DNA of 64,000 nucleotides from Pirellulales bacterium (lineage in GTDB: Bacteria; Planctomycetota; Planctomycetia; Pirellulales; DATAWG01), in NCBI GenBank assembly GCA_963725485.1, contig CAVRYO010000006.1, positions 2,573 through 66,572 of the forward strand. The letters are read 5' to 3'. The notes beneath the pieces were generated by a model that was given only the letters and a program-made list of their open reading frames with translations, did not search any database and was not told the origin of the DNA. The position numbers and the translations under genes are program-made. This document shows, piece after piece, positions 1 to 64,000 of this stretch (the stretch's first letter is position 1; every line of letters starts with the position of its first letter).

Positions 1-285
1 GATACGTTTGCATAGCGTGTTTTCCTCGGGCGAAAGTGCGTTTTGTCCTTAGCACGGCGATCGACGTTGCCGCGAGGACAGTGAGTACCTCGGCGCTACG
101 AGGAAGGCAAGCAAGTTCGGACCCAGTTCGCGCATCCTGGGTCCGAACTCGTAGCCGACCGATGTTTTTGCGGATGCGGGGAGGCGGCATGCTGCTTCGC
201 CTCACGGGGCAAGATGAACGCCGTTCGTTTAAACGGGACGATTCCCCTTGGCTCTGCGAAACACGCGTCGGAAGCAAGCGCAACG

Positions 286-519
286 TCAGTTTGGCTTGAG
301 TTCCGACGCCTGATCTGCCGCCGCCGACCAAGCGTCAGCTTGGCTGGCCGCCCTGACCAGAATCTTCTGCTCCCCGTTATGGGCGAAGACTTGCCAAACC
401 AGCCCGTTGCCCTCGTCGAAGGCCAGATCGCCGCAACTCCAACCAAGGCAATGGAGCGCGGCGGCACATGTATCCACGGTCGCGCTCGGCTCATCGGACG
501 GGGAATTCATGTTTGGCAT
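286..519 (-). CDS. Small hypothetical protein (phage-island associated)
   Basis: 77-aa ORF with globular-looking composition (LHCLGWSCGD...WQVFAHNGEQKILVRA..Q.DAW); co-oriented with neighbours. Confidence 0.55.
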   Translation of the reverse strand: MPNMNSPSDEPSATVDTCAAALHCLGWSCGDLAFDEGNGLVWQVFAHNGEQKILVRAASQADAWSAAADQASELKPN

Positions 520-560
520 CCCGAATCGTCAGATCTGGTTGTTCCGGGCCACGTCGGCTC

Positions 561-1253
561 TCACTTTTTGCTCGTGTCGAAGCGGATCGAGTCTAAAAAT
601 AGCCTCGCTTCGACGTCGTCTCCGGCGCCCAGGGGGTTGAAAGCTGCCACCTGATACAGATGGTCGCGGTAGAGGAAGACCCTGAATCGCAACGAGTTCG
701 TGCCGCCGACCTTAAATTGGATTTCTCTACCGTCGATGCCGTCAATGGTGATGGCCTGCTCACCCAGAAACTTGTAGGTCGCACCCACATGCTCGCCGAA
801 ATCTGATGCTTTTTCCCGGATGGAGTCGAGCAACTGTTCCCTGGCCAACGGCGAGGCCGGGGTGGCCAAGTTCATGGACATCAACGTATAGCTGGCAGCA
901 TCCGGCCGCGAGAATCTCAGCAGGTGCGATTCGGCGCCCCCGGCTGACCTGGTTGCCTGCTTCGGAGTTCCCGGCAGTTGGACGCTGCAGACACCATCGG
1001 ACGTTTGGTATCGGGTCCACTCCGCCCGGCCCCGATTCGTGGGAACGTCTGTCTGCGCAAAGCCGCGAATCCCCAACACGAGGCCAAGCACGATCAGCAA
1101 TGGTCCAACGAATCTGATACGGTCGACGAAACGACGATGCGAGGCGTCATGTCCGGTGCTCGCGAGTGAGGCTTTGCCGGCACCAGTCCGAGCCAGCAGC
1201 ATTAATACGAGGCCGGCGAGAACCGGGAATGCCGCCCTCCAGTGCGGGAACAA
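561..1253 (-). CDS. Hypothetical membrane protein with C-terminal PsbP/Mog1-like soluble domain
   Basis: 230 aa; two N-terminal hydrophobic segments; motifs SVQLPGTP, IDGIDGREIQF, FLDSIRF typical of PsbP-like folds. Confidence 0.55.
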   Translation of the reverse strand: MFPHWRAAFPVLAGLVLMLLARTGAGKASLASTGHDASHRRFVDRIRFVGPLLIVLGLVLGIRGFAQTDVPTNRGRAEWTRYQTSDGVCSVQLPGTPKQATRSAGGAESHLLRFSRPDAASYTLMSMNLATPASPLAREQLLDSIREKASDFGEHVGATYKFLGEQAITIDGIDGREIQFKVGGTNSLRFRVFLYRDHLYQVAAFNPLGAGDDVEARLFLDSIRFDTSKK

Positions 1254-1265
1254 TCAGATCATGGT

Positions 1266-1839
1266 TCATCGGTACTCTACCGATTTAGCCCGCCGCAGAG
1301 CTGCGTTCCGCTTGAGATGGGTCTCGCTCATTTGCCGGCGTGTCTTGGCCGAATGCCGGCTCCCCAGCCGGGCCGCGAGCAGGATCTGCAACACATGGGG
1401 CGGCCGTTTCTGGCCGCGTTTTGAGGCCGCGATCTTCGCACGTCGCTCGGGATCCTGCGCCTTCGACCAGGCCTTGCGCTGAGCCCGCTTGAAGAATGGC
1501 TCTTGTCCGTATTCACATTTCAGGCGACGGGTGCCGTCGTTGGCGGGCTGAACGCCCAGAGACTTGCGCCAGACCGTGACCGTTTGAGGCGTGACGCCCC
1601 ACCAGTGTGCGACCGCCAGGTTCGACTCTTTTCGGACTGCCCGCGCCAAGCCGCCAAACACGACCAATCCTGCCGCTGTCGCGCCATGGCGCCTGCCGCA
1701 GCGGCCAGGCGATTCTTCCATCGCTCAGGCTGACGATCCGCACTTCACCGCGAACCTGATCAACGGCGGTGGCTCCGTACCGGAACCGTGGGGCGCGATA
1801 GGGACCAAAGTGCAGTTGATACCGGGTCGCTTGACGCAT
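1266..1839 (-). CDS. NUMOD3-like motif DNA-binding protein (frameshifted)
   Basis: Joins two ORFs: MRQATRYQLHFGPYRAPRF... then AVAHWWGVTPQTVTVWRK (HTH-like), KIAASKRGQKRP and HSAKTRRQMSETH (NUMOD3-like). Confidence 0.55.
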
Positions 1840-2013
1840 CGAGCTAAGCAGGCGTTTGGCGAATGATCGGAGAATGTGGCCGGTGTGGCTTCGCGGCCAA
1901 TTGGACATACGCGAAATACGTGGCCGCAACTACTGCGAATAGCATTGCGGCCCGGATCAGCAGCGTGCGCAGTCGGCGGGGGTTCTCGTCCATGCCTGCC
2001 ATTGTAGTCGAGG

Positions 2014-2253
2014 TTACGATGCGGATGCTGTGGTTCGCTCGCACTTCGCCAATCTCTCTTCCAGCGCCTTGAGCCGTGCTTCTACTTGGATGAAGGCTTG
2101 GTACATCGTGGAACTCAGCAATGAGAGCATGATGAATGCGATTGCAGCGGGGAGTGCCATTGTGCCGCCGCGAAAGGCTCCCCAGGCCAAGAAGATGGCG
2201 CCCCCCACGAGCCAAATGACGGCAAGTCCACCAATTGCGGCGCGCGGACGCAT
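2014..2253 (-). CDS. Small two-TM hypothetical membrane protein
   Basis: 79 aa, two hydrophobic helices then coiled-coil (EARLKALEERL). Confidence 0.5.
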   Translation of the reverse strand: MRPRAAIGGLAVIWLVGGAIFLAWGAFRGGTMALPAAIAFIMLSLLSSTMYQAFIQVEARLKALEERLAKCERTTASAS

Positions 2254-2352
2254 GGGTTTTCTCCGGTGGGTTAATGGGGACGTTTCGCGTGCCTGCCATC
2301 ATAGGGCGGGATAGTGCCACAGGCCACATGAATCAGCGAATCGATTGTGCCG

Positions 2353-2505
2353 ATGTTGGCCTTTCTGGGCCGACTCCGCAAGCGAATGGATGCAACCGGT
2401 TTTCCGCCGGATGATCGGCTGCTCAAAACAGTCAACAAGGCCTACGATACCATGCACGAACTGCGGGTCCTGCTGCATTATTTGGCATGCGAGCGGACAG
2501 CGTAA
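2353..2505 (+). CDS. Small hypothetical protein (possibly 5'-degenerate)
   Basis: Hand translation MLAFLGRLRKRMDATGFPPDDRLLKTVNKAYDTMHELRVLLHYLACERTA*; protein-like amphipathic helices. Confidence 0.4.
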   Translation: MLAFLGRLRKRMDATGFPPDDRLLKTVNKAYDTMHELRVLLHYLACERTA

Positions 2506-2525
2506 CTGGCTACCGGCGTCGGTGT

Positions 2526-3090
2526 CTAACTGGACCGGTGCACGTATCGAAACCGCCGCGCCCCCGAGAAATCCCCTTGCACGCAGTTGGGCCGCCGCTC
2601 GATTCTCAAAAACTTCGGCGGCACAAATTGCTGGCCGTAGCGGCAAAGTCGCGAGAATGCGCCGGACGCCGCGTCCACCTGGTCGTCGTGCCGACCGTTG
2701 GGAAACATCGCCAACTCGTCCAAGAAGTCCGCGTTCCATTCCCCTTTGACCAGCGAGACGTTGCGGATTCCGCATTGGGACGCCAGCGGCTGGGCCCGCA
2801 CCTCTTTGGCTCCGGTCGGTCGTTCGGCCGAGACGGTAAATCCCGCCAGACTTCGCACCAGGTAATCGGCGACTGACTTGCCTGCCGAGCCCGGCTCTTG
2901 TTCGAGCATGATGCTGACGGACTGCCCGTCGCGCCGGGCCGTCTGCCGGATCACCATGTCGCGCTGGGCCGGACTCCATTTGCCCCGCTGCACATCCTCG
3001 ACGAAGTACATCCCTTCGGTATTACGGCTCATCAGCACGCCGCAGGTGTAATCGCCGTCGACCGACGCGGCCAAGTCCCAATAACGCGAT
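2526..3090 (-). pseudogene. Isolated C-terminal RNase H-like nuclease domain of a phage terminase large subunit (Terminase_6C-type)
   Basis: RYWDLAAS...DYTCG...EQEPGSAGK...KEVRA...FPNGRHDDQVDA motifs; no ATPase domain upstream. Confidence 0.8.
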
Positions 3091-3238
3091 GGTCGAATGC
3101 TAAGGGTATTTGCAGCTTTTTATCGGGAAAGATTCTGGGGATTTCAGCGATGATTGGCTGGATGTTTTGGGCGACCCGAGGTAACTGTCGTGTGTCGCAT
3201 GTACATGCGGATAGTAGCACCAACCAAGGAGCCGAACG

Positions 3239-3625
3239 ATGAACGCCAGCGACGCCAGCCAAAACGACGACTTCGATTTCGACCTCGACATCACGAAGGT
3301 CACCCGCCGCGCCTCGGGAGGCGGCAGTTGGGTTTGCGGAACGGTCAACGCGGAATACCGCTTCGACGCGCTGGTCTTCCCCGAACACGCCGAGAACCGC
3401 GAGTGGGAGATTGGCGACAGCCGCATCTCGAAACTTTGGGTCCAGCGGTTGGCCGACAAACGAACCGTCTATGCCTGGGACCGCGGAGAGGACTCGCCCG
3501 CGTTGACGGGCGAGGCGGCGGCAATCGTCGATTTCCTGTGCGTGGGCCTCGCGGATTTCGCTTATCCCGGAATAAGCCGAAACGCCCCCCGCGGGCGTCG
3601 CGGCGGGTGGTTCCCGCCGGCCTGA
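3239..3625 (+). CDS. Hypothetical phage-island protein
   Basis: 128 aa with RBS (AAGGAG) upstream; motifs WVCG, YRFDALVF, SRISKLW, WDRG; phage-like codon usage. Confidence 0.7.
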   Translation: MNASDASQNDDFDFDLDITKVTRRASGGGSWVCGTVNAEYRFDALVFPEHAENREWEIGDSRISKLWVQRLADKRTVYAWDRGEDSPALTGEAAAIVDFLCVGLADFAYPGISRNAPRGRRGGWFPPA

Positions 3626-3669
3626 CGATGGCAGCCTTTCCGTCGAACCCCAAACGTAGGAGTCGAACC

Positions 3670-4017
3670 ATGTCCAAGACGAAGACCACCAAGAAGGCCG
3701 CGGCCCCGAACGCGACCAAGACAGCGAAGGCCGCGAAGGCGAAACCCGCCGCCAAGAAGGCGAAGGCCAACGGCGAGGCCAAGGCGAAGAAGCTCAGCGC
3801 CATCGACGCCGCCGCGCAACTGCTCGCCGCGTCGAAGGAGCCGATGGGCTGCAAGGAGTTGATCGAGGCGATGGCCGCGAAGGGCCTCTGGACCAGCCCC
3901 GGCGGCAAGACGCCGCACGCCACGCTCTACAGCGCCATCCTGCGGGAGATCACGACCAAGGGGAAGGACGCCCGGTTCGTGAAGACGGAACGCGGCAGGT
4001 TCGCCGCCAACGGGTGA
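3670..4017 (+). CDS. Winged-helix (HARE-HTH-like) DNA-binding protein with Lys/Ala-rich N-terminal tail
   Basis: AGGAG RBS; MSKTKTTKKAAAP...KKLSAIDAAAQLL...GKTPHATLYSAILREI...RFVKTERGRF. Confidence 0.8.
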   Translation: MSKTKTTKKAAAPNATKTAKAAKAKPAAKKAKANGEAKAKKLSAIDAAAQLLAASKEPMGCKELIEAMAAKGLWTSPGGKTPHATLYSAILREITTKGKDARFVKTERGRFAANG

Positions 4018-4039
4018 CGCCCGCCACGGGTTCCGCCCC

Positions 4040-4072
4040 AACGCCCCACGTTCGCCACGTCGGGGCGTTTTG
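4040..4072 (+). terminator. Probable intrinsic terminator
   Basis: AACGCCCC/GGGGCGTT stem followed by T-run just after the HTH gene stop, between convergent genes. Confidence 0.5.
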
Positions 4073-4166
4073 TCGTTGGAGCGGACGGTTGGCCATCGGC
4101 GCTCGTTAGACGCGACTCGGGCCAACGTCGCTATTCACCGCCCCCGGGATTCGTCTGGGCTCGCGC

Positions 4167-5791
4167 TTAAATTAGAATCCCCCAGCTCGGCTCGTCGGAG
4201 ACGGGATTGTCCTGCGCCAAACTCAAACCCATGATCAGGGCCACGATCCCGTCGATCCGCTCCCGGCTCCGCTTCTTGGACGGCTTCCAGTTATCGGCCG
4301 CGTCGGTCTCCAGCGAGACGTTGTTGGCCATCCACCGCAGCACGGGATGACCCCCGTGTGCCAGTTGGCCGCCGAGCAGGAGCTGCTCGAGCCGCTTCGT
4401 CGGCGAGTTCATGCTCTTGTAGCCTTGTCCGAAGGCGACGACCTCGAATCCGTCGCCTTCCAACTGGGTCGCCAATTGCGTGGCGTTCCAGCGGTCCAGG
4501 GCAATCATCTTGATCGCATATCGTTGCCCAAGCTCGCTGATCCGCGCGGATGCGGTCGTAATCGATGACTTCTCCTGGCGTGGCTTCGATCAACCCCTGC
4601 CGCACCCATTCGGTATAGGGCACTCGGTCTCGGCGATCACGACGGCGCATTCCTTCTTCCGGAATCCAGAAGAACGGTAAGACCACGAACCGGTCTTCGA
4701 TCGGGAACACCAGCACGAAGGCCGACAGGTCGGTCGTGCTCGATAAGTCCAGCCCGGCGAAGCAGTGTTTCCCGTCCAGATCATCGATCATCGCCGAGCA
4801 GGCGTCCCATTTCTCCAGACTCAGCCAGCGAGTTTCCGATTCGACCCATTGATTGAGCCGGTAGCGACGAAACGAGTGCTCCTTCGCCGGCGATTCTTGC
4901 GCTTCGCGGCAATCTTCGGCGAACTGATCCTCGCTGACCGTCACGCCGAAGCTCGGATTCGCCTTTCGCCAGACCGCTGGGTCGGTCCAATCCTCGTCGA
5001 TCTCGGCCGCCGCGATGTAGGCGAAGAACGCGCTGTCCTGGATCACGCCCGACAGCACCTGCTCGGCGTAGGCGTGCTGTTCCCAGCAGATCGAGTGCCT
5101 GTCGAAGCCGGCCGTCGTGATGCTCAAGAGCAGCGGCTGACGACGCGAGGCCCCGGCGTACCGCAGCGTGTCCCACAGATCACGGGTACGCTGGGCGTGG
5201 AGTTCGTCGAGCAACACGGCATGAGCGTTCAGTCCTTCCTTGGCCGGCACATCGGCCGACAAGGCCCGATAGAACGACCGCGTGCGCGGAAACGTAATCC
5301 GCTTGGTCGAGCGAACCACATTGAGTCGCCCGGTCAGTGCGGGCGAGTAATCGACCATGTTGGCCGCTTCGTTGAACACGATCGACGCCTGATCACGATC
5401 GACCGCAGCGCGTATAGACCTCGGCGCCTGGTTCCCGGTCCCCGCACAACAGATACAGGCTCAAGCCCGAGAACATCTGCGATTTGCCATTCTTCTTCGG
5501 CACCTCGATGTAGCCGCGGCGGAAACGGCGCGTCCCGTCCGCCCGCTTCCAACCAAAAAGCGGCGCGACGACCGATTGCCATTGCCAATCGAGCAGCTCA
5601 AACGGTTGCTTGGCCCACTGCCCCTTGGAGTGCCGCAGGAACTTGCCGAAGAAGTCGCGGACGCGCTGGGCGGCCGAGATGTCGAACGTGCAGCCTTCGA
5701 GCAGCGCCCGCTCGTCGGCTTCGCTCCGAATCCATTCGCCCCAACCGGCCGCCTTGGCGTCGGCCAGGATCTGTGCCAGCGCCACCATCAA
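4167..5791 (-). CDS. terL: Phage terminase large subunit (Terminase_1 type; two frameshifts)
   Basis: Walker A VPKKNGKS, Walker B LLDELH, SITTAG, GLDLSSTTD, RIDGIVA across three consecutive ORFs. Confidence 0.92.
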
Positions 5792-6252
5792 CCGGTCTCC
5801 GTGAAGCGATCGAACTCCGCGGTGTCGTCATCGTCGGACGGCAAACGAATGCGGCTGCGGCTCGAGGGAGTCAGCCCGAACTCGACGAGGAACTTCCGCA
5901 TCAACTCCAGCGCCTGATCGGCGATCGTCAGATAGGGGCTCTTCATGGGGAACCCTTTGTCGGGCGACTTGACGATCGGGCCGTGTTTCTTGACCTGCAC
6001 TTCGGCATTCCGCCAGCGGCTCCAGGCGGTGCAATAGGCGGCCAGCGCCGCCCGATCGCAACGGCAGAGCACGCCCATGTCCCGCAACTCCGGGACGATG
6101 CGATTCCACTCGTTCGTCGCCTCCTCATCCATGCCGAGCGGCAGTTCAGGCACGCCCGTCGCAACTCCCGGTTCTCGGTCGTTAATCCTTCGCTTGCCAG
6201 GGTTTCCGTCGAGCAACTTGAGCACAGTCGGCTTCGGTTTTCTACCCCTCAT
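5788..6252 (-). CDS. terS: P27-family phage terminase small subunit
   Basis: MRGRKPKPTVLKLLDGNPGKR...LAAYC..W...EFGLTPSSRSR signature. Confidence 0.92.
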   Translation of the reverse strand: MRGRKPKPTVLKLLDGNPGKRRINDREPGVATGVPELPLGMDEEATNEWNRIVPELRDMGVLCRCDRAALAAYCTAWSRWRNAEVQVKKHGPIVKSPDKGFPMKSPYLTIADQALELMRKFLVEFGLTPSSRSRIRLPSDDDDTAEFDRFTETG

Positions 6253-6367
6253 GGATACTCCTAATCCCTCGGAACCCCCCCAGCCCAATTTCGCGGAAAA
6301 GCGCGTTTCGGGGGGCGTGTGGTTTCCCGCGCAAGGTGGTAGAGATTGACTCCCCCCCACCGGTCTA
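6253..6367 (-). other. Putative cos/packaging site region
   Basis: Non-coding gap between HNH and terS with G-runs (GGGGGGAGTCAATCTCT...CGCG...GGGGGGG), the usual cos position in HNH-P27 terminase phages; inferred from position. Confidence 0.4.
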
Positions 6368-6823
6368 TCACGCATGGCCATACGTTTCGGTTCTAGGGGG
6401 TTCCTCCAGTCGATTCGCCTGTTCGCGGTTGGCGATCTGCTCAGGTATGAGCGGTCCGACGCGATGGCCATACTTCCGTAGGTCGACCGACGTCTTCCGC
6501 CGGTGGCAGTCGCCGCAAAGAACCTGGGTGTTGCCAATATCCAAGCGCCAATCGGGACGCACGTAGATCGGCACGATGTGGTCCACGATCTTCGAGAGCG
6601 TGAGGATGTCGAGCCGCAGGCAGTCTTGGCAGAGCCCGAAGTCCAAACGTCGGCGCAGCGCTGCGACCTTGCTCCATGCGCCGTCGTAGCCACGTTCGTT
6701 TGCGGTGCCGCGACCACGGTCGGCATTGCGCCAAGCCGTGGCGGCGTGCTGGTCGCAATAGCGGCCGCGCGTCGGGCATCGACAGCCAGGGTGGCGGCAG
6801 AGGGTTTTGAGGCGTTGGGGCAT
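6368..6823 (-). CDS. HNH endonuclease (terminase-associated)
   Basis: CRHPGC...YCDQH...RGY...W, LCQDC, VDHIVP, NTQVLCGDCHRRKT. Confidence 0.9.
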   Translation of the reverse strand: MPQRLKTLCRHPGCRCPTRGRYCDQHAATAWRNADRGRGTANERGYDGAWSKVAALRRRLDFGLCQDCLRLDILTLSKIVDHIVPIYVRPDWRLDIGNTQVLCGDCHRRKTSVDLRKYGHRVGPLIPEQIANREQANRLEEPPRTETYGHA

Positions 6824-6953
6824 CGAAGTAAAACCGAGTTAGCGAAACGTCAATTCATTGGCATTGGGGAAGCTGGTGCAGATAGAATGCGGGCTCTCGA
6901 ACTGGGCTGGCTCCAGCTCATACCCGTTGGAATTCCAAATGGAGGGTAGCCGT

Positions 6954-7262
6954 ATGTCGCCAGTCGCATTGAAAGGCATCGGAATCGGCTGCTTCGTCGT
7001 GTGCGCGATTCTGTTGTTCGTCGCGTGGGATCGGTATCAAGACAACGCCAACCAAGTCGACGCCATCAACAAAATAGCCGGCCCGTGGGTGGCGCTGGCA
7101 CCCTTGTACGGCGTCAAAGTGGAACCAGGAATGCCCGAAGCGACGAAATACGCTCTGTTCTTTGCCGCTCTCACGGCCATCGGCGGGATCGTTTGTTTTG
7201 CCATGAGCCCAAAGATGGGACCCGCCCAGCCGTCGCAACGAACCCCACCCCCGATTCCGTAA
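6954..7262 (+). CDS. Small membrane protein (moron-like, opposite strand)
   Basis: GGAGG RBS; hydrophobic segments at both ends; inserted between methylase and HNH. Confidence 0.6.
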   Translation: MSPVALKGIGIGCFVVCAILLFVAWDRYQDNANQVDAINKIAGPWVALAPLYGVKVEPGMPEATKYALFFAALTAIGGIVCFAMSPKMGPAQPSQRTPPPIP

Positions 7263-7270
7263 TGCGCGCG

Positions 7271-8626
7271 TCATCGCATGTTCTCCTCGCGCGGCTTCAT
7301 CGGCAGCGGCGATTCTCCGGTCCGTGCCAGGATCGCCGGCTTGCCGGTGAATCTTTGGAAGCGGTCCGCTATTACGTCACAGTAGGGCGGATCGAGTTCC
7401 ATCAGAAACGCCTTGCGACCCGTCTGCTCGGCGGCGATCAACGTCGAGCCGCTTCCGCCGAACAGGTCCAGCACGTTCTCGCCTGGCCGCGACGAATACT
7501 GCATGGCCCGAACAGCAAGCTCAGCCGGTTTGGCCGTTAAATGTTCCATGCTTTGAGGGTTAATCTTCTTCACGTGCCAGAGATCGGTGGCGTTGTTCGG
7601 GCCGAGGTAGACGTGCGCCGCGCCTTCTCGCCAACCGTAGAAGCACCATCTCGAACGCGCCCATGAAGTCCTTGCGGGTCAGCACCGGATGCTGCTTGTC
7701 CCAGATGATGCCTTGGCTGAAGTACAACCCGTGCTTCTTCAGGACCGGCGGATAGTTGCCGCAGTTGGCATATCCGCCCCAGATGTAGAAGCCACGTCCT
7801 GGCGTCAGCACGCGGGCCATGTTCCCGAACCAAGCGTCGAGCAGACTGATCGAACGCTTCGTCGGTCACGAAGTCGTTGGCCAACGGCCGATCCTTGGCC
7901 CGCATTTTCTTGTGCGTCGCCTTCGCCTTCTCGGGATGCCGCTCCAGGTCGAACTTCTGGTGGTGCTTGTTCGGGTTGGCAAAGCTGCTGTTGCCCGCGG
8001 CGATGGCGTTGTTCGAGCGCGGCTCGACCTTCACGTTGTACGGCGGGTCGGTGTTGACCAGATGGATCGTCGCGCCGTCGAGCAGCCGGTCCACGTCTTC
8101 GGGCTTGCTGCTGTCGCCGCAGAGCAGGCGGTGGTCGCCAAGAATCCAGAGATCGCCGGGCTGCGTCGTCGCTTCGTCGGGCGGCGCCGGGCACGTCGTC
8201 CGGATCGCAGAGGCCTTCATTGCAGATCGCCGATTGAGCAGCTTGGCCAACTCGTCCTGGTCGAAACCCAAGCAGCGACAGGTCGAAGTTCGAGATTCTG
8301 CAGGTCGTGCAGTTCGATCGGCAGCAGGTCGAAGTCCCACTCGGCCAGCGTCGTTCGTCTGGTTGTCGGCGATCCGATAGGCCTTGATCTGGGCCGGCGT
8401 CAGATCTTTGGCGACGTGGACCGGCACCTTTTCCAGGCCCAGCTTCTGCGCCGCCTTCCAGCGCGTGTGGCCGACGATGATCACGCCGTCGGCATCGACG
8501 ACGATCGGCTGGCGGAAGCCGAATTCACGGATGGACGCGCGACGGCATCCACGGCGTCGTCGTTGACCCGCGGGTTGTTCGGGATAGGGCTTGATGTCGA
8601 GACGTTTTCCGCAGCTCGATCTTCAT
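7271..8626 (-). CDS. ParB/Srx-domain + DNA N4/N6 methyltransferase (frameshifted)
   Basis: N-term PNNPRVNDDAV...GHTRWKAAQKLG...ADN; HRLLCGDS, TDPPYNV, H.T.KP, VLDLFGGSGST, ELDPPYCD. Confidence 0.92.
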
Positions 8627-8719
8627 CGGAGCGCACCTTAAGCACAGGGTTATGTGCTGGTGGCTCCGAGCAGCGGAGTGCGGCCCCGGCAATCCAGGGC
8701 GGCGGGCAGGCGGACCAGA
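8627..8719 (-). promoter_or_regulatory. Conserved structured leader, copy 1 (directly before ParB-MTase ATG)
   Basis: Near-identical to 11335-11394 and 31046-31138; stems conserved, loops differ. Confidence 0.6.
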
Positions 8720-8796
8720 GAAACCGCTTGCCGCTTGTATCTATCGCCACCCATTCTACCAAAATGAGTGGCGTTCGTCACGTTCCGCCGGCGGCG

Positions 8797-9640
8797 GGTA
8801 GTGGGGTCTTATGAATTTTCTTTTCCCGAAGAAAGTTCGGCGGTCTGAAATCAAGAATCTTTCGGCCGACGAGTGAATGCGCGCCACGCCGCCCAACAAA
8901 TGCCCAACATCATGGCGGCACACCAGGTAGCATCCAATATCCACGCCGTGCGCTCGCATGTAGAGAGAGGATGGCGTAGCCGAACGCGATGACCATGAAA
9001 AGGCCGCCGTATATTTTCTGGTTGCCGCGTTCCATGCCCCCAACATACCCGAGCCGAAGTGGCGCAAAAAAGCAAGTCACCTGAAAGCGGGCCCCCCTCG
9101 ATCCGGCCTTCAAACGCATTCCATCGCCCGGTCGTACAGTTCTTCCAGCGTCCAAACGTCGCCTATCACGCCAGCGGCAACGGCCGGAGCGGTCTTTAGC
9201 GTGCCGTGGATGCGGCAGAAGTTGTAATGGGCCGCATGGATCGCAACCGCAGCCGCGAGGTTTTCCAGCTTCTTGCTGAATCCCAGCGTCAAGCGGGTGA
9301 ACCGACGCATGAACGTCCGAATGGTTAAGTTGGATCGCTCGACATGGCTGGTACATATCGTGCACTGCTCGCGGCTGTTTATACTGAATATGCCACGGCT
9401 TGCTGCCCACTATCTCGCTCGGAACATAGGTCGGCTGGCGTTGCGGAATTCAATCACAATGCTGCCGTACTTCACGTTCGGCCCGAACGCGAGGTCAACC
9501 GCTTCGGGATAGCATTGAAAGCCATCGGTTGAAATCTGGACGACTGGCTCATTGCGGAAGATGTTTCCGGTAACAACGCGGCCGCGTAGATCGACCATGA
9601 ATCGCCGGGTTAGGATTCGGCGATCCGTCATAGGTAGCGT
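8797..9640 (-). mobile_element. IS1-family transposase remnant (3' part, 9110-9640) with IR-like end and small passenger ORF
   Basis: QISTDG..Y, ICTSHVERSNLTIR, RRFTRLTLGFSKKLEN, YNFCRIH, PAVAAG; GGTAGTGGGGTC at 8797 resembles the IR at 20771. Confidence 0.75.
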
Positions 9641-9699
9641 TCCTGTTGCCGCTAGAGACTCGCGGCCCACTTGAATTCGGCCGTCGCCTGCGGGATAGA

Positions 9700-10004
9700 C
9701 GGTCCAGAAACGTCGCGTACAGATCGTCGCGCGACTGAGGGCGTGTCGCATCTTCAGTGGTTAACCTGACGTCCGGATTGCCTCTCAATCGGTATTCGCC
9801 CCGATTGACGCGATCGATGCCATGCCCCTCGGTCGTTGTGAGGACGAGCAGTCCAGGCTCGACACGCGCGCGATCCCGATCGTGGACGCCGGTGAAATGA
9901 GTCCAAATCTCGATCGTGTGCGCCTCGCCATCTTGGGTGTAGGCTGTGAAGCTTCCGATGCACTCCAAATGCGATCGATCGGGACTGTTGTCCGGCTGCC
10001 GCAC
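9700..10004 (-). CDS. Hypothetical protein
   Basis: Protein-like ORF segment FTAYTQDGEAHTIEIW...LTTTEGHGIDRVNRGEY; 3' end uncertain. Confidence 0.45.
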
Positions 10005-10280
10005 TCTTGAGAATTTTCGCTCATTCGCGCATTGTAGCAGTCGGCATCATCGAGTCTGTTGGAATACTTCGAGAAGCCCGCCCATCGCACTTCTCACGTC
10101 AAGGGAACGCTAGCAGTTTGCCCGAGTATCAGCTAACGTGTGTTGTCAATGAATCGCGCAAGATCTTGGTTCTGTTTTCTGGGGTGATCAACAGCGGTGT
10201 GCAGCCTGAATTGCCACAATTGGGCGCCCAGGGGACCATCTGAACTGTCCGCGCCACTGATAACCACAGGCGGAATCGAA

Positions 10281-10978
10281 TTAGGCTTTCCTGCGGCGAC
10301 CGACGAAAAATATCCCCATCGCAACGAGGCCGCCGAGGGCGGCAAGTGACGAGGGCTCGGGGACAGCTGTAAAGGTGATGGCGGAAATCACGGCATTCAC
10401 ACCCCCGTTGTAGTCGATATCGATCGTGAGTGGTCCAACCGGGGCGTCCACGGTCCAGGACACCCATTCGCCATTGTGGTACGCATTCGACGGAGCGCTC
10501 CTGCGCCACTGTTGTTCACTTCCATTGGATCCCCGTCGATGGAGAGCGTGATGTCGCGCCCGTTGCTATCCCAGTCAAGCGCGTAAACGCTGAGCTTGAA
10601 CGCGTGGGCCTGACTGACATTTAGTGTGGCCGAGTAATTGCTACCATCAAACGAGGTGGCGGCAACTCTCGAACCGGAAGGATCGAGCGGGTTCTGCGGA
10701 GCGCGCGGATCGTTCGTACTGGTTGCCCATTGATATTGCTGCGTTCCCGCACTGTACGAGTAGCCTGAAATGTAGCTCGGCAAAGAAACAAGGTCATTGC
10801 TGGGGCTCGCCGTCGCGATGTACTGGCTCGACGTGCCAAGGTAGTCATTCAAAATATAGCCATCATTTCCGTAAACGCCGATCCAGTTTCCTTGTGTCGT
10901 CGTGTCGATTGTTGCAGATCGCAGCGTGACCGTCGAAACGCACAAGATCGCCACCCCGAAAAGTGCTCGCTGGAACAT
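10281..10978 (-). CDS. PEP-CTERM sorting domain protein (frameshifted)
   Basis: Signal peptide, S/T/N/G-rich body, C-terminal VPEPSSLAALGGLVAMGIFFVGRRRKA. Confidence 0.85.
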
Positions 10979-11334
10979 GTTTGGCCCTCACCAAGAAGAT
11001 GCGAAAGTTCCGATGGGTCGAATGACCGTGTGACTCGTGCCTTCGATTGTAATCTACTCGCCCCCGACTTCGCCACGATCGGCTGCGGGTTTCCTTTGCT
11101 TTTCAACTGCCCACAGGCCCATTGCGCAAGCGGCAGCACGATTTGGCGTCGTTTTCTCGGAATGAACGCAACTGGCGGCTTAGTCGAAGCTGCACGTGCT
11201 ACTGCTCGAATAGCTTGGCAAGACCCGTGCCCGCCAACCTCGAACGGGCCGTGATGGACGGCGCTGGTGTCCGGGCGGTGTTTCGAGGGCGCACACGGGC
11301 CGAACCTGACGGATCCTGCGAAGGCCGGCTGTAT

Positions 11335-11394
11335 CGGAGCGCACCTTAAGCACAGGGTTGTTGTGCTGGCGGCTCCGAGCAACGGAGTGCGGCC
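11335..11394 (-). promoter_or_regulatory. Conserved structured leader, copy 2 (ATG replaced by ATA, no ParB gene follows)
   Basis: Direct repeat of 8627-8686 with loop and wobble changes. Confidence 0.6.
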
Positions 11395-11484
11395 TCGGCT
11401 ACCGGAGCGGATTCGGAGTTCCGACCGGGCCAGAGCAATCTGGCAAAAGATGGGATAGTGTCAAGAATTCCAAATGCGTTCCAC

Positions 11485-11736
11485 TCAGTCGCTAGGCGGG
11501 CTATCGATACTCGAAATGTCATTTCGAAATCGCGCTCCGGGGTGGCGCGGTGATGGCGATTCTGCTTCGGCGACCCTTTCGCCCGACGAGGCGCACGCCC
11601 ACTTGACGCCGCCGACGTCAACAACCCACGATTCGCCCTCGTGATACCAGTGGATCAATTCGCTACAAGCGGTATCACGGGCAGGCCCGACCGTGATCGG
11701 CCCACAGGAATCAGCACCGTTTTCGATATTTTGCAT
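11485..11736 (-). CDS. CsrA-like small protein (frameshifted)
   Basis: WYHEGESWVVDVGGV.. (shift) VRLVGRKGRRSRIAITAP; paralog of 16426-16641 and 29042-29284. Confidence 0.6.
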   Translation of the reverse strand: MQNIENGADSCGPITVGPARDTACSELIHWYHEGESWVVDVGGVKWACASSGERVAEAESPSPRHPGARFRNDISSIDSPPSD

Positions 11737-11859
11737 TGTCAGCCTCCTGCTGGTGTGGTGCGGTGGCTGCTCTCACCGGCTTGCACTTCGAAACTTGCCG
11801 ATGGCTCGTTCTTCATTGAGATGAGCCTTGGCCGAAAGTATCCATCTGACACATCTCGG

Positions 11860-12090
11860 CTCTGGACCGAGGCTTTAAAGGTCGCCTCGGATGGCGCCTC
11901 GATTGCGATTCGGCCACGCCGACCTTTTCGACGGATGTACCGAACGGTCACCCACAGCCCGTCGGAATTGACGACGATGGGCTGGCGAAGTCCGAACGCG
12001 GGTCGATACGACGACCGCCTCCACGGCGTCGTCATTGGGACGTGGGTTGTTCGGGAACATCGGACGTTTTCCAAAGCTCGATCTTCAAGT
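11860..12090 (-). pseudogene. Chimeric remnant: ParB N-terminus joined to CsrA-like C-terminus
   Basis: LKIELWKTSD..PNNPRPNDDAVEAVV..FGLRQPIVVNSDG runs into LWVTVRYIRRKGRRGRIAIEAP. Confidence 0.7.
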
Positions 12091-12102
12091 GGCATCCCTT
12101 CC

Positions 12103-12948
12103 TTAATCGCGGCGGTTTACGAATGGTCTCTTGCCCCATTTCTGCGAATATCGTTTTATCTGGTCCTGCTCGAACTGATTTGCAGTCGGCCGTTCACCCG
12201 GCTGAAAGACTCGCCAAGAAACATAGGTGTTCCGAAATAGCTGAAGGCTGGCCCAATCGGGTACAAACTCCGTTCGGTAGGTCCAAGCGCCGCTGTGGCC
12301 CAGCAGCCCGTGCGCCGTTTGCTGAAATTCAATTAGTCGCTGATTGAGCGATCGTCGGTTTTTGTCGTGTCCGATATAGCCGATGTAAATAACCGCTCGA
12401 CTCATCAGGTCGACTACAGGCTCGGGCAAGCCGCTAAAATGAGCGAATACGTAGACGCCGCCTTGTGAAGGGACAGGAGATCGCTTGCGGAAGAGTCGCC
12501 ACGGAACAAAACCAGACGATTGTGGCTCGGTGCCGGGCACGTAGGATGGCTCGGTTTCGTCGAGGCTGGGCAGAGGCAATGCTGCGCACCGAGCCGCCCC
12601 TACGGCGATGAGATCGAGAATTGGGTCGATCTCCAGCGACCAGTTCTGCGCGTTCCAGGCGGTCTTGCCGTTGGGATATTTCTGTCGCAGGATGCGCCCG
12701 ACCACAAATCCAGCCTCCTGCCATCTCGAATTCGCTAAGCCACAGTCCTGATACTGCAGGACGCAGCCGAATGGACCTTGGCTCGGTGTGCCAATCAGGT
12801 CGTCCCGGAAGAAGTTTCCATAGCCGCGACCGAGAAACTCGACGACCACCTTCCGCGCTGAAATTCGATCTGTGAACACGGAATAGCTCAATCGATGACC
12901 TTGGGATGAACTCAACCCGTTCACATTTTCGTTTGTTCGGACAAGCAA
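12103..12948 (-). CDS. Protein with C-terminal GIY-YIG-like nuclease domain
   Basis: GGVYVF...VIYIG...RSLNQRL...FE...KRPFVN motif spacing. Confidence 0.6.
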   Translation of the reverse strand: MLVRTNENVNGLSSSQGHRLSYSVFTDRISARKVVVEFLGRGYGNFFRDDLIGTPSQGPFGCVLQYQDCGLANSRWQEAGFVVGRILRQKYPNGKTAWNAQNWSLEIDPILDLIAVGAARCAALPLPSLDETEPSYVPGTEPQSSGFVPWRLFRKRSPVPSQGGVYVFAHFSGLPEPVVDLMSRAVIYIGYIGHDKNRRSLNQRLIEFQQTAHGLLGHSGAWTYRTEFVPDWASLQLFRNTYVSWRVFQPGERPTANQFEQDQIKRYSQKWGKRPFVNRRD

Positions 12949-13379
12949 TACAAATCGTGCTCAAAATAGGGCCAGTTCCCGCGGGCCGCATGCCGCTTCG
13001 TGCGGTAGACCTACCTCCTCGGCTGACCCGTCGCTGCCACCGTGGCATACGCGCCGCGTTGGCCCACGTCGCGGCCGGCTAACAGCCTGTTGAAGTATTC
13101 GGTTTTGCCAGCATTGCAAGCGTGGTTGTTGCCGAGGGAAACCGTGATTGGCCTCCCTTCTTTGGTAATACTTCAACGGGCTGCTAACCCATCTATTCGT
13201 GGGTTGCGGACGAACGCGCCTCTTGGCCTCGTGGGCGACGACGGTCGAGAAATTTACGCAGTGTCCCATCCCAGTCGAGCCTGGGTGCCGGTCCTACGCG
13301 CACTGTGGGATCGAAGTCAGCATGGCTCACACCCAGCGACCGATATGGCCGCCGTTCGGAATCTCATGTTTTGGATTCC

Positions 13380-16269
13380 TCAACGAGGCTTATGGATAAC
13401 CTTTCGAGCAGACAAGCTTGCCTCCCGCTTCAATTTGTCTCGCTGCACAAGCTTCTCGAACTCCGTGAGGTAGCCGTCGGGATACGTGTCGATCACCATT
13501 GGTGGCCGCCGAGCGGATTTTCTCTGAACGTAGGCGTCAAAGTCCTGGCAACGGGACGTCAGAAATCTCCAGAAGTTGATGCCCTTGTAGTAGCATGTGT
13601 GGCAAACGCTCAGCAGGACCAAATACTTCGCCAGGCCGGCCTCGTTCATCATGTTCGGCACGCGGGCGCGGTAAAGCGCGAAGCGGTGAATCGCGTTCTC
13701 GGCATTATTGTTGTTCCAAGGCACTCCATCGTAATTCACAAACGTGAACAGCCTGTCCTGGTATTTGAGCAACCTGGACCGCAACGCTTGAGCCGGATCG
13801 GACCGCGGCGCCAAAGATTCAACCGCGCGAAAGTAATCCGCAATCCGCGGCCGGAACGTTCGCAATCGAGAGCGCTTGAGTCCGTGCTGATCAATGCATT
13901 CGACGATTAGCCTGAGGAGCACGCCGAAGGGCTCGGTCAGGCGCGCAACTCCGAATCAAACGGGTTCGCCAGCAGATCGTCGTTCATATCCCGCATGAGA
14001 TGGACCAAGCATTTCTGTTGAGGGCAATCAATCGCGTCATAGACCGCATAGAAGTCGGACACAAGAACGCCGTGGAACGACCTCAGCATCTCCTTCAGAA
14101 AGTCTCCCTCTCGGTTCGGCCGATACAGATAAACCACTTCCTCCAGATTGCTGAGAGCCCAGACGTAACCTCTCTTGCCCCTCAACTTCACCAGCGTTTC
14201 ATCTACGTGTAGGAGAGGCCCGGAGAGCAGCTTTTCCAAGAGCCGCTGCCGGGTAGGCTCATAAAACTGAGCCATCAGCGTCTTGAAGTGATTGATGTAC
14301 GACCTTTCAATCGGCACGTCAAAAATGGCTTCAATCATATCACCGACCGCGCCAAAGCTGAGGCCGTGAGCGACATGTTGGTAGATGGCCCACCCTTGCA
14401 GCCCATGTGCGTACCTTGCCAAACGCGAATGTGCATGCGGTACGAAGACTGCCTTGCATTTCTTGCATTGGTAGTTGGCACTGTAACTTTCGATCACACT
14501 GAGCTTGACCCCGTGGGCTGTCGGGGTCAGGTCGAACGCCCGTTTGATCCGTGGTCGACGGCGCGAAATCGGATGCTTTTCGAGCGCGATCAACTTGCCG
14601 CTGCCGCAGACTTCACATTTGGTGGCAACCGTCGCAACGCGCCGGGTAACCCGCAACTGCAGATTCCGCTGTCGCAGGGAGACTGATTTCCGTCGGCTTG
14701 TTTTGATCATCCGAGCGAAAACACGTTGCCGTTGGTAATTGAAGTAGGCACAGCCGTTCACGTAAGCGAACTCCTTGTGGACAAAGTTGATCGCTCCCCA
14801 CTTCCTGCGACGGGCGAGCTGATCCAGTTCCTCAACGCGCGTCAGCGGCAGTCGTTCCTCAGTGACAACCCCCGGTTGAATGTCCGCGCCGGCGACGATG
14901 CCGCGGACGCTATCGGTCACAAGCCGCGAGGGCTCGAAGATCGTCGAGGTTGTACCGCAGGAGCATATTCCTCCATGATTCGTCGCGGGACTCGGCCCAG
15001 TGCTCCCGCCACACGATGCTTTGCAATCCCGAGGAATTCGTTGCTTGCCAGACATATCCTAGGCAACCCGCCACGTCCTTGAGTCCGTTGGACCAGGTGG
15101 GGAAGTAAATGTGCGGATAGATCACAGCCAGCACGTTGACCGTTGACGCCAGAGCGCGGTCAATCTGATCTGTTCTTGACGAACTGTTGCGCATACGGCG
15201 TAGGAACCTGCCCTCGAAATTGCCGTACGTGAACAGAGTGAAGTCCTTGTTATCGGGAAGTCTTGCCAGAAACTGCTCGAAGATGTTTTGTTCCTGGTCT
15301 TTTGCATCGGCCCAAAAGGAGTGCTGCTGCTCAAATCCATCCTGGCAAACCAGCATGCCAATGAGGTAGACAAAGGACTCTTCCGGATTGGACTCTACAT
15401 CGAGGTAAATCTGCACGGGGCTGCTATTAAGCTTAGGAGTGCCGAGAACATAGATTGTCCGATCCCGAATCGCCTTGGCTTGCAACGCGAATTGGCGCTT
15501 GGGGCTTTGAGGCTCGCCCCGTTTCCCCTTGCGGCGCGGGCGGAACGTGTGGGACAACTGGGTGACGGTAAAGATCCCCTTTCGAGCGTAACGCTTGATC
15601 TCCTTCTGCCCGATTCCACGCAGCAGACTGAGGTGGTCGGATTTGACGGCCTGCGCTTGGCAACGCTGCTGGAATTCACAAACTTTGCAGTGTGGGTTCA
15701 GGGCAAGACGTGGCTCAACTTCGTCGGTGAGTGCTTGCTGCAGGGAGGCGACCAGTCGATCGGCATCGGCAAAATGACGATCCAACCGAACTTTACGGAC
15801 CTGTGCGTCCCAACAATGCACGATCAAGCCGAACTCTGGGCTTCCCCTGAAGCTCAGAGAGAGCAAGGCCATAGAGCGCCAGTAAGAGCTTCTGCTCCCT
15901 ACGAATCTGGTGGCTGTCGTGGATGAGCAACGGCACGTAGTGGAACCTGCCGAGCTTCGACGTCCCATCCGTCCGTTGCAGACCGTCGAAGTGTAACGAA
16001 AAGCGGTCGTCATCAAGGACCGCGTCGAGAATGAATCGAGAACCGCGTTTGAGCGTGGCCAACGTGAGCAACACGTCGCGCTCAACGCTGTTTGCCGGCT
16101 GGATCGCGAGGAGTTTCTCGATTAATCGCAGTCGGGCCTTCGCGCGCCGGGCTAAGAGCATTTTCTCAAATTCGGACGCGGCGCCCGTTTCGCCTAATGC
16201 CTTCAAATGACCCTTGAGGTTGCAATTAAGGAAGCCTTCAAGGATGACGCTCGTGATCTTGGTTGGCAT
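13380..16269 (-). CDS. TM0106/Cas4-RecB-like nuclease + HhH + RNase_H_2 + zinc finger + IS66-type DDE transposase fusion (~960 aa, three frameshifts)
   Basis: FLNC..K, HCKVCEFQQRC, LRGIG, YLDVE..YLIG, LKDVA, YNLDD; CEVCG/CKKC; HVDET, VSDFYAVY, QKCLVHLMRD, NNNAE. Confidence 0.8.
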
Positions 16270-16425
16270 AACAACCCCATGAGAAGAATCGACGATAGTG
16301 ATGAAGAGTGGCTCCCAATTAATGCTAATTCGATGCGAACCGGAATCGAGTACCGGCACAGAAGCGACTACTGGTGGGACGCATGCAAGCGGTGCCGAGT
16401 AGCTGGGCACTGTGCAGGACCGCAG

Positions 16426-16641
16426 TTAGCCAGAGCAAAACGTGGCGCCAGCAGGCGCGGCGATGAGGATGCGGCCGCGCCGCCCCTTGCGCCCAACGAA
16501 CCGGACCGTGACCCGAACGCCGCCGACATCAACGATCCGTGACTCCCCCTCGGCGTACCAGTCAATCGAATGGCAGCACAGCGGGCAGGCTAGCGGCTCG
16601 GCCATCGACTTGAGCTCGGGCTGGCGACTCGCGTCGTCCAT
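16426..16641 (-). CDS. CsrA-like small protein
   Basis: GGAGG RBS; DWYAEGESRIVDVGGVRVTVRFVGRKGRRGRILIAAPAGATF. Confidence 0.65.
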   Translation of the reverse strand: MDDASRQPELKSMAEPLACPLCCHSIDWYAEGESRIVDVGGVRVTVRFVGRKGRRGRILIAAPAGATFCSG

Positions 16642-16642
16642 C

Positions 16643-16852
16643 TCAGGCCTCCATCCCGCTGGCCTTGGTAGCGGCCTGCTCACACATCGCAACCCGTTTA
16701 TTGAACGTGCGCCTCGACTTCCCGGTCAGGCGCGTCCATTCGGAAGCCTGCTCGCGGCGGGTTGACAATCGCCCCCGGAGGTCCAAGACGAGCTGGGTTT
16801 CTCGCTCGTAAACCGTTTGTAGACCAGCCAGTTGCGGATTTGCCCCGTCCAT
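16643..16852 (-). CDS. Hypothetical phage protein / C-terminal HTH-like fragment
   Basis: WTRLTGKSRRTF resembles an HTH recognition helix; sits at the island edge. Confidence 0.4.
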   Translation of the reverse strand: MDGANPQLAGLQTVYERETQLVLDLRGRLSTRREQASEWTRLTGKSRRTFNKRVAMCEQAATKASGMEA

Positions 16853-16898
16853 GTCGGCCCGCGTGAAGATTAGGGACGCGTTTGTACCCAGCAGTGGT

Positions 16899-17337
16899 GC
16901 TGGGACTCGGCGTGATCGTCGTCGAGGCGTCCACCCGCTCCGGCGCGCTGATCACGGCCCGGCACGCGATGGAGCAGGGGCGCGAAGTGTTCGCCGTGCC
17001 GGGCCGCGTCGATAGTCGCAATTCGCACGGCTGCCATCGGCTGATTCGCGACGGAGCGAAGCTGGTCGAGACGGTCGACGACGTTCTGGAAGAATTCGGG
17101 CCGCTGCCGAATCCAGCCCCGGATCAGCAGGGCGAGATCGTCCATCATCCGGCCGAGCTGCTGCTGAACGAAATGGAACGGCAAGTGCTCGCCGCAATCG
17201 ACACGCAGCCGACCGCTATCGATCAAGTGATCGCAGCCAGCAAGCTGCCGGTGGCCCAAGTGCTTTCAATCCTCAGCGTCCTGGAAATGCGCCGTCTGAT
17301 CCGCCGCGTCAGCGGCACGTTGGTCGCGCGGCCTTGA
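16899..17337 (+). pseudogene. dprA: DNA-processing protein DprA, 3' part only
   Basis: [28 protein letters not shown]...[13 protein letters not shown] and C-terminal winged helix ([10 protein letters not shown]); N-terminal two-thirds absent. Confidence 0.85.
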
Positions 17338-17468
17338 CGGTCTGTCGAACCACCGATTCGCCTCATCCGTGTCGTCAGCGTCATCCGTGGCCGAATTCAC
17401 AAAGAATTGCACCACGGATTACGCGAAGACCACGGATGACACCGTCGTAGCCCGCCTGTCAATGCTCG

Positions 17469-20400
17469 TTACGGCTTCGGGCCGGACTTCGGCGTTTGGC
17501 TGAGCAGGAAGCCGATCAGGTTGTAGAAGTCTTTCTCGGCGATCAAATCGGCGACGTTGGCCGGCATCGGCGAGAGCGACGACAAACGTCGTTCGGCGAT
17601 GTCGCTCTTCGCGACCCGCACTTCCTTGCCTTGCGGATCGGCCAAGACAATGACCTCTCCCTCCTCGCGCAGCACCAGTCCGGAAAGGCTTTGGCCACCG
17701 CTGGTTTGCAAGAGCGTGACGCGGAAGGCCTGATCGACGTTGCGGTTTGGATCCAGCACATCTTCCAGCACGCGATCCAGCCCACGGACGCCGATGCCGT
17801 CCAGGTCGGGCCCTACCTTGTGCCCTTCGCCACCGATCCGATGGCAGGCGGTGCAGGTTTTCTTGAAGGTTTGCAGACCTAGCGTCAGATCGGGCTTCGA
17901 TTTGAGATAACCGGCGCGCCGCTGTTGGATCAGCTTTTCCAACCGATTGTCCCCCGGCGGCAAGCCGGCGGTGAGTTCGCGAATTTGTGCATCGAGTTGC
18001 GGAATTCCGGAGCCGTGCAGGCGACTCAGCACAGTCGGCTCGCGCAACAGCCGCGCTGAAGCCTTTCCTTCGTGGATCGCCTTCAGCAACAACTCGCCAC
18101 CGCTTCGGCTGGCGGCCAGTCCCGCAGCCAAATCGACTGCCAATCGCTCCGGCGCCGACGCGAGACGCCGTAAAAGTTCGGCCCGCGAAGCGTCGGTGTT
18201 GATCGCCGCCAGCGCCTGGGCTCCTTTCTGGCGCAGACTGAGCGGTTCATCGCCGCGACCCGCTACATCGCCAAGCAGGGCCACCGCGCGCGCCGGGTCG
18301 AGCGTCGCGCAGGCGTCAATCGCCGCGGGCCGCAAGCCAGCATGTTTCGGTTCGGCAACGATCGTGGCCAGCCGGTCATATACTTCCGTGATCTTCAATT
18401 CCCGCGCCAGCTCGATGCCTTTGCCAATCTCGCCTTCGTTGCTGGCGGCCAGCAAGCGTTCGGCCAGATGAGCGCCCCAGGCCCGCAATCCCGCCGGCAA
18501 TGCCGCGTGACCTCGTTCCTGCAACCCCTGCTGGGCCGAACGCAACAAATCGCGCTGCCGCGACAGATCGATTTGCGAATTCTGCAGCGCGCTCAACGCG
18601 GCAAACAAACTGTCGATTTGGGTCTCAGGCAGATAGCGCACCGCATGATGGATGAAATCGGGCAATCGCGCCAAATCGGGCTGGCTCGCGATCGTTTGCA
18701 TTAGGAACGTGCCCGACTCGGACGTGGCAACGCCCAGGCTCACATCGGCCAGTCGGTCGCGCAGCGCACGATCAGAGCCGAGAAACCCGGGCTTTTCGAG
18801 CGCGGCATACACGCCCTCGACTTCGAGTTGATTGCGCAGCGCAATGCGGATTGTATGCACCAGGTGCGTGTCTTCCCCGGAAGTTCGACCCCACAGATCG
18901 GCCAACGCCCGGACATTGTCGAGCGCCGGATGTCGGCCGAGCGCTTCAGCCGCGGCCCGCCGAACCACTGGGTCCGGATCGTTTAGCTTCTCGCGCACTA
19001 GTTTCTGCAAATCGAGTTTTTCCTGCAACCAATCGGCGCGCTCGGCCAGGGCTTTGACGAGGTGCACGCGGACCAGCCGGTCGGGATCGGCCGCCAACCG
19101 CGTGACCAACGAATCGTCGAGCGCGCCGAGTCGCTGCAAGACCCACAGCCCATGCGCCCGCTGCCAAGGGTTCGATCTGGCGTCGGTGAGCAGCTTCTGC
19201 AATGGCGCGACGGCGCCTTGGCCGATCCGGTCGACCAGCTCCTGCGTCGCCAGGGTTCGGACCGTCAGGTTCGGATCGGCCAGTCGGTCGATCAAATGTG
19301 CTGCCGACATCTCGGCAAGATTAGGGATCGTGGGATTAGCCACCGGCTTGTCCTTCGTCCCCGTATAAACGATCCGCCAAATGCGCCCCTTGGTATGGTC
19401 GCGGCCCGGGTGCGTTAGCGGCACTTCGTAATGCCCGATGATCCGATTGTAAAAATCCGCCATGTACATCGCCCCATCTGGACCAAGCTTCAAATCGACC
19501 GGCCGGCACCAAGGGTCGTCGCACACCAAAAAATCGGGCTGGCCATCGCCCCAAAAGAACGAGCCGAGCGGTTTCAAACTGTCGTGATTGATCCGATGCG
19601 TGACCGGATTGCCGATGAACATCGTGTCGCGGAACTCGGCCGGAAACTGCGTGGCGGCGTAATAGACAATGCCCGCGATCGCCGACGAGCCGTGCATGTG
19701 ATCGAGCATTGCGGGCCCAAAACCTAAACCGTCGTCCGGCTTGCCAAAGCTCGGGTAATAGGCGCCACGCAAATGGAGATAAATCGGCAGCGTTTCGCAA
19801 TCAGCCACGTACATGTTGTTCAGCGGATCGAAGCAAATGCCGAACGGATTCACCCGGCCGTGCGAAAAATATTCGAGGTGCGAACCGTCGGCCTGCATCC
19901 GATAAGTATTGCCCGATTGCATGTGGATCTTCTTGCCGTCGGCGCCGGACACGGTGTCGTCGTTGGTGAAGCCGTGGTTGGCGTAGATCCAACCATCCAG
20001 CCCGCGCGTGAAAGAATTGTTCATTCCATGCGTGTCATGAAATTGAAAATCGCCATAGATGACCTTGCGTTCGGTTACGTGTCCCGTGTGGCCCGGGTCG
20101 AGACAGCGATAAATATCCGGCGTGCTGTACACCACGACGCCATTGGGAATCGGCGTGACGCCCAGCGGAATGTTCAAACCGTCGACCATCGTGCGAATGT
20201 GCGTGGCGTGGCCGTGCTCGTCGATCCCTTCGATCACTTTCACGGTGTCGCGGCCCTTCGTTCCCGGCTTGACGGGAAAGGGATACTCGACCGATTGCGT
20301 GAAATAGAGCTGCCCGCGCACGTCGAAATTCATGTTGATCGGCTTGATCACCTCAGGCTCGGCCGCGACAAGCTGAATCTCGAAGCCGGGCGGCAGATGA

Positions 20401-20588
20401 AACTTCGCCTGCTCCTCGGCCGGCGATAACGGCGGCGTCGTTACTACGACGGGAAAATCCTCGGCGGCGGCATGACGGACAGTTCCGGCCAGCGGAGCGA
20501 ACGCGGCAATCGCGAACAGCGTGACTTTGCCGAGCCGCCCTGAGGCATGGCGGAGCTTACGATCAGAGCGGGTAGTGTGCGTGAGCAT
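17469..20588 (-). CDS. PVC-type heme-binding CxxCH protein (membrane-bound dehydrogenase-like beta-propeller, HEAT repeats, cytochrome c)
   Basis: LPPGFEIQLVAAEP, GPDGAMYMADFYN..IGHYE, CTACH..GG.G..VGPDL, LSPMP. Confidence 0.9.
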   Translation of the reverse strand: MLTHTTRSDRKLRHASGRLGKVTLFAIAAFAPLAGTVRHAAAEDFPVVVTTPPLSPAEEQAKFHLPPGFEIQLVAAEPEVIKPINMNFDVRGQLYFTQSVEYPFPVKPGTKGRDTVKVIEGIDEHGHATHIRTMVDGLNIPLGVTPIPNGVVVYSTPDIYRCLDPGHTGHVTERKVIYGDFQFHDTHGMNNSFTRGLDGWIYANHGFTNDDTVSGADGKKIHMQSGNTYRMQADGSHLEYFSHGRVNPFGICFDPLNNMYVADCETLPIYLHLRGAYYPSFGKPDDGLGFGPAMLDHMHGSSAIAGIVYYAATQFPAEFRDTMFIGNPVTHRINHDSLKPLGSFFWGDGQPDFLVCDDPWCRPVDLKLGPDGAMYMADFYNRIIGHYEVPLTHPGRDHTKGRIWRIVYTGTKDKPVANPTIPNLAEMSAAHLIDRLADPNLTVRTLATQELVDRIGQGAVAPLQKLLTDARSNPWQRAHGLWVLQRLGALDDSLVTRLAADPDRLVRVHLVKALAERADWLQEKLDLQKLVREKLNDPDPVVRRAAAEALGRHPALDNVRALADLWGRTSGEDTHLVHTIRIALRNQLEVEGVYAALEKPGFLGSDRALRDRLADVSLGVATSESGTFLMQTIASQPDLARLPDFIHHAVRYLPETQIDSLFAALSALQNSQIDLSRQRDLLRSAQQGLQERGHAALPAGLRAWGAHLAERLLAASNEGEIGKGIELARELKITEVYDRLATIVAEPKHAGLRPAAIDACATLDPARAVALLGDVAGRGDEPLSLRQKGAQALAAINTDASRAELLRRLASAPERLAVDLAAGLAASRSGGELLLKAIHEGKASARLLREPTVLSRLHGSGIPQLDAQIRELTAGLPPGDNRLEKLIQQRRAGYLKSKPDLTLGLQTFKKTCTACHRIGGEGHKVGPDLDGIGVRGLDRVLEDVLDPNRNVDQAFRVTLLQTSGGQSLSGLVLREEGEVIVLADPQGKEVRVAKSDIAERRLSSLSPMPANVADLIAEKDFYNLIGFLLSQTPKSGPKP

Positions 20589-20791
20589 GAGACTTCCTGG
20601 AGTGCGAAGCGGCTAGCCGCGATATTTGCCGATGGATCGATGCTTGGTGGGAATCGCCGAGGCGATGGCATCGATCGCGGGCGGCTGGTTCCGAGGAAAC
20701 GTTCGGCCGCCCGGGCGTAAGCGCTCCATCATAAGTAAAACCGGCGAAGAATCAATTTTCCGAGCGACGGGGTAGTGGGCCAGTTTGATTT

Positions 20792-21640
20792 CTAGAATTC
20801 TGACTTGTGGCACGCGGCCGGCAACGACTCCACGATATCCCGCATGGTCCAGGTTCGATTTTCAATCCCGATGTAGCGGGCCGGCGTGGTTTTCAACGTC
20901 ATGTGCTTCCGCACAAAGTTGTGGTGCATGAAGTCGAGAGCGATTGAATAGGCGAGGTTCTCGGCCTTCTTGCTGAACGCATTTGTGAGCCGAGTGAAGC
21001 GGCGATTCTTCATTCGGATGTTCAGATTTTGGCATCGGCGTAGGCGGTGGACACGAGCGCCATATCCGGGTTGCCATCGACCTGGCGCTTCTTCGTGCCA
21101 AGGCACTTGGCAGGGCTGTAGGCGCGTTCCGGGTTCTGATCCTGGCCGTACTGCTTAATCAGCATCGCGTAATCCACTTCCCCGCCAAGGTGGGTTTCAA
21201 TCGCATCGACGTAGACCCGGTTGCCGTCGCTGGTCAATTGGACGCGGTTCGCCAATCGCTCGGATAGATCGCCAATGAAGCGATGAGCGTTCGCGGCATC
21301 GCGTGCCCCGAGTTGCCACGACACCATCAACTTGCTTTCGGCATCCATCGCGGTCCAGGTCCACATGCTGCCGACGCCCGGCGCGCACCCGCATGTGTTC
21401 GGGCAGGTTCTTATCCTTGGCGTAGCAGAAGCACCAGATTTCATCCAGCTCCAAGCGGCGACAGGGCAGGTTGCGGAGAACGGCGTCCTGATATTCCAAG
21501 CATTGCTGGCCGACCTGCGCGAGCAACTTCAAGACGGTGTCTTTCGCCACGCCGGTCAGCCGAACCGTCGACCGGATCGAGCAGCCTTCAACCAGGGCCG
21601 AGATAACCGCGACGCGTTTTTCAGTCGTGAGAATGTTCAT
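20792..21640 (-). CDS. IS1-family DDE transposase (frameshifted)
   Basis: EGCSIRSTVRLTG HTH, ELDEIW, WTWTAMD, QLTSDG, RQNLNIRM..RRFTRLTNAFSKK, HNFVRKH. Confidence 0.88.
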
Positions 21641-21646
21641 GTCCAT

Positions 21647-21732
21647 ATTATGCGTGAGCGGTCACGGATTGTCAAGGGCTATGTAAAGAAGTAGTTTACT
21701 TCTTGACATGATAACTATTCTCGTGGTACAAG
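21647..21732. promoter_or_regulatory. Back-to-back sigma70-like promoters with palindromic operator
   Basis: Minus: TTGACA-17-CATAAT; plus: TTGACA-18-TACAAG; each -10 lies 6 nt before an ATG; IR AAGAAGTA-gtt-TACTTCTT at 21686-21704. Confidence 0.65.
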
Positions 21733-21738
21733 AACAGA

Positions 21739-22281
21739 ATGAGCAATGAAGAAAAGCCGCTTTTCGATAAAAGCCCGATTCATCCTGGCGAGCATCTAAG
21801 AGAACTGCTCGCGGAACGCGGATGGACGCAAGATGAGTTGGCGACCATTACGGGCCGATTGCGCCAGCAGATTATCGACATCGTTTCGGGGCGGCGAGGG
21901 ATTACTCCGGAAATGGCCGTTGCACTCGCGGCTGCCTTCAGCATGGACCCCGGCTACTGGCTTTCGATGGACAATGCGTACCGGCTGTCAACCGTCAAAG
22001 AATCAAAGGACGCGATCATGGAACGAGCGCGATTATTTGAGCTGGCCCCGATTAAGGACATGCAGAAGCGCGGATGGCTTCCAGCGACGAAGAACATTGA
22101 TGACCTGCCAAGACACCTGAAGGAGTTTTTTGAAACAGATTCGCTCGAAGGTCCAATTGAGTTCCCTGTTGCATTTCGGAAGTCGGCTAGGTTAGACGAC
22201 CTTACGCCCGCACAGCGTGCATGGTGTTTCCGCGCGAGACACCTAGCGAAGAGCCTCTGGCAATCCACGATGAACGGCTAA
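21739..22281 (+). CDS. higA: HigA-family XRE HTH protein (C-terminally truncated)
   Basis: IHPGEHLRELL..RGWTQDELA...GRRGITPEMAVAL...YWLSMDN, then MQKRGW and AW motifs; stops before a metallopeptidase HExxH. Confidence 0.8.
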   Translation: MSNEEKPLFDKSPIHPGEHLRELLAERGWTQDELATITGRLRQQIIDIVSGRRGITPEMAVALAAAFSMDPGYWLSMDNAYRLSTVKESKDAIMERARLFELAPIKDMQKRGWLPATKNIDDLPRHLKEFFETDSLEGPIEFPVAFRKSARLDDLTPAQRAWCFRARHLAKSLWQSTMNG

Positions 22282-22399
22282 AGCCCGACGATCAGCGAGA
22301 GGTTCCGTAAGATGGGGCTTGCATAACCATGTCCATTATCGACTCGTAACCCGGCATCAATGCACAGGCCAAATTCCGCTGTGCGCCGCGGAAAACCTG

Positions 22400-22670
22400 G
22401 ATAGAATAGCGGTCTTTTTCGGTCCCGTGCTGATTGGTGCGGCCGCGGGCGGTGTTGTCGGTGGTTTACGCGGGCGACCGAAAGCCGGTATAGGTTGGGG
22501 GATATTCGGCGGCATTGCCGGCGGCTTCATTGGTTTAGTCTTGAACCATTCTTTGGTGAGTGGACCGAATATCTACCCTGGCGGCGCCCTTCTTTGTCGG
22601 CGGTATTCTCATCGGATCGGTCCTTTGTGCGGCGGTTTTCGTGAGGCGGCTGGCTCCGAAAAATCCCTGA
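22400..22670 (+). CDS. Small Gly-rich membrane protein (IS passenger); boundaries uncertain
   Basis: FFGPVLIGAAAGGVVGG...WGIFGGIAGGFIGLV glycine-zipper helices. Confidence 0.4.
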
Positions 22671-22702
22671 TTTCAAACTGGCCCACTACCAGCGACGGCC
22701 GA

Positions 22703-23841
22703 TTAGCTCACGTGCTGCGCCAGAATCTGTGCGACAGCCATGCTTTCTTGGAAGACCGGGTCGAACTCCCGGTCGCAGAATTGACGGCTGGCGAGCTCGG
22801 CGATGCCCTCGGTTTTTGTGGTGAGCGTGCGGGGCGCGGCATCCTGACCTTCGGCAACGACCGAAAGTCGCTGGCCATTGTCGTCGTTGAAGACCAGCGC
22901 GCCACGAACGTCATTTATTGTGCAGGCGATTCGCATCCGCTGGACCACGGGCCGTCCGGAGGCCAGACGTTGAATTCGCAGCTTCAGCCGGCCGTGCGGA
23001 GCAACCACGGGCCAATTGATTTCGACGTTGTCGTGCACGTGGCCATCCTGAACTTGCCAACTCAGCTTGGATGCCAGCCAGCTCGCGAGTTGCCAGGCTT
23101 GGACGACGGCATGCGGACCATGCTCAACCGCCACCTCGGTGATCGACTCGATCGCGCCGGGCGCGGAGGCCGGCGCCAGTGATTGCCCGAGCATTCGTCG
23201 CCAATATTTCAAACGCCGCCAATTCAGATCAGAGACGACGCGCCGCCGTCCCAGCGTCCTTCTCGCTCGAATTTCGAAAGCCACGCGCCGGTCGCCGCCA
23301 CGGCTTTCGCGGGTTCGATCCAGCCGATGCTGTCGTACACGATTTGCTCGGCGTGTTCCGATAAATCGAACAAGAATGCTCCGCCATACGCCGGCGGCCG
23401 GCTGGCAGCCCACCAGAGATTCGTCGGCAAGTCGCCCAGCAGCAAGCCGCGAACGCAAAACGGCAAGCGATCGAGTCCCGCGCCGCGGCTCTTGAGAATC
23501 ACCTCTTCCGTGCAAATTCGCTGCTGTCCGCTGCCGACGCGGCACCAGGCCCGAACCCAAGCATCGACGCCGTCGACCCCCGGTTCCTTGTTGTCGAGAT
23601 CACCGATGAGAAACAACACCCGGGCCGGATGCACTGCGACAATCGCGGGAATCTCGGTCGCAATTTGCTCGGCCCGCGCGTCGGAGTCGCAAAACACAAC
23701 CAGGTTCGACATTCGAGCCAGATGTACCGCGTGTTCCGGCAATGCATCGCCCGGCATCAGTTGGCGCTGCAGCTCGTGCTCGACTTCGCGAATCGCCACC
23801 GGAACCGCTTCGCCGATAAACGACAGGGTGGCCGTGCTCAT
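22703..23841 (-). CDS. opcA: Glucose-6-phosphate dehydrogenase assembly protein OpcA (frameshifted)
   Basis: SNLVV, HPARV, ICTEEV, LLLGDLPTNLWW, DLNWRRL..WR; TGATG-coupled to zwf. Confidence 0.88.
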
Positions 23842-25443
23842 CAGAGAGTTCTCCACTGCCGGCCATCGGCTTCGATCAGCTTGTCAGCTTCCATCGGCCC
23901 CCAAGTGCCAGCCCGATATTCCGGCAAAGCTCGCACCCGGCTGGCTTGCCACGCTTCGATAATCGGCATCGCGAATTGCCAGGCGGTCTCGACCGCGTCG
24001 CGGCGCATGAACAGCGTGGCATCGCCCGCCATCACATCAAGGATCAATCGCTCGTAGGCTTCGGGCGTGGTGCCGCCAAAGCTCGAGCTGTAATTGAATT
24101 CCATCTTCACCGGATAAATGCGGGCTTTAGGACCCGGCAACTTCGAAACGATTCGCAGCGATAGCCCTTCTTCCGGTTGCACACGCAAAGACAAGACCGT
24201 CGGCTCCAACGGCACGTCGGGGTTGACGTTGAACAACACCTGCGGCACGGCGCGGAATTGAATCGCTACTTCGCTCGCCCGCTTCGGCATGTGCTTGCCG
24301 GTGCGAATGTAGAACGGCACGCCGGCCCAGCGCCAATTGTCGACAAACAGCCGCAGGGCGACGAAAGTTTCGGTCGTCGAATCGGCCGGGATCGGCTTCC
24401 GCAGCGCGCCGAAATAATCGTTGACTTCCTTGCGATAGCCGGGCACCCATTGCCCGCGCGATTCGCCCTGAATGTATTGCGCGAACCACGTTTCGATCGA
24501 CGTCGGCCTGTGCAATCGGGCGGAGACACCGCAACACCCCGATTTTGGCGTCGCGCTGCACGTTGGGGTCTAGCGACCACGGCGGTTCCATCGCGGCGAG
24601 ACAGAGCACCTGCAGGATGTGGTTCTGCACCATGTCGCGCAGCGCACCGACTCCTTCGTAATAACCGATCCGGCTCCCGAGCGCTTTGCCGTCGGCGTCG
24701 TACTGCGTCAGGCCTTCTTCTTCCGCGACGGTGATCTGCACGTGGTCGATGCAGTTGTTGTTCCAAATCGGCTCGAAGATGCTGTTGGCAAACCGCAGCA
24801 CCAACAGGTTCTGCACGGTTTCTTTGCCCAGATAGTGATCGATCCGGTAGGTTTGGCTTTCGTCGAAACCGGCGCCAACGGATTGGATCACCTGCCGAGC
24901 GCTTTCGAGGTCGTGACCAATCGGTTTCTCGACGATCACCCGCGTGAAGGAGTGGGACTCTTCGGGATCGGAAACCATTCCCGCGGCTTTGAGATGCTGG
25001 ATGCAGATCGGCACGAGATCGGGTGGAATCGAGAGATAGTAGACTCGCGCCGCGGGAATTCCGAATTGCTGATCGATCGATTCCAGCGCGGCCTTGAGTT
25101 GCTCGTAAGCCCGGGACTCGTTGAAGCTGCCGGGCACGAAAAACAGAGATCGCGAAAAATCGGCCCAGTGCGCTTCGTCGAGCGGTTGGCGGGAAAACTT
25201 GGTAATCCCGTCGCGAGCCCGAGCCCGAATGTACTCATTCGGATCGCCGCCGTCGTTGCTGTTGGTCAGGCCGAAGCCGACGGTGGCGAAATTCGCCGGA
25301 ATGAGACCATCGACGTTCAAGTTGTAAATGGCGGGCATTAATTTCCGCCACGAGAGATCGCCGCCCGCGCCGAAGATGACGAGCGTACACGGTTGCGGAT
25401 GCAACATCGAACTCGCGCTGTGCGCGAAGGGATTTTCTTGCAT
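23841..25443 (-). CDS. zwf: Glucose-6-phosphate 1-dehydrogenase (frameshifted)
   Basis: IFGAGGDL, EKPIG, RIDHYLGKE, RDMVQNH, RWAGVPFYIRTGK, AYERL. Confidence 0.95.
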
Positions 25444-25490
25444 GATCGATCCTGATTTCCCGTCGATTCCTCCCCCAACTTAGACGCTCG

Positions 25491-28041
25491 TCACTCCACG
25501 GGGCAAGGGCTCGCGTCCCAGACGTCGGCCGCATACTGGGCAATCGTGCGGTCGCTGGAGAATTTGCCCGAGGAACCGACGTTGACGATCACCTTGCGCG
25601 TCCAGGCGTCGGGATCGCGGTAAAGCTCGCCGAGCCGGAATTGAGCTGCGGTGTATGAAGTCAAATCGGCGAGATGCATGTAGTGGTCGCCGTTGGTGAC
25701 GAGGGTGTCCCAAATAGCCCGGAAAATGCCCGGCTCGCCGGGACTGAGACTCGTTGGAGGCGATCATGTCGAGCGCCCGCCGAGTTTCCGGCTCATGCTC
25801 GTAATGCCAGCGCGGGTCGTACCAGCCGCGCAATTCGTTGACTTGCTCGGCAGTGAGACCGAAGAAGAAGAAATTTTCTTCGCCGGCTTCTTCGGCCATC
25901 TCGATCGTGGCTCCGTCGCGCGTGGCGATGGTCAACGCGCCGTTCATCATAAACTTCATGTTGCTCGTGCCGCTCGCTTCATAGCCGGCCGTGGAAATCT
26001 GCTCCGACACATCCGCCGCGCGGACCAGGCGCTCGGCGAGGCTGACATTGTAATCCGGCAGATAGACGACTTTCAGCCGGCCTTTCATCGCTGGATCGGC
26101 AGCGATCACGGCGCCGACATTGTGGATCAACTTGATGATCAACTTGGCCAGAGTGTAAGCCGGGGCCGCCTTTCCGCCGAATAGGTATGTTCGCGGTGGG
26201 AGTTCGGCGTGCGGGTTCGACCGCAACTGGTTGTAGTGCACGATGATTTGCAACACGTTCAACAACTGCCGCTTGTATTCGTGAATCCGCTTGATCTGGC
26301 AATCGAAAATCGACGCCGGATCGACCGTTTGCCCATGAATGGTTCGCAGCCAATGAGCGAATTGCACTTTGGCGTCATGCTTGGCCTTGCGGACTGCCTC
26401 GCGAAATGAAGCGTCGTCGGCCAGGGGGATGATATTCCGCAGTTGGTCGAGATCAGTGATCCAACCGTCGCCGATCGCTTCGGTGATAATCTTGGCCAAG
26501 CCGGGATTCGCGTTCAGCAGCCAACGCCGCGGCGTAACGCCGTTCGTCTTGTTGTTGAACCGCTCGGAAAACATCTCGGCGAAATCCGGCACGACCGTCG
26601 ATTTCAGCAATTCCGTGTGAATCGCCGCGACGCCATTGGTGCTGTGCGTGCCGACGATCGCCAGATTAGCCATCCGCACCTTCCGCACCGGCCCCTCTTC
26701 GATCAGGCTCATCCGGCCGAGGCGCTGTGGTTCGTTCGGATAGCGCTGGCGCACATCGTCGAGCAAGCGGCGATTGATTTCATAGATGATTTCCAAGTGC
26801 CGCGGGAGCAACTGCTCGAATAGCTCGACCGGCCACCGCTCCAAGGCCTCGGGCAAAAGCGTGTGGTTGGTGTAGGCCAACGTGCGCGTGCAGAGATCCC
26901 ATGCCACATCCCAGGAGAGATACGCCTGTTCGAGCAGAATCCGCATCAACTCGGCCACGGCCAACGAGGGATGCGTGTCGTTGAGTTGGATGGCCACCTT
27001 ATCCGGCAGCGTGTGCCAATCCGGATTGCCGCTCTTGCGGAATCGCGACACGATGTCGTTCAGCGAACAGCAGACCAAGAAATATTCTTGGAGGAACCGG
27101 AGCGTGCGGCCTTCTTGCGTGGAGTCGTCGGGATACAGAACGCGCGTGAGCGAAGCGGCGCCGATATTTTCCAACACCGCGCCCACGACGTCCCCCGACG
27201 AAAAACCCGCGAAGTCGAAATTTTCGGGCGAGGTCGCCGACCACAGCCGCAACGTGTTGACGCACTTGCCGCCGTAGCCCACGATCGGCCGGTCATAGGC
27301 GATGCCTTGCAGGTGGCTCGGCTTGCCCGAGAGGAAACTAAGGCGACCTCCTTGGAGATGAATGGTTGCGCCCAGCGGCACTTTCTGGACCTTGCCCGGC
27401 CGGGCGACTTCCCAAGGATCGGGCCTGCGGAGCCAGTTGTCAGGCTGCTCGACCTGATAGCCGTTGCGGATTGTTTGCTTGAAAATTCCATATTCATAGC
27501 GCAGTCCGTAGCCCACGGCGGCATATTCCATCGACGCCAACGAATCGAGGAAGCAAGCGGCAAGTCGACCGAGGCCGCCGTTGCCCAATCCGGCGTCGGG
27601 CTCAAGCTCCGCCAGCTGATGAACGTCTAATTCCTCGCGCTCCAGCGCTTGCTGCACAAGCGGCTCGACCATCAGATTGACGATGTTGTTGGTCAACGTG
27701 CGGCCGATCAAAAATTCCATCGAGAGATAATAGATTCGCTTGGGGTTCTCACGCTCGCGAACCTGCCGCGTCTTCACCCAGCGATGCGCCAACAGGTCGC
27801 GGATAAACCGCGCGACCGCCTCGAACCGCTGCCGCGGCCGGGCCAACTCCGGCGACACCAGCTGCTCGCACAACAGATATCGAGAGCCCCAATCGCTGTG
27901 GCCATCCGCGAAGCCCAAGCGGCCGAGTCGTCGCTCGAGGGCAGAGCCATCGCCTGGATTGGTCGCCTGATTTGGGGCTTGGTTGGCGGCCTGGTCGGCC
28001 GACGGATTGGCTTTCGAAGTCGGGGGAATCGTGGCGCTCAT
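25491..28041 (-). CDS. glgP: Glycogen/starch/alpha-glucan phosphorylase (frameshift near 3' end)
   Basis: GLGNGGLGRL, QLNDTHP, YTNHT, KRIHEYKRQ, EASGTSNMK, FSSDRTI. Confidence 0.95.
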
Positions 28042-28471
28042 GGCGGCGCATCCTTATCGATGAAGGCGGGTGTGGAGAGCGGCAAATGAAGCCTGGGTCG
28101 TGAATTCGCCAACCACGAGGCACGATTCGCAATTCGCGATCAAATTGTTAGGCCAAGGCTGCTAGCTGGCCCGGAAAAATCAGCGTAATCCTTACGAGTG
28201 GGCGCACTGCGCGGAAATCATTAGCTTTTAGTGAGGGTGCGCGGAATACCGTCAATACCGCACTTTCAAAAACCCGTCGCTGTGGCCCGCCGAGGGAATC
28301 GAGACCGCGCAATGTACCGCCTCGACCGGATGCCTACTAGGGTCGACGCAGGGTGGATCAGCGGGCGGAACTTCAAGACCGCGCGCTGTGAATGGAGAAC
28401 AAGTAAAAAATCACGAGGCTTCTGAAAATTATTGCCGCCACTGCGCACCCGTGCGCGGCAGGGAGCATTTG

Positions 28472-28526
28472 CCAAATACGCCCCTCAGGAATCGATACCT
28501 GCGCAACCTGCGGATTAGAAGACTCC
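28472..28526 (-). repeat. Degenerate copy of tRNA-Arg 3' half (att site)
   Basis: CCAAATACGCCCCTCAGGAATCGATACCTGCGCAACCTGCGGATTAGAAG matches 32318-32364 with a few indels and substitutions. Confidence 0.85.
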
Positions 28527-28589
28527 GGGCACGACGCCGCAACCAATATACCCGTTTCGGAGTTGCGGCAACACGCGATCGGCGAGGTG

Positions 28590-28742
28590 CCCGCCGAGGT
28601 GCCGAGTCCGTCTGGGGCGACCTCTAGCCCCGACCTTCCGCCCGATCTGGCCCGCGTCGTCGATGCGTGGCCGCGTCTACCCGACGCCATCAAGGCCGGC
28701 GTTCTGGCGATGGTCCAAGCCACGGGAGACGCCCGTGCCTAA
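28590..28742 (+). CDS. Small att-adjacent protein (start uncertain)
   Basis: ...PDLPPDLARVVDAWPRLPDAIKAGVLAMVQATGDARA*; a motif I associate with planctomycete island ends. Confidence 0.5.
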   Translation, partial: PAEVPSPSGATSSPDLPPDLARVVDAWPRLPDAIKAGVLAMVQATGDARA

Positions 28743-29041
28743 CGCGTCTTTCAACGTCGTCGCCCACGTTCGCCGGTGCCGCGTTCCTGCACGGCACGCG
28801 GACGAACGGGCCAACGGCCGCAACCGTCGCGACGTGGGCCAACGTCGGGCGTTCGTTCACGCGAAAGGAAGGGCCGGCCGGCCTTAGGTACTTCCGGGCG
28901 ATCCCGGCGGCGGGCGGCCCGCGGGAACAGGCCCCATTAACAGCACAGTTTGTTTTGATTGTCCGAATTCTTTAGAGGATCAAATCCACTGATGTTTTGA
29001 AGCCGTTTTTGACGCAAACCACTTGAAGCGAGTACGTTGGA

Positions 29042-29284
29042 ATGAACATGATTTCTCGTCAGGATAGCGAATCGAATCGAGATAATTGCACGCGAAGAGT
29101 TCCAAACGAAACGAGCCGGGCAATCGCGTGGTATCACGAGGGAGAATCATGGAGAGTCGAGGTGGACGGCGTCGAGATATCCATTCGACTGGTCGCCCGG
29201 AAGGGTCGTAGGGCTCGGATCGCAATTGAAGCGCCGGCGGGTGCGATTTTCCGCTCACTTGGAGTCAATGGAGAGGGGTTCTAG
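29042..29284 (+). CDS. CsrA-like small protein
   Basis: AWYHEGESWRVEVDGVEISIRLVARKGRRARIAIEAPAGAIF. Confidence 0.65.
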   Translation: MNMISRQDSESNRDNCTRRVPNETSRAIAWYHEGESWRVEVDGVEISIRLVARKGRRARIAIEAPAGAIFRSLGVNGEGF

Positions 29285-29491
29285 CAGCGAATGGGGTTGC
29301 TGATGAACGGGGGCCTGCGATGGGATGCCGAGTCGGTTGGGCGAACTGTCGCGCCCACTCCCCCCATGTTTTGAACGACCAGCGCTAGTGTTTTTCAGGC
29401 CCGGGACATTGTTTCCCTTAGACCGTTCAGACACAATAACGCCGGCTAGCGGAAACCCGCCGCGCATCAATCGCAAAGGAATCGGTGTCGT

Positions 29492-30941
29492 ATGTCTATC
29501 TTCCGAAGAGCGTTCGCCGTCGTATTAGCCGTGGTTGTCGGAATGACTTTTTCGCCAGCGATCAGCGACGGGGCGGAGTTGGGCGAGAAAGAAGCACTGG
29601 AGCTGGCCACGGACGCATACATCTATGGCTACCCGCTTGTCACAATGGAATACACTCGGCGAGTGATGACGAACGTGGCCGAGCCCAAGGACAACCACGC
29701 TCCGATGGGCCAGTTCTATCTTTCCCGTACTTATCCCACCGCAGAATTTCGCGACGTGACGGCCCCTAACGCCGACACCTTGTATTCGTTTGCTTGGCTA
29801 GATTTGACCAAGGATGCCTATGTCCTGAGTCTGCCCGATCAGGATGATCGCTATTACCTCATGCCGATGCTCGATGCATGGACAAATGTGTTCGAGGTGC
29901 CTGGCACGCGCACAACCGGCACGAAGGCACAGGTCTACGCCATTACCGGTCCGGGCTGGAAGGGAGAACTTCCTAAGGGCGTCAAGGAAGTCAAGTCACC
30001 GACGAGCATGGTGTGGATTTTGGGCCGCACCTACTGCACGGGAACGAAGGAAGATTACAAGAAAGTCCATGAGCTACAGGCCGAATACAAAATCGTGCCG
30101 CTCAGTGCCTACGGCAAGGAATACACGCCACCGAAGGGCGAAGTAGATGACAAAATTGACATGAAGACGCCGGTCCGCAGCCAAGTCAACGCCCTCAAAG
30201 GGAGTGAATTCTTTGCGTTATTGGCAAAACTGATGAAAGACAATCCGCCGGTTGCGGCTGATGCGCCAATGGTCGAGAAGTTAAAAAAACTTGGTATCGT
30301 GCCGGGTAGTGACTTCGATCTCGGCGCGATTCCACCGGTTGTAAAAACGGCGCTGGAATCTGCGTCTGTACCCGGCCTGAAAGCAATCGAGGCGCACTTG
30401 AAGAAAGCCGGTAAGTACGTGAATGGCTGGGCCTATCCTTCCCCCGCCGGCGTTTACGGCACGGAATACCTTCAACGAGCGACCGTCACATTTTTCGGAT
30501 TGGGCTGCAACCGGACGAAAGACGCGGTTTACCCGACTTCCGAAGAGAATGCCGATGGCAAACCTTACGATGGAGCGAACAAATACACGCTAACTTTCGC
30601 CAAGGGAGAGTTACCGCCGGTCAACGGCTTTTGGTCGCTAAGGATCGGGGATTAAATAACGTCACAAGATTTCGCCCAAGTGGCCGAAACGGATGAAGAG
30701 CTATTTTTTCGTCGAGAACAAACTCGATCGCTACACGCTTAGCGAGCGGAACAAACTCACGAAAAACGAAGATGGCTCGGTGACGTTATATTTGCAGAAC
30801 GCCTCGCCTGGACCTGAAAAGGAGTCGAATTGGCTTCCTGCGCCAAAGGGCAAATTCGTCCTCATGATGCGGCTGTATTGGCCCAAAGAAAAAGCCCCAT
30901 CGATTATTGACGGCACCTGGGAGCCGCCGGCAGTCAAGTAG
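29492..30941 (+). CDS. DUF1254/DUF1214 exported protein (interrupted near 30640-30690)
   Basis: Signal peptide; AYIYGYPLV, PNADTLYS, WILGRT, PPVNGFWSL, SNWLPAP, MRLYWP. Confidence 0.88.
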
Positions 30942-31045
30942 TCGTCCTGTTCAGTGAATCCGATTTGAGATTCGTCGAATTGTAATCGTTTCTGCGAACA
31001 TTCGCGGAGATGAACTTGCTTTCGTTGAATTAGTGACAGGCCATA

Positions 31046-31138
31046 TCTGGTCCGCCTGTCCGCCGCCTTGGATCGCCGGGGCCGCACTCCGCTTCTCGGA
31101 GTCACCAGCACATACCACTGTGCTCAAGGTGCGCTCCG
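31046..31138 (+). promoter_or_regulatory. Conserved structured leader, copy 3 (directly before ParB ATG)
   Basis: Homologous to 8627-8719. Confidence 0.6.
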
Positions 31139-31477
31139 ATGAAGATTGAACTCTGGAAGCTCTCGCGGGTCAAGCCGTACCCGAACAATCCCCGCGTTAA
31201 CGATGACGCTGTGGACGCGGTCGTCGCGTCGATCCGCGAGTTCGGATTCCGTCAGCCGATCGTCGTCGATTCCGACGGCGTGATCATCGTCGGCCACACG
31301 CGCTGGAAGGCGGCGCAGAAGCTGGGCCTGGAAAAGGTGCCGGTCCACGTCGCCAAAGAACTGTCGCCGGAGCAGATCAAGGCGTACCGCATCGCCGACA
31401 ACAAGACGAACGAGTTGGCAGAATGGAATTACGAGTTGCTCCCCATCGAACTGGCTGACCTCCAGGTAGCGAACTAA
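31139..31477 (+). CDS. ParB/Srx N-terminal domain (truncated paralog of ParB-MTase)
   Basis: MKIELWKLSRVKPYPNNPRVNDDAV...GHTRWKAAQKLG...ADNKTNE, stops before the methylase domain. Confidence 0.85.
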   Translation: MKIELWKLSRVKPYPNNPRVNDDAVDAVVASIREFGFRQPIVVDSDGVIIVGHTRWKAAQKLGLEKVPVHVAKELSPEQIKAYRIADNKTNELAEWNYELLPIELADLQVAN

Positions 31478-31532
31478 AACCGCGTGCAACGTCAGGAGAA
31501 GTCCAACCGAAAGATGAACGCCCCCCGAAAGA

Positions 31533-31913
31533 TCAAGCAGCATGAATCCGAAAGAAATTGGCAATCTGTTGTTTGCTGATCTGTCCTTGGACTGTTTGCA
31601 GCACAATGTCAACCAATGCCTCGTCAGTAATCTCGATCGAATGTCCGTTGGTTTCCAGAAACACCAATGCCGCTTCCAGCCCCACACGTTTGTTGCCGTC
31701 GATGAAGGGATGGTTCTTGACCAAATGAAACAAGTAGGCCGCAGCCATCTCGAAATCGTCGGCGTGCAGGTACTGGCCGCCAAACATTGCCGCAGGCTGC
31801 GCCAGTGCGGATTCGAGCAGTCCGACGTCCCGAATGCCGTCACTGCCGCCGTATAGTGCGATCTGCTCGGCGTGCGATTCCAGCACGTCGTCCAGCGTGA
31901 GGAACTGAGTCAT
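31533..31913 (-). CDS. doc: Doc/Fic family toxin
   Basis: GIRDVGLLESAL, NHPFIDGNKR Fic motif. Confidence 0.93.
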   Translation of the reverse strand: MTQFLTLDDVLESHAEQIALYGGSDGIRDVGLLESALAQPAAMFGGQYLHADDFEMAAAYLFHLVKNHPFIDGNKRVGLEAALVFLETNGHSIEITDEALVDIVLQTVQGQISKQQIANFFRIHAA

Positions 31914-31919
31914 GCGTCC

Positions 31920-32147
31920 TCACTCAGCGAGCTTCTTGAAGGCCTTGGAGTACTTAGCCTTGACCTTCGCGCGTGCCGCGCGCACGCGTGCCTTATGGTC
32001 GGAGCCGCCCGCCGGCGCAATCAGCACCGATCGACCGTCGGTCGAGATTTCCAGCGGCGCTTCGGGGTCGATCTTCAGCAAATCGAGGATCGGCCGATCG
32101 ATGACCAGCGCCCAACTATTACCGTGTTTGACCAAGTTCTTGATCAT
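31920..32147 (-). CDS. AbrB/MazE-type antitoxin
   Basis: KHGNSWALVIDRPILDLLKI...KYSKAFKKLAE directly upstream of doc. Confidence 0.88.
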   Translation of the reverse strand: MIKNLVKHGNSWALVIDRPILDLLKIDPEAPLEISTDGRSVLIAPAGGSDHKARVRAARAKVKAKYSKAFKKLAE

Positions 32148-32322
32148 GCTCATGCTCCGTGGTGGTGGCACCAATGATATACCATTGTATCACCTACGGT
32201 CAGCGCTGGCAAACTGGCTTGGCCATATGCGCACTGCTACATGGATCAATCGGACGTCGATGGGCCGACGGCCCGACCGATCCGCTCGCGTTGCATCACG
32301 AAACGCCTTCGAAGAAACCAAG

Positions 32323-32396
32323 TACGCCCGGCAGGAATCGAACCTGCAACCTGCGGATTAGAAGTCCGCTGCTCTATCCAATTGAGCTACGGGCGC
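32323..32396 (-). tRNA. tRNA-Arg(TCT)
   Basis: GCGCCCGTAGCTCAATTGGATAGAGCAGCGGACTTCTAATCCGCAGGTTGCAGGTTCGATTCCTGCCGGGCGTA; cloverleaf, anticodon TCT, CCA not encoded. Confidence 0.97.
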
Positions 32397-32611
32397 GTGT
32401 CGTCAATGGCTGGTGTATACTTACGCCATTGCCATGTCAAAGAGGACCATCGTAGAGCCGATCCGAGAAACGTCTGGGCAAGGGGGACCGCCCACGACAG
32501 CCCCAATTTTGTTCGGCGCACTCACAATATCGGGACAGTTTGAGGTGCCGCCGGTTCTCGGATAGGCTCTTGGTGAGGGTAAGCGGAAAACTCATCAGCG
32601 GCAAGTGACAA

Positions 32612-33598
32612 ATGAGCGCGCGGCGTTTCTCACGACGAAGCTTCATCCAGCGGTCGGTCATCGGCGGCGCGGCCATGGTGTCGACTTGCGGCCAGGATTT
32701 GGCGCGAACGCTCGCGGCCGAGCCGACTGGGCCATCGGCCGACAACGTTCCGATCATCGACACCCATCAGCACCTGTGGGACCTGGACCGTTTCCGATTG
32801 CCGTGGCTCGCAGCGCAGGATCCGTTGCGGCGGAACTTTTTGCTCCGCAACTATGAACAGGCCGCGGCGGGGTTGAACATCGTCGGCACGATCTACATGG
32901 AAGTCGACGTGGTGGCCGAACAGAAGCAGGCCGAGGCGGAATTCGTCATCGGTCTGTGCGAGCATCGTGCGCAAACGCGCATGAACGGTGCCGTCGTCGG
33001 AGCGCGGATCGCCGACGATCGCTTTGCGCCGTACGTTCGACAATTCAAACGCCACCCGTTCGTGAAAGGCGTCCGGCAAGTGACCGCCGTGCCATTGGAG
33101 AGCGACGGCGTGACGCTCGAACAGCGGTTTCTGGCCGGCATCCGCCTGCTCGGCGAGCTGAATCTCAGCTTCGACATTTGCTGTCCCGCCGAGAAGCTCC
33201 ACGATGCGGAGAAGCTGGTCGCCGCATGTCCCGACACACGGTTTATTCTCGATCATTGCGGCAATCCGAATGTTTTAGCCAAGGATCAAACGGCTTGGAA
33301 GCGAGCGATCGAGGCCCTGGCCAGGCACGAGCGCGTGGTGTGCAAGGTATCGGGCATCGTCGCGTCGGCCGGCGAGAAGTGGTCGGTCGAGCAGCTCGCG
33401 CCGTTCGTGCGCCACGTGCGAGAATCTTTCGGGCCCGACCGACTGATGTTCGGCGGCGATTGGCCCGTTTGCACCAAGACGGCGACGCTGCGGCAATGGG
33501 TCGAGGCGTTGCGGCAGATCGTGCGCGACTGGCCGGCGGCGGAACAAGCTAAACTTTTCCACGACAACGCGGTGCGGTGCTATGCGCTGCCGGCATAG
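32612..33598 (+). CDS. Amidohydrolase_2 family lactonase with Tat signal
   Basis: SRRSFI Tat motif; IIDTHQHLW, ILDHCG.P, CKVSG, RLMFGGDWPV. Confidence 0.9.
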   Translation: MSARRFSRRSFIQRSVIGGAAMVSTCGQDLARTLAAEPTGPSADNVPIIDTHQHLWDLDRFRLPWLAAQDPLRRNFLLRNYEQAAAGLNIVGTIYMEVDVVAEQKQAEAEFVIGLCEHRAQTRMNGAVVGARIADDRFAPYVRQFKRHPFVKGVRQVTAVPLESDGVTLEQRFLAGIRLLGELNLSFDICCPAEKLHDAEKLVAACPDTRFILDHCGNPNVLAKDQTAWKRAIEALARHERVVCKVSGIVASAGEKWSVEQLAPFVRHVRESFGPDRLMFGGDWPVCTKTATLRQWVEALRQIVRDWPAAEQAKLFHDNAVRCYALPA

Positions 33599-33798
33599 GA
33601 CGAACTGCCGGATATCCAACCGCTCGATTCGCCGAGCGAAGCGGAATAAATCGAATGGCCGAATAAGTACGCGGCGGCACCCGTGCGAGTCGGACAGTTC
33701 CTTGTCCATGGGGTGCTCCCGGCGCAGCCGTAATAGCATGATGTCGGACTCGCGTTGAGTTCGGCTGACTTATCTCGAAGATCATCGGAGAAGCATTC

Positions 33799-35886
33799 AT
33801 GCTTGCAATCAGATTCCGTCGTCACGGATTCCTGGCGACCGCGGCGGTCGCGGTCGTTTCGACCTGCTTATCGGCTCGAGCGTTGGCCGATGACACCAAG
33901 CCTAGCACCGCAACGCCCGCGGTACTCCGCACCGCGAAGATTACTCGTGGCGACGCGATCGATATGATCGAGGCGACAGGCACGATCGAGCCGGAGATGA
34001 TCGTCGATGTTGGCGCCCAAGTGGCCGGCCGAATCGTGAGCCTCGGCGCCGATCCGCACAACGCAGGCAAACCGATCGACTTCAATTCGCAGGTCGAGGA
34101 TGGAACCGTCCTGGCCCAGATTGAAAAAGCTCCGTACATCGCTCAGGTCGAACGCGCGCGGGCAAGCCAAACGCGCTACGCGGCCGAGTTGGCCCTGTCT
34201 AAATCGAAGTTGGAGCTCGCCGGGGCCCAATGGCGCCACGCCCAGGAGGCGTTGAAGAGCAAAGCTATCTCGGAAGCAGAACTCGACGTGGCAAAATTCA
34301 CGCTCGCAGCGGCCAAGCCCGTGGTTGCTCTGGCCGAGGCCAATCTGGCTGCCAGCGAAGCGGAGTTGAAGCAGGCCGAGCTCAATCTCGACTGGACGCG
34401 CATCACGTCGCCAGTGAAGGGGACGGTCATCGACCGCCGGGTGAATGTTGGGCAATCGGTCGCCGCCAGTCTCGACAGCCCGAGCTTGTTTCTGATCGCC
34501 ACGGATCTCAAGAAGCTCGTGATTTGGGTGTCAGTCAATGAGGCCGACATCGGGCCAGTTCGCAAAGGACAGCCTGTCGATTTCACGGTCGATGCTTTTC
34601 CGGACAAAATCTTTCACGGCTCGGTCGACCAAATCCGGCTCAACGCCACGATGACGCAAAATGTCGTCACCTATACCGTGACGGTTCCGTTCGACAATTC
34701 CGCCGGAAAGCTTTTTCCCTATCTGACGGCCAACGTGAAAATTGAGGTCGGGCGCCGCAATCAGGTGTTGTTCGTACCGAGCGCCGCGCTACGCTGGCGG
34801 CCGCGGCCCGAGTGGGTTGTTCCCGCAGCGCGGCAAAAGCTGTCAGCCGGCTCGCATAACTCAGAGGGCCAGGATGTCCCACCCGGCGCCGCAACGCCGC
34901 GGCGAAAACAGCCCGACCGCGTCTGGATTCCAGACGGAAAATTCGTGCGGCCGATCGAAGTCGAAATTGGCCTGCGTAACGGCACACAAACAGAGATCAG
35001 GGGCCGCGATTTGAAGGACGGGCTGGAAGTGATCGTCGGAGGTGGCCTCGACCTGACGGGAACCGATCGGAAGATCCTGCCAGGCGGCGAAGCGATCGCC
35101 CGGCAGGATTTCAATCTACTGATGGTTCATCCTGGAAAGGATTTTGGCGGCGGAATCGCCAACTTGCCGCCCGCGCACTGGTTGACGCCCCAGGATGCGG
35201 AAGCCATCGCCCGGCAATGCCCGAGCATCAGCGCTGCGGCACCGGTCGTGCGGGCTCGGGCTTGGGTGACTTATGCCGAGCATAAATGGGTGCCTGCCTA
35301 TATCTATGGCACGACGCCGGACTTTCTCGCGACCCGCAACTGGGAGGAATTGGCCGCAGGCGAGCCGTTCACCGACCGCGACGTTCGCAACGCCAACAAG
35401 GTCTGCTTGATCGGCGAAACGATCAATCAGCAGTTGTTTCACGGCAATTCGCCGATCGACAAGGAACTTCGCATTCACGATGTCGCGTTCCGCGTCGTCG
35501 GCGTTTTGGGTCGCAAGGGCCCCAACCTCCTGGGTTTGGATCAAGACGATATCGTGCTGGCGCCTTGGACCGCCATCAGAAACAGTGTTGTGAATGGTGC
35601 GCCGGCGGCGCAACAATCCGGCGAATCCCATCAAGCCGATTCTGCCACAGGAGAGATTGGCCGGATAGCGGCCGCCATACGGTCGCCCGATTCGCCATCA
35701 GCCGGAAACGCCACGGTAGATGAGATTCTCGCCAAACCCGTCGCGTTGGAACAAATTCCCGATGCGATCGACGAGATAACGCAAGCGATCCGTGCGCGGC
35801 ATCATATCCGTCCCGGCGGCGACGACGATTTTCAAATCCGCGATTTCAGCGAAATGCTCAAAGTGCTCGAGAGAGCTGGCAAATAG
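33799..35886 (+). CDS. HlyD/MacA membrane-fusion protein fused to MacB periplasmic core domain
   Basis: VGAQVAGRI, ITSPVKGTV, VNEADIG, NVVTY; then LTPQDAEAI, GTTPDF, VCLIGET, FRVVGVL, DDFQIR. Confidence 0.8.
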   Translation: MLAIRFRRHGFLATAAVAVVSTCLSARALADDTKPSTATPAVLRTAKITRGDAIDMIEATGTIEPEMIVDVGAQVAGRIVSLGADPHNAGKPIDFNSQVEDGTVLAQIEKAPYIAQVERARASQTRYAAELALSKSKLELAGAQWRHAQEALKSKAISEAELDVAKFTLAAAKPVVALAEANLAASEAELKQAELNLDWTRITSPVKGTVIDRRVNVGQSVAASLDSPSLFLIATDLKKLVIWVSVNEADIGPVRKGQPVDFTVDAFPDKIFHGSVDQIRLNATMTQNVVTYTVTVPFDNSAGKLFPYLTANVKIEVGRRNQVLFVPSAALRWRPRPEWVVPAARQKLSAGSHNSEGQDVPPGAATPRRKQPDRVWIPDGKFVRPIEVEIGLRNGTQTEIRGRDLKDGLEVIVGGGLDLTGTDRKILPGGEAIARQDFNLLMVHPGKDFGGGIANLPPAHWLTPQDAEAIARQCPSISAAAPVVRARAWVTYAEHKWVPAYIYGTTPDFLATRNWEELAAGEPFTDRDVRNANKVCLIGETINQQLFHGNSPIDKELRIHDVAFRVVGVLGRKGPNLLGLDQDDIVLAPWTAIRNSVVNGAPAAQQSGESHQADSATGEIGRIAAAIRSPDSPSAGNATVDEILAKPVALEQIPDAIDEITQAIRARHHIRPGGDDDFQIRDFSEMLKVLERAGK

Positions 35887-35919
35887 ACGTCGGAGAGTCT
35901 GAATGGCTGACGAGGAAGG

Positions 35920-36065
35920 CTAGTACCTTGTCAACGCTTGGTTCTTGGATTGTGTGCCACTGGCTCTGCCGGTGCTCTTTTGGAATCCTTGCCTTGATCG
36001 GTCAACAACGAAGAACACTGGCAAAGCCAGTGGCACCCTGAATTCAAGCTGTGACAAAGCACTAG
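35920..36065. repeat. MITE/REP-doublet element, copy 1
   Basis: Terminal IR CTAGTACCTTGTCA/TGACAAAGCACTAG with internal inverted GTGCCACTGGCT..GCC.GTG palindromes; near-identical to 61547-61689. Confidence 0.8.
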
Positions 36066-36089
36066 TCGCCGTGCTTCGCCTGGTATGCA

Positions 36090-36713
36090 ATGAGATGGCG
36101 GATGCGAATTTCAAGCGACATTCATTGGACGGTTGTCTTCCTGGCTCTGCTTGTCGCGCTTCCGTTCGGTTTTTACAACTTCGTGCTCGATTGGCACGAC
36201 AAACCGTTCTGCCATAAGCAGATCTTTCTCGCGCTAATAACGTGGACGATGAAGAACGAGCCGGAAGTCGCTGACGGGACGCGCTTTTTTCCAAATCTGG
36301 GAGGTGTCGGTCGAGATTCGCTGGCCGCGATCCATCGCGAAATGGCTGATTCGATGGAATGGGCGCCGGATTACAACTATATTCCCGGCCTGCGCGAAGA
36401 CGATCCGGGCGATCTGGTTCTCCTGTATTTCAACCGCCCGACGCGATGGAACATGCATGTGGCTCCAGCTACTATTTTCACGGGGCGAAAATGGCTTCTG
36501 ATTCCCGTCGATTTCATCCAGGGTAATCGCACTTTGTCAGAACCGGGCGAATGCAGCGAACGAGTTTCCGAGGACGAGTTCAAGCGTCGCTTGAAAAAGA
36601 CCCTCGATTATCTTGAAGCCAACAAGCGGCCGAACTGGCAAGCGGCGGTCGCCGAACAGACGAAGTTTCTCGATTCCTTGACCGATTCCCACCGCGGCGA
36701 TCCAGCGCGCTGA
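36090..36713 (+). CDS. Hypothetical membrane-anchored protein
   Basis: 207 aa, N-terminal TM, protein-like composition. Confidence 0.65.
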   Translation: MRWRMRISSDIHWTVVFLALLVALPFGFYNFVLDWHDKPFCHKQIFLALITWTMKNEPEVADGTRFFPNLGGVGRDSLAAIHREMADSMEWAPDYNYIPGLREDDPGDLVLLYFNRPTRWNMHVAPATIFTGRKWLLIPVDFIQGNRTLSEPGECSERVSEDEFKRRLKKTLDYLEANKRPNWQAAVAEQTKFLDSLTDSHRGDPAR

Positions 36714-36819
36714 CGTTCCAGCCGGGCGCATTGTAGAATCAATCGCACGTGCGAATATGAAATACGGAGTCGCTACGGGCCGTAGTCCATCCCCGGTTGA
36801 GATCGACGAGGATTGAACG

Positions 36820-37559
36820 ATGAAGAGTTTGCTCTGCGGGGCGTTGTCGCTTGCCGTAACCTTCACCGCCGGTACTCCCTCTCGCTGTGCAGATAAATCC
36901 AAACTTGCCTGGGATTCAACGAAGGTTCTGGACGTCAAGAAGGAAATGGAGACTTTGGAGGCATCATTTCCTGGGCCGCCGACCAAAGGCAATTATGAGG
37001 AGCGGGCGGAGAAAGTTGACGAATTGCTCGGAAAGCGGCTATCCCATCAGGAGATGAGTGATTTGGCTGCAACCTGTGGAACTTTGCCTCTCGACGAAGA
37101 CAAATGGAGTCGGTTTGATCGCGCCTTGATTCTGGAAATGACTTGGGTCTTTCTGAGCACAGGGGATCGGGACAGCCTGGTCACTTTATTCTCAACTCGT
37201 TTTCCGTCGACTTATCACTTCACCGATATCGAGGGGCTGCTAGTGCTGCACGGTGGCAAAATCAAGGATTCTGTCCTGGTTCTGGGTGATGCCTATTCGC
37301 GCTGCCCGTGCCCGAGGTGCGGTCGGTCATCGCGCAAGCGGTTCGGCGTGGATTCAGGGGTTCCGGCATTCGCGGAAAAGATGATGCTGAATTCGTTAAG
37401 AATGCGATGAGTTGGTACGAACGCGAAAGGGGCAATCTCGTCGCCAACCTCGAATACGCTTCGAATTATTTGGATTCGAGCTTCGGCCCTGACCGCTATA
37501 TGGAGCATCCTCTGTTTAAGAATAAGTCATCTGGCCCAGCAAATGTTGAAAGGCAATGA
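36820..37559 (+). CDS. Hypothetical exported protein (frameshifted)
   Basis: GAGGA RBS, signal peptide; continues in 37308-37559 ORF. Confidence 0.6.
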
Positions 37560-38811
37560 ATGCGCAATGTCAGGCTGGGTAGTTGCATCGCGGGAGCCTC
37601 GGTGGCCTGGCCCATGTTGTTCGCGTTCACGTTTATGTCGCTGAGTTCGGCCTCGGGCGCGGATATCTCCGATCTGAAATCACGGGCGGCCGGGGGTGAT
37701 GCGAACGCCCAAGTCCGGATGGGCATCGATTACCGCGATGGCAGAGGCGTGGCCCGCGACAACGCCGAAGCCTTGAAATGGTTCCACAAAGGGGCGGAAA
37801 AAGGTGACGCGGCGGCCCTGGACAATCTCGGCTGGATGGTCGAGCACGGGCTCGGGACCGCGAAGGATTTCCGCGCGGCCGCGAAGTATTACCGGGCAGC
37901 CGCCAATAAAGGCCACGCCCAGGCCGAGTGGAATTTGGGCCGAATGTATGCCGAAACCGCCTGGGGCTACTACGACAACGCCGAAGCGGTGCGCTGGTAC
38001 CGCCAGGCCGCCGAGCATGGGCATGCCGAAGCGCAGTATCGGCTCGGCCTGGCGTATCTCCAAGGCATGGGCGTGCCGTCCAACGCCGCGACGGCCTGCC
38101 AATGGTTCCGCCGCGCCGCCGAACAACATAACCTCGACGGCGAATTGGCCCTGGGGACCATGTACTGCCTCGGGCATGGCGTGACGGAGAGCGAGGAGCA
38201 AGCCAGCGCGTGGTTCAACAAGGCCGTTCGCCCGAGTGACAACCGCGGCGCGGATGCGCTCAAGTGGCTTGCGCTGCGCAACAAGACGCCCGTCCCCGAG
38301 CGCTTTGCCTGTCTCAAGATGGCGCATATCTCGCAAGGTTGGAATCTCTGCGGCGTGGCCTCCGCCACGATGGCCAGCGCGTTCAGCGGTAAAACAGCCG
38401 ACCAATACGAAGTGAAACGGCTCTGCGGCAGTCCGCTGGGCGAAGGGACCGACTGGCTGGACCTCATCGCGGCGGCGAAGAAGCTGGGGCTCCGTTGGGA
38501 ATTGAAAACATTTCCCAACGATCAGGCTGGCCTTCTGCGCAGGGCGGACGCGAATGATGGCAGCGCTCGACGCCGGGCATCCGATCCTGCTGGACATCAC
38601 GGTCGAGCCGCCGGGCCAGCCCCCCACCGGCCACACGATGGTTGTCGTCGGCTACGAGGCCGCGGGAGACCGCTGGATCATCGACAATCCGGCGCTCGGG
38701 CCGCCGGGAATCCAATTCTACGACGTGCCGACCCTCGACAAGCGCTGGCACTCGCGCTGGTACTCGCAAACCTCGCCCGGCAATTCCCGCCCCGTCATCC
38801 TGACGCAATGA
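37560..38811 (+). CDS. Sel1-repeat protein with C-terminal C39-like cysteine peptidase (frameshifted)
   Basis: About five Sel1 repeats (AQ.RLG..Y..G.GV..D..EA..WF); QGWNLCGVAS, GHTMVVVGY, IDNP. Confidence 0.82.
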
Positions 38812-38858
38812 CGAGTTCGGCGTCGTTGAATCGAAGTTGGATGGCTTCGACGACAGAT

Positions 38859-39946
38859 TCATTCTTCCTTGGAATGCCCCCCGGCCCGTTCGCGGATGAA
38901 TTGCGGGTCGCGAGCGTTTGTCATGCAGACGTCATAGGTAATGTCGGCGCGCTGGTACAATTCCAAGAAGCGAGTCGTCCATTGTTTGCATCTGATGCTT
39001 CCGGCCTTTCTGCAATTCCGACTGAATGTGATGGGTCTCGTGTTCGCGAATGTGCCTGCGGATAGCGGGGGTCGCGATGCAAACCTCGGTGGCCAGCACG
39101 CGACCCGAGCCGCTTGGCGCGGCAGCAGCGCTGGCAGATGATCGCCTGGAGGCAGTTCGCCAATTGCACGCTGATGCTGTTTTGCTGATCCGCCGGAAAG
39201 ACGCTGTGAATGCGCTGGATCGTTTGCATGGCGTCGGGGGTGTGCAGCGTCGCCATCACGAAATGGCCGGTTTCGGCGGCGGTCAGCGCGGTTTCGATCG
39301 TCTCCAGATCGCGCATTTCGCCGATCACGATCACGTCGGGATCCTGCCGTAGCACATGGACAAGCGCCTTGCGAAACGAAGGCGTGTCGGTCGTCACTTC
39401 CTGTTGGACGACGATGCTCCGCTGGTTCTCGTGAACAAATTCCACGGGATCTTCGATCGTCACGATCTTGCAGCGCCGCTCGCGATTGATCAGGTCGATG
39501 ATGTAGTTCATCGTGGTGGTTTTGCCCATGCCGGTCGGGCCGGTCACAAGGACCAGGCCGTTGGGCAAGCGTGACAATTCGCTCAAGACCGCCGGCAAGC
39601 CGAGATCCTCGGCCGAGCGGACGACGGTCTCGCAAAGGCGGATCGCCATTTCCGGGCAGCCGCCGTGCAAATACACGCTCGTGCGAAAACGGCCTAGCGG
39701 CTGCCAGGTGCGGGAAATCGAAAGCTGCATCTCTTCGGCAAAAAGACGCCGCTGGCGGTCGTTGGTCATTTCGCAGAACAGCGCTTGCAGCGTTTCTTCC
39801 GTCAAGGCTTCGCCATCGCTGCAACGAATTTCGCCGTTCACACGGAACAACGGCGCGATTCCCTGAACCAGGTGGATGTCGCTGGCGCCAAGGCGTCGGG
39901 CGCCTTTGAGAATTCGCTCCATGTTCCAGTGGGCGGAGTATTCCAC
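38859..39946 (-). CDS. pilT: PilT/PilU-family type IV pilus ATPase (frameshifted at 3' end)
   Basis: ASDIHL, GPTGMGKTTT, TIEDPVE, LRQDPDVIVIGEMRD, AETGH..ATLH, MQTMD. Confidence 0.92.
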
Positions 39947-39949
39947 GAT

Positions 39950-40721
39950 TCAGCGTCCTGGGATCAAACGGCTAAGATCTGCAGAATCGACCAGCCGCCC
40001 CGCCGGACCTGGGCCAGCCGCTTCTCGGCATCGACATGCTTCGGGCAAAGCTGAGACAATGACCAAGGCTGGCGGCAGCCGGGCCGCCCATCCCCAAGCT
40101 CATTTCCAAGCATCCGCGCACGTACCATGCATAGGGTTGATCGGGTGCCGATTCGGTGGCCAGGCGGGCTCGGGCCAGACCACGGCTGGGAATGCCATAA
40201 TGGTCATAAATCAGAGTGTTTCCAACGGGATCAGCCAATCGGCATCGGCCTGTCGAGCCTTGTCGAAGCAATGCTGCTCGAGCGGTTGCCGTCCGGCCAG
40301 CATCCATTCGCCCCGGGCCGTCCAGCGCAGTGCCGAACGCCCCGCCGCAGCCAGCGACGCGTCGCTCGCGGCTCCGGCTTGTTGCATGTCGCCCAGCCGG
40401 CACAGTGCTCGCGTGCGGGCCGCCAGCAGATCGCCGTTGCCAGGAAAAATCTCCAGCGCCTTTCGCGACCAAAGCTCCGCCTCGGGATCCTCGCCCAGCG
40501 CGATGAGCATCTCGACCTGCCCGACCCACCCGGCGATGCAGGAGGCATCCTGTTCCAGCGCGGCGAACAATAGCGCAGTGCATTTTCATATTGTCCTGCG
40601 CGGCGATTGCGATCGGCCAATTTCGCGGGAGGGCGGGATCATCCGCGACGGTAGCGGCGCGGCCGTTGTGGCGCGGGTCGTTCGAGTCACCATCTAATTC
40701 CAGACGACCGAATCGCGGCAT
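39950..40721 (-). CDS. TPR protein (frameshifted)
   Basis: GQYENALRY, AGWVGQVEML, ALEIFP, PYAWYVRG repeats across ORFs. Confidence 0.7.
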
Positions 40722-40734
40722 TTCGCCTGCTCCA

Positions 40735-41764
40735 CTAATGCATCCACCACCAACGCCACAGCGGATAATGCCGCACAATCGCCTGGCCAAAAATGGTCGC
40801 GCGCGGATGGATCACGCGGTCGGGCTGTGTCGAGGGGAGTGCGACTCCTGCGATAGCGCTCGTGGATGGGACAATGTAATACATTCCGGCCGGCACTCGC
40901 AAATCCGCTTGATTCGGCAATGCTTGTCCGTTCAGCGGCCGCAAAGTCGATTGCCGGCCATCGACCCACAATTCTCCTTCTTTCCACGACACGGTGCTAC
41001 CCGGGCCCGCCAGGACGCGATCCATCCCATCGCCACGGCCGCGAATGATCGTGTGGCGATACTCCGGTGCGTAGCGCAACCCAATTAGAATCTTGAAAAA
41101 GCACCACGTCGCCCACCCGTGGCTCTTCGCTGACGTAAGCTCGCGGATTGAACAAAACCACATCCCCGGCGGCAAACGGCTCCTCGCTGCGCAGCCATTG
41201 TCGAGCGTCGACGAAATGTAGTAATACGCGACCAGGGGGAATGTAAATCGCCAGCAACACCAGCCCGACGATCAGCCCGCGAATCAGGATTTGTTGCGGC
41301 GTGCGATCGCGGACAGGCAGCAACAGATCGAGGGCAGAACCGGCATGCACGGCAAACGCCAGCCCAAGCATGATCGAACCGAAGGTTGAACCGAACGATA
41401 ATAGTCCCGTGGTCAGCAGCGCGGACCAAACCCCGAAGAATGCTCTGCCGCGCTGGGTGTGACCCTGAAATCGATGAGCCCAGCCCGGCACGATCATTCG
41501 AGGCAGCGTGCCCGGCTTTAACGGCGCGGTGTCAAAGATCGTCGCCGCGCCGCGTTCCAGGGCGCCGCCACGTTTGATGACGACGTCGCGTACCGGATAG
41601 TAGAGTCGCCGCCAGGGTATCCAGCGGCGGAGATGCAACACCAGCGGTCGCGCGCGGGGTGGATGAACGTCAATGGCTTCTGCCCGTAACTGCATCGACG
41701 TGCCACACCGCACGCAGGCGTTGGCGCCCGGCATATTCTGAAACTGACAATTGGGGCACTGCAT
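40735..41764 (-). CDS. Zinc-ribbon membrane protein with degenerate S26 signal peptidase-like domain (frameshifted)
   Basis: CPNCQFQN...CVRCG; VPGW + TM helices; PFAAGDVV, PRVGDVVLF, DRVLAGPG, LWVDG, VPAGMY, IFGQA. Confidence 0.65.
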
Positions 41765-41820
41765 ATTCCATCGCAGTCCAGATCAATCGGTCTGCCCTTC
41801 CGAGCGGAGCGAACGACGAA

Positions 41821-42042
41821 TCACGGTTCGCCGCTCATGTACCGATTGCTCACATGAACCTGGTCATGCACTTCCGCGGGCTGTTCGTAATATTCACTGG
41901 TTAGTTGTCGCGATTCTTCCCGCCCGATCAAGCGGGCAAAAAACTCGGCGACGTCGAGGCACCGTGCCCCTTTGATTCCCTTCGTCCGGACCGTCACTTT
42001 GCCTTGTGCGCTGATTTCGATTTCGATCTCTTCATCGGCCAC
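41821..42042 (-). CDS. DUF2997 family protein
   Basis: IEIEISAQGKVTVRTKGIKGARCL...LTSEYYE. Confidence 0.8.
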   Translation of the reverse strand: MADEEIEIEISAQGKVTVRTKGIKGARCLDVAEFFARLIGREESRQLTSEYYEQPAEVHDQVHVSNRYMSGEP

Positions 42043-42134
42043 GGAAATTCTCCGGGTGGAAAGGTGTTCGAGGTTGCAACGGTCAATCACATTGTTGGCG
42101 ACTTAAGGCCAATCCGCGAATCGTCCGCGGAGAA

Positions 42135-42184
42135 GGGGACAGGCACATTTTACTCACAGGGCATCGTAAAATGAGCCAGTCCCC
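42135..42184. repeat. REP-like imperfect palindrome
   Basis: GGGGACAGGCACATTTT...AAAATGAGCCAGTCCCC; relatives at 45454-45528 and 50644-50696. Confidence 0.7.
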
Positions 42185-42204
42185 GACGGTTTTCGGATAG
42201 GCAG

Positions 42205-42659
42205 TTAGAAATTGCGGACGCGGATCTTCACCGACTGATCGGCCTGAAGCTCCTCGCCGACGATCGTCATGTTCCGCTCCTGCAATTCGCTGACGATCCG
42301 ATGATAAGCGTACTGCTGCGTGACCCGTCCCAGCAGCTCCTCGCCCAACGCGCTTCAATTCAGCCTTGGAAACGCCGACTCCTTCCATGCAGACCTTGAG
42401 GCGCCGCGGGCGTCGCGGCTGAACGTGGCGCGAATTCCGTCGCGTTCAACCACCAACGATTGCTCTCGCCCGGCCTCGCTGGGAAGGATCTCGCTTTCTT
42501 CGACCTCGATCTCGGTGCGGTTGGCGGTGCGTTGGCATCGTCGATCGTTCCGGCAGAGGCAACCGCGAAGCCCATGGTCCCGATTGCGGCGGTCACGGCC
42601 GCGGTGATGACCGGCCAGCCCCCGATGATCAACGGGGCCAAAACGACAACGGAACTCAT
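42205..42659 (-). CDS. DUF1257/Ycf35-like protein (frameshifted)
   Basis: MSSVVVLAP...GF; C-terminal LLGRVTQQYAY.RIV.EL...GSVKIRVRNF; lies between Ycf46-like AAA and DUF2997. Confidence 0.65.
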
Positions 42660-42708
42660 GGCGACCCTCCTTTTCGGTAAACCCGCGATGGCAGAATTGC
42701 CAGCGAAT

Positions 42709-44371
42709 CTAAAACTCAATCTTTCGACGGACTTCGACCGCATCCTCCGCAACCCCAGACGCGGGCCTGGCGCGGTCCATGTGCCTAACCGCGCAAGCGG
42801 GTTAATTCTTCGCTCATCGTTTTCGACAGCGGCACCGGACGCGCTCAGAGCCGCGGCCAGAATTTCGGTGTCCAAATCCACTTTGGCGGAAAAAGCGTCG
42901 AACAGTCCGGAGACAATCGCCTCTTCGATTTCCGTGCCGCTGAAGCGCGTCGCTTATTTTTGCCAGCCGCGCCAGGTCGAATCGCTCGGGATCGCGCCCG
43001 CGCTTCCGCAGATGGATCACGAATACCTCGCGGCGCTCCGCGTCGTCGCGGCAAGATCGACGTAGAAGATTTCGTCAAGTCGGCCTTTCCGCAGCAGCTC
43101 TGGCGGCAATGAGGAGACATCGTTGGCCGTGGCGACGACGAACACGGCCGACGTCTTCTCGGACAGCCAAGTGAGCAACGTCCCGAACACGCGCGAAGCG
43201 GTGCCGCCGTCGCTGCCGGCCGAGCCGGTGGCGCCGGCGAATGCTTTGTCAATCTCATCGATCCACAAAACAGCCGGCGCAACGCTCTCGGCAACATGAA
43301 TCGCGCGGCGGACGTTTTCCTCGCTGGAACCAACCAGGCTGCCAAACATCCGGCCGACGTCGAACCGCAGCAGCGGCAGACGCCACATGTTGGAGATCGC
43401 TTTGGCACAAAGGCTTTTGCCACAGCCCTGCATTCCCAACAGCAGGACGCCCTTGGGAGACGGCAGTCCAAATTCCTTGGCCTGGTGCTGAACGCCATCC
43501 GCGCTTGTCAGCCATTGCTTCAGGGAATCGAGACCGGCGACTTGCGAAATGCTGTCTTGCGACTCGTAGAATTCCAACAGCCCGCTCTTGCGAATGATCT
43601 GCTTCTTTTCGCTCAGCACCACCGAGATATCGTTGCCGTCGAGCCGGCCATCACGGACCAAGGTCTTGGCGAAGACATTTTCCGCTTCCTTGAGCGTCAG
43701 ACCTTGTGCGGCGCAGCGGGCGCTCGCGCCCTCGGTGTCGAGATGGATCTGCACGCCGGGCTTGTCCTGGACATCCTCGGTGATCCGGTCCAGCAGCCGG
43801 CTGAAATCGTCCAGGCTCGGCAGCCCCAATTCCAAGACGGTGATGTCCTTCGACAATTCCGGAGCCATGCGCAGCATCGGCGCGACGATGCAGATGGTCT
43901 TGTAGGTATCGCGCAGCTTGAACGCTACGTCGCGCAGCCGGCGGATGACTGCCAGATTGCTGCGGTTCTCCTCCATGAAAGGATGAAAGTCCTTGAACAA
44001 GAAAATCGCGGGCTCGATTTGTTCCAGCACCGCATCCAAGGCCGCCAACGGATCGCTGGTGCTTTCGGGCGACTCCTTTCGAGCGTTGCGGCTCGGCCCT
44101 TGCTTCACAAGTCCTTGCGTGAAGCTCCACAGATAGAGCTTTTTCTTGCGCTTCTGTGCGATCTGGCTCAAATACTGCTCGACACGCTCTTCTTCCCAAC
44201 TGATGACGTAGATGATCGGATACCTGGCCCGGATCAGGATTTCCAATTCCACCGCCGGCGACTGGCACTTCGCGGACGCCACGGCGACGACGGTCGCGGG
44301 GCGCAGGACGCTGGCGGCAGCCGGGGCGCGCTGGGGACGGGATTTCCAGTTGCGGGTGTCGGCTCGCTCAT
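42709..44371 (-). CDS. Ycf46-like AAA+ ATPase (frameshifted)
   Basis: [67 protein letters not shown]. Confidence 0.9.
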
Positions 44372-44554
44372 TCAATCGAACTTTCGCTGCGCTGCTTGCC
44401 AAGGGCGAGCAAGGGATGCTCCTTCGGACAAAGCTCGCGAAGGATGTCGAGCACTTCGCGCGACAAGCCGAAGATAAAAATTCGCCCATCCGACTGGAGC
44501 GTGATTTCGGTGATGCTCGTTTCTTCGTCGGTGATATCGCCGCTCATGAAGTAT

Positions 44555-45398
44555 TCAGTATATAAGATTCAAGCCTGCTTCGATTGCCAATCCGCGCACG
44601 GCGCTGCCGCCGCCGGCCGCCAACGGTCGGCTTAGCTCTTCGTACTTTGCAGCTTGCCATTTTGGCAAAAAACCATCGCGGACGCTGAATTTCGCACTGG
44701 CAAGTGCGTTTTCATCCACTGCACGATCGGTCGGTAGCAACATTCGAGATGGCCCGGCAGGAGCAAGTGCCGCACGATCAGATTGGCACGGTCGGCGACA
44801 AGGCACAGGTTGCGTTCGATGATCGCCGTGTAATTGTCGACGCCGGCCAAACGCTTCGCACAGCGGTCATTTCCGAATTTGAAATCGGCCACGAACACAT
44901 CCACCTTGTCGTATAACAACTCGAACGCCGCGGGAGTTCCGTAGAAATCGGACTTCCAAACCACCGGCAGCAGCACCGCCGCTGCGGCCATCAATTCCAA
45001 AATCGCCGGAAGATGAATCGTCGGTTCGCCACCGACCCATTGAATGTTTTTGGCCCCGCGCTGCTGGCCCCAAGCGACCGCTGTGTCGAAAAACTCTTGC
45101 GTCAGAATCTGCCCCCGGCCGGGATCGAATGCGTTGATGCCTGCGATGCAGAAAACGCAGGCCGCAGATCGCAGCCGGACAGATAAAACAAATGCGAGGG
45201 TACAAGCTCCGGTTCCTCGCCATACTCGATCCGGTGCCGGAACAGGCGCAGTTCTGAACCGGCTTTGCACTTGCCTCGCTCGCCACCGTATCGATCGACA
45301 CCGCAACGGTGCTCGCACAACAAACAATGCGAATACTGCGCTCGGGCACGATCGAGCAATTCCGCGTCCGCGCGAGCCGCTGCAAACCGCTGCGTCAT
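44555..45398 (-). CDS. PflX-like radical SAM protein (frameshifted)
   Basis: CLLCEHRCGVDR, GEEPELVPS, GCDLR/CVFC, VGGEPT, DFKFGN, IVRHLLLPGH.ECC. Confidence 0.85.
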
Positions 45399-45453
45399 GA
45401 GAAGAGATACCGATCACTCGATGGGCAAGACGCTGACGTAATCGTTCGCAGGC

Positions 45454-45528
45454 GGGTCTGGCTCATTTTTCGGCCTGCTGCGGACGGTTACGCGTTAATT
45501 GCAACGCCGAAAAATGTGCCTGACCCCC
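45454..45528. repeat. REP-like imperfect palindrome
   Basis: GGGTCTGGCTCATTTTT...AAAAATGTGCCTGACCCC. Confidence 0.6.
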
Positions 45529-45753
45529 TTGAACTGCCGAACGGCGATGGACGGCCAGTGAACGCTTGCGACGCTGCCTCCTGCCCTGGCCCGCCGCACC
45601 CCTGCATCGTATTTCAGTTGAATGGGGAGTGTCAACTATTACAGGCGATTCATCGAGATCGGCTCTCAGCCCAATAGTCGCAATTTGCGGCCGGCTGGCT
45701 CATAATGCGCGCTAGTTCGAACCGAATTCTCGGGACAGGTGAGGCGAGTTGCG

Positions 45754-47426
45754 ATGGTCAAGCGAGTTCTTGTCGTTGTCGCCGGATTCGTCGGCATGGT
45801 AGCGGCAATCCATTTTGCCGCGATTGCCGCTGAACCAGACAAGCCGCTTGCTCCGGCGCTGAAAGGCAAGTCGGCAGCGATTGAAAAGTCGGCGATCGAA
45901 AAGGCGCTTTCGCAAACCGCGGTGCTGCGGTTCGACAAGACGCCGCTGAACGAGTTCGCGGCGGCGATCGGCAAGCAATACCACGTCAACGTGCTGTTGG
46001 ATCACAAGGGACTAACGGACGCGGGCATGGGCGATGCCACGCCGATTTCGTTCGAACTGGAAGGGGGCGCATTGCGGCAGCGGCTTGCGGTTGCTGCTTC
46101 GACGGCATGGCCTGGGGTATTACGTCCTCGCGGACAATGCCTTGCTAATCACGACTGCCGACGCGGAAAAAGAGCACGTTCGTGAGCCGCTTGTATGATG
46201 TGCGCGATCTTGTCGGCTACGACAAATCGAGTGTCGATGGCGGTATGTCGGCGGACTACGATTCGTTGATCGAGGCGATCACGAGTTCGATTGCACCCGC
46301 TTCGTGGGATTCAGCCGGCGGCCCGGGCTCGATCGACCCAATCCTGGGCTGTCTCATCATTCCGCAGTCGGAAGAAAACCATGAGCAAATTGCCTCGCTC
46401 CTCGAGGGACTGCGGAAAGTCCAGCGGGCGGGGCCTGGCGGCTGCGAGCCGGTGCGGACCGATTTTCCCGACACGCCGATTGCCGCGGCGGTTCAGTCGA
46501 AGCTCGACAAGAAGCAAGATATCCGCTTCGCTGGCGGCGAGCTGTCGGCGATTGTCGCCTGGCTCCGGCAACTCGGCATCCCGACCACTGTCGAAGACGA
46601 TGCCGAAACGCAGGCTAGCAAAGAGAACCAATTTGCCGCGTTGAATCTAACGCAAGTGCCGTTGGAATGGGCGTTGCACCGCATCCTGAATCAACACGAT
46701 TTGGACTTTTTCATCGACGGCGGCGGGCTGGTGATCAGCACTCAAAAAGAAGCCGACAGGCGGGTCGAATGCGTGGTCTATTCTCTGGGCAATTTACCGG
46801 GAGCAGCCAGCACGACGTCGCAGACCGATCTCGATCAACTTGCCAAGGCCGTGGCCGATCCGCAGTCGCAGTCGCCGAATTCACCATCCTGGTCGATTTC
46901 AATCGTGCCCGACGCCGGCGCCTTTATCTGTGTGCAATCGCACGAAGCGCAGGCGCGGTTCGGCAAGCTGTTGGCGCAGCTTCGCGCGAATGCCACGCCA
47001 GCCCAGCCGGCGGCGCCTGAAACGGAGTCGTCCAACCCGGCGGCAGTCATCAAGGTCTATCGCCTGGCGGCCAACTCCGGCAAAGGGGCGGGAGATGCGA
47101 GCGAGGCCGATGCGCAAAAATATGTCGCCGCGATCCGCAATCTGGTGGAACCGAAAAGCTGGACCAAGGGCACAGGCTACATCGCCGCCTTGCCGGGGGC
47201 GGTCGTCGTCCGGCAATTGCCGGCTGTGCAAGAACAAGTCCGCGACATGTTGGTCAAATTAGGAGCCAGCATTCGGGAAGATAAACCCCAAAGCAAACGT
47301 CCTGATATCTACGGAGTCGGTGGCGGCGGAGCGTTTAACGTGATCCAGAGCGATACGGTGCGTACACGGCCATCCGCCGAAGCGCAAGGTAGGCAACGAA
47401 TGACGAAAGAGCCGCGCACGCAGTAA
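45754..47426 (+). CDS. Exported STN/secretin-N-like repeat protein, paralog 1 (frameshifted)
   Basis: Signal peptide; F.KTPL.E..NVLLD.K.L; YDVRDL...LIEAITSSIAPASWDSAGGPGSI...Q.E.HEQI..LL. Confidence 0.75.
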
Positions 47427-47542
47427 GCGAAACCAGCGCCGAACTCGGAATTTTACGCTTAAGCGCTTACTTCGTGCGCGGCTCTTTACGAGGACGGCGT
47501 TTAAACCGGGGGCGATTCGAACCAAGACGAAGGAACCGAACC

Positions 47543-49392
47543 ATGTCTCGGCGTTCTGCACTGTTAGCCTGCTTGCTGGCTGCCGGAATCTCCGCGCTGC
47601 ATGTCGTCTCCAACGGATCCGAACCGCCGCAAGCGGCGAAGCCCAAGGACGTGAAACCCGCTAATTCGCCCCCAAAGGCTCGCGCCAAGGGATCGGAAGC
47701 CCCCATGAGCAGCGAAGAGCAATCTTCGATTCAGAAGAAATTAGATGCGGTGGTCACGCTGAACATCCCAGTGTGCACAAAGTTGAGCGAGGCTGCAGAG
47801 AGCATAGCGAAGCAATACAAAATCAACGTATTGCTGGATCACAAAGCGCTCAAGGAGGCGAATGTTTCCGAGTGGGATCCAGTTTACGTTGATCTGTCGA
47901 ATGTATCATTGCGTCGGGCATTGCGCTGGCTGTTGCAGCCAAAGGAATTGGATTTCTACGTCACGTCCGACAACGTACTGTTGATTACGACTGCGGAAGT
48001 GGTCAAGATTGCCGTCACTGTCCAAGTTTACGATGTGCGGGACTTGCTGGAAAAACGGACGGCCGACGACGATTCGACCCGGGCCATGCGCCGACGACTT
48101 GATCGCGATGATCACCAGTTGCGTTGCTCCCACTTCGTGGGATTCGGCCGGCGGCCCGGGCTCAATCAACAATGAACTTGACAGCCTCGCAATTCGTCAA
48201 ACCGAACCGATCCAAGAACAGATCTCCGGCCTGTTGGCCGCCTTGAGGCAAGTGCGAAGATTCGCCTGGTTCAACGACGCCGATCGCCGTCGGCAGTTCG
48301 CAAGAGGTGCATGCGGTGGTCGCCATCGAGGCCAAGCTTGCGCCGACAAGATGTGCATACGAGGGACATGCACCGGTGTTGGCATCCGAGGAAATGAACT
48401 TGGTGGAATTGCGAGACTCGGTTGACATCCAACGCATTCCGACATTGCTCGACTTTCAGGGCGCTGACCGACGCGAGCATTTCCCCTGCTTCGACGGTGC
48501 TCGATTGCGACTGCAGCAAGTTCGGTTCGATTGGACTTTGCATTGGTTGCTGAAGCAGCGCGACTTGGATTATTACGTCGACGGCGAAGTGCTGGTCATC
48601 ACCACGGCGGACAAAGCTAAAACAGCCAACTGCACCGTCGTCTATCCGATCGGCGATCTGACGGAAACAGGCCGCTCGGGCTCCGCGGTGGATGCCAATG
48701 TTCCGGACTACGACGAGGTGATGAACACGATCACTTCGACCGTCGCGCCGAATTCCTGGGATTCGGCCGGCGGAAACGGCAGCATCGCCATGTTGCCCGC
48801 GGCGAAAGCGCTGGTTTGCAGCCAGACGGACGAGATACAGCAGCAGGTCGCCCAGATGCTGGCCGATCTGCGGGCTCGGATCGCCGCCCACAAGGCAGTC
48901 GCGGAAAAACCGGCCGAATCGCCCGCCGCGCCCGTGGTGCGTGTTTATTTTCTGAAGCCGCCGGCCGCGGCAACCGCCGACGTTCCAGCCAAAGGAGCGG
49001 CGGTGAATGCTCCGGTGAAGGAAACCGCGGCCAAAGAACCGACCGTCAAGGAAGCCGCGACCAACGATGCCCGAGCGGCGCACTACATTGCCGTCGTCAG
49101 CGCTCTCGTCGAATCGAAAAGCTGGACCGACGGCAGCGGCTATATCGCCGGCGTGCCGGGCGCCATCGTCGTGCGGCAGACACCGGAAGTGCAAAAGCGC
49201 ATCGGAGCCCTATTGGTGAAACTGGGCGCCATGCAAGCGGCGACGCCTTACGATCAGTCGCGGTCTGTGCCGGGCCCGTGCGGCGGCTTGGTGCAGCGTG
49301 GATATGGCGGCTCTGGTTTCGGCGGCAGCGGTCGCGGTGGCGGCGCCGCGTTCAGTATTCGTCCGTCGCCCGGGACCGCGAGCACAAGATAG
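47543..49392 (+). CDS. Exported STN/secretin-N-like repeat protein, paralog 2 (frameshifted)
   Basis: Same modules (YDVRDL, SWDSAGGPGSI, SWT.G.GYIA..PGA.VVRQ) as paralog 1. Confidence 0.75.
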
Positions 49393-49430
49393 GTCGAACA
49401 GGAATTCGCGTATCCAAGCCGGAGGAGCAG

Positions 49431-50633
49431 ATGGCTGGTTTACAAACGTCTCGCATCGCCGGTTTGCTTTTGCTCGCCATGCTGGTCGCCGTTGGGAACA
49501 GGGCCACCAGGTATCTGCGAGCCGCCGACGAGCAAAACCCATCGGTCAAGCCGAAATCCGCTGGAGAGTTGTCTAAACCAAAACCGACCAAGCGCACCGC
49601 GTCGGCGGCGTTGAAATGGTTGGCCCGGCATCAAATGCCGCAAGGCAATTGGAGCTTGCAAAAGTATAGCGACAGATGTACTGACCATTCTTGCACTGGT
49701 GCCGCCTCGCACGAATCGCTGGCCGCGGCCACGGCTTTGGGCTTGCTGCCGTTCCTGGCCGCCGGGCAAACGCAATTGAACGAGGGACCATTTCAGAAAA
49801 CGGTTGGCGACGGCATTCATTGGCTCATCAGTCATCAAAAGCCCGACGGCGACTTATCCGACGGCGCGGCAACGCAAATGTTTTCGCACGGCATCGCGGC
49901 GCAAGTGCTTTGCGAATGCTATGGCATTTCCCGCGAACCTGCGGTCGGGGCCGCCGCGCAGCGCGCGATTGATTTCATCCAAAAAGCGCAGGATAAAACC
50001 ACCGGTGGCTGGCGCTATCAACCGGGCCAGGATGGTGACAACGCCCTGTTCGCCTGGGAATTGTTGGCGCTGAAGAGCGGCCAGCGAGCAGGCTTGAGCA
50101 TCAAGCCGGAATCGTTCGATCTGGCGAAGAAATGGCTCAAATCGGTCGCCAAGCGAGCGCCCGACGGCGCCCCCACGGGCCAGTTTTCCTATCAACCCAG
50201 CGGAGCGGCGACGCCGACCATGTCGGCCGCCGGGTTGTTGTGCAGCCAGTATTTGCACACGGATCGAAACGACCCGGTCATGGTCGCCGGCGAAAAGTAT
50301 TTGATGGCGAACCTGCCCGACCGGAATGCTCGCAATATCTACTATTGGCTCTTTGCCAATCAGGTGATGCACAACAGGCAGGACCGAGATTGGGATACAT
50401 GGAACCACAAGCAGCGCGAGAACCTGCTGGCCACCCAGGTTCGCGAAGGCTGCACGGCAGGAAGCTGGAGCCCGACGAGTCCAACTCCTGACGCTTGGGC
50501 TACCCAAGGAGGCCGCCTGGTGGTCACGTCGCTGTCGTGCTTAATTCTTGAGGAAACATGGTGGCACCGTTTTCAGGTCATGCCTTATTACAGCACGCCG
50601 GAAGTGTCGCCGGAAAGCACTAAGAATCGCTAA
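49431..50633 (+). CDS. Prenyltransferase/squalene cyclase-like alpha/alpha-barrel repeat protein
   Basis: GGAGGAG RBS; ALKWLARHQ..GNW, LISHQKPDG, Q...GGWRY, YYW, GSW. Confidence 0.82.
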   Translation: MAGLQTSRIAGLLLLAMLVAVGNRATRYLRAADEQNPSVKPKSAGELSKPKPTKRTASAALKWLARHQMPQGNWSLQKYSDRCTDHSCTGAASHESLAAATALGLLPFLAAGQTQLNEGPFQKTVGDGIHWLISHQKPDGDLSDGAATQMFSHGIAAQVLCECYGISREPAVGAAAQRAIDFIQKAQDKTTGGWRYQPGQDGDNALFAWELLALKSGQRAGLSIKPESFDLAKKWLKSVAKRAPDGAPTGQFSYQPSGAATPTMSAAGLLCSQYLHTDRNDPVMVAGEKYLMANLPDRNARNIYYWLFANQVMHNRQDRDWDTWNHKQRENLLATQVREGCTAGSWSPTSPTPDAWATQGGRLVVTSLSCLILEETWWHRFQVMPYYSTPEVSPESTKNR

Positions 50634-50643
50634 CTTAACCTCC

Positions 50644-50696
50644 GGGGTCTGTCCCCATTTTGCGATGCCCTGTGAGCAAAATGCGGACTGACCCCC
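50644..50696. repeat. REP-like imperfect palindrome
   Basis: Reverse complement shares core TTTT(G/A)CTCACAGGGCATCG(C/T)AAAATG with 42135-42184. Confidence 0.7.
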
Positions 50697-50831
50697 TCGG
50701 CGGCGCGAGTTGAGTTAGGGCTTCTAAGCAGCCGACAAAAGGCGATGCGGCTGAGGGGAAGTGAATCCTCGCAAGCCAGGATGGCGTCCACTCTTTCTTG
50801 TGGACTGCTCGGCCCGATCATTTCCCGCAAC

Positions 50832-53180
50832 CTATTGGTGCAGCAACCGTCGGGCTTCGTTGAGGACGAAGTTGGCGTCCATGAAGGGTTCGTAGCCGAT
50901 GTCGTGCCAGCGGACGAGGCCGGCGCTGTCGATCAGGAACGCGCCGTGCAGCGGCATGTTTTCAAAGTCGTCGTAGGCGCGGTAAGCACGGAACACCGTT
51001 CGATCGGCGTCGCGAGACGAGCGGGAAGTTGATCGTTTCATTCGCCTTCAGCGTGGTCAGCGAATGCTTCAGTGAATCGAGCGATTCGCTGCTGATCGCG
51101 ACGATCGAAATCCCTTCGCGGGAAAAATCGTTGGCCAGCGGCGAAAACTTGTGGAGTTGCTCGACGCAGTGAAGGCAGCCCGAGCCGAGATAGAACAACA
51201 CCAGCACCGGCTTGCCCCGATAATGGTCGAAGGCAATGGGCGTCCCGTCCGGCTGCGGCAGCGACCAGGCCGGAGCGGCCGAAGGATGCCAACAAAACGG
51301 CCCGAGCGTCGCCAACTCCGACCGCTTGCCGACGTCGGCCGGGATTTTGCGGCGTGCGCCAATCATCGGGCAGTTTTAATTCCTTGGCGATCGGCTTCAG
51401 CCGCTCGAACACCGGTTGATCGAGATCGGCTCGGCCGGCCAAGCGTGCGCAGTTTTTCGAACTCGGATTTCGCCTCCGGTTTCTTGCCGGCGGCGGACAA
51501 CACGCTGACTAGCGTGGCCAGCGGATAGACTTCGCCGGGGAATTGCGACGCCGCGGCCCGAGCCAATTTCTCGGCTTCGGCAGCGTCGCCCAAGCGCACA
51601 TAGATCTCCGCGAGTTGATCGCGGTGCAATTCGGTCGTGTCTTTCAGCTTGTCGAATTCGGCCTTTGCGGCGACCCGATTTCCCGCCACGAGCGATCGAA
51701 AACCTTTGACCTCGCCAATCGCCCGCTCCAACGATTGAATCCGCGGGGCATGGGCTTTCAGCGCGGCCGCCATCAGCCGGGCGATCTCGTCTTCGTTCTT
51801 TTTCACCGCGCGGGCCTTGGTTTCCGCTTCATCGGCCGACTTGTAGCGAGCAGTTCTCTCGTCTGCCAGCAGCTTATCCAACTCAGCGAGATATTTGCCG
51901 GCGGCGGTGCCGTGGCCTAGTTCAGCCTCGGCTCGGCCCAGCAGCCGGGCCCGTTCGATTTTGTCGTCCGGAGTATTCAGCGGCGGCAGATAAGGCGATC
52001 GCGCACAGCGCGACCAGCTCGCTCCAGTGTTCGTATTGAACGAGCGTACTGATGAGCCGGATGCGGCCGAAGTGCGAACTGCTGCCGCCATGATCGGGCA
52101 GGTTGTACTTCGGATGCCGCGGCAGATCGAGCATGTTCTTCGACAATTCGATCGCGTCATGAACCCGGCCAATCGCATTCAGATCGCGAATCAGCCATTC
52201 GTTGTTGTGCGCGTAGTTGTAAATCTCGTCGGGCAGGACGCCATCGCGAATCATGTAGGCATGGTCCACGCGGCGCCGAGGCTTCTTGTTGCCAGGCGGC
52301 GTCGGCGTAGCGGTGCAAGTCGGAAAAGATGTGGCCGGGCATGTGCCACATGTGGGCGATGCCGGGAGCCGATTGCCCGCACAACCCGGCCGATGCGAGC
52401 GCTCGAATAGGCTTTTCGCCATCCCACAGATGAATGCGATAATGATGCGCCGGATGCATCGGATCCACGGCAAAGACCTGATCCAGCAACGAATCGACCG
52501 CTTGATAACTGGCGATCGGAATTCGCTTGGGGGCCTCGGTCATCCATTCGGCGTCGATCCAAATCTGCAGCCGCGAGAAACGCCTTGGCCTCGATGTCGT
52601 GAGGATTGTCTTGCACAATCGCTTCCAGATCGCGCACGTACTTGCGCCGCCGCTCGACGTTATCGTCGGCCGCAAACCAAGCGGCCAGCGATTCGATCCA
52701 GGCCCGCTCGCGAGGACTGGCGGTGCGTTTTCGCTGGACCGCCTGAGCGATCATCTCCTTCGCCCGTTTGGGATTGTTGATATTCGCCTGGGCCATACCC
52801 CAATAGGCCATGGCACAGGCCGGGTCGATTGCCGCGGCTTGCCGAAACGACCGTTCGGCTTCGAAGTACCAAAAGCCGTGCAGTTGTCCGACGCCTTGAT
52901 TGAAAAACGCCTGTGCTTCGCGCGATTTCGTAGTGACCGGGAAATCGATTTTGGGCATTCCGGGCATCAATCGGGCCTTTTGGCGTGGACCTTCGTCGAA
53001 CGCCTCGCCATGCTGCGAGTGGCCGGGGTCGACAGTCGCGCCGGCGGCCTTGTTAGCAGTCGCGGCGTCGCCGGCCTTTGATGGAGGATAGATGGCATCG
53101 CCAAACGCCGCGGCGACAAGGCAACAGAGGGCGAGAGGAATCAAGCGGGCAATGATCCGGCCGCAATTATTCACGCGCAT
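50832..53180 (-). CDS. Exported TPR protein with C-terminal AhpC/TSA (peroxiredoxin-like) domain (frameshifted)
   Basis: AQAFFNQG..LHGFWYFEAERSF, HPAHHY.IH, AHMWHMPGH; APAWSL...FYLGSGCLHCVEQ...LHGAFLID. Confidence 0.8.
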
Positions 53181-53335
53181 GAAGAAATCCCGATCGATCG
53201 GCATTCGAGACTGGAGCAGTTAGACGGATACTGTAAGTCTAACAGGGAGGATCGCGAGAGCAACTCGGCGCGGTTGCCGGGCCTTCACGCCGAAACGCTT
53301 CGGCTGAGCGGCAAATGTCGAATGGCGCCGGGCGA

Positions 53336-54168
53336 TCACGCATATTCCTCGCTGTCTTTCTCGCCCTTCTTAGGGTCATCGTCCAGCAGGGTAGCGCGCT
53401 GGTGGAGAATTCGGTCCAATGTCCCCCAGTGAAACCAGAGGCCGATGATATTTTCGTAGCGCTTGATGATGTTGTGCTGATTGTCGACCGCCAGCAGATC
53501 GCCGCCGCCGAAGCCGAGCAAGGTCTCCAACACGTCGCGATAACGGGTGACGAACCGCAAGCCCGAGCGGTCGGTTAGCTCGCAGCCTTCGCCAAAATGG
53601 AATTCGCTGATTTCGTTGGGGCTGAATTTCTTGCGGCGATTGAAATACATCTCGAACAGCGAGCCGATCCAAGGCAGCAACAGCAGCCAGCTCATCACCA
53701 GCACGGTCCCCTGATCGAACCGGGGAGCCAGCGCCGAGATATGGTTGATGATCCAACCGGCGATCGCCACGTTGTGCAAATGCTCGACATATTTCGCCGC
53801 CAGCCAAAGCAACAGCACGACGCCGGTCCAGAGGAGCAACTTCTTCGCACTCAGGTCGTACAGGATCGCCACGATGAAATACGTGAGCACGAAGATATAA
53901 GCCCAAGCGGCAAATTGAACGGCGCTCGGCGCGAGCGCGACTAGCGCCGAAAGGCCAAATCCGCTCACGATCACGATCCACAAGAAGAAGGCCGGATGGG
54001 CGGAATAAACCACCACTTCATCCACCTGCCTACCGCGCCGCAGCAGTCGCGGAAAGAACAGGAAACAGTTCAATAGCAAGCGGCCCGTCTTGCGAAACCA
54101 ATGCCGCTTGCGTTTTGCTCGGGGGAGCGCCGGTTCGGCGCGTCCTTTTCAACTTCAGTGTCGGTCAT
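53336..54168 (-). CDS. Hypothetical multi-pass membrane protein
   Basis: Four TM helices followed by soluble tail; 5' end frameshifted. Confidence 0.7.
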
Positions 54169-54175
54169 GGATGTC

Positions 54176-55043
54176 TCAGGCCATTTTAAGTGGTTCATCA
54201 GCACGCGTGGACCGATCGTGCAACTCGATCATTGGCGCGACGTCGGGATGCACGGTTCCGCCACCCACCACGCCCAAGAACCGGCATGTCGAAAAGTTCG
54301 CCCGGCGCAGGTCGTACTTTGCCAGCCACTCGTCGAAGCGACGCCGCGCTTCCTCGTTTTCATAAGGCCAACGAACCGGTGGCGGCCTAAGGCGGCAGCG
54401 CCAAGGTTTCGGCGTGAGCCTGTGCGCGAAAGCATTCTTGCGCTTTGCATAGCCTTACATAGAGAGGATCGCAACCGGCTTCGCGCAGTAGCTCCAGGGT
54501 CGAATCGGCCTTTGGATCGAACAGATCGTGCGTCACCATCACGCGCAAGCCCGCCGCGGTGCGGTAAACTCGGGAGCTCCAATCAGGACGACCGTCGAGA
54601 AAGCGTTGCCAGTCGGTTCGTGCCCACTGTTCGCGCCGCTCTTCGGGCGAAGGGCCCGACCGCTTGAAAAGCCGGCGAAACAGCCGATTCAGTGGCCCAC
54701 CGAGGAAGCCGGGTGGAAAATCAAGGTCGATGAATAGCACGCGATCGACGTTCAGAATCTGCGCCCCGTAGTTGTTTCGAGTGATTGCCGCGATCAGTTT
54801 TCCTTGCCCGCTCGTAAATCGTTGTAGCACTTCCTCGCGCATCGGAACTTCCCAATACGCGTACAGCTCGGGCCGCTGTTTACTCGCGACACTGCGGACG
54901 AATCGTCGCGCGGCGGCCAGGGCCGATTGGTGTGCGTCGTCCTCGCTCCGATCGGACGATCGCCAACTCGTATGGGAAACGCTCGTCCCGTCGGGCCGAG
55001 TTTCCTCGGCCGTGGCTCGCGACCAATAGGCGGGAATTCTCAA
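54176..55043 (-). CDS. Conserved hypothetical protein (frameshifted)
   Basis: TRNNYGAQILN, FIDLD, RVYRTAAGLR, DPLYVRLC..Q.CFRARLTPKPWR. Confidence 0.7.
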
Positions 55044-55151
55044 CCGCGGTCTCCCGGCATGATGCCGCCCATCGGAAGCGAAAGCCACCCATAGTTTGCA
55101 TCCGACCGACTGAATGACTATCGAATCCAAGTCTAGCGCCAAATACGCCGT

Positions 55152-56423
55152 TCAGCGCGAGCTACTAAATGTCAGGGCCGCTGGATGCTTTGGCTCGGGG
55201 GGCAAAGGAATGTCCTTGGCTGCGCTATCGGGATGGCGCGACAGGAGTTCGGTCAGTTGAAAGGCGTGGTACGGTTGGTCGGCGGCCGGCTTTGCGTCGG
55301 TGCTGGCGTTGGCCACCCAGAACTTCGTGCTGGCCGGAGCGAACAGGACGTTGTGCAGATTGCCATGGCCTGCGACGCCGCAGTCCATCAGATGCCGCGC
55401 GCTTTCGACGTCGAATTTTCCGTAGCCCGCCTCGGCCCGGCGGACGAGTTCATCGTAGCGCTTGCCGGCGGACAACAGCACGCAGTCCTTCACCGGCTTC
55501 GGCAGCAGTGGGTCGGCAATTCCGGGCGCCACGGTTTTCAATTTGTCGGGCGTGGCTTCGATTCCCACGGCCTTGTTCGAATTGCCATCGGCGATCACAT
55601 AGTAGTAATGGCAGGTGCGCGGATTGTCGCGCATCACGGCCACGGCCGCATCGAGATCACCGGCTTTTTGGAGCACTTCGCGGAGCAACAGCGCCATCGG
55701 CACGCCGGCCCAGTGGCCCATGCCGCCGCCCCCCATTTCGCCGATCGAAACGTGCTTCGCGTTCATGCCGGTCACGCAGCCGATGAATCCGGCGTACGTG
55801 ACATTGACAAACGGAATGCTGCCGGTCGGCTCGGCGACGATGAGCACGGCGTGCTCCTGCAAGTGCCAACCGACGGCATAGTCCAAGACCCGGCCGTGGT
55901 ACAGCGTGCCATCGGCGGTGGCGGAGTTCATCACGGCAAACCCGCTGCAATGGAACAGTTCGGGCAGAAAATTCCCTTGTTCGATTTCCTTCAGCGGAAC
56001 TCCTGAGCCGGCGGCGAGCCCTTCCATTTCGTCGAAGTAGCGTTGCGGCACGTAGGGCCGTTCGGTGAATAAGGCGGTGTCGATCAGGAACTTCGGTTTG
56101 ACCGTGATCCCGCTGATTTTGACCGTGGCGGTTTTCTTATCTTCAAGAATGTTGTGCAAATTCTCCTGGATCGAGTCTTTCAGCAGCGCGCCATGCTGAT
56201 AGCCCATCTCGTAGGCGGTTCCCTTCAGGTGCAGCACCGGATAGCCGTCGATTTTTTCGAGCCAACCCTGCCCGCAACGGGCGATCGTCTCGGCCGTCGC
56301 CACACGGCAAATCAGCAACGCCGTCGTCAAAAGCAGCAGCGCCACGCTGGCGACGCGGAGGCCGATTCGGTGATTCGAACTACTGAAAATTCGGTGCGCG
56401 ATTCGGCTTGAGATGCAACTCAC
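55152..56423 (-). CDS. C45-family Ntn peptidase/acyltransferase
   Basis: LHLKGTAYEMGYQHG, EMEGLA, HCSGF nucleophile, HGRVLDY, TGMN. Confidence 0.85.
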   Translation of the reverse strand: MSCISSRIAHRIFSSSNHRIGLRVASVALLLLTTALLICRVATAETIARCGQGWLEKIDGYPVLHLKGTAYEMGYQHGALLKDSIQENLHNILEDKKTATVKISGITVKPKFLIDTALFTERPYVPQRYFDEMEGLAAGSGVPLKEIEQGNFLPELFHCSGFAVMNSATADGTLYHGRVLDYAVGWHLQEHAVLIVAEPTGSIPFVNVTYAGFIGCVTGMNAKHVSIGEMGGGGMGHWAGVPMALLLREVLQKAGDLDAAVAVMRDNPRTCHYYYVIADGNSNKAVGIEATPDKLKTVAPGIADPLLPKPVKDCVLLSAGKRYDELVRRAEAGYGKFDVESARHLMDCGVAGHGNLHNVLFAPASTKFWVANASTDAKPAADQPYHAFQLTELLSRHPDSAAKDIPLPPEPKHPAALTFSSSR

Positions 56424-56613
56424 AGCATGTCTCCTTGTCGTGGGATTTTGGATGACATCGAGGGGAGAGGGCACAATGGTGCGCTTTCTAGCAGCACCCA
56501 ACAAGAGAAGCTGCCCGGCTCGCACCCTGTGCGAATCATTGTACCGCGTCCGATGGGCTGATCCCAACATAACTGTCGCCGAAAGCGCTTGCGTCGCCTC
56601 TGCTCGACGCCGC

Positions 56614-57405
56614 CTACTTCGTCGGCGAATAATCGGTCGGCGTGAGCAGGACCGACTTTACGCCGTCCTTGACGGTCAGCGAGCCGCCGGCCGCTTTTTC
56701 CGAGGCTTCCTTGGCGGCGATCCAATCGGGATCCGCGCGGAAGGCGTTAAAGCTTGCGGCGACTGCCTCTTTTGACTTGTGCGCCAGCATGTAAACCAGC
56801 GTGTCGTTGGCCCCTTTTTGATCCGGGTCGAGTTGGAAATAGGCGAAGTTCGTCATGCCCTGCTTGCTGAACAGGGCCATCGTGTGATCGCGAAACCGGG
56901 CGTGCAACCGCCCGAGATTGCCCGGCGTGCACGTATAAGTGCGCAGCTCGAAGACGCGCGGCTCTTTTTCGATCGCCGATTTGATTTCGGGCGAGAAATC
57001 GGTGGCATGCATGAATGTCGAATCGACGTGGGTCACGAGCTTGCCGTCTTTTTCTGAGGCGGCGAGCGCGGATTTCCAGTCGGGATCGGCCATGAAAGCG
57101 GCCCAGGACGTCTTTTGGGCCGCGCGGCTCGGGAAAGAAATGATGTAGTACAGCTTGTGTTCGGTGTTTTCCAACGGGACCCAATAGCCGACATTCGTAA
57201 TGCCGTGCTTTTCGAACAACTTGCATGTGTAATCGCGAAACCGGGCATGCAGGGCATCCAGCTTTCCTTCGCCCGCGGTATAAACCCGAAGCTCATAACA
57301 GCGAGTATCCTTCGCAGCGTCGGTGGCCGCAGCATCGGCAGCATAGAGGACGGAAAACGGCAGCAAGCTCAGCAAGGTTGCAGGAATGAGGTGGCAGTAG
57401 TGCAT
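56614..57405 (-). CDS. Tandem NIPSNAP domain protein
   Basis: Two YELR.Y...GKL..LHARFRD.T..LF.K.G repeats; signal peptide. Confidence 0.9.
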   Translation of the reverse strand: MHYCHLIPATLLSLLPFSVLYAADAAATDAAKDTRCYELRVYTAGEGKLDALHARFRDYTCKLFEKHGITNVGYWVPLENTEHKLYYIISFPSRAAQKTSWAAFMADPDWKSALAASEKDGKLVTHVDSTFMHATDFSPEIKSAIEKEPRVFELRTYTCTPGNLGRLHARFRDHTMALFSKQGMTNFAYFQLDPDQKGANDTLVYMLAHKSKEAVAASFNAFRADPDWIAAKEASEKAAGGSLTVKDGVKSVLLTPTDYSPTK

Positions 57406-57676
57406 GGGGAGTCGCTCGGGGATGCAGAGGAAGGGAACGCACAAATTGCTCGATCGAGGTGTCGAGCGGCGTGCCCCAAGTCTACCGTGAACCGAGCCGG
57501 CAAAACAGAAAAAAACGCTATCCTGCAAGTGTTCGACCCCATCTCGCCAAAACTTGGCCTGAACGCTGTGAAGCCGCTACCCTAGGCGAAGCCATGCGCG
57601 AACCCTAGAATCGTCCTCTGCGGTACGTTGCTAACGGCTGAATGGGGCGCGATTCATTCCTTTGGTGAGGTGTGCA

Positions 57677-58160
57677 ATGCTGCGGCGTGAAATCTGCCTG
57701 TCGCTGGGTTTGATTTTCGTTCTTTTTCTGATGGAGGCTCCCGTGAGCGCAAGAGCGTAAGGCCGAAGTTGCTTTCCCGAAGCTTCCGGCTGGCGCGGGC
57801 AAACTGGATCGCGATGCGCCGAAAGAGTTCACGACCACTCCCTCGGGCCTCAAGTATCGCGTACTTCGCAAAGGGACGGGCGCCGCGCCGAAGGCGACCA
57901 ATACCGTGAAGGTGAATTACCACGGTTGGCTGAACAACGGCAAAGTGTTCGACAGTTCTTACGAACGCAAGCAGGCGATTTCTTTCCCGTTAAACCAGGT
58001 GATCCCCGGCTGGACCGAAGGAATGCAGAAGGTCGGCGCCGGCGGAATGATCGAGCTGGAGATTCCAGCGAACCTGGCCTATGGCGACCGAGGAGCCGGC
58101 GAATCCGTGCCGCCCAACGCCACGCTCCACTTCCTGGTCGAGCTGCTGGAAGTGAACTGA
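57677..58160 (+). CDS. FKBP-type peptidyl-prolyl cis-trans isomerase (frameshift in 5' part)
   Basis: TPSGLKY, VNYHGWL..G.VFDSSY, VIPGWTEG, IPANLAYG, PPNATLHF.VELL. Confidence 0.92.
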
Positions 58161-58212
58161 AGCTGGCGGGCACTCGGTAAGCGTGCTGCGCTGTTAGCGT
58201 TCGCCCTTCGAT

Positions 58213-59082
58213 TTATGGTCTTGCCAGACTGCGTTGGCTGGAGGGTGACGACGAGCCACTGCTGGCGTACGGATTGTAGTGCGGGTCGCTCTCGTGCAGG
58301 TTGTCGTGGAGCGAGCGAAGTTCTTCGAGCGACCAACTGTCGATTTGCCATTGCGGTAACAGGCTGGCCGCGTGATTCGGCCCGCGCAAATGTTGGAGCA
58401 CTTCCTCGCGCGTCGGATTCCAATCGCCGTTGACCGACCAATGATTGCCACGGAGTGGATAATGGCCCGTCGTCTCGACCGTGGCTGCCTCCAGGACCGG
58501 CGCTGTCGGTCGTTCGTCGACGCCTTTGATCAGCCAGGAAAAGGTCCAGGCATCCAGTGGCGTGGTGCAGCCCGACTTGAACGAACGGACAATTTTGCCA
58601 TGGTTGATGCAGCAGACCGCCGGATATTCTTGGATCTGGAGTTCTTTCGCCAGCTCGGGGACTAGCCGGCGATCGACGACTTGAACATCGTTGTCGGCCC
58701 CTTCGCCGATCAACCAGCCGGCCGCTTTCATCGTTTCGAATTCGCCGTCGGGTTTCGCGAGCCGGGCAAGTTCCGCGTTCGATTTGTCGCTGGCTTTATC
58801 GGTGATGAACAACGCCCGCGGATTTCGCGGCTGCTCACCATGCATCCGACCGAGATTTTCCTGATTCGGATCGGGTCGTTTGGGGCCGTCGGCTTTTTGT
58901 GAAGTATTTGTACTGGCCGGTGGCGACAGCGGCGACGATCCGAAAGAGGAAGAAGGCGTATCGAGGAACTTTGTTTCGTTCCTAACGACCGGTTCGTCGG
59001 CTCGAATTCGCGCATGCGCCAGAATCGATAATCCGGCGGCGGCAACAAGCGACCACAGCGCTGGCCTTACAAAACGAGACAT
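58213..59082 (-). CDS. Hypothetical exported protein
   Basis: Signal peptide; thioredoxin-like middle segment and C-terminal HL...H...L.SLHDNLH motif. Confidence 0.65.
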   Translation of the reverse strand: MSRFVRPALWSLVAAAGLSILAHARIRADEPVVRNETKFLDTPSSSFGSSPLSPPASTNTSQKADGPKRPDPNQENLGRMHGEQPRNPRALFITDKASDKSNAELARLAKPDGEFETMKAAGWLIGEGADNDVQVVDRRLVPELAKELQIQEYPAVCCINHGKIVRSFKSGCTTPLDAWTFSWLIKGVDERPTAPVLEAATVETTGHYPLRGNHWSVNGDWNPTREEVLQHLRGPNHAASLLPQWQIDSWSLEELRSLHDNLHESDPHYNPYASSGSSSPSSQRSLARP

Positions 59083-59502
59083 GCCCAAAAACTCCCGGCT
59101 GATTTCGAAGAGACGTTCTGAAGTGGCAAATGGGGCAAATCTTGCGCGATGGTGTCAGCCTGATTGCGGCGATGCCCTAAACCCTGTTTTTCGCCGACAC
59201 TTATCTCCGCTTGAATTCTAGATTCCGAAATTGGGCACTAGGAATTCTGCCCGATTGCTAGGCAATGTCGACAGTATTTCTTGGCAGATGCCGACATCGC
59301 GCGTGCACGCCGTTTGCGTCGCGAAAATACCCTCTTTTTGATGAGAGATCCTGCGCCGGAACTCGGCAAAACTTCGGGTTCAGCCGCATCGAGCGTTTCC
59401 GTCGAGCGATTCGCACTGGAGGAACACGTCGAATTTGCCGATTCTAAAACTTGTATGGCCTGTAGCGATTCTCGGGGCCATTTAGCCTGGGGGGGCTGCT
59501 TC

Positions 59503-61392
59503 ATGCGCGATTTGCAACAAAAGAAAGCATTGATTACCGGCGCGGGTTCGGGGATCGGACGTGCCATCGCCTTGGCCCTGGCGGCCGAAGGAACGCACGT
59601 CTACCTGCTCGATATCAACGAGACGGCCGCCAATGCGGTTGCCGACGACGCTCGGAAATCTCGCGTGCAAGCCGTTGCCGCCCGCTGCGACGTCGCCGAG
59701 CCGGACCAGATTTCCGCCGCGATTCGGCTGCTGCTCGACCGCTGGGGTGCGATCGACATCTTGGTCAATGGCGCCGGGGTGGCCTACTATGGCCCGACCG
59801 ACAACATGACGGCCGCGCAATGGGATTGGCTGCTCAAGATCAATCTGCTGGCCCCGATCCAATTCACGCGCGAGCTCCTGCCGACGCTGCTTGCTCAGCC
59901 TGAGGGGCACATCCTGAACGTTTGCAGCATCGCCGGGCTGGTCGCCGGCGGGCGGTCGGCGGCGTACCAGGTCAGCAAGTTCGGCCTCGTCGGATTCACC
60001 GAGGCGCTGCGATCGGAATACGTCCGCCGCGGCGTGGGCCTGACGGCCCTTTGTCCTGGTCCGGTGCAAACGAACTTGTATCGCGCCGCCATCAGCGGAC
60101 GTCCCGATCGCCCGGTCCCCGAACCGCCGGCCTGGATTTGCGCCTCGCCGGAACAAGTCGCCCGCAAAGCAATTCGCGGCATCCAAAGAAATAGTGCGGT
60201 GGTGCTGGTGACACCGTTGGCGTATGTCTTGGCTTATGCCAAACGGCTTGCCCCTGGACTGCTCGATCGATTGAATTGCGCTGGCCGGCGCAAACGGCCG
60301 GCGACTCCTCCGGCAGTTCCACAACTGCGACTCGCGGATTTGCCGACACTCAGCTTCGCCGAGGCAACCGCCGCGTCCCGGGCCAATTCCTCTTCGAATC
60401 GCGCAGCGCAGTGGAAGAAATTGGAACGAGAATCCTTATATTTCGACAGCCGCGGAGCCCGTTGCGAAGCGCTGTTGATGCGTCCGGACTCGCACGAGGA
60501 ATCCACGCCGCTGGTCGTGATGGCGCATGGCTTCGCCGCCGAGAAGAGCTTCGGGCTGCAACCCTACGCGGACCATTTTGTCCGCCGTGGCTTAGCGGTC
60601 ATGATGTTCGACTATCGCCATTTCGGCGGCAGCGAGGGCATGCCTCGCAATTTGGTTAGCCATCGCCGGCAACGGCAGGATTGGCAAGCCGCTCTCGATT
60701 TTGCAGGCAATCTGCCTGGCATCGACGCCTCGCGCATCGCACTATGGGGAACGTCGTTCAGCGGCGGTCACGTGCTCGATTGCGCCGCCCGGAATTCGAA
60801 CGTCGCCGCCGTCGTGGCCCAGGTGCCGATGCTCGATGTGCCCGGATCGCTCCGTGGCTATCGGACGCGCTATTTCACGCAGGCGATCCTGCACGGTGCG
60901 CGTGACTTGCTCCGTGCGGCCGTGTTTCGTTCGCCCCATTACGTGCCCGTGGTGGGCTCGAATCACAAATTTGCGGTGATGAACAAGCCGGGTTGCGAGA
61001 GCGGATATCGTCGCCTGGTCCCGGAAACTGCGGATTGGCGCAACTCCGTGCCCGCCAGGGCCGTGCTGACGTCGCTGTTGAACCGGCCGATCCGGCGGGC
61101 AGGACAGGTCACTTGCCCGACGTTGTTCGTTGTGGCCGAACAGGATCAGTTGGCGCCGCGGCGCGTCGTGCGCAAGGCGGCTGCCCGGATGTCCGATGTC
61201 AAGGTCGTCACGCTGCCGGGGGATCACTTCGCGCCCTATTTCGACGAATCCTTTGAGTCGGCCGTCGAGCAGGAAGCAGATTTCTTGGAAGGCTGCCTGA
61301 TCAAAGCCGTCACTTGGTCGATCGCTGCCGGCCGAGATACCGAATCGGGCGATTCGGAAGATCGCCCGGCGACCAAGAATCGGATCGCCTAA
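59503..61392 (+). CDS. SDR oxidoreductase followed in frame by alpha/beta hydrolase (fusion, or two genes merged by an indel)
   Basis: TGAGSGIG, YQVSK; then VMAHGF, FDYRHFGGSEG, WGTSFSGG, GDHF. Confidence 0.8.
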   Translation: MRDLQQKKALITGAGSGIGRAIALALAAEGTHVYLLDINETAANAVADDARKSRVQAVAARCDVAEPDQISAAIRLLLDRWGAIDILVNGAGVAYYGPTDNMTAAQWDWLLKINLLAPIQFTRELLPTLLAQPEGHILNVCSIAGLVAGGRSAAYQVSKFGLVGFTEALRSEYVRRGVGLTALCPGPVQTNLYRAAISGRPDRPVPEPPAWICASPEQVARKAIRGIQRNSAVVLVTPLAYVLAYAKRLAPGLLDRLNCAGRRKRPATPPAVPQLRLADLPTLSFAEATAASRANSSSNRAAQWKKLERESLYFDSRGARCEALLMRPDSHEESTPLVVMAHGFAAEKSFGLQPYADHFVRRGLAVMMFDYRHFGGSEGMPRNLVSHRRQRQDWQAALDFAGNLPGIDASRIALWGTSFSGGHVLDCAARNSNVAAVVAQVPMLDVPGSLRGYRTRYFTQAILHGARDLLRAAVFRSPHYVPVVGSNHKFAVMNKPGCESGYRRLVPETADWRNSVPARAVLTSLLNRPIRRAGQVTCPTLFVVAEQDQLAPRRVVRKAAARMSDVKVVTLPGDHFAPYFDESFESAVEQEADFLEGCLIKAVTWSIAAGRDTESGDSEDRPATKNRIA

Positions 61393-61546
61393 CGCCAGCT
61401 CCGTGGCGCTATATCGCGAATTGAGCATCAGCGCGCATGAGGCCGCGGGCCGGCATTCTCTAGACATTGCGCCTGGCTTGGCCCACAATCGGGCCTATCG
61501 AAGGTGCGCGATTCGCGCCTTGATGCGGGAAGCATGCGGATAGGCG

Positions 61547-61689
61547 CAGTGCTTTGTCAACGCTTGATTCTGGGATTGTGTGCCACTGGCTTTGCCAGTG
61601 ATTTCGGAATTCTTGCCTTGATCGTTCAGCAACGAAGAACACTGGCAAAGCCAGTGGCACCCTAAATTAAAGCTGTGACAATGCACTAG
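61547..61689. repeat. MITE/REP-doublet element, copy 2
   Basis: Near-identical to 35920-36065. Confidence 0.8.
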
Positions 61690-61799
61690 TCGCGTTCTGG
61701 CTCTGTTTTTACCCGCATATTTCTCGATCGTGTCTCTCCGTTGAACTGCCGACCTCCCGCCGGGTAATCGCAAGATTTTCAAAAAAAGGATCTGAGTTC

Positions 61800-62702
61800 A
61801 TGGCTCAATCGACCACATTGGGCGGCATCGTTCCGCCGATTTTGACTCCGACCGACCGACATGAAAGTGTTGACGAACCGGCGCTGCGGCGCTCGATCGA
61901 CTGGCTGCTCGCCGCCGGCGTGAACGGCTTGTTCGTGGGGGGCTCGGCCGGCGAAGGGCCGTTGCTCGTGGAACGCGAATGGACGCGGCTGGCCGAGATC
62001 GCGCTGGATCAGGCTGGCTCCCGCGTGCCGGTCCTCATCGGTGTGCAAGACACTTCGACGCGCAAAGTGCTCGACAAAGTGCGCCGGGCGCGCGAAATAG
62101 GCTACCACTATTACGTGCTTACGCCCACGTTCTACAATCCCTGCCGCTCGGCCGGCGAACAGTTGCGGCTTTACGGCGCATGTGTCGACGCGGCCGCGCC
62201 GATGGAATTGGTGGCCTACAACATCCCGCAACTGACTTCGTCGAGCGTATCCGTCGACACATTCTGCGAATTGGCTCGCCGCGGCTGGATTCGCTATTGC
62301 AAGGAAAGCTCGGGCGATTTGCCGTTCGTACGGGACTTGGTAAATCGCGGCAAAGATGTCGGGCTGGAAGTCCTAATGGGGGACGAGGCGAACGCCGCCG
62401 CCGGTTTGCTGGCCGGAGCCAAGGGCCTTGTGAATTTGTGCATCAACGTCGAGCCGGCGACGTATCTGCAATTGTTCGCGGCCGTGCAGGACGGCGACCA
62501 GGCAACGATCGACCGCTGCCAATCGCGCATCAACGCCCTCGTGCAAAACCTGGCGCTCGCCACGCCGAGCTTTGTTGCCGGGCCGAAATATTTGTTGGGC
62601 AAGCGCGGGATGGGTTCCGGCCGTCCTTTATCGCCGCAGGAGCCGGTGGACGAAACCGCGGCGAGAAAGATCGATGCGTTCATGGCTGCGACAAACCCAT
62701 GA
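61800..62702 (+). CDS. Dihydrodipicolinate synthase/aldolase family protein
   Basis: GIVPPILTP, GGSAGE, YNIP, KESSGD. Confidence 0.9.
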   Translation: MAQSTTLGGIVPPILTPTDRHESVDEPALRRSIDWLLAAGVNGLFVGGSAGEGPLLVEREWTRLAEIALDQAGSRVPVLIGVQDTSTRKVLDKVRRAREIGYHYYVLTPTFYNPCRSAGEQLRLYGACVDAAAPMELVAYNIPQLTSSSVSVDTFCELARRGWIRYCKESSGDLPFVRDLVNRGKDVGLEVLMGDEANAAAGLLAGAKGLVNLCINVEPATYLQLFAAVQDGDQATIDRCQSRINALVQNLALATPSFVAGPKYLLGKRGMGSGRPLSPQEPVDETAARKIDAFMAATNP

Positions 62703-62753
62703 AAGAGTTTGCCATCCGGGATGAAGCTGATGGAGCGCCGATCGATCGTGCTA

Positions 62754-62794
62754 CCCCTCACCCCCGGCCCCTCTCCCGCAAGGGGCGAGGGGGA
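62754..62794. repeat. REP-like palindrome
   Basis: CCCCTCACCCCCGGCCCCTCTCCCGCAAGGGGCGAGGGG intergenic hairpin. Confidence 0.55.
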
Positions 62795-62873
62795 GTACGT
62801 CTCCTGCTCGCCTGACGGGCTTGGAAATAGGAAGAAGGCCGAGAATCGTCTCTGCTTTGCGAAGGAAGCTCCT

Positions 62874-64000
62874 ATGAAGATCCAACTTGCTTTGCTGGCT
62901 CTCGCACTCGTCGCGACGGATGTTCGTGCCGAGGAAACAGTCTGGATCGAGGCCGAGCATCTCCAGGGCGTGCAAGGCTATTGCTGGCCGGCCGGACCGA
63001 ATCCGAAAACCGACGGCCACTGGGGCATCTCCGGGCCGGGCTGGGCCGCCGAATGGACTCAAGGAGGCGAAAGTAATTTTCAATCGATCGCTTGCGGGCC
63101 CGACGACGACAAGGCGATAGCAGGTACGGATGTCGAGATGCCTGTGGCCAGCAACTATTTTGTCTGGGTCCGCTTTCGCGACAATCGCGGCGCCACCAGC
63201 CGGTTCCAAGTTCGGCTCACGCCACCTGGCGCCAGCCGATCTTGCTTACGTACGGTACGCATCCGGTGGTCGAAGAAGACAACGTGATGAAGCTCTACTG
63301 GAATTGGGCGTTCGCCTGGGAACAGCACGAGGCATCGCTTCCCGCAGGCAAATGCCGATTGGATTTGCTCTCGGCATTCAAGGAGAAGGAATGCCGGCAG
63401 ATCGATTGCATCGTGCTGACGACCGACAAGACGTATCGCCCGCTCATCAAAGAACGGCCGGCCCACCCGACCGTCGAGTTGTTGAACACGTATGGCAAAG
63501 GAATCGATCCCGCGCTAGAGCCGCTGGCGCGTCGAACCGGAGATTTCGCAGTTCCTGCCGTCTGGAAGCCGAAGACATTTCGCGACAAGGGTTTTCTTTA
63601 TCTTTGGAACATCAACGATATGCACTGGGCGTCGGCAGACCCCAAGCGGGTGCCGTTTCCCTACAACATCGGCGACAAGGAAACTCGCGAAGCCTTCGAA
63701 AAAAAATATGCCGGCGCAACATCGGTGCCGATCTTCTCCGATCCGCGCGTTGTCCCGGCGTTTTATGGCGCCGGCCCGCTGGCGCTGGCGACCGACGCGA
63801 AGGAGCCCGAAAAGAAGCGCGACGCGGTCAATCTCATCCATTGGCTCGAGACCCATCCCGACCGGCCGTGGGCATTGATGATGAACTATGCGCCGGACAC
63901 GCCTGTTTCACCGGCGGCCCGCGACAATTTTCTCAAATACCGCGATCGGTTCGTGGGGAACATCGCCGGCGAAAGCCTCGGGTACTTTACGGTAAAGCCG
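62874..64000 (+). CDS. Large exported hypothetical protein, possibly carbohydrate-active (runs off window; frameshifted)
   Basis: Signal peptide, VWIEAE CBM-like start, IDCIVLT. Confidence 0.65.

Follow-up and report, generated by a model that had tools for sequence, protein, structure and literature searches.

A hypervariable accessory-gene slot between a CsrA-like gene and a candidate leader RNA in temperate phages of Planctomycetota

Phage genomes reportedly carry extra genes, or morons, between their transcription units, and the junctions of their mosaic segments are said to fall at gene borders, a picture owed to Hendrix and colleagues. A moron is defined by having its own promoter and terminator. 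Phage Mu encodes Com, a zinc-finger protein that exerts translational control over mom. To our knowledge, descriptions of phages from Planctomycetota are very few. Hotspots within prophages are described as housing immune systems in the P2-like phages and P4-like satellites treated in the preprint of Rousset et al. (bioRxiv 10.1101/2021.01.21.427644), and a further preprint describes hyper-variability hotspots of phage genomes and plasmids that arise from insertions and non-homologous recombination (bioRxiv 10.1101/2024.10.15.618418). Alleles of csrA are reported in 30 of 2,517 phage genomes, and on plasmids as well (PMC7366521).

We analyzed a 64,000-nucleotide stretch of a Pirellulales genome (hereafter, the window); the source genome amounts to 6.3 Mb in 12 contigs and is rated 78% complete. 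The window holds two prophage remnants, one at approximately 2.5-17.3 kb and the other a tRNA-Arg island at 28.47-32.40 kb (island C), bounded by a 50-nt direct repeat that overlaps the tRNA-Arg gene (Table 1). The first-pass annotation had noted that a small CsrA-like gene, a hairpin leader and the start of a parB gene recur here around unrelated cargo. Alignment, HMM and repeat matches bore this out, and the tally stands at four copies or fragments of the small ORF family, three leaders and three ParB starts. Every copy of the small ORF in the genome falls within the window. Two different large-terminase fragments, an IS66 element, frame-split genes and, at its edge, a truncated dprA give the window a composite character, and its copies are composite remnants, not a working array.

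The labels given to the window's cargo genes fared unevenly. IS66 transposase, DUF1254/DUF1214 and PEP-CTERM were matched (Pfam; PEP-CTERM motif at 10281-10463(-), E 7.8e-5). The Cas4/RecB candidate is an RNase_H_2 protein that matches Cas4 weakly (PADLOC, 2e-6), and in the supposed phd/doc-type pair Doc was recognized, whereas the putative antitoxin had no family match. 'GIY-YIG' and 'IS1 remnant' found no Pfam match for either. A fragment of cargo A is similar to the ORF that precedes copy C (12936-13073 against 28967-28828, 71.5%).

Table 1. Features of the two prophage remnants, in window coordinates.
Feature	Position	Strand	Remarks
HNH endonuclease, small terminase, large terminase	4291..6823	-	large terminase of phrog_9 type; two pieces, truncated
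ParB-N6/N4 DNA methylase	7271..8625	-	three frames, breaks near 7846 and 7646
Full leader B2	8626..8735	-	TAGAAT box upstream, helices P1-P4, ends at ParB ATG
Cargo B	8736..11332	-	PEP-CTERM protein in pieces and family-less ORFs
Partial leader B1	11333..11399	-	3' side of P2 to ParB ATG position, then a different gene
CsrA-like ORF, copy B	11485..11736	-	split over two frames at ~11603; HMM matches 11602-11685, 11531-11605
Fusion ORF	11739..12095	-	~45 ParB codons, no leader, joined to C-terminal half of CsrA-like gene (11856-11978)
Cargo A	12103..16410	-	205-aa ORF, RNase_H_2 protein, IS66 transposase (two pieces), family-less ORFs; Pfam
CsrA-like ORF, copy A	16426..16692	-	apparently whole; family HMM E 8.2e-29; alternative start 16641 possible
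Distal copy of tRNA-Arg 3' end (att-like repeat), island C left end	28472..28521	+	88% to 32318-32364
CsrA-like ORF, copy C	29042..29284	+	family HMM E 3.8e-29; AF2 model
Cargo C	29492..30941	+	DUF1254/DUF1214 protein in two frames; Pfam
Leader C	31030..31138	+	
ParB N-terminal domain alone (112 aa)	31139..31477	+	methylase part missing; ParB_N E 1.3e-11
Doc toxin	31533-31913	-	Fic/DOC E 3e-19; phrog_577
Small ORF upstream of Doc, taken as antitoxin	31920-32153	-	without family match
tRNA-Arg(tct), island C right end	32322..32396	-	

Copies A, B and C of the small ORF share 20 invariant columns when aligned, and the family HMM found a fourth fragment inside the fusion ORF. The family comprises 268 representative clusters and goes unrecognized by Pfam, PHROGs and PADLOC; the three window copies gave no Pfam match at E<=0.01, and so none to the CsrA family PF02599. 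The CsrA-like label lacked this direct support but gained remote support. All six matches of the family profile to the PDB were CsrA (E 0.14-0.59, individually not significant). An AF2 model of copy C (pLDDT 83.8) shows three long strands, and its best Foldseek matches were CsrA/RsmA/RsmE (probability 0.89-0.97, TM (target) 0.62-0.77), with CsrA/Rsm chains at ranks 1-4, 6, 7, 9, 10, 12 and 15 (E 0.3-1, individually not significant). The homodimer prediction scored 0.58, against 0.00 for the best control; in calibration of the dimer tool, 20 of 30 solved homodimers reached the mark, as did 1 of 23 single chains. In the predicted dimer the two copies are intertwined, the strands of each pairing with those of the other (run-to-run contact agreement at least 93%, pLDDT at least 77). 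A memory of solved CsrA dimers in the predictor may be one source of such a score. These remote lines of evidence suggest that the small protein folds like CsrA, and an intertwined dimer is predicted for it. The small protein is similar to CsrA/RsmA in its size and in predicted strands that superpose on those of CsrA, to which its GxxG-like and 'RI.I.AP' pattern aligns. Unlike CsrA, it has a variable N-terminal extension of 25-35 residues and a conserved W-Y-x-E-G-E motif.

The second recurring element is a leader of about 90-115 nt. Within the window, 8625-8690 and 11333-11399 are 92.5% identical over 67 nt, and a longer match, of 423 nt, joins 8298-8719 and 31465-31046 (85.8%). Full copies stop at the ParB ATG, and copy B1 diverges exactly at that point; the same leader alignment confirmed that the ParB start near 12090 has no leader, as the first-pass annotation had stated. 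The helices pair in 93.9% of cells, compared with 33-48% when the partners are slid, and 12 pairs have changed on both sides, including all nine pairs of P1; none of 500 shuffles reached the observed pairing values. G-U pairs are confined to the coding strand, and 44 of 55 copies are preceded by a TA[TCG]AAT box at a distance of 5-24 nt. Of the 17 loci recovered via the small protein, all have a GGA in the P3 arm and 15 have one in the P2 loop. Because the pattern that retrieved the majority of leader loci lay inside P3-P4, conservation of those helices is partly by construction. Around the start codon, alternative pairings reach complementarity in ~92% of cells, yet show no covariation. Rfam 15 returned no match for the three window copies (E<=1), nor at the gathering score in seven loci. 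The element reads as a transcribed, structured 5' leader with a putative -10 box of its own, and not as a recombination site.

Downstream of the leader, the window's ParB-methylase retains both its ParB_N and N6_N4_Mtase domains, spread over the three frames; at both breaks, related contigs have one base fewer. In related locus L001 the two domains lie in one protein that matches phrog_498 (E 5.7e-123). The elements follow a common order: integrase, HTH_17, primase or polymerase, small gene, cargo, promoter and leader, ParB-methylase, HNH, terminase. Integrase, HTH_17 and the primase or polymerase belong to the early module; ParB-methylase, HNH and terminase make up the late operon. Replication genes of the related loci are of the PrimPol/D5 or PolA type, and their integrases are tyrosine integrases of phage type with an Arm-DNA-binding domain, located 4-8 kb upstream, on the far side of the replication genes, and adjoining tRNA genes. 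Three of the leader loci are IMG/VR contigs. This gene complement agrees with the phage-like family that had been proposed, and the elements are temperate planctomycete phages of one family. Among 401 genomes sampled from the phylum, with 14 candidates scored per genome, the family was found in two, the window's genome counted.

The arrangement of the two markers recurs widely: in 35 related loci that contain both, drawn from many genomes and metagenomes, the small gene precedes the leader, and the two share a strand. Loci found via the small protein had a same-strand leader downstream in 17 of 19 cases, and loci found via the leader, given at least 4 kb of upstream sequence, had a same-strand small gene upstream in eight of nine; the exception, L057, has no small gene within 9 kb of its leader. 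L006 and L016 carry several small genes, yet a leader or ParB is absent within reach. Across the 35 loci, the spacer between small gene and leader ranges from 58 to 7,996 nt, and comparison of 38 spacers by tblastx placed them in 29 unrelated groups; two of the groups with multiple members consist of duplicate records.

Both borders of the spacer are sharp. On the left, in the best 45 pairs of small genes from loci with differing cargo, similarity stops between -67 and +37 nt from the stop codon, often at 0-8 nt. On the right, 1,073 of 1,356 pairwise leader alignments start within -5 to +20 nt of the leader 5' end, and 23 extend more than 100 nt upstream. One metagenome-assembled genome (MAG) holds three prophages whose late modules are ~90% identical from ~180-245 nt upstream of the leader and whose cargo differs; their small genes are 74-75% alike where alignable. 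In phages that have otherwise diverged, each anchor stands out as a short island of 80-97% nucleotide identity. The HMM search and tabulation of genes between the markers yielded differing cargo, tandem units and sharp borders, as expected if the csrA-like/parB junction is the variable slot that the first reading took it for. As judged by comparison of these loci, the border of the early and late modules is a hypervariable accessory-gene slot in this phage family, with the 3' end of the small CsrA-like gene as its left anchor and a sigma-70-type promoter plus structured leader as its right anchor. The opposing view, that there is no hotspot and that decayed, unrelated prophage fragments and insertion sequences have piled up by chance, draws on the makeup of the window, where two large-terminase types, IS66, frame-split genes, a truncated ParB in island C and a truncated dprA lie together. 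It is contradicted by the recurrence of marker order and strand, variable content and sharp common borders in 35 loci, and we consider it very unlikely.

PADLOC matched 11 of 27 cargo sets tested and 14 of 47 proteins (raw counts), including PD-T4-6-like kinases, HipA-like proteins, Mrr-type enzymes, a type IIG R-M enzyme and a C5 methylase accompanied by a CARF-like protein. Because several of these matches are at the domain level and several are generic hits to kinases, methylases or ankyrins, only some of the cargo is likely to serve in defence.

Tandem or multiple units were present in 7 of 36 loci (the window, L005, L006, L011, L016, L017 and L030), and their joints are irregular and at differing positions. 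The window's fusion ORF joins the ParB start to the CsrA-like gene at a microhomology, a shared GACGG(C)GT stretch; no other joint was read to the base. In L005, a C-terminal fragment of the CsrA-like gene comes after a leader fragment, and in L021 a ParB 5' fragment is separated by 3 kb from a full ParB that comes after it. The proposed likeness to a cassette array growing by tandem accretion holds for the units themselves but not for any integron-like recombinase or site. No recombinase was common to the cargo sets and no attC-like or repeated site flanked each unit; an IntI-type integrase and attI were absent next to the arrays, and the window arrays were without any tyrosine integrase. 'Cassette array' describes a look, and is not supported as a mechanism.

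A dedicated cassette system, in which the leader is a recombination site of the integron attC or phage att type and a site-specific recombinase inserts units serially, would account for the hairpin folding of the element, for the tandem units and for the partial leaders that flank cargo in L005 and window unit B. We nevertheless regard it as highly improbable: the leader stands on one side of the cargo, at the right border, whereas the left border is a stop codon without a repeat, and the partial leaders retain differing parts (3' in window B1, 5' in L005). The missing common recombinase, the upstream -10 box, the ATG end, the coding-strand G-U pairs and the placement of the fusion microhomology within coding sequence all argue in the same direction. 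It is also very improbable that the window's tandem copies are an assembly artefact. The fragmentary assembly, an array spanned by no read or contig, and ParB-methylase frame breaks that coincide with single-base differences in related contigs, as indel errors would, are compatible with one; however, the copies are just 72-93% alike, too different for assembler confusion, short contigs from other soil runs match almost perfectly across single joints (e.g., 8582-8947 and 12084-12234), and tandem units occur in independent assemblies too (L005, L011, L017, L030).

The account we favor, and think probable, is that these are remnants of planctomycete temperate phages with a slot at a module border, between the CsrA-like gene and the promoter and leader, whose cargo is exchanged by recombination. 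Insertions would be tolerated there because the position falls between two transcription units. The exchange mechanism, which we infer from its end products alone, may involve homologous recombination at the two anchors to swap cargo, and a second unit could be added when the CsrA-like gene of one genome is joined illegitimately to a leader or ParB 5' end from a different genome. Since such a join would duplicate no essential gene, recombinants would survive and tandem units accumulate. More speculatively, a CsrA-like dimer might bind the leader at the GGA motifs of the P2 loop and P3, and this binding might time translation of the DNA-modification and packaging operon, much as Com controls mom. 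A bolder version, which we consider unlikely, makes the anchors a functional pair in which a CsrA-fold dimer switches on the operon via the leader. Constraint would then keep both anchors near-invariant at the nucleotide level, and this invariance would make them recombination handles for recombinase-free cassette exchange, by which accessory and defence genes are traded and stacked as units.

The small-protein HMM and the leader motif offer a handle for retrieving this prophage family and its accessory genes from genomes and metagenomes. Many slot genes belong to no known family and, because they are sited where other prophages keep defence systems, the slot is a source of candidate genes for defence or lysogenic conversion in this phylum. 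With its good covariation, the leader is a candidate for a new cis-regulatory RNA; the small protein is an unannotated family with a predicted CsrA-like fold, and together they are, by analogy, candidates for post-transcriptional control of a phage late operon.

That analogy is with com-mom: here too, a small, putatively regulatory gene precedes a structured leader that stands before a phage DNA-modification gene, and translational control by hairpin opening is plausible. Com is a zinc-finger protein, however, whereas the protein here is CsrA-like, and its link to the leader is a genomic one. Integron arrays likewise hold unrelated genes in series, each beside a hairpin-forming repeat, but the planctomycete loci have no integron integrase, attI, or attC per border, and their orientation and borders do not fit. 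As with morons, the extra genes sit between two temperate-phage transcription units, with junctions at gene borders.

The slot falls in the same general class as the hyper-variability hotspots outlined in the preprint on phages and plasmids. It resembles the P2/P4 hotspots, as the preprint presents them, in its fixed backbone position, conserved bounding genes and diverse accessory genes, some of restriction, toxin-antitoxin or other defence type. It differs from them in phage family and host phylum, in its anchors, which are a CsrA-like gene and an RNA leader in place of P2/P4 genes, in the frequent tandem duplication of these anchors and in the large share of cargo without a defence-type match. 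With two flanking elements that had not been described, the slot belongs to the known class of prophage accessory and defence hotspots.

Searching one genome per species with the small CsrA-like protein returned 19 loci, all in Planctomycetota MAGs, and the motif of the leader RNA that ends at the ParB ATG returned 3 IMG/VR contigs and 43 metagenome contigs. Scanned against Pfam, PHROGs and Rfam, these related loci show the layout of a temperate phage: a tRNA gene and a tyrosine integrase with an Arm-binding domain, HTH_17, a PrimPol/D5 primase or family A polymerase, the small gene, a variable stretch, the leader, a ParB-N6/N4 methylase (phrog_498), often DUF1937 plus a HARE-HTH gene on the opposite strand, HNH and terminase. 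It is a sporadic family: 2 of the 401 genomes sampled from the phylum have it, the window's own counted. That figure is a minimum, as scoring took in only 14 first-look candidates per genome. A crude gene caller (codon log-odds) was used only for choosing ORFs in the family scans; since it misses low-GC cargo, the spacers were rescanned with all ORFs of at least 80 aa.

The first-pass annotation had proposed that the junction of the small gene and parB is a gene-capture hotspot. The comparison it suggested bears this out, with diverse cargo sets, tandem units and sharp common borders. Every HMM match places the small gene upstream of the leader and in the same orientation. The leader is present in 17 of the 19 protein-anchored loci; it is missing from L006 and L016, two loci of a single MAG with 4 and 3 small-gene copies, respectively. 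Reciprocally, of the 9 leader-anchored loci whose upstream sequence reaches at least 4 kb, 8 have the small gene and the ninth, L057, does not. Gaps between the small gene's end and the leader's start are as short as 58 nt (L007) and as long as 7,996 nt, with 205 and 429 nt among the values between.

All-against-all tblastx of 38 such spacers gave 29 unrelated groups, two of which were duplicate records. The sole recurring cargo was an HTH-M78 protease with a 182-aa partner (L010, L015, L018 and L045). Elsewhere the slot holds restriction and modification genes (a type IIG restriction-methylase, an Mrr-type nuclease, and a C5 methylase accompanied by HD-CE, ORC/CDC6-like and CARF-like proteins), toxin- and kinase-type genes (HipA-like proteins and PD-T4-6-like kinases), nucleotide-related genes (a dCTP-deaminase-like protein and Nmad3), an IS3, ankyrin, LRR and TPR proteins, PSD1 and DUF1501 genes typical of planctomycete chromosomes, and several ORFs without any family. 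Most cargo had no PHROGs family, and PADLOC matched 11 of 27 tested cargo sets, some of the matches being generic.

Both borders of the slot are sharp. On the left, small genes share 80-89% nucleotide similarity over their core, and in loci with different cargo this similarity ends -67 to +37 nt relative to the stop codon, in many cases only a few bases from it. On the right, 644 of 1,356 pairwise leader alignments start within 5 nt of the leader's 5' end and 429 start 6-20 nt inside it; only 23 reach more than 100 nt upstream. Three prophages of a single MAG present classic module mosaicism, with cargo at the junction: their late modules are about 90% identical from roughly 180-245 nt upstream of the leader, their cargo is, respectively, none, a type IIG enzyme and a 1,541-aa protein, and their small genes are 74-75% alike where aligned (two of three pairs).

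Within the window, ORF alignment and self-comparison recovered all of the small ORFs, leaders and ParB starts described earlier, including three leader copies. The full leaders stop at the ParB ATG, and the partial copy (B1) departs from the alignment at exactly that point; the ParB start near 12090 has no leader. Every small-gene and ParB-methylase copy of the 6.3-Mb genome lies inside the window, and a further leader fragment, of 34 nt, is found elsewhere on its contig. Among the cargo labels, IS66, an RNase_H_2 protein whose Cas4 match is weak, DUF1254/DUF1214, the PEP-CTERM motif and Doc, with a small ORF upstream, were confirmed. 'GIY-YIG' and 'IS1 remnant' found no Pfam support at E<=0.05.

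Features in the window and in related loci (L numbers)
Sequence	Feature	Position	Strand	Observation
Window	Small ORF, copy A	16426-16692	-	Aligned with copies B and C; 20 invariant columns over the three
Window	Small ORF, copy B	11485-11736	-	Two frames per family HMM
Window	Small ORF, copy C	29042-29284	+	Aligned with copies A and B
Window	Small ORF, fourth fragment	11856-11978	-	Family HMM
Window	Leader copies	8625-8690 vs 11333-11399		92.5% over 67 nt, self-comparison
Window	Leader copies	8298-8719 vs 31465-31046		85.8% over 423 nt, self-comparison
Window	Repeat at leaderless ParB start	8486-8625 vs 11959-12087		75%, self-comparison
Window	Large terminase, C-terminal fragment	2526-3074	-	phrog_979, gpA type
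Window	Large terminase	5791-4291		phrog_9 type
Window	DprA, C-terminal part	16894-17337	+	End of DNA_processg_A plus winged helix
Window	Glucose-6-phosphate dehydrogenase ORF	24127-25443	-	Matches only 1-101 of 296 in C-terminal domain model
Window	Repeat	35922-36069 and 61548-61693		89%, direct
Window	Repeat	47141-47268 / 49104-49231		73%
Window	Repeat	46266-46337 / 48099-48170		83%
Window	Type II hammerhead ribozyme	3575-3640	+	43.9 bits
L008	Type II hammerhead ribozyme	15386-15450	-	53 bits
L005	ParB-methylase	14754-16925		723 aa
L010	ParB-methylase	12791-14662		623 aa
L002	Leader and ParB 5' codons, then RGP/TAGT-type glycosyltransferases	10627-15700
L004	Leader and ParB 5' codons, then RGP/TAGT-type glycosyltransferases	14584-19600
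L012	Leader and ParB 5' codons, then RGP/TAGT-type glycosyltransferases	15273-18800

The 2.5-17.3 kb region of the window is a composite, holding fragments of two different large terminases and IS66, with no integrase or replication module in that region. The two terminase types adjoin, two phage remnants abut there, and a truncated DprA abuts the element's upstream edge. The tRNA-Arg island at 28.47-32.40 kb, whose ends are a 50-nt repeat of the tRNA-Arg 3' end, retains only the small gene, cargo, leader, 112 ParB residues and the Doc module. Three further repeat pairs (see table) lie outside these elements.

Some frame breaks in the window may be assembly errors. Six soil DNA runs contain 6-18% of the sampled words; no RNA run containing them is listed. 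Contigs from four of the six were 150-360 nt long and of low depth, and none crosses the window array, the uncovered parts being uninformative. At exactly the ParB-methylase breaks near 7646 and 7846, the related contigs of these four runs are one base short; the breaks may be real frameshifts or assembly indels. The glucose-6-phosphate dehydrogenase ORF may contain another.

A type II hammerhead ribozyme (RF02276, gathering score 37) lies directly upstream of the HARE-HTH gene, on the strand opposite to the ParB-methylase, in the window and L008; none reached the gathering score in L001, L007, L009, L010, L013 or L018. The ParB-methylases of L005 and L010 carry an insert within the methylase domain; L005 has an Intein_splicing match under the Pfam cut-off (27.9 versus 35.8 bits).

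The small protein has no family in Pfam or PHROGs. As a word-index protein search found 5 relatives only, a profile search was needed, and over 1.84 billion representatives it matched 268 clusters at E<=0.001 and 214 at E<=1e-10; this is therefore a real, unannotated family. Against the PDB, all six matches of a 107-sequence profile were CsrA chains (E 0.14-0.59), aligned over the 'V.VTV..VG.KG...RI.I.AP' stretch. The AlphaFold model (pLDDT 83.8) had CsrA, RsmA and RsmE as its best Foldseek chains (probability 0.89-0.97, target TM 0.62-0.77, E 0.3-1). Two copies were modeled as an intertwined dimer scoring 0.58 versus 0.00 for the best control, with contacts at least 93% consistent between runs and pLDDT of at least 77. 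In the tool's calibration the mark that it passed was reached by 20 of 30 solved homodimers and 1 of 23 single chains, and the pass may be owed to likeness to solved CsrA dimers. A CsrA-like fold is a reasonable reading of this evidence, and the three ORFs have no PF02599 match in Pfam at E<=0.01. The nearest ESM Atlas clusters are unnamed and mostly viral; one (score 0.86) carries CsrA on 21% of its members, which is a lead only.

Leaders are 85-97% identical between loci, whereas the flanking proteins are only 42-91% identical. Of 55 distinct leader copies, 44 have a TA[TCG]AAT box 5-24 nt upstream, even amid unrelated surrounding sequence, and conservation begins about at the expected transcript start and ends at the ATG. 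Across helices P1-P4, 93.9% of cells pair, versus 33-48% with slid partners; both sides change in 12 pairs, including all nine of P1, and none of 500 shuffles did as well. The leader's strand has frequent G-U pairs. P3 and part of P4 fall inside the search pattern, making their invariance in the metagenome set one of construction, and they are just as invariant in the protein-anchored set. P4 was missing from the RNAalifold drawing of the raw alignment and was added by hand; conservation and a few changes support it. The leader has no Rfam match. Taken together, the box, the limits of conservation and the helix pairing read as a structured 5' UTR rather than a DNA recombination site. The P2 loop holds a GGA in 15 of 17 protein-anchored loci, and another GGA lies in P3. 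For the CUCCG preceding the ATG two mutually exclusive pairings are possible, with the P3 3' arm or with the leader's 5' end, each complementary in about 92% of cells; neither has significant covariation, and both are ideas only. From the constant linkage of gene and leader, we infer that the CsrA-like dimer may act on the leader.

Tandem or multiple units, also anticipated by the first-pass annotation, occur in 7 of 36 loci (the window as assembled, L005, L006, L011, L016, L017 and L030), and the joints vary from locus to locus. In the window, a fusion joins about 45 ParB codons to a small gene's second half at a common GACGG(C)GT stretch. L005 has the 5' half of a leader and, some 50 nt on, a small-gene C-terminus, and in L021 a leader with about 40 ParB codons precedes, by 3 kb, a full leaderless ParB. 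Three loci of one MAG (L002, L004 and L012) have a leader and about 50 ParB codons, then glycosyltransferases in place of the methylase, which suggests that this leader also heads another DNA-modification module. The joints are accompanied by neither a recombinase nor a repeated site. We read them as products of illegitimate or short-homology recombination among related genomes: when a crossover links sequence immediately right of one genome's slot to sequence immediately left of another's, no essential gene is duplicated, and for that reason such recombinants would survive.

The likeness to a cassette array describes only how the units look. The slot itself belongs to a known class, the prophage accessory and defence hotspots (bioRxiv 10.1101/2021.01.21.427644), and csrA alleles on phages are likewise known (PMC7366521); new here are the phage family, the small-protein family and the leader RNA.
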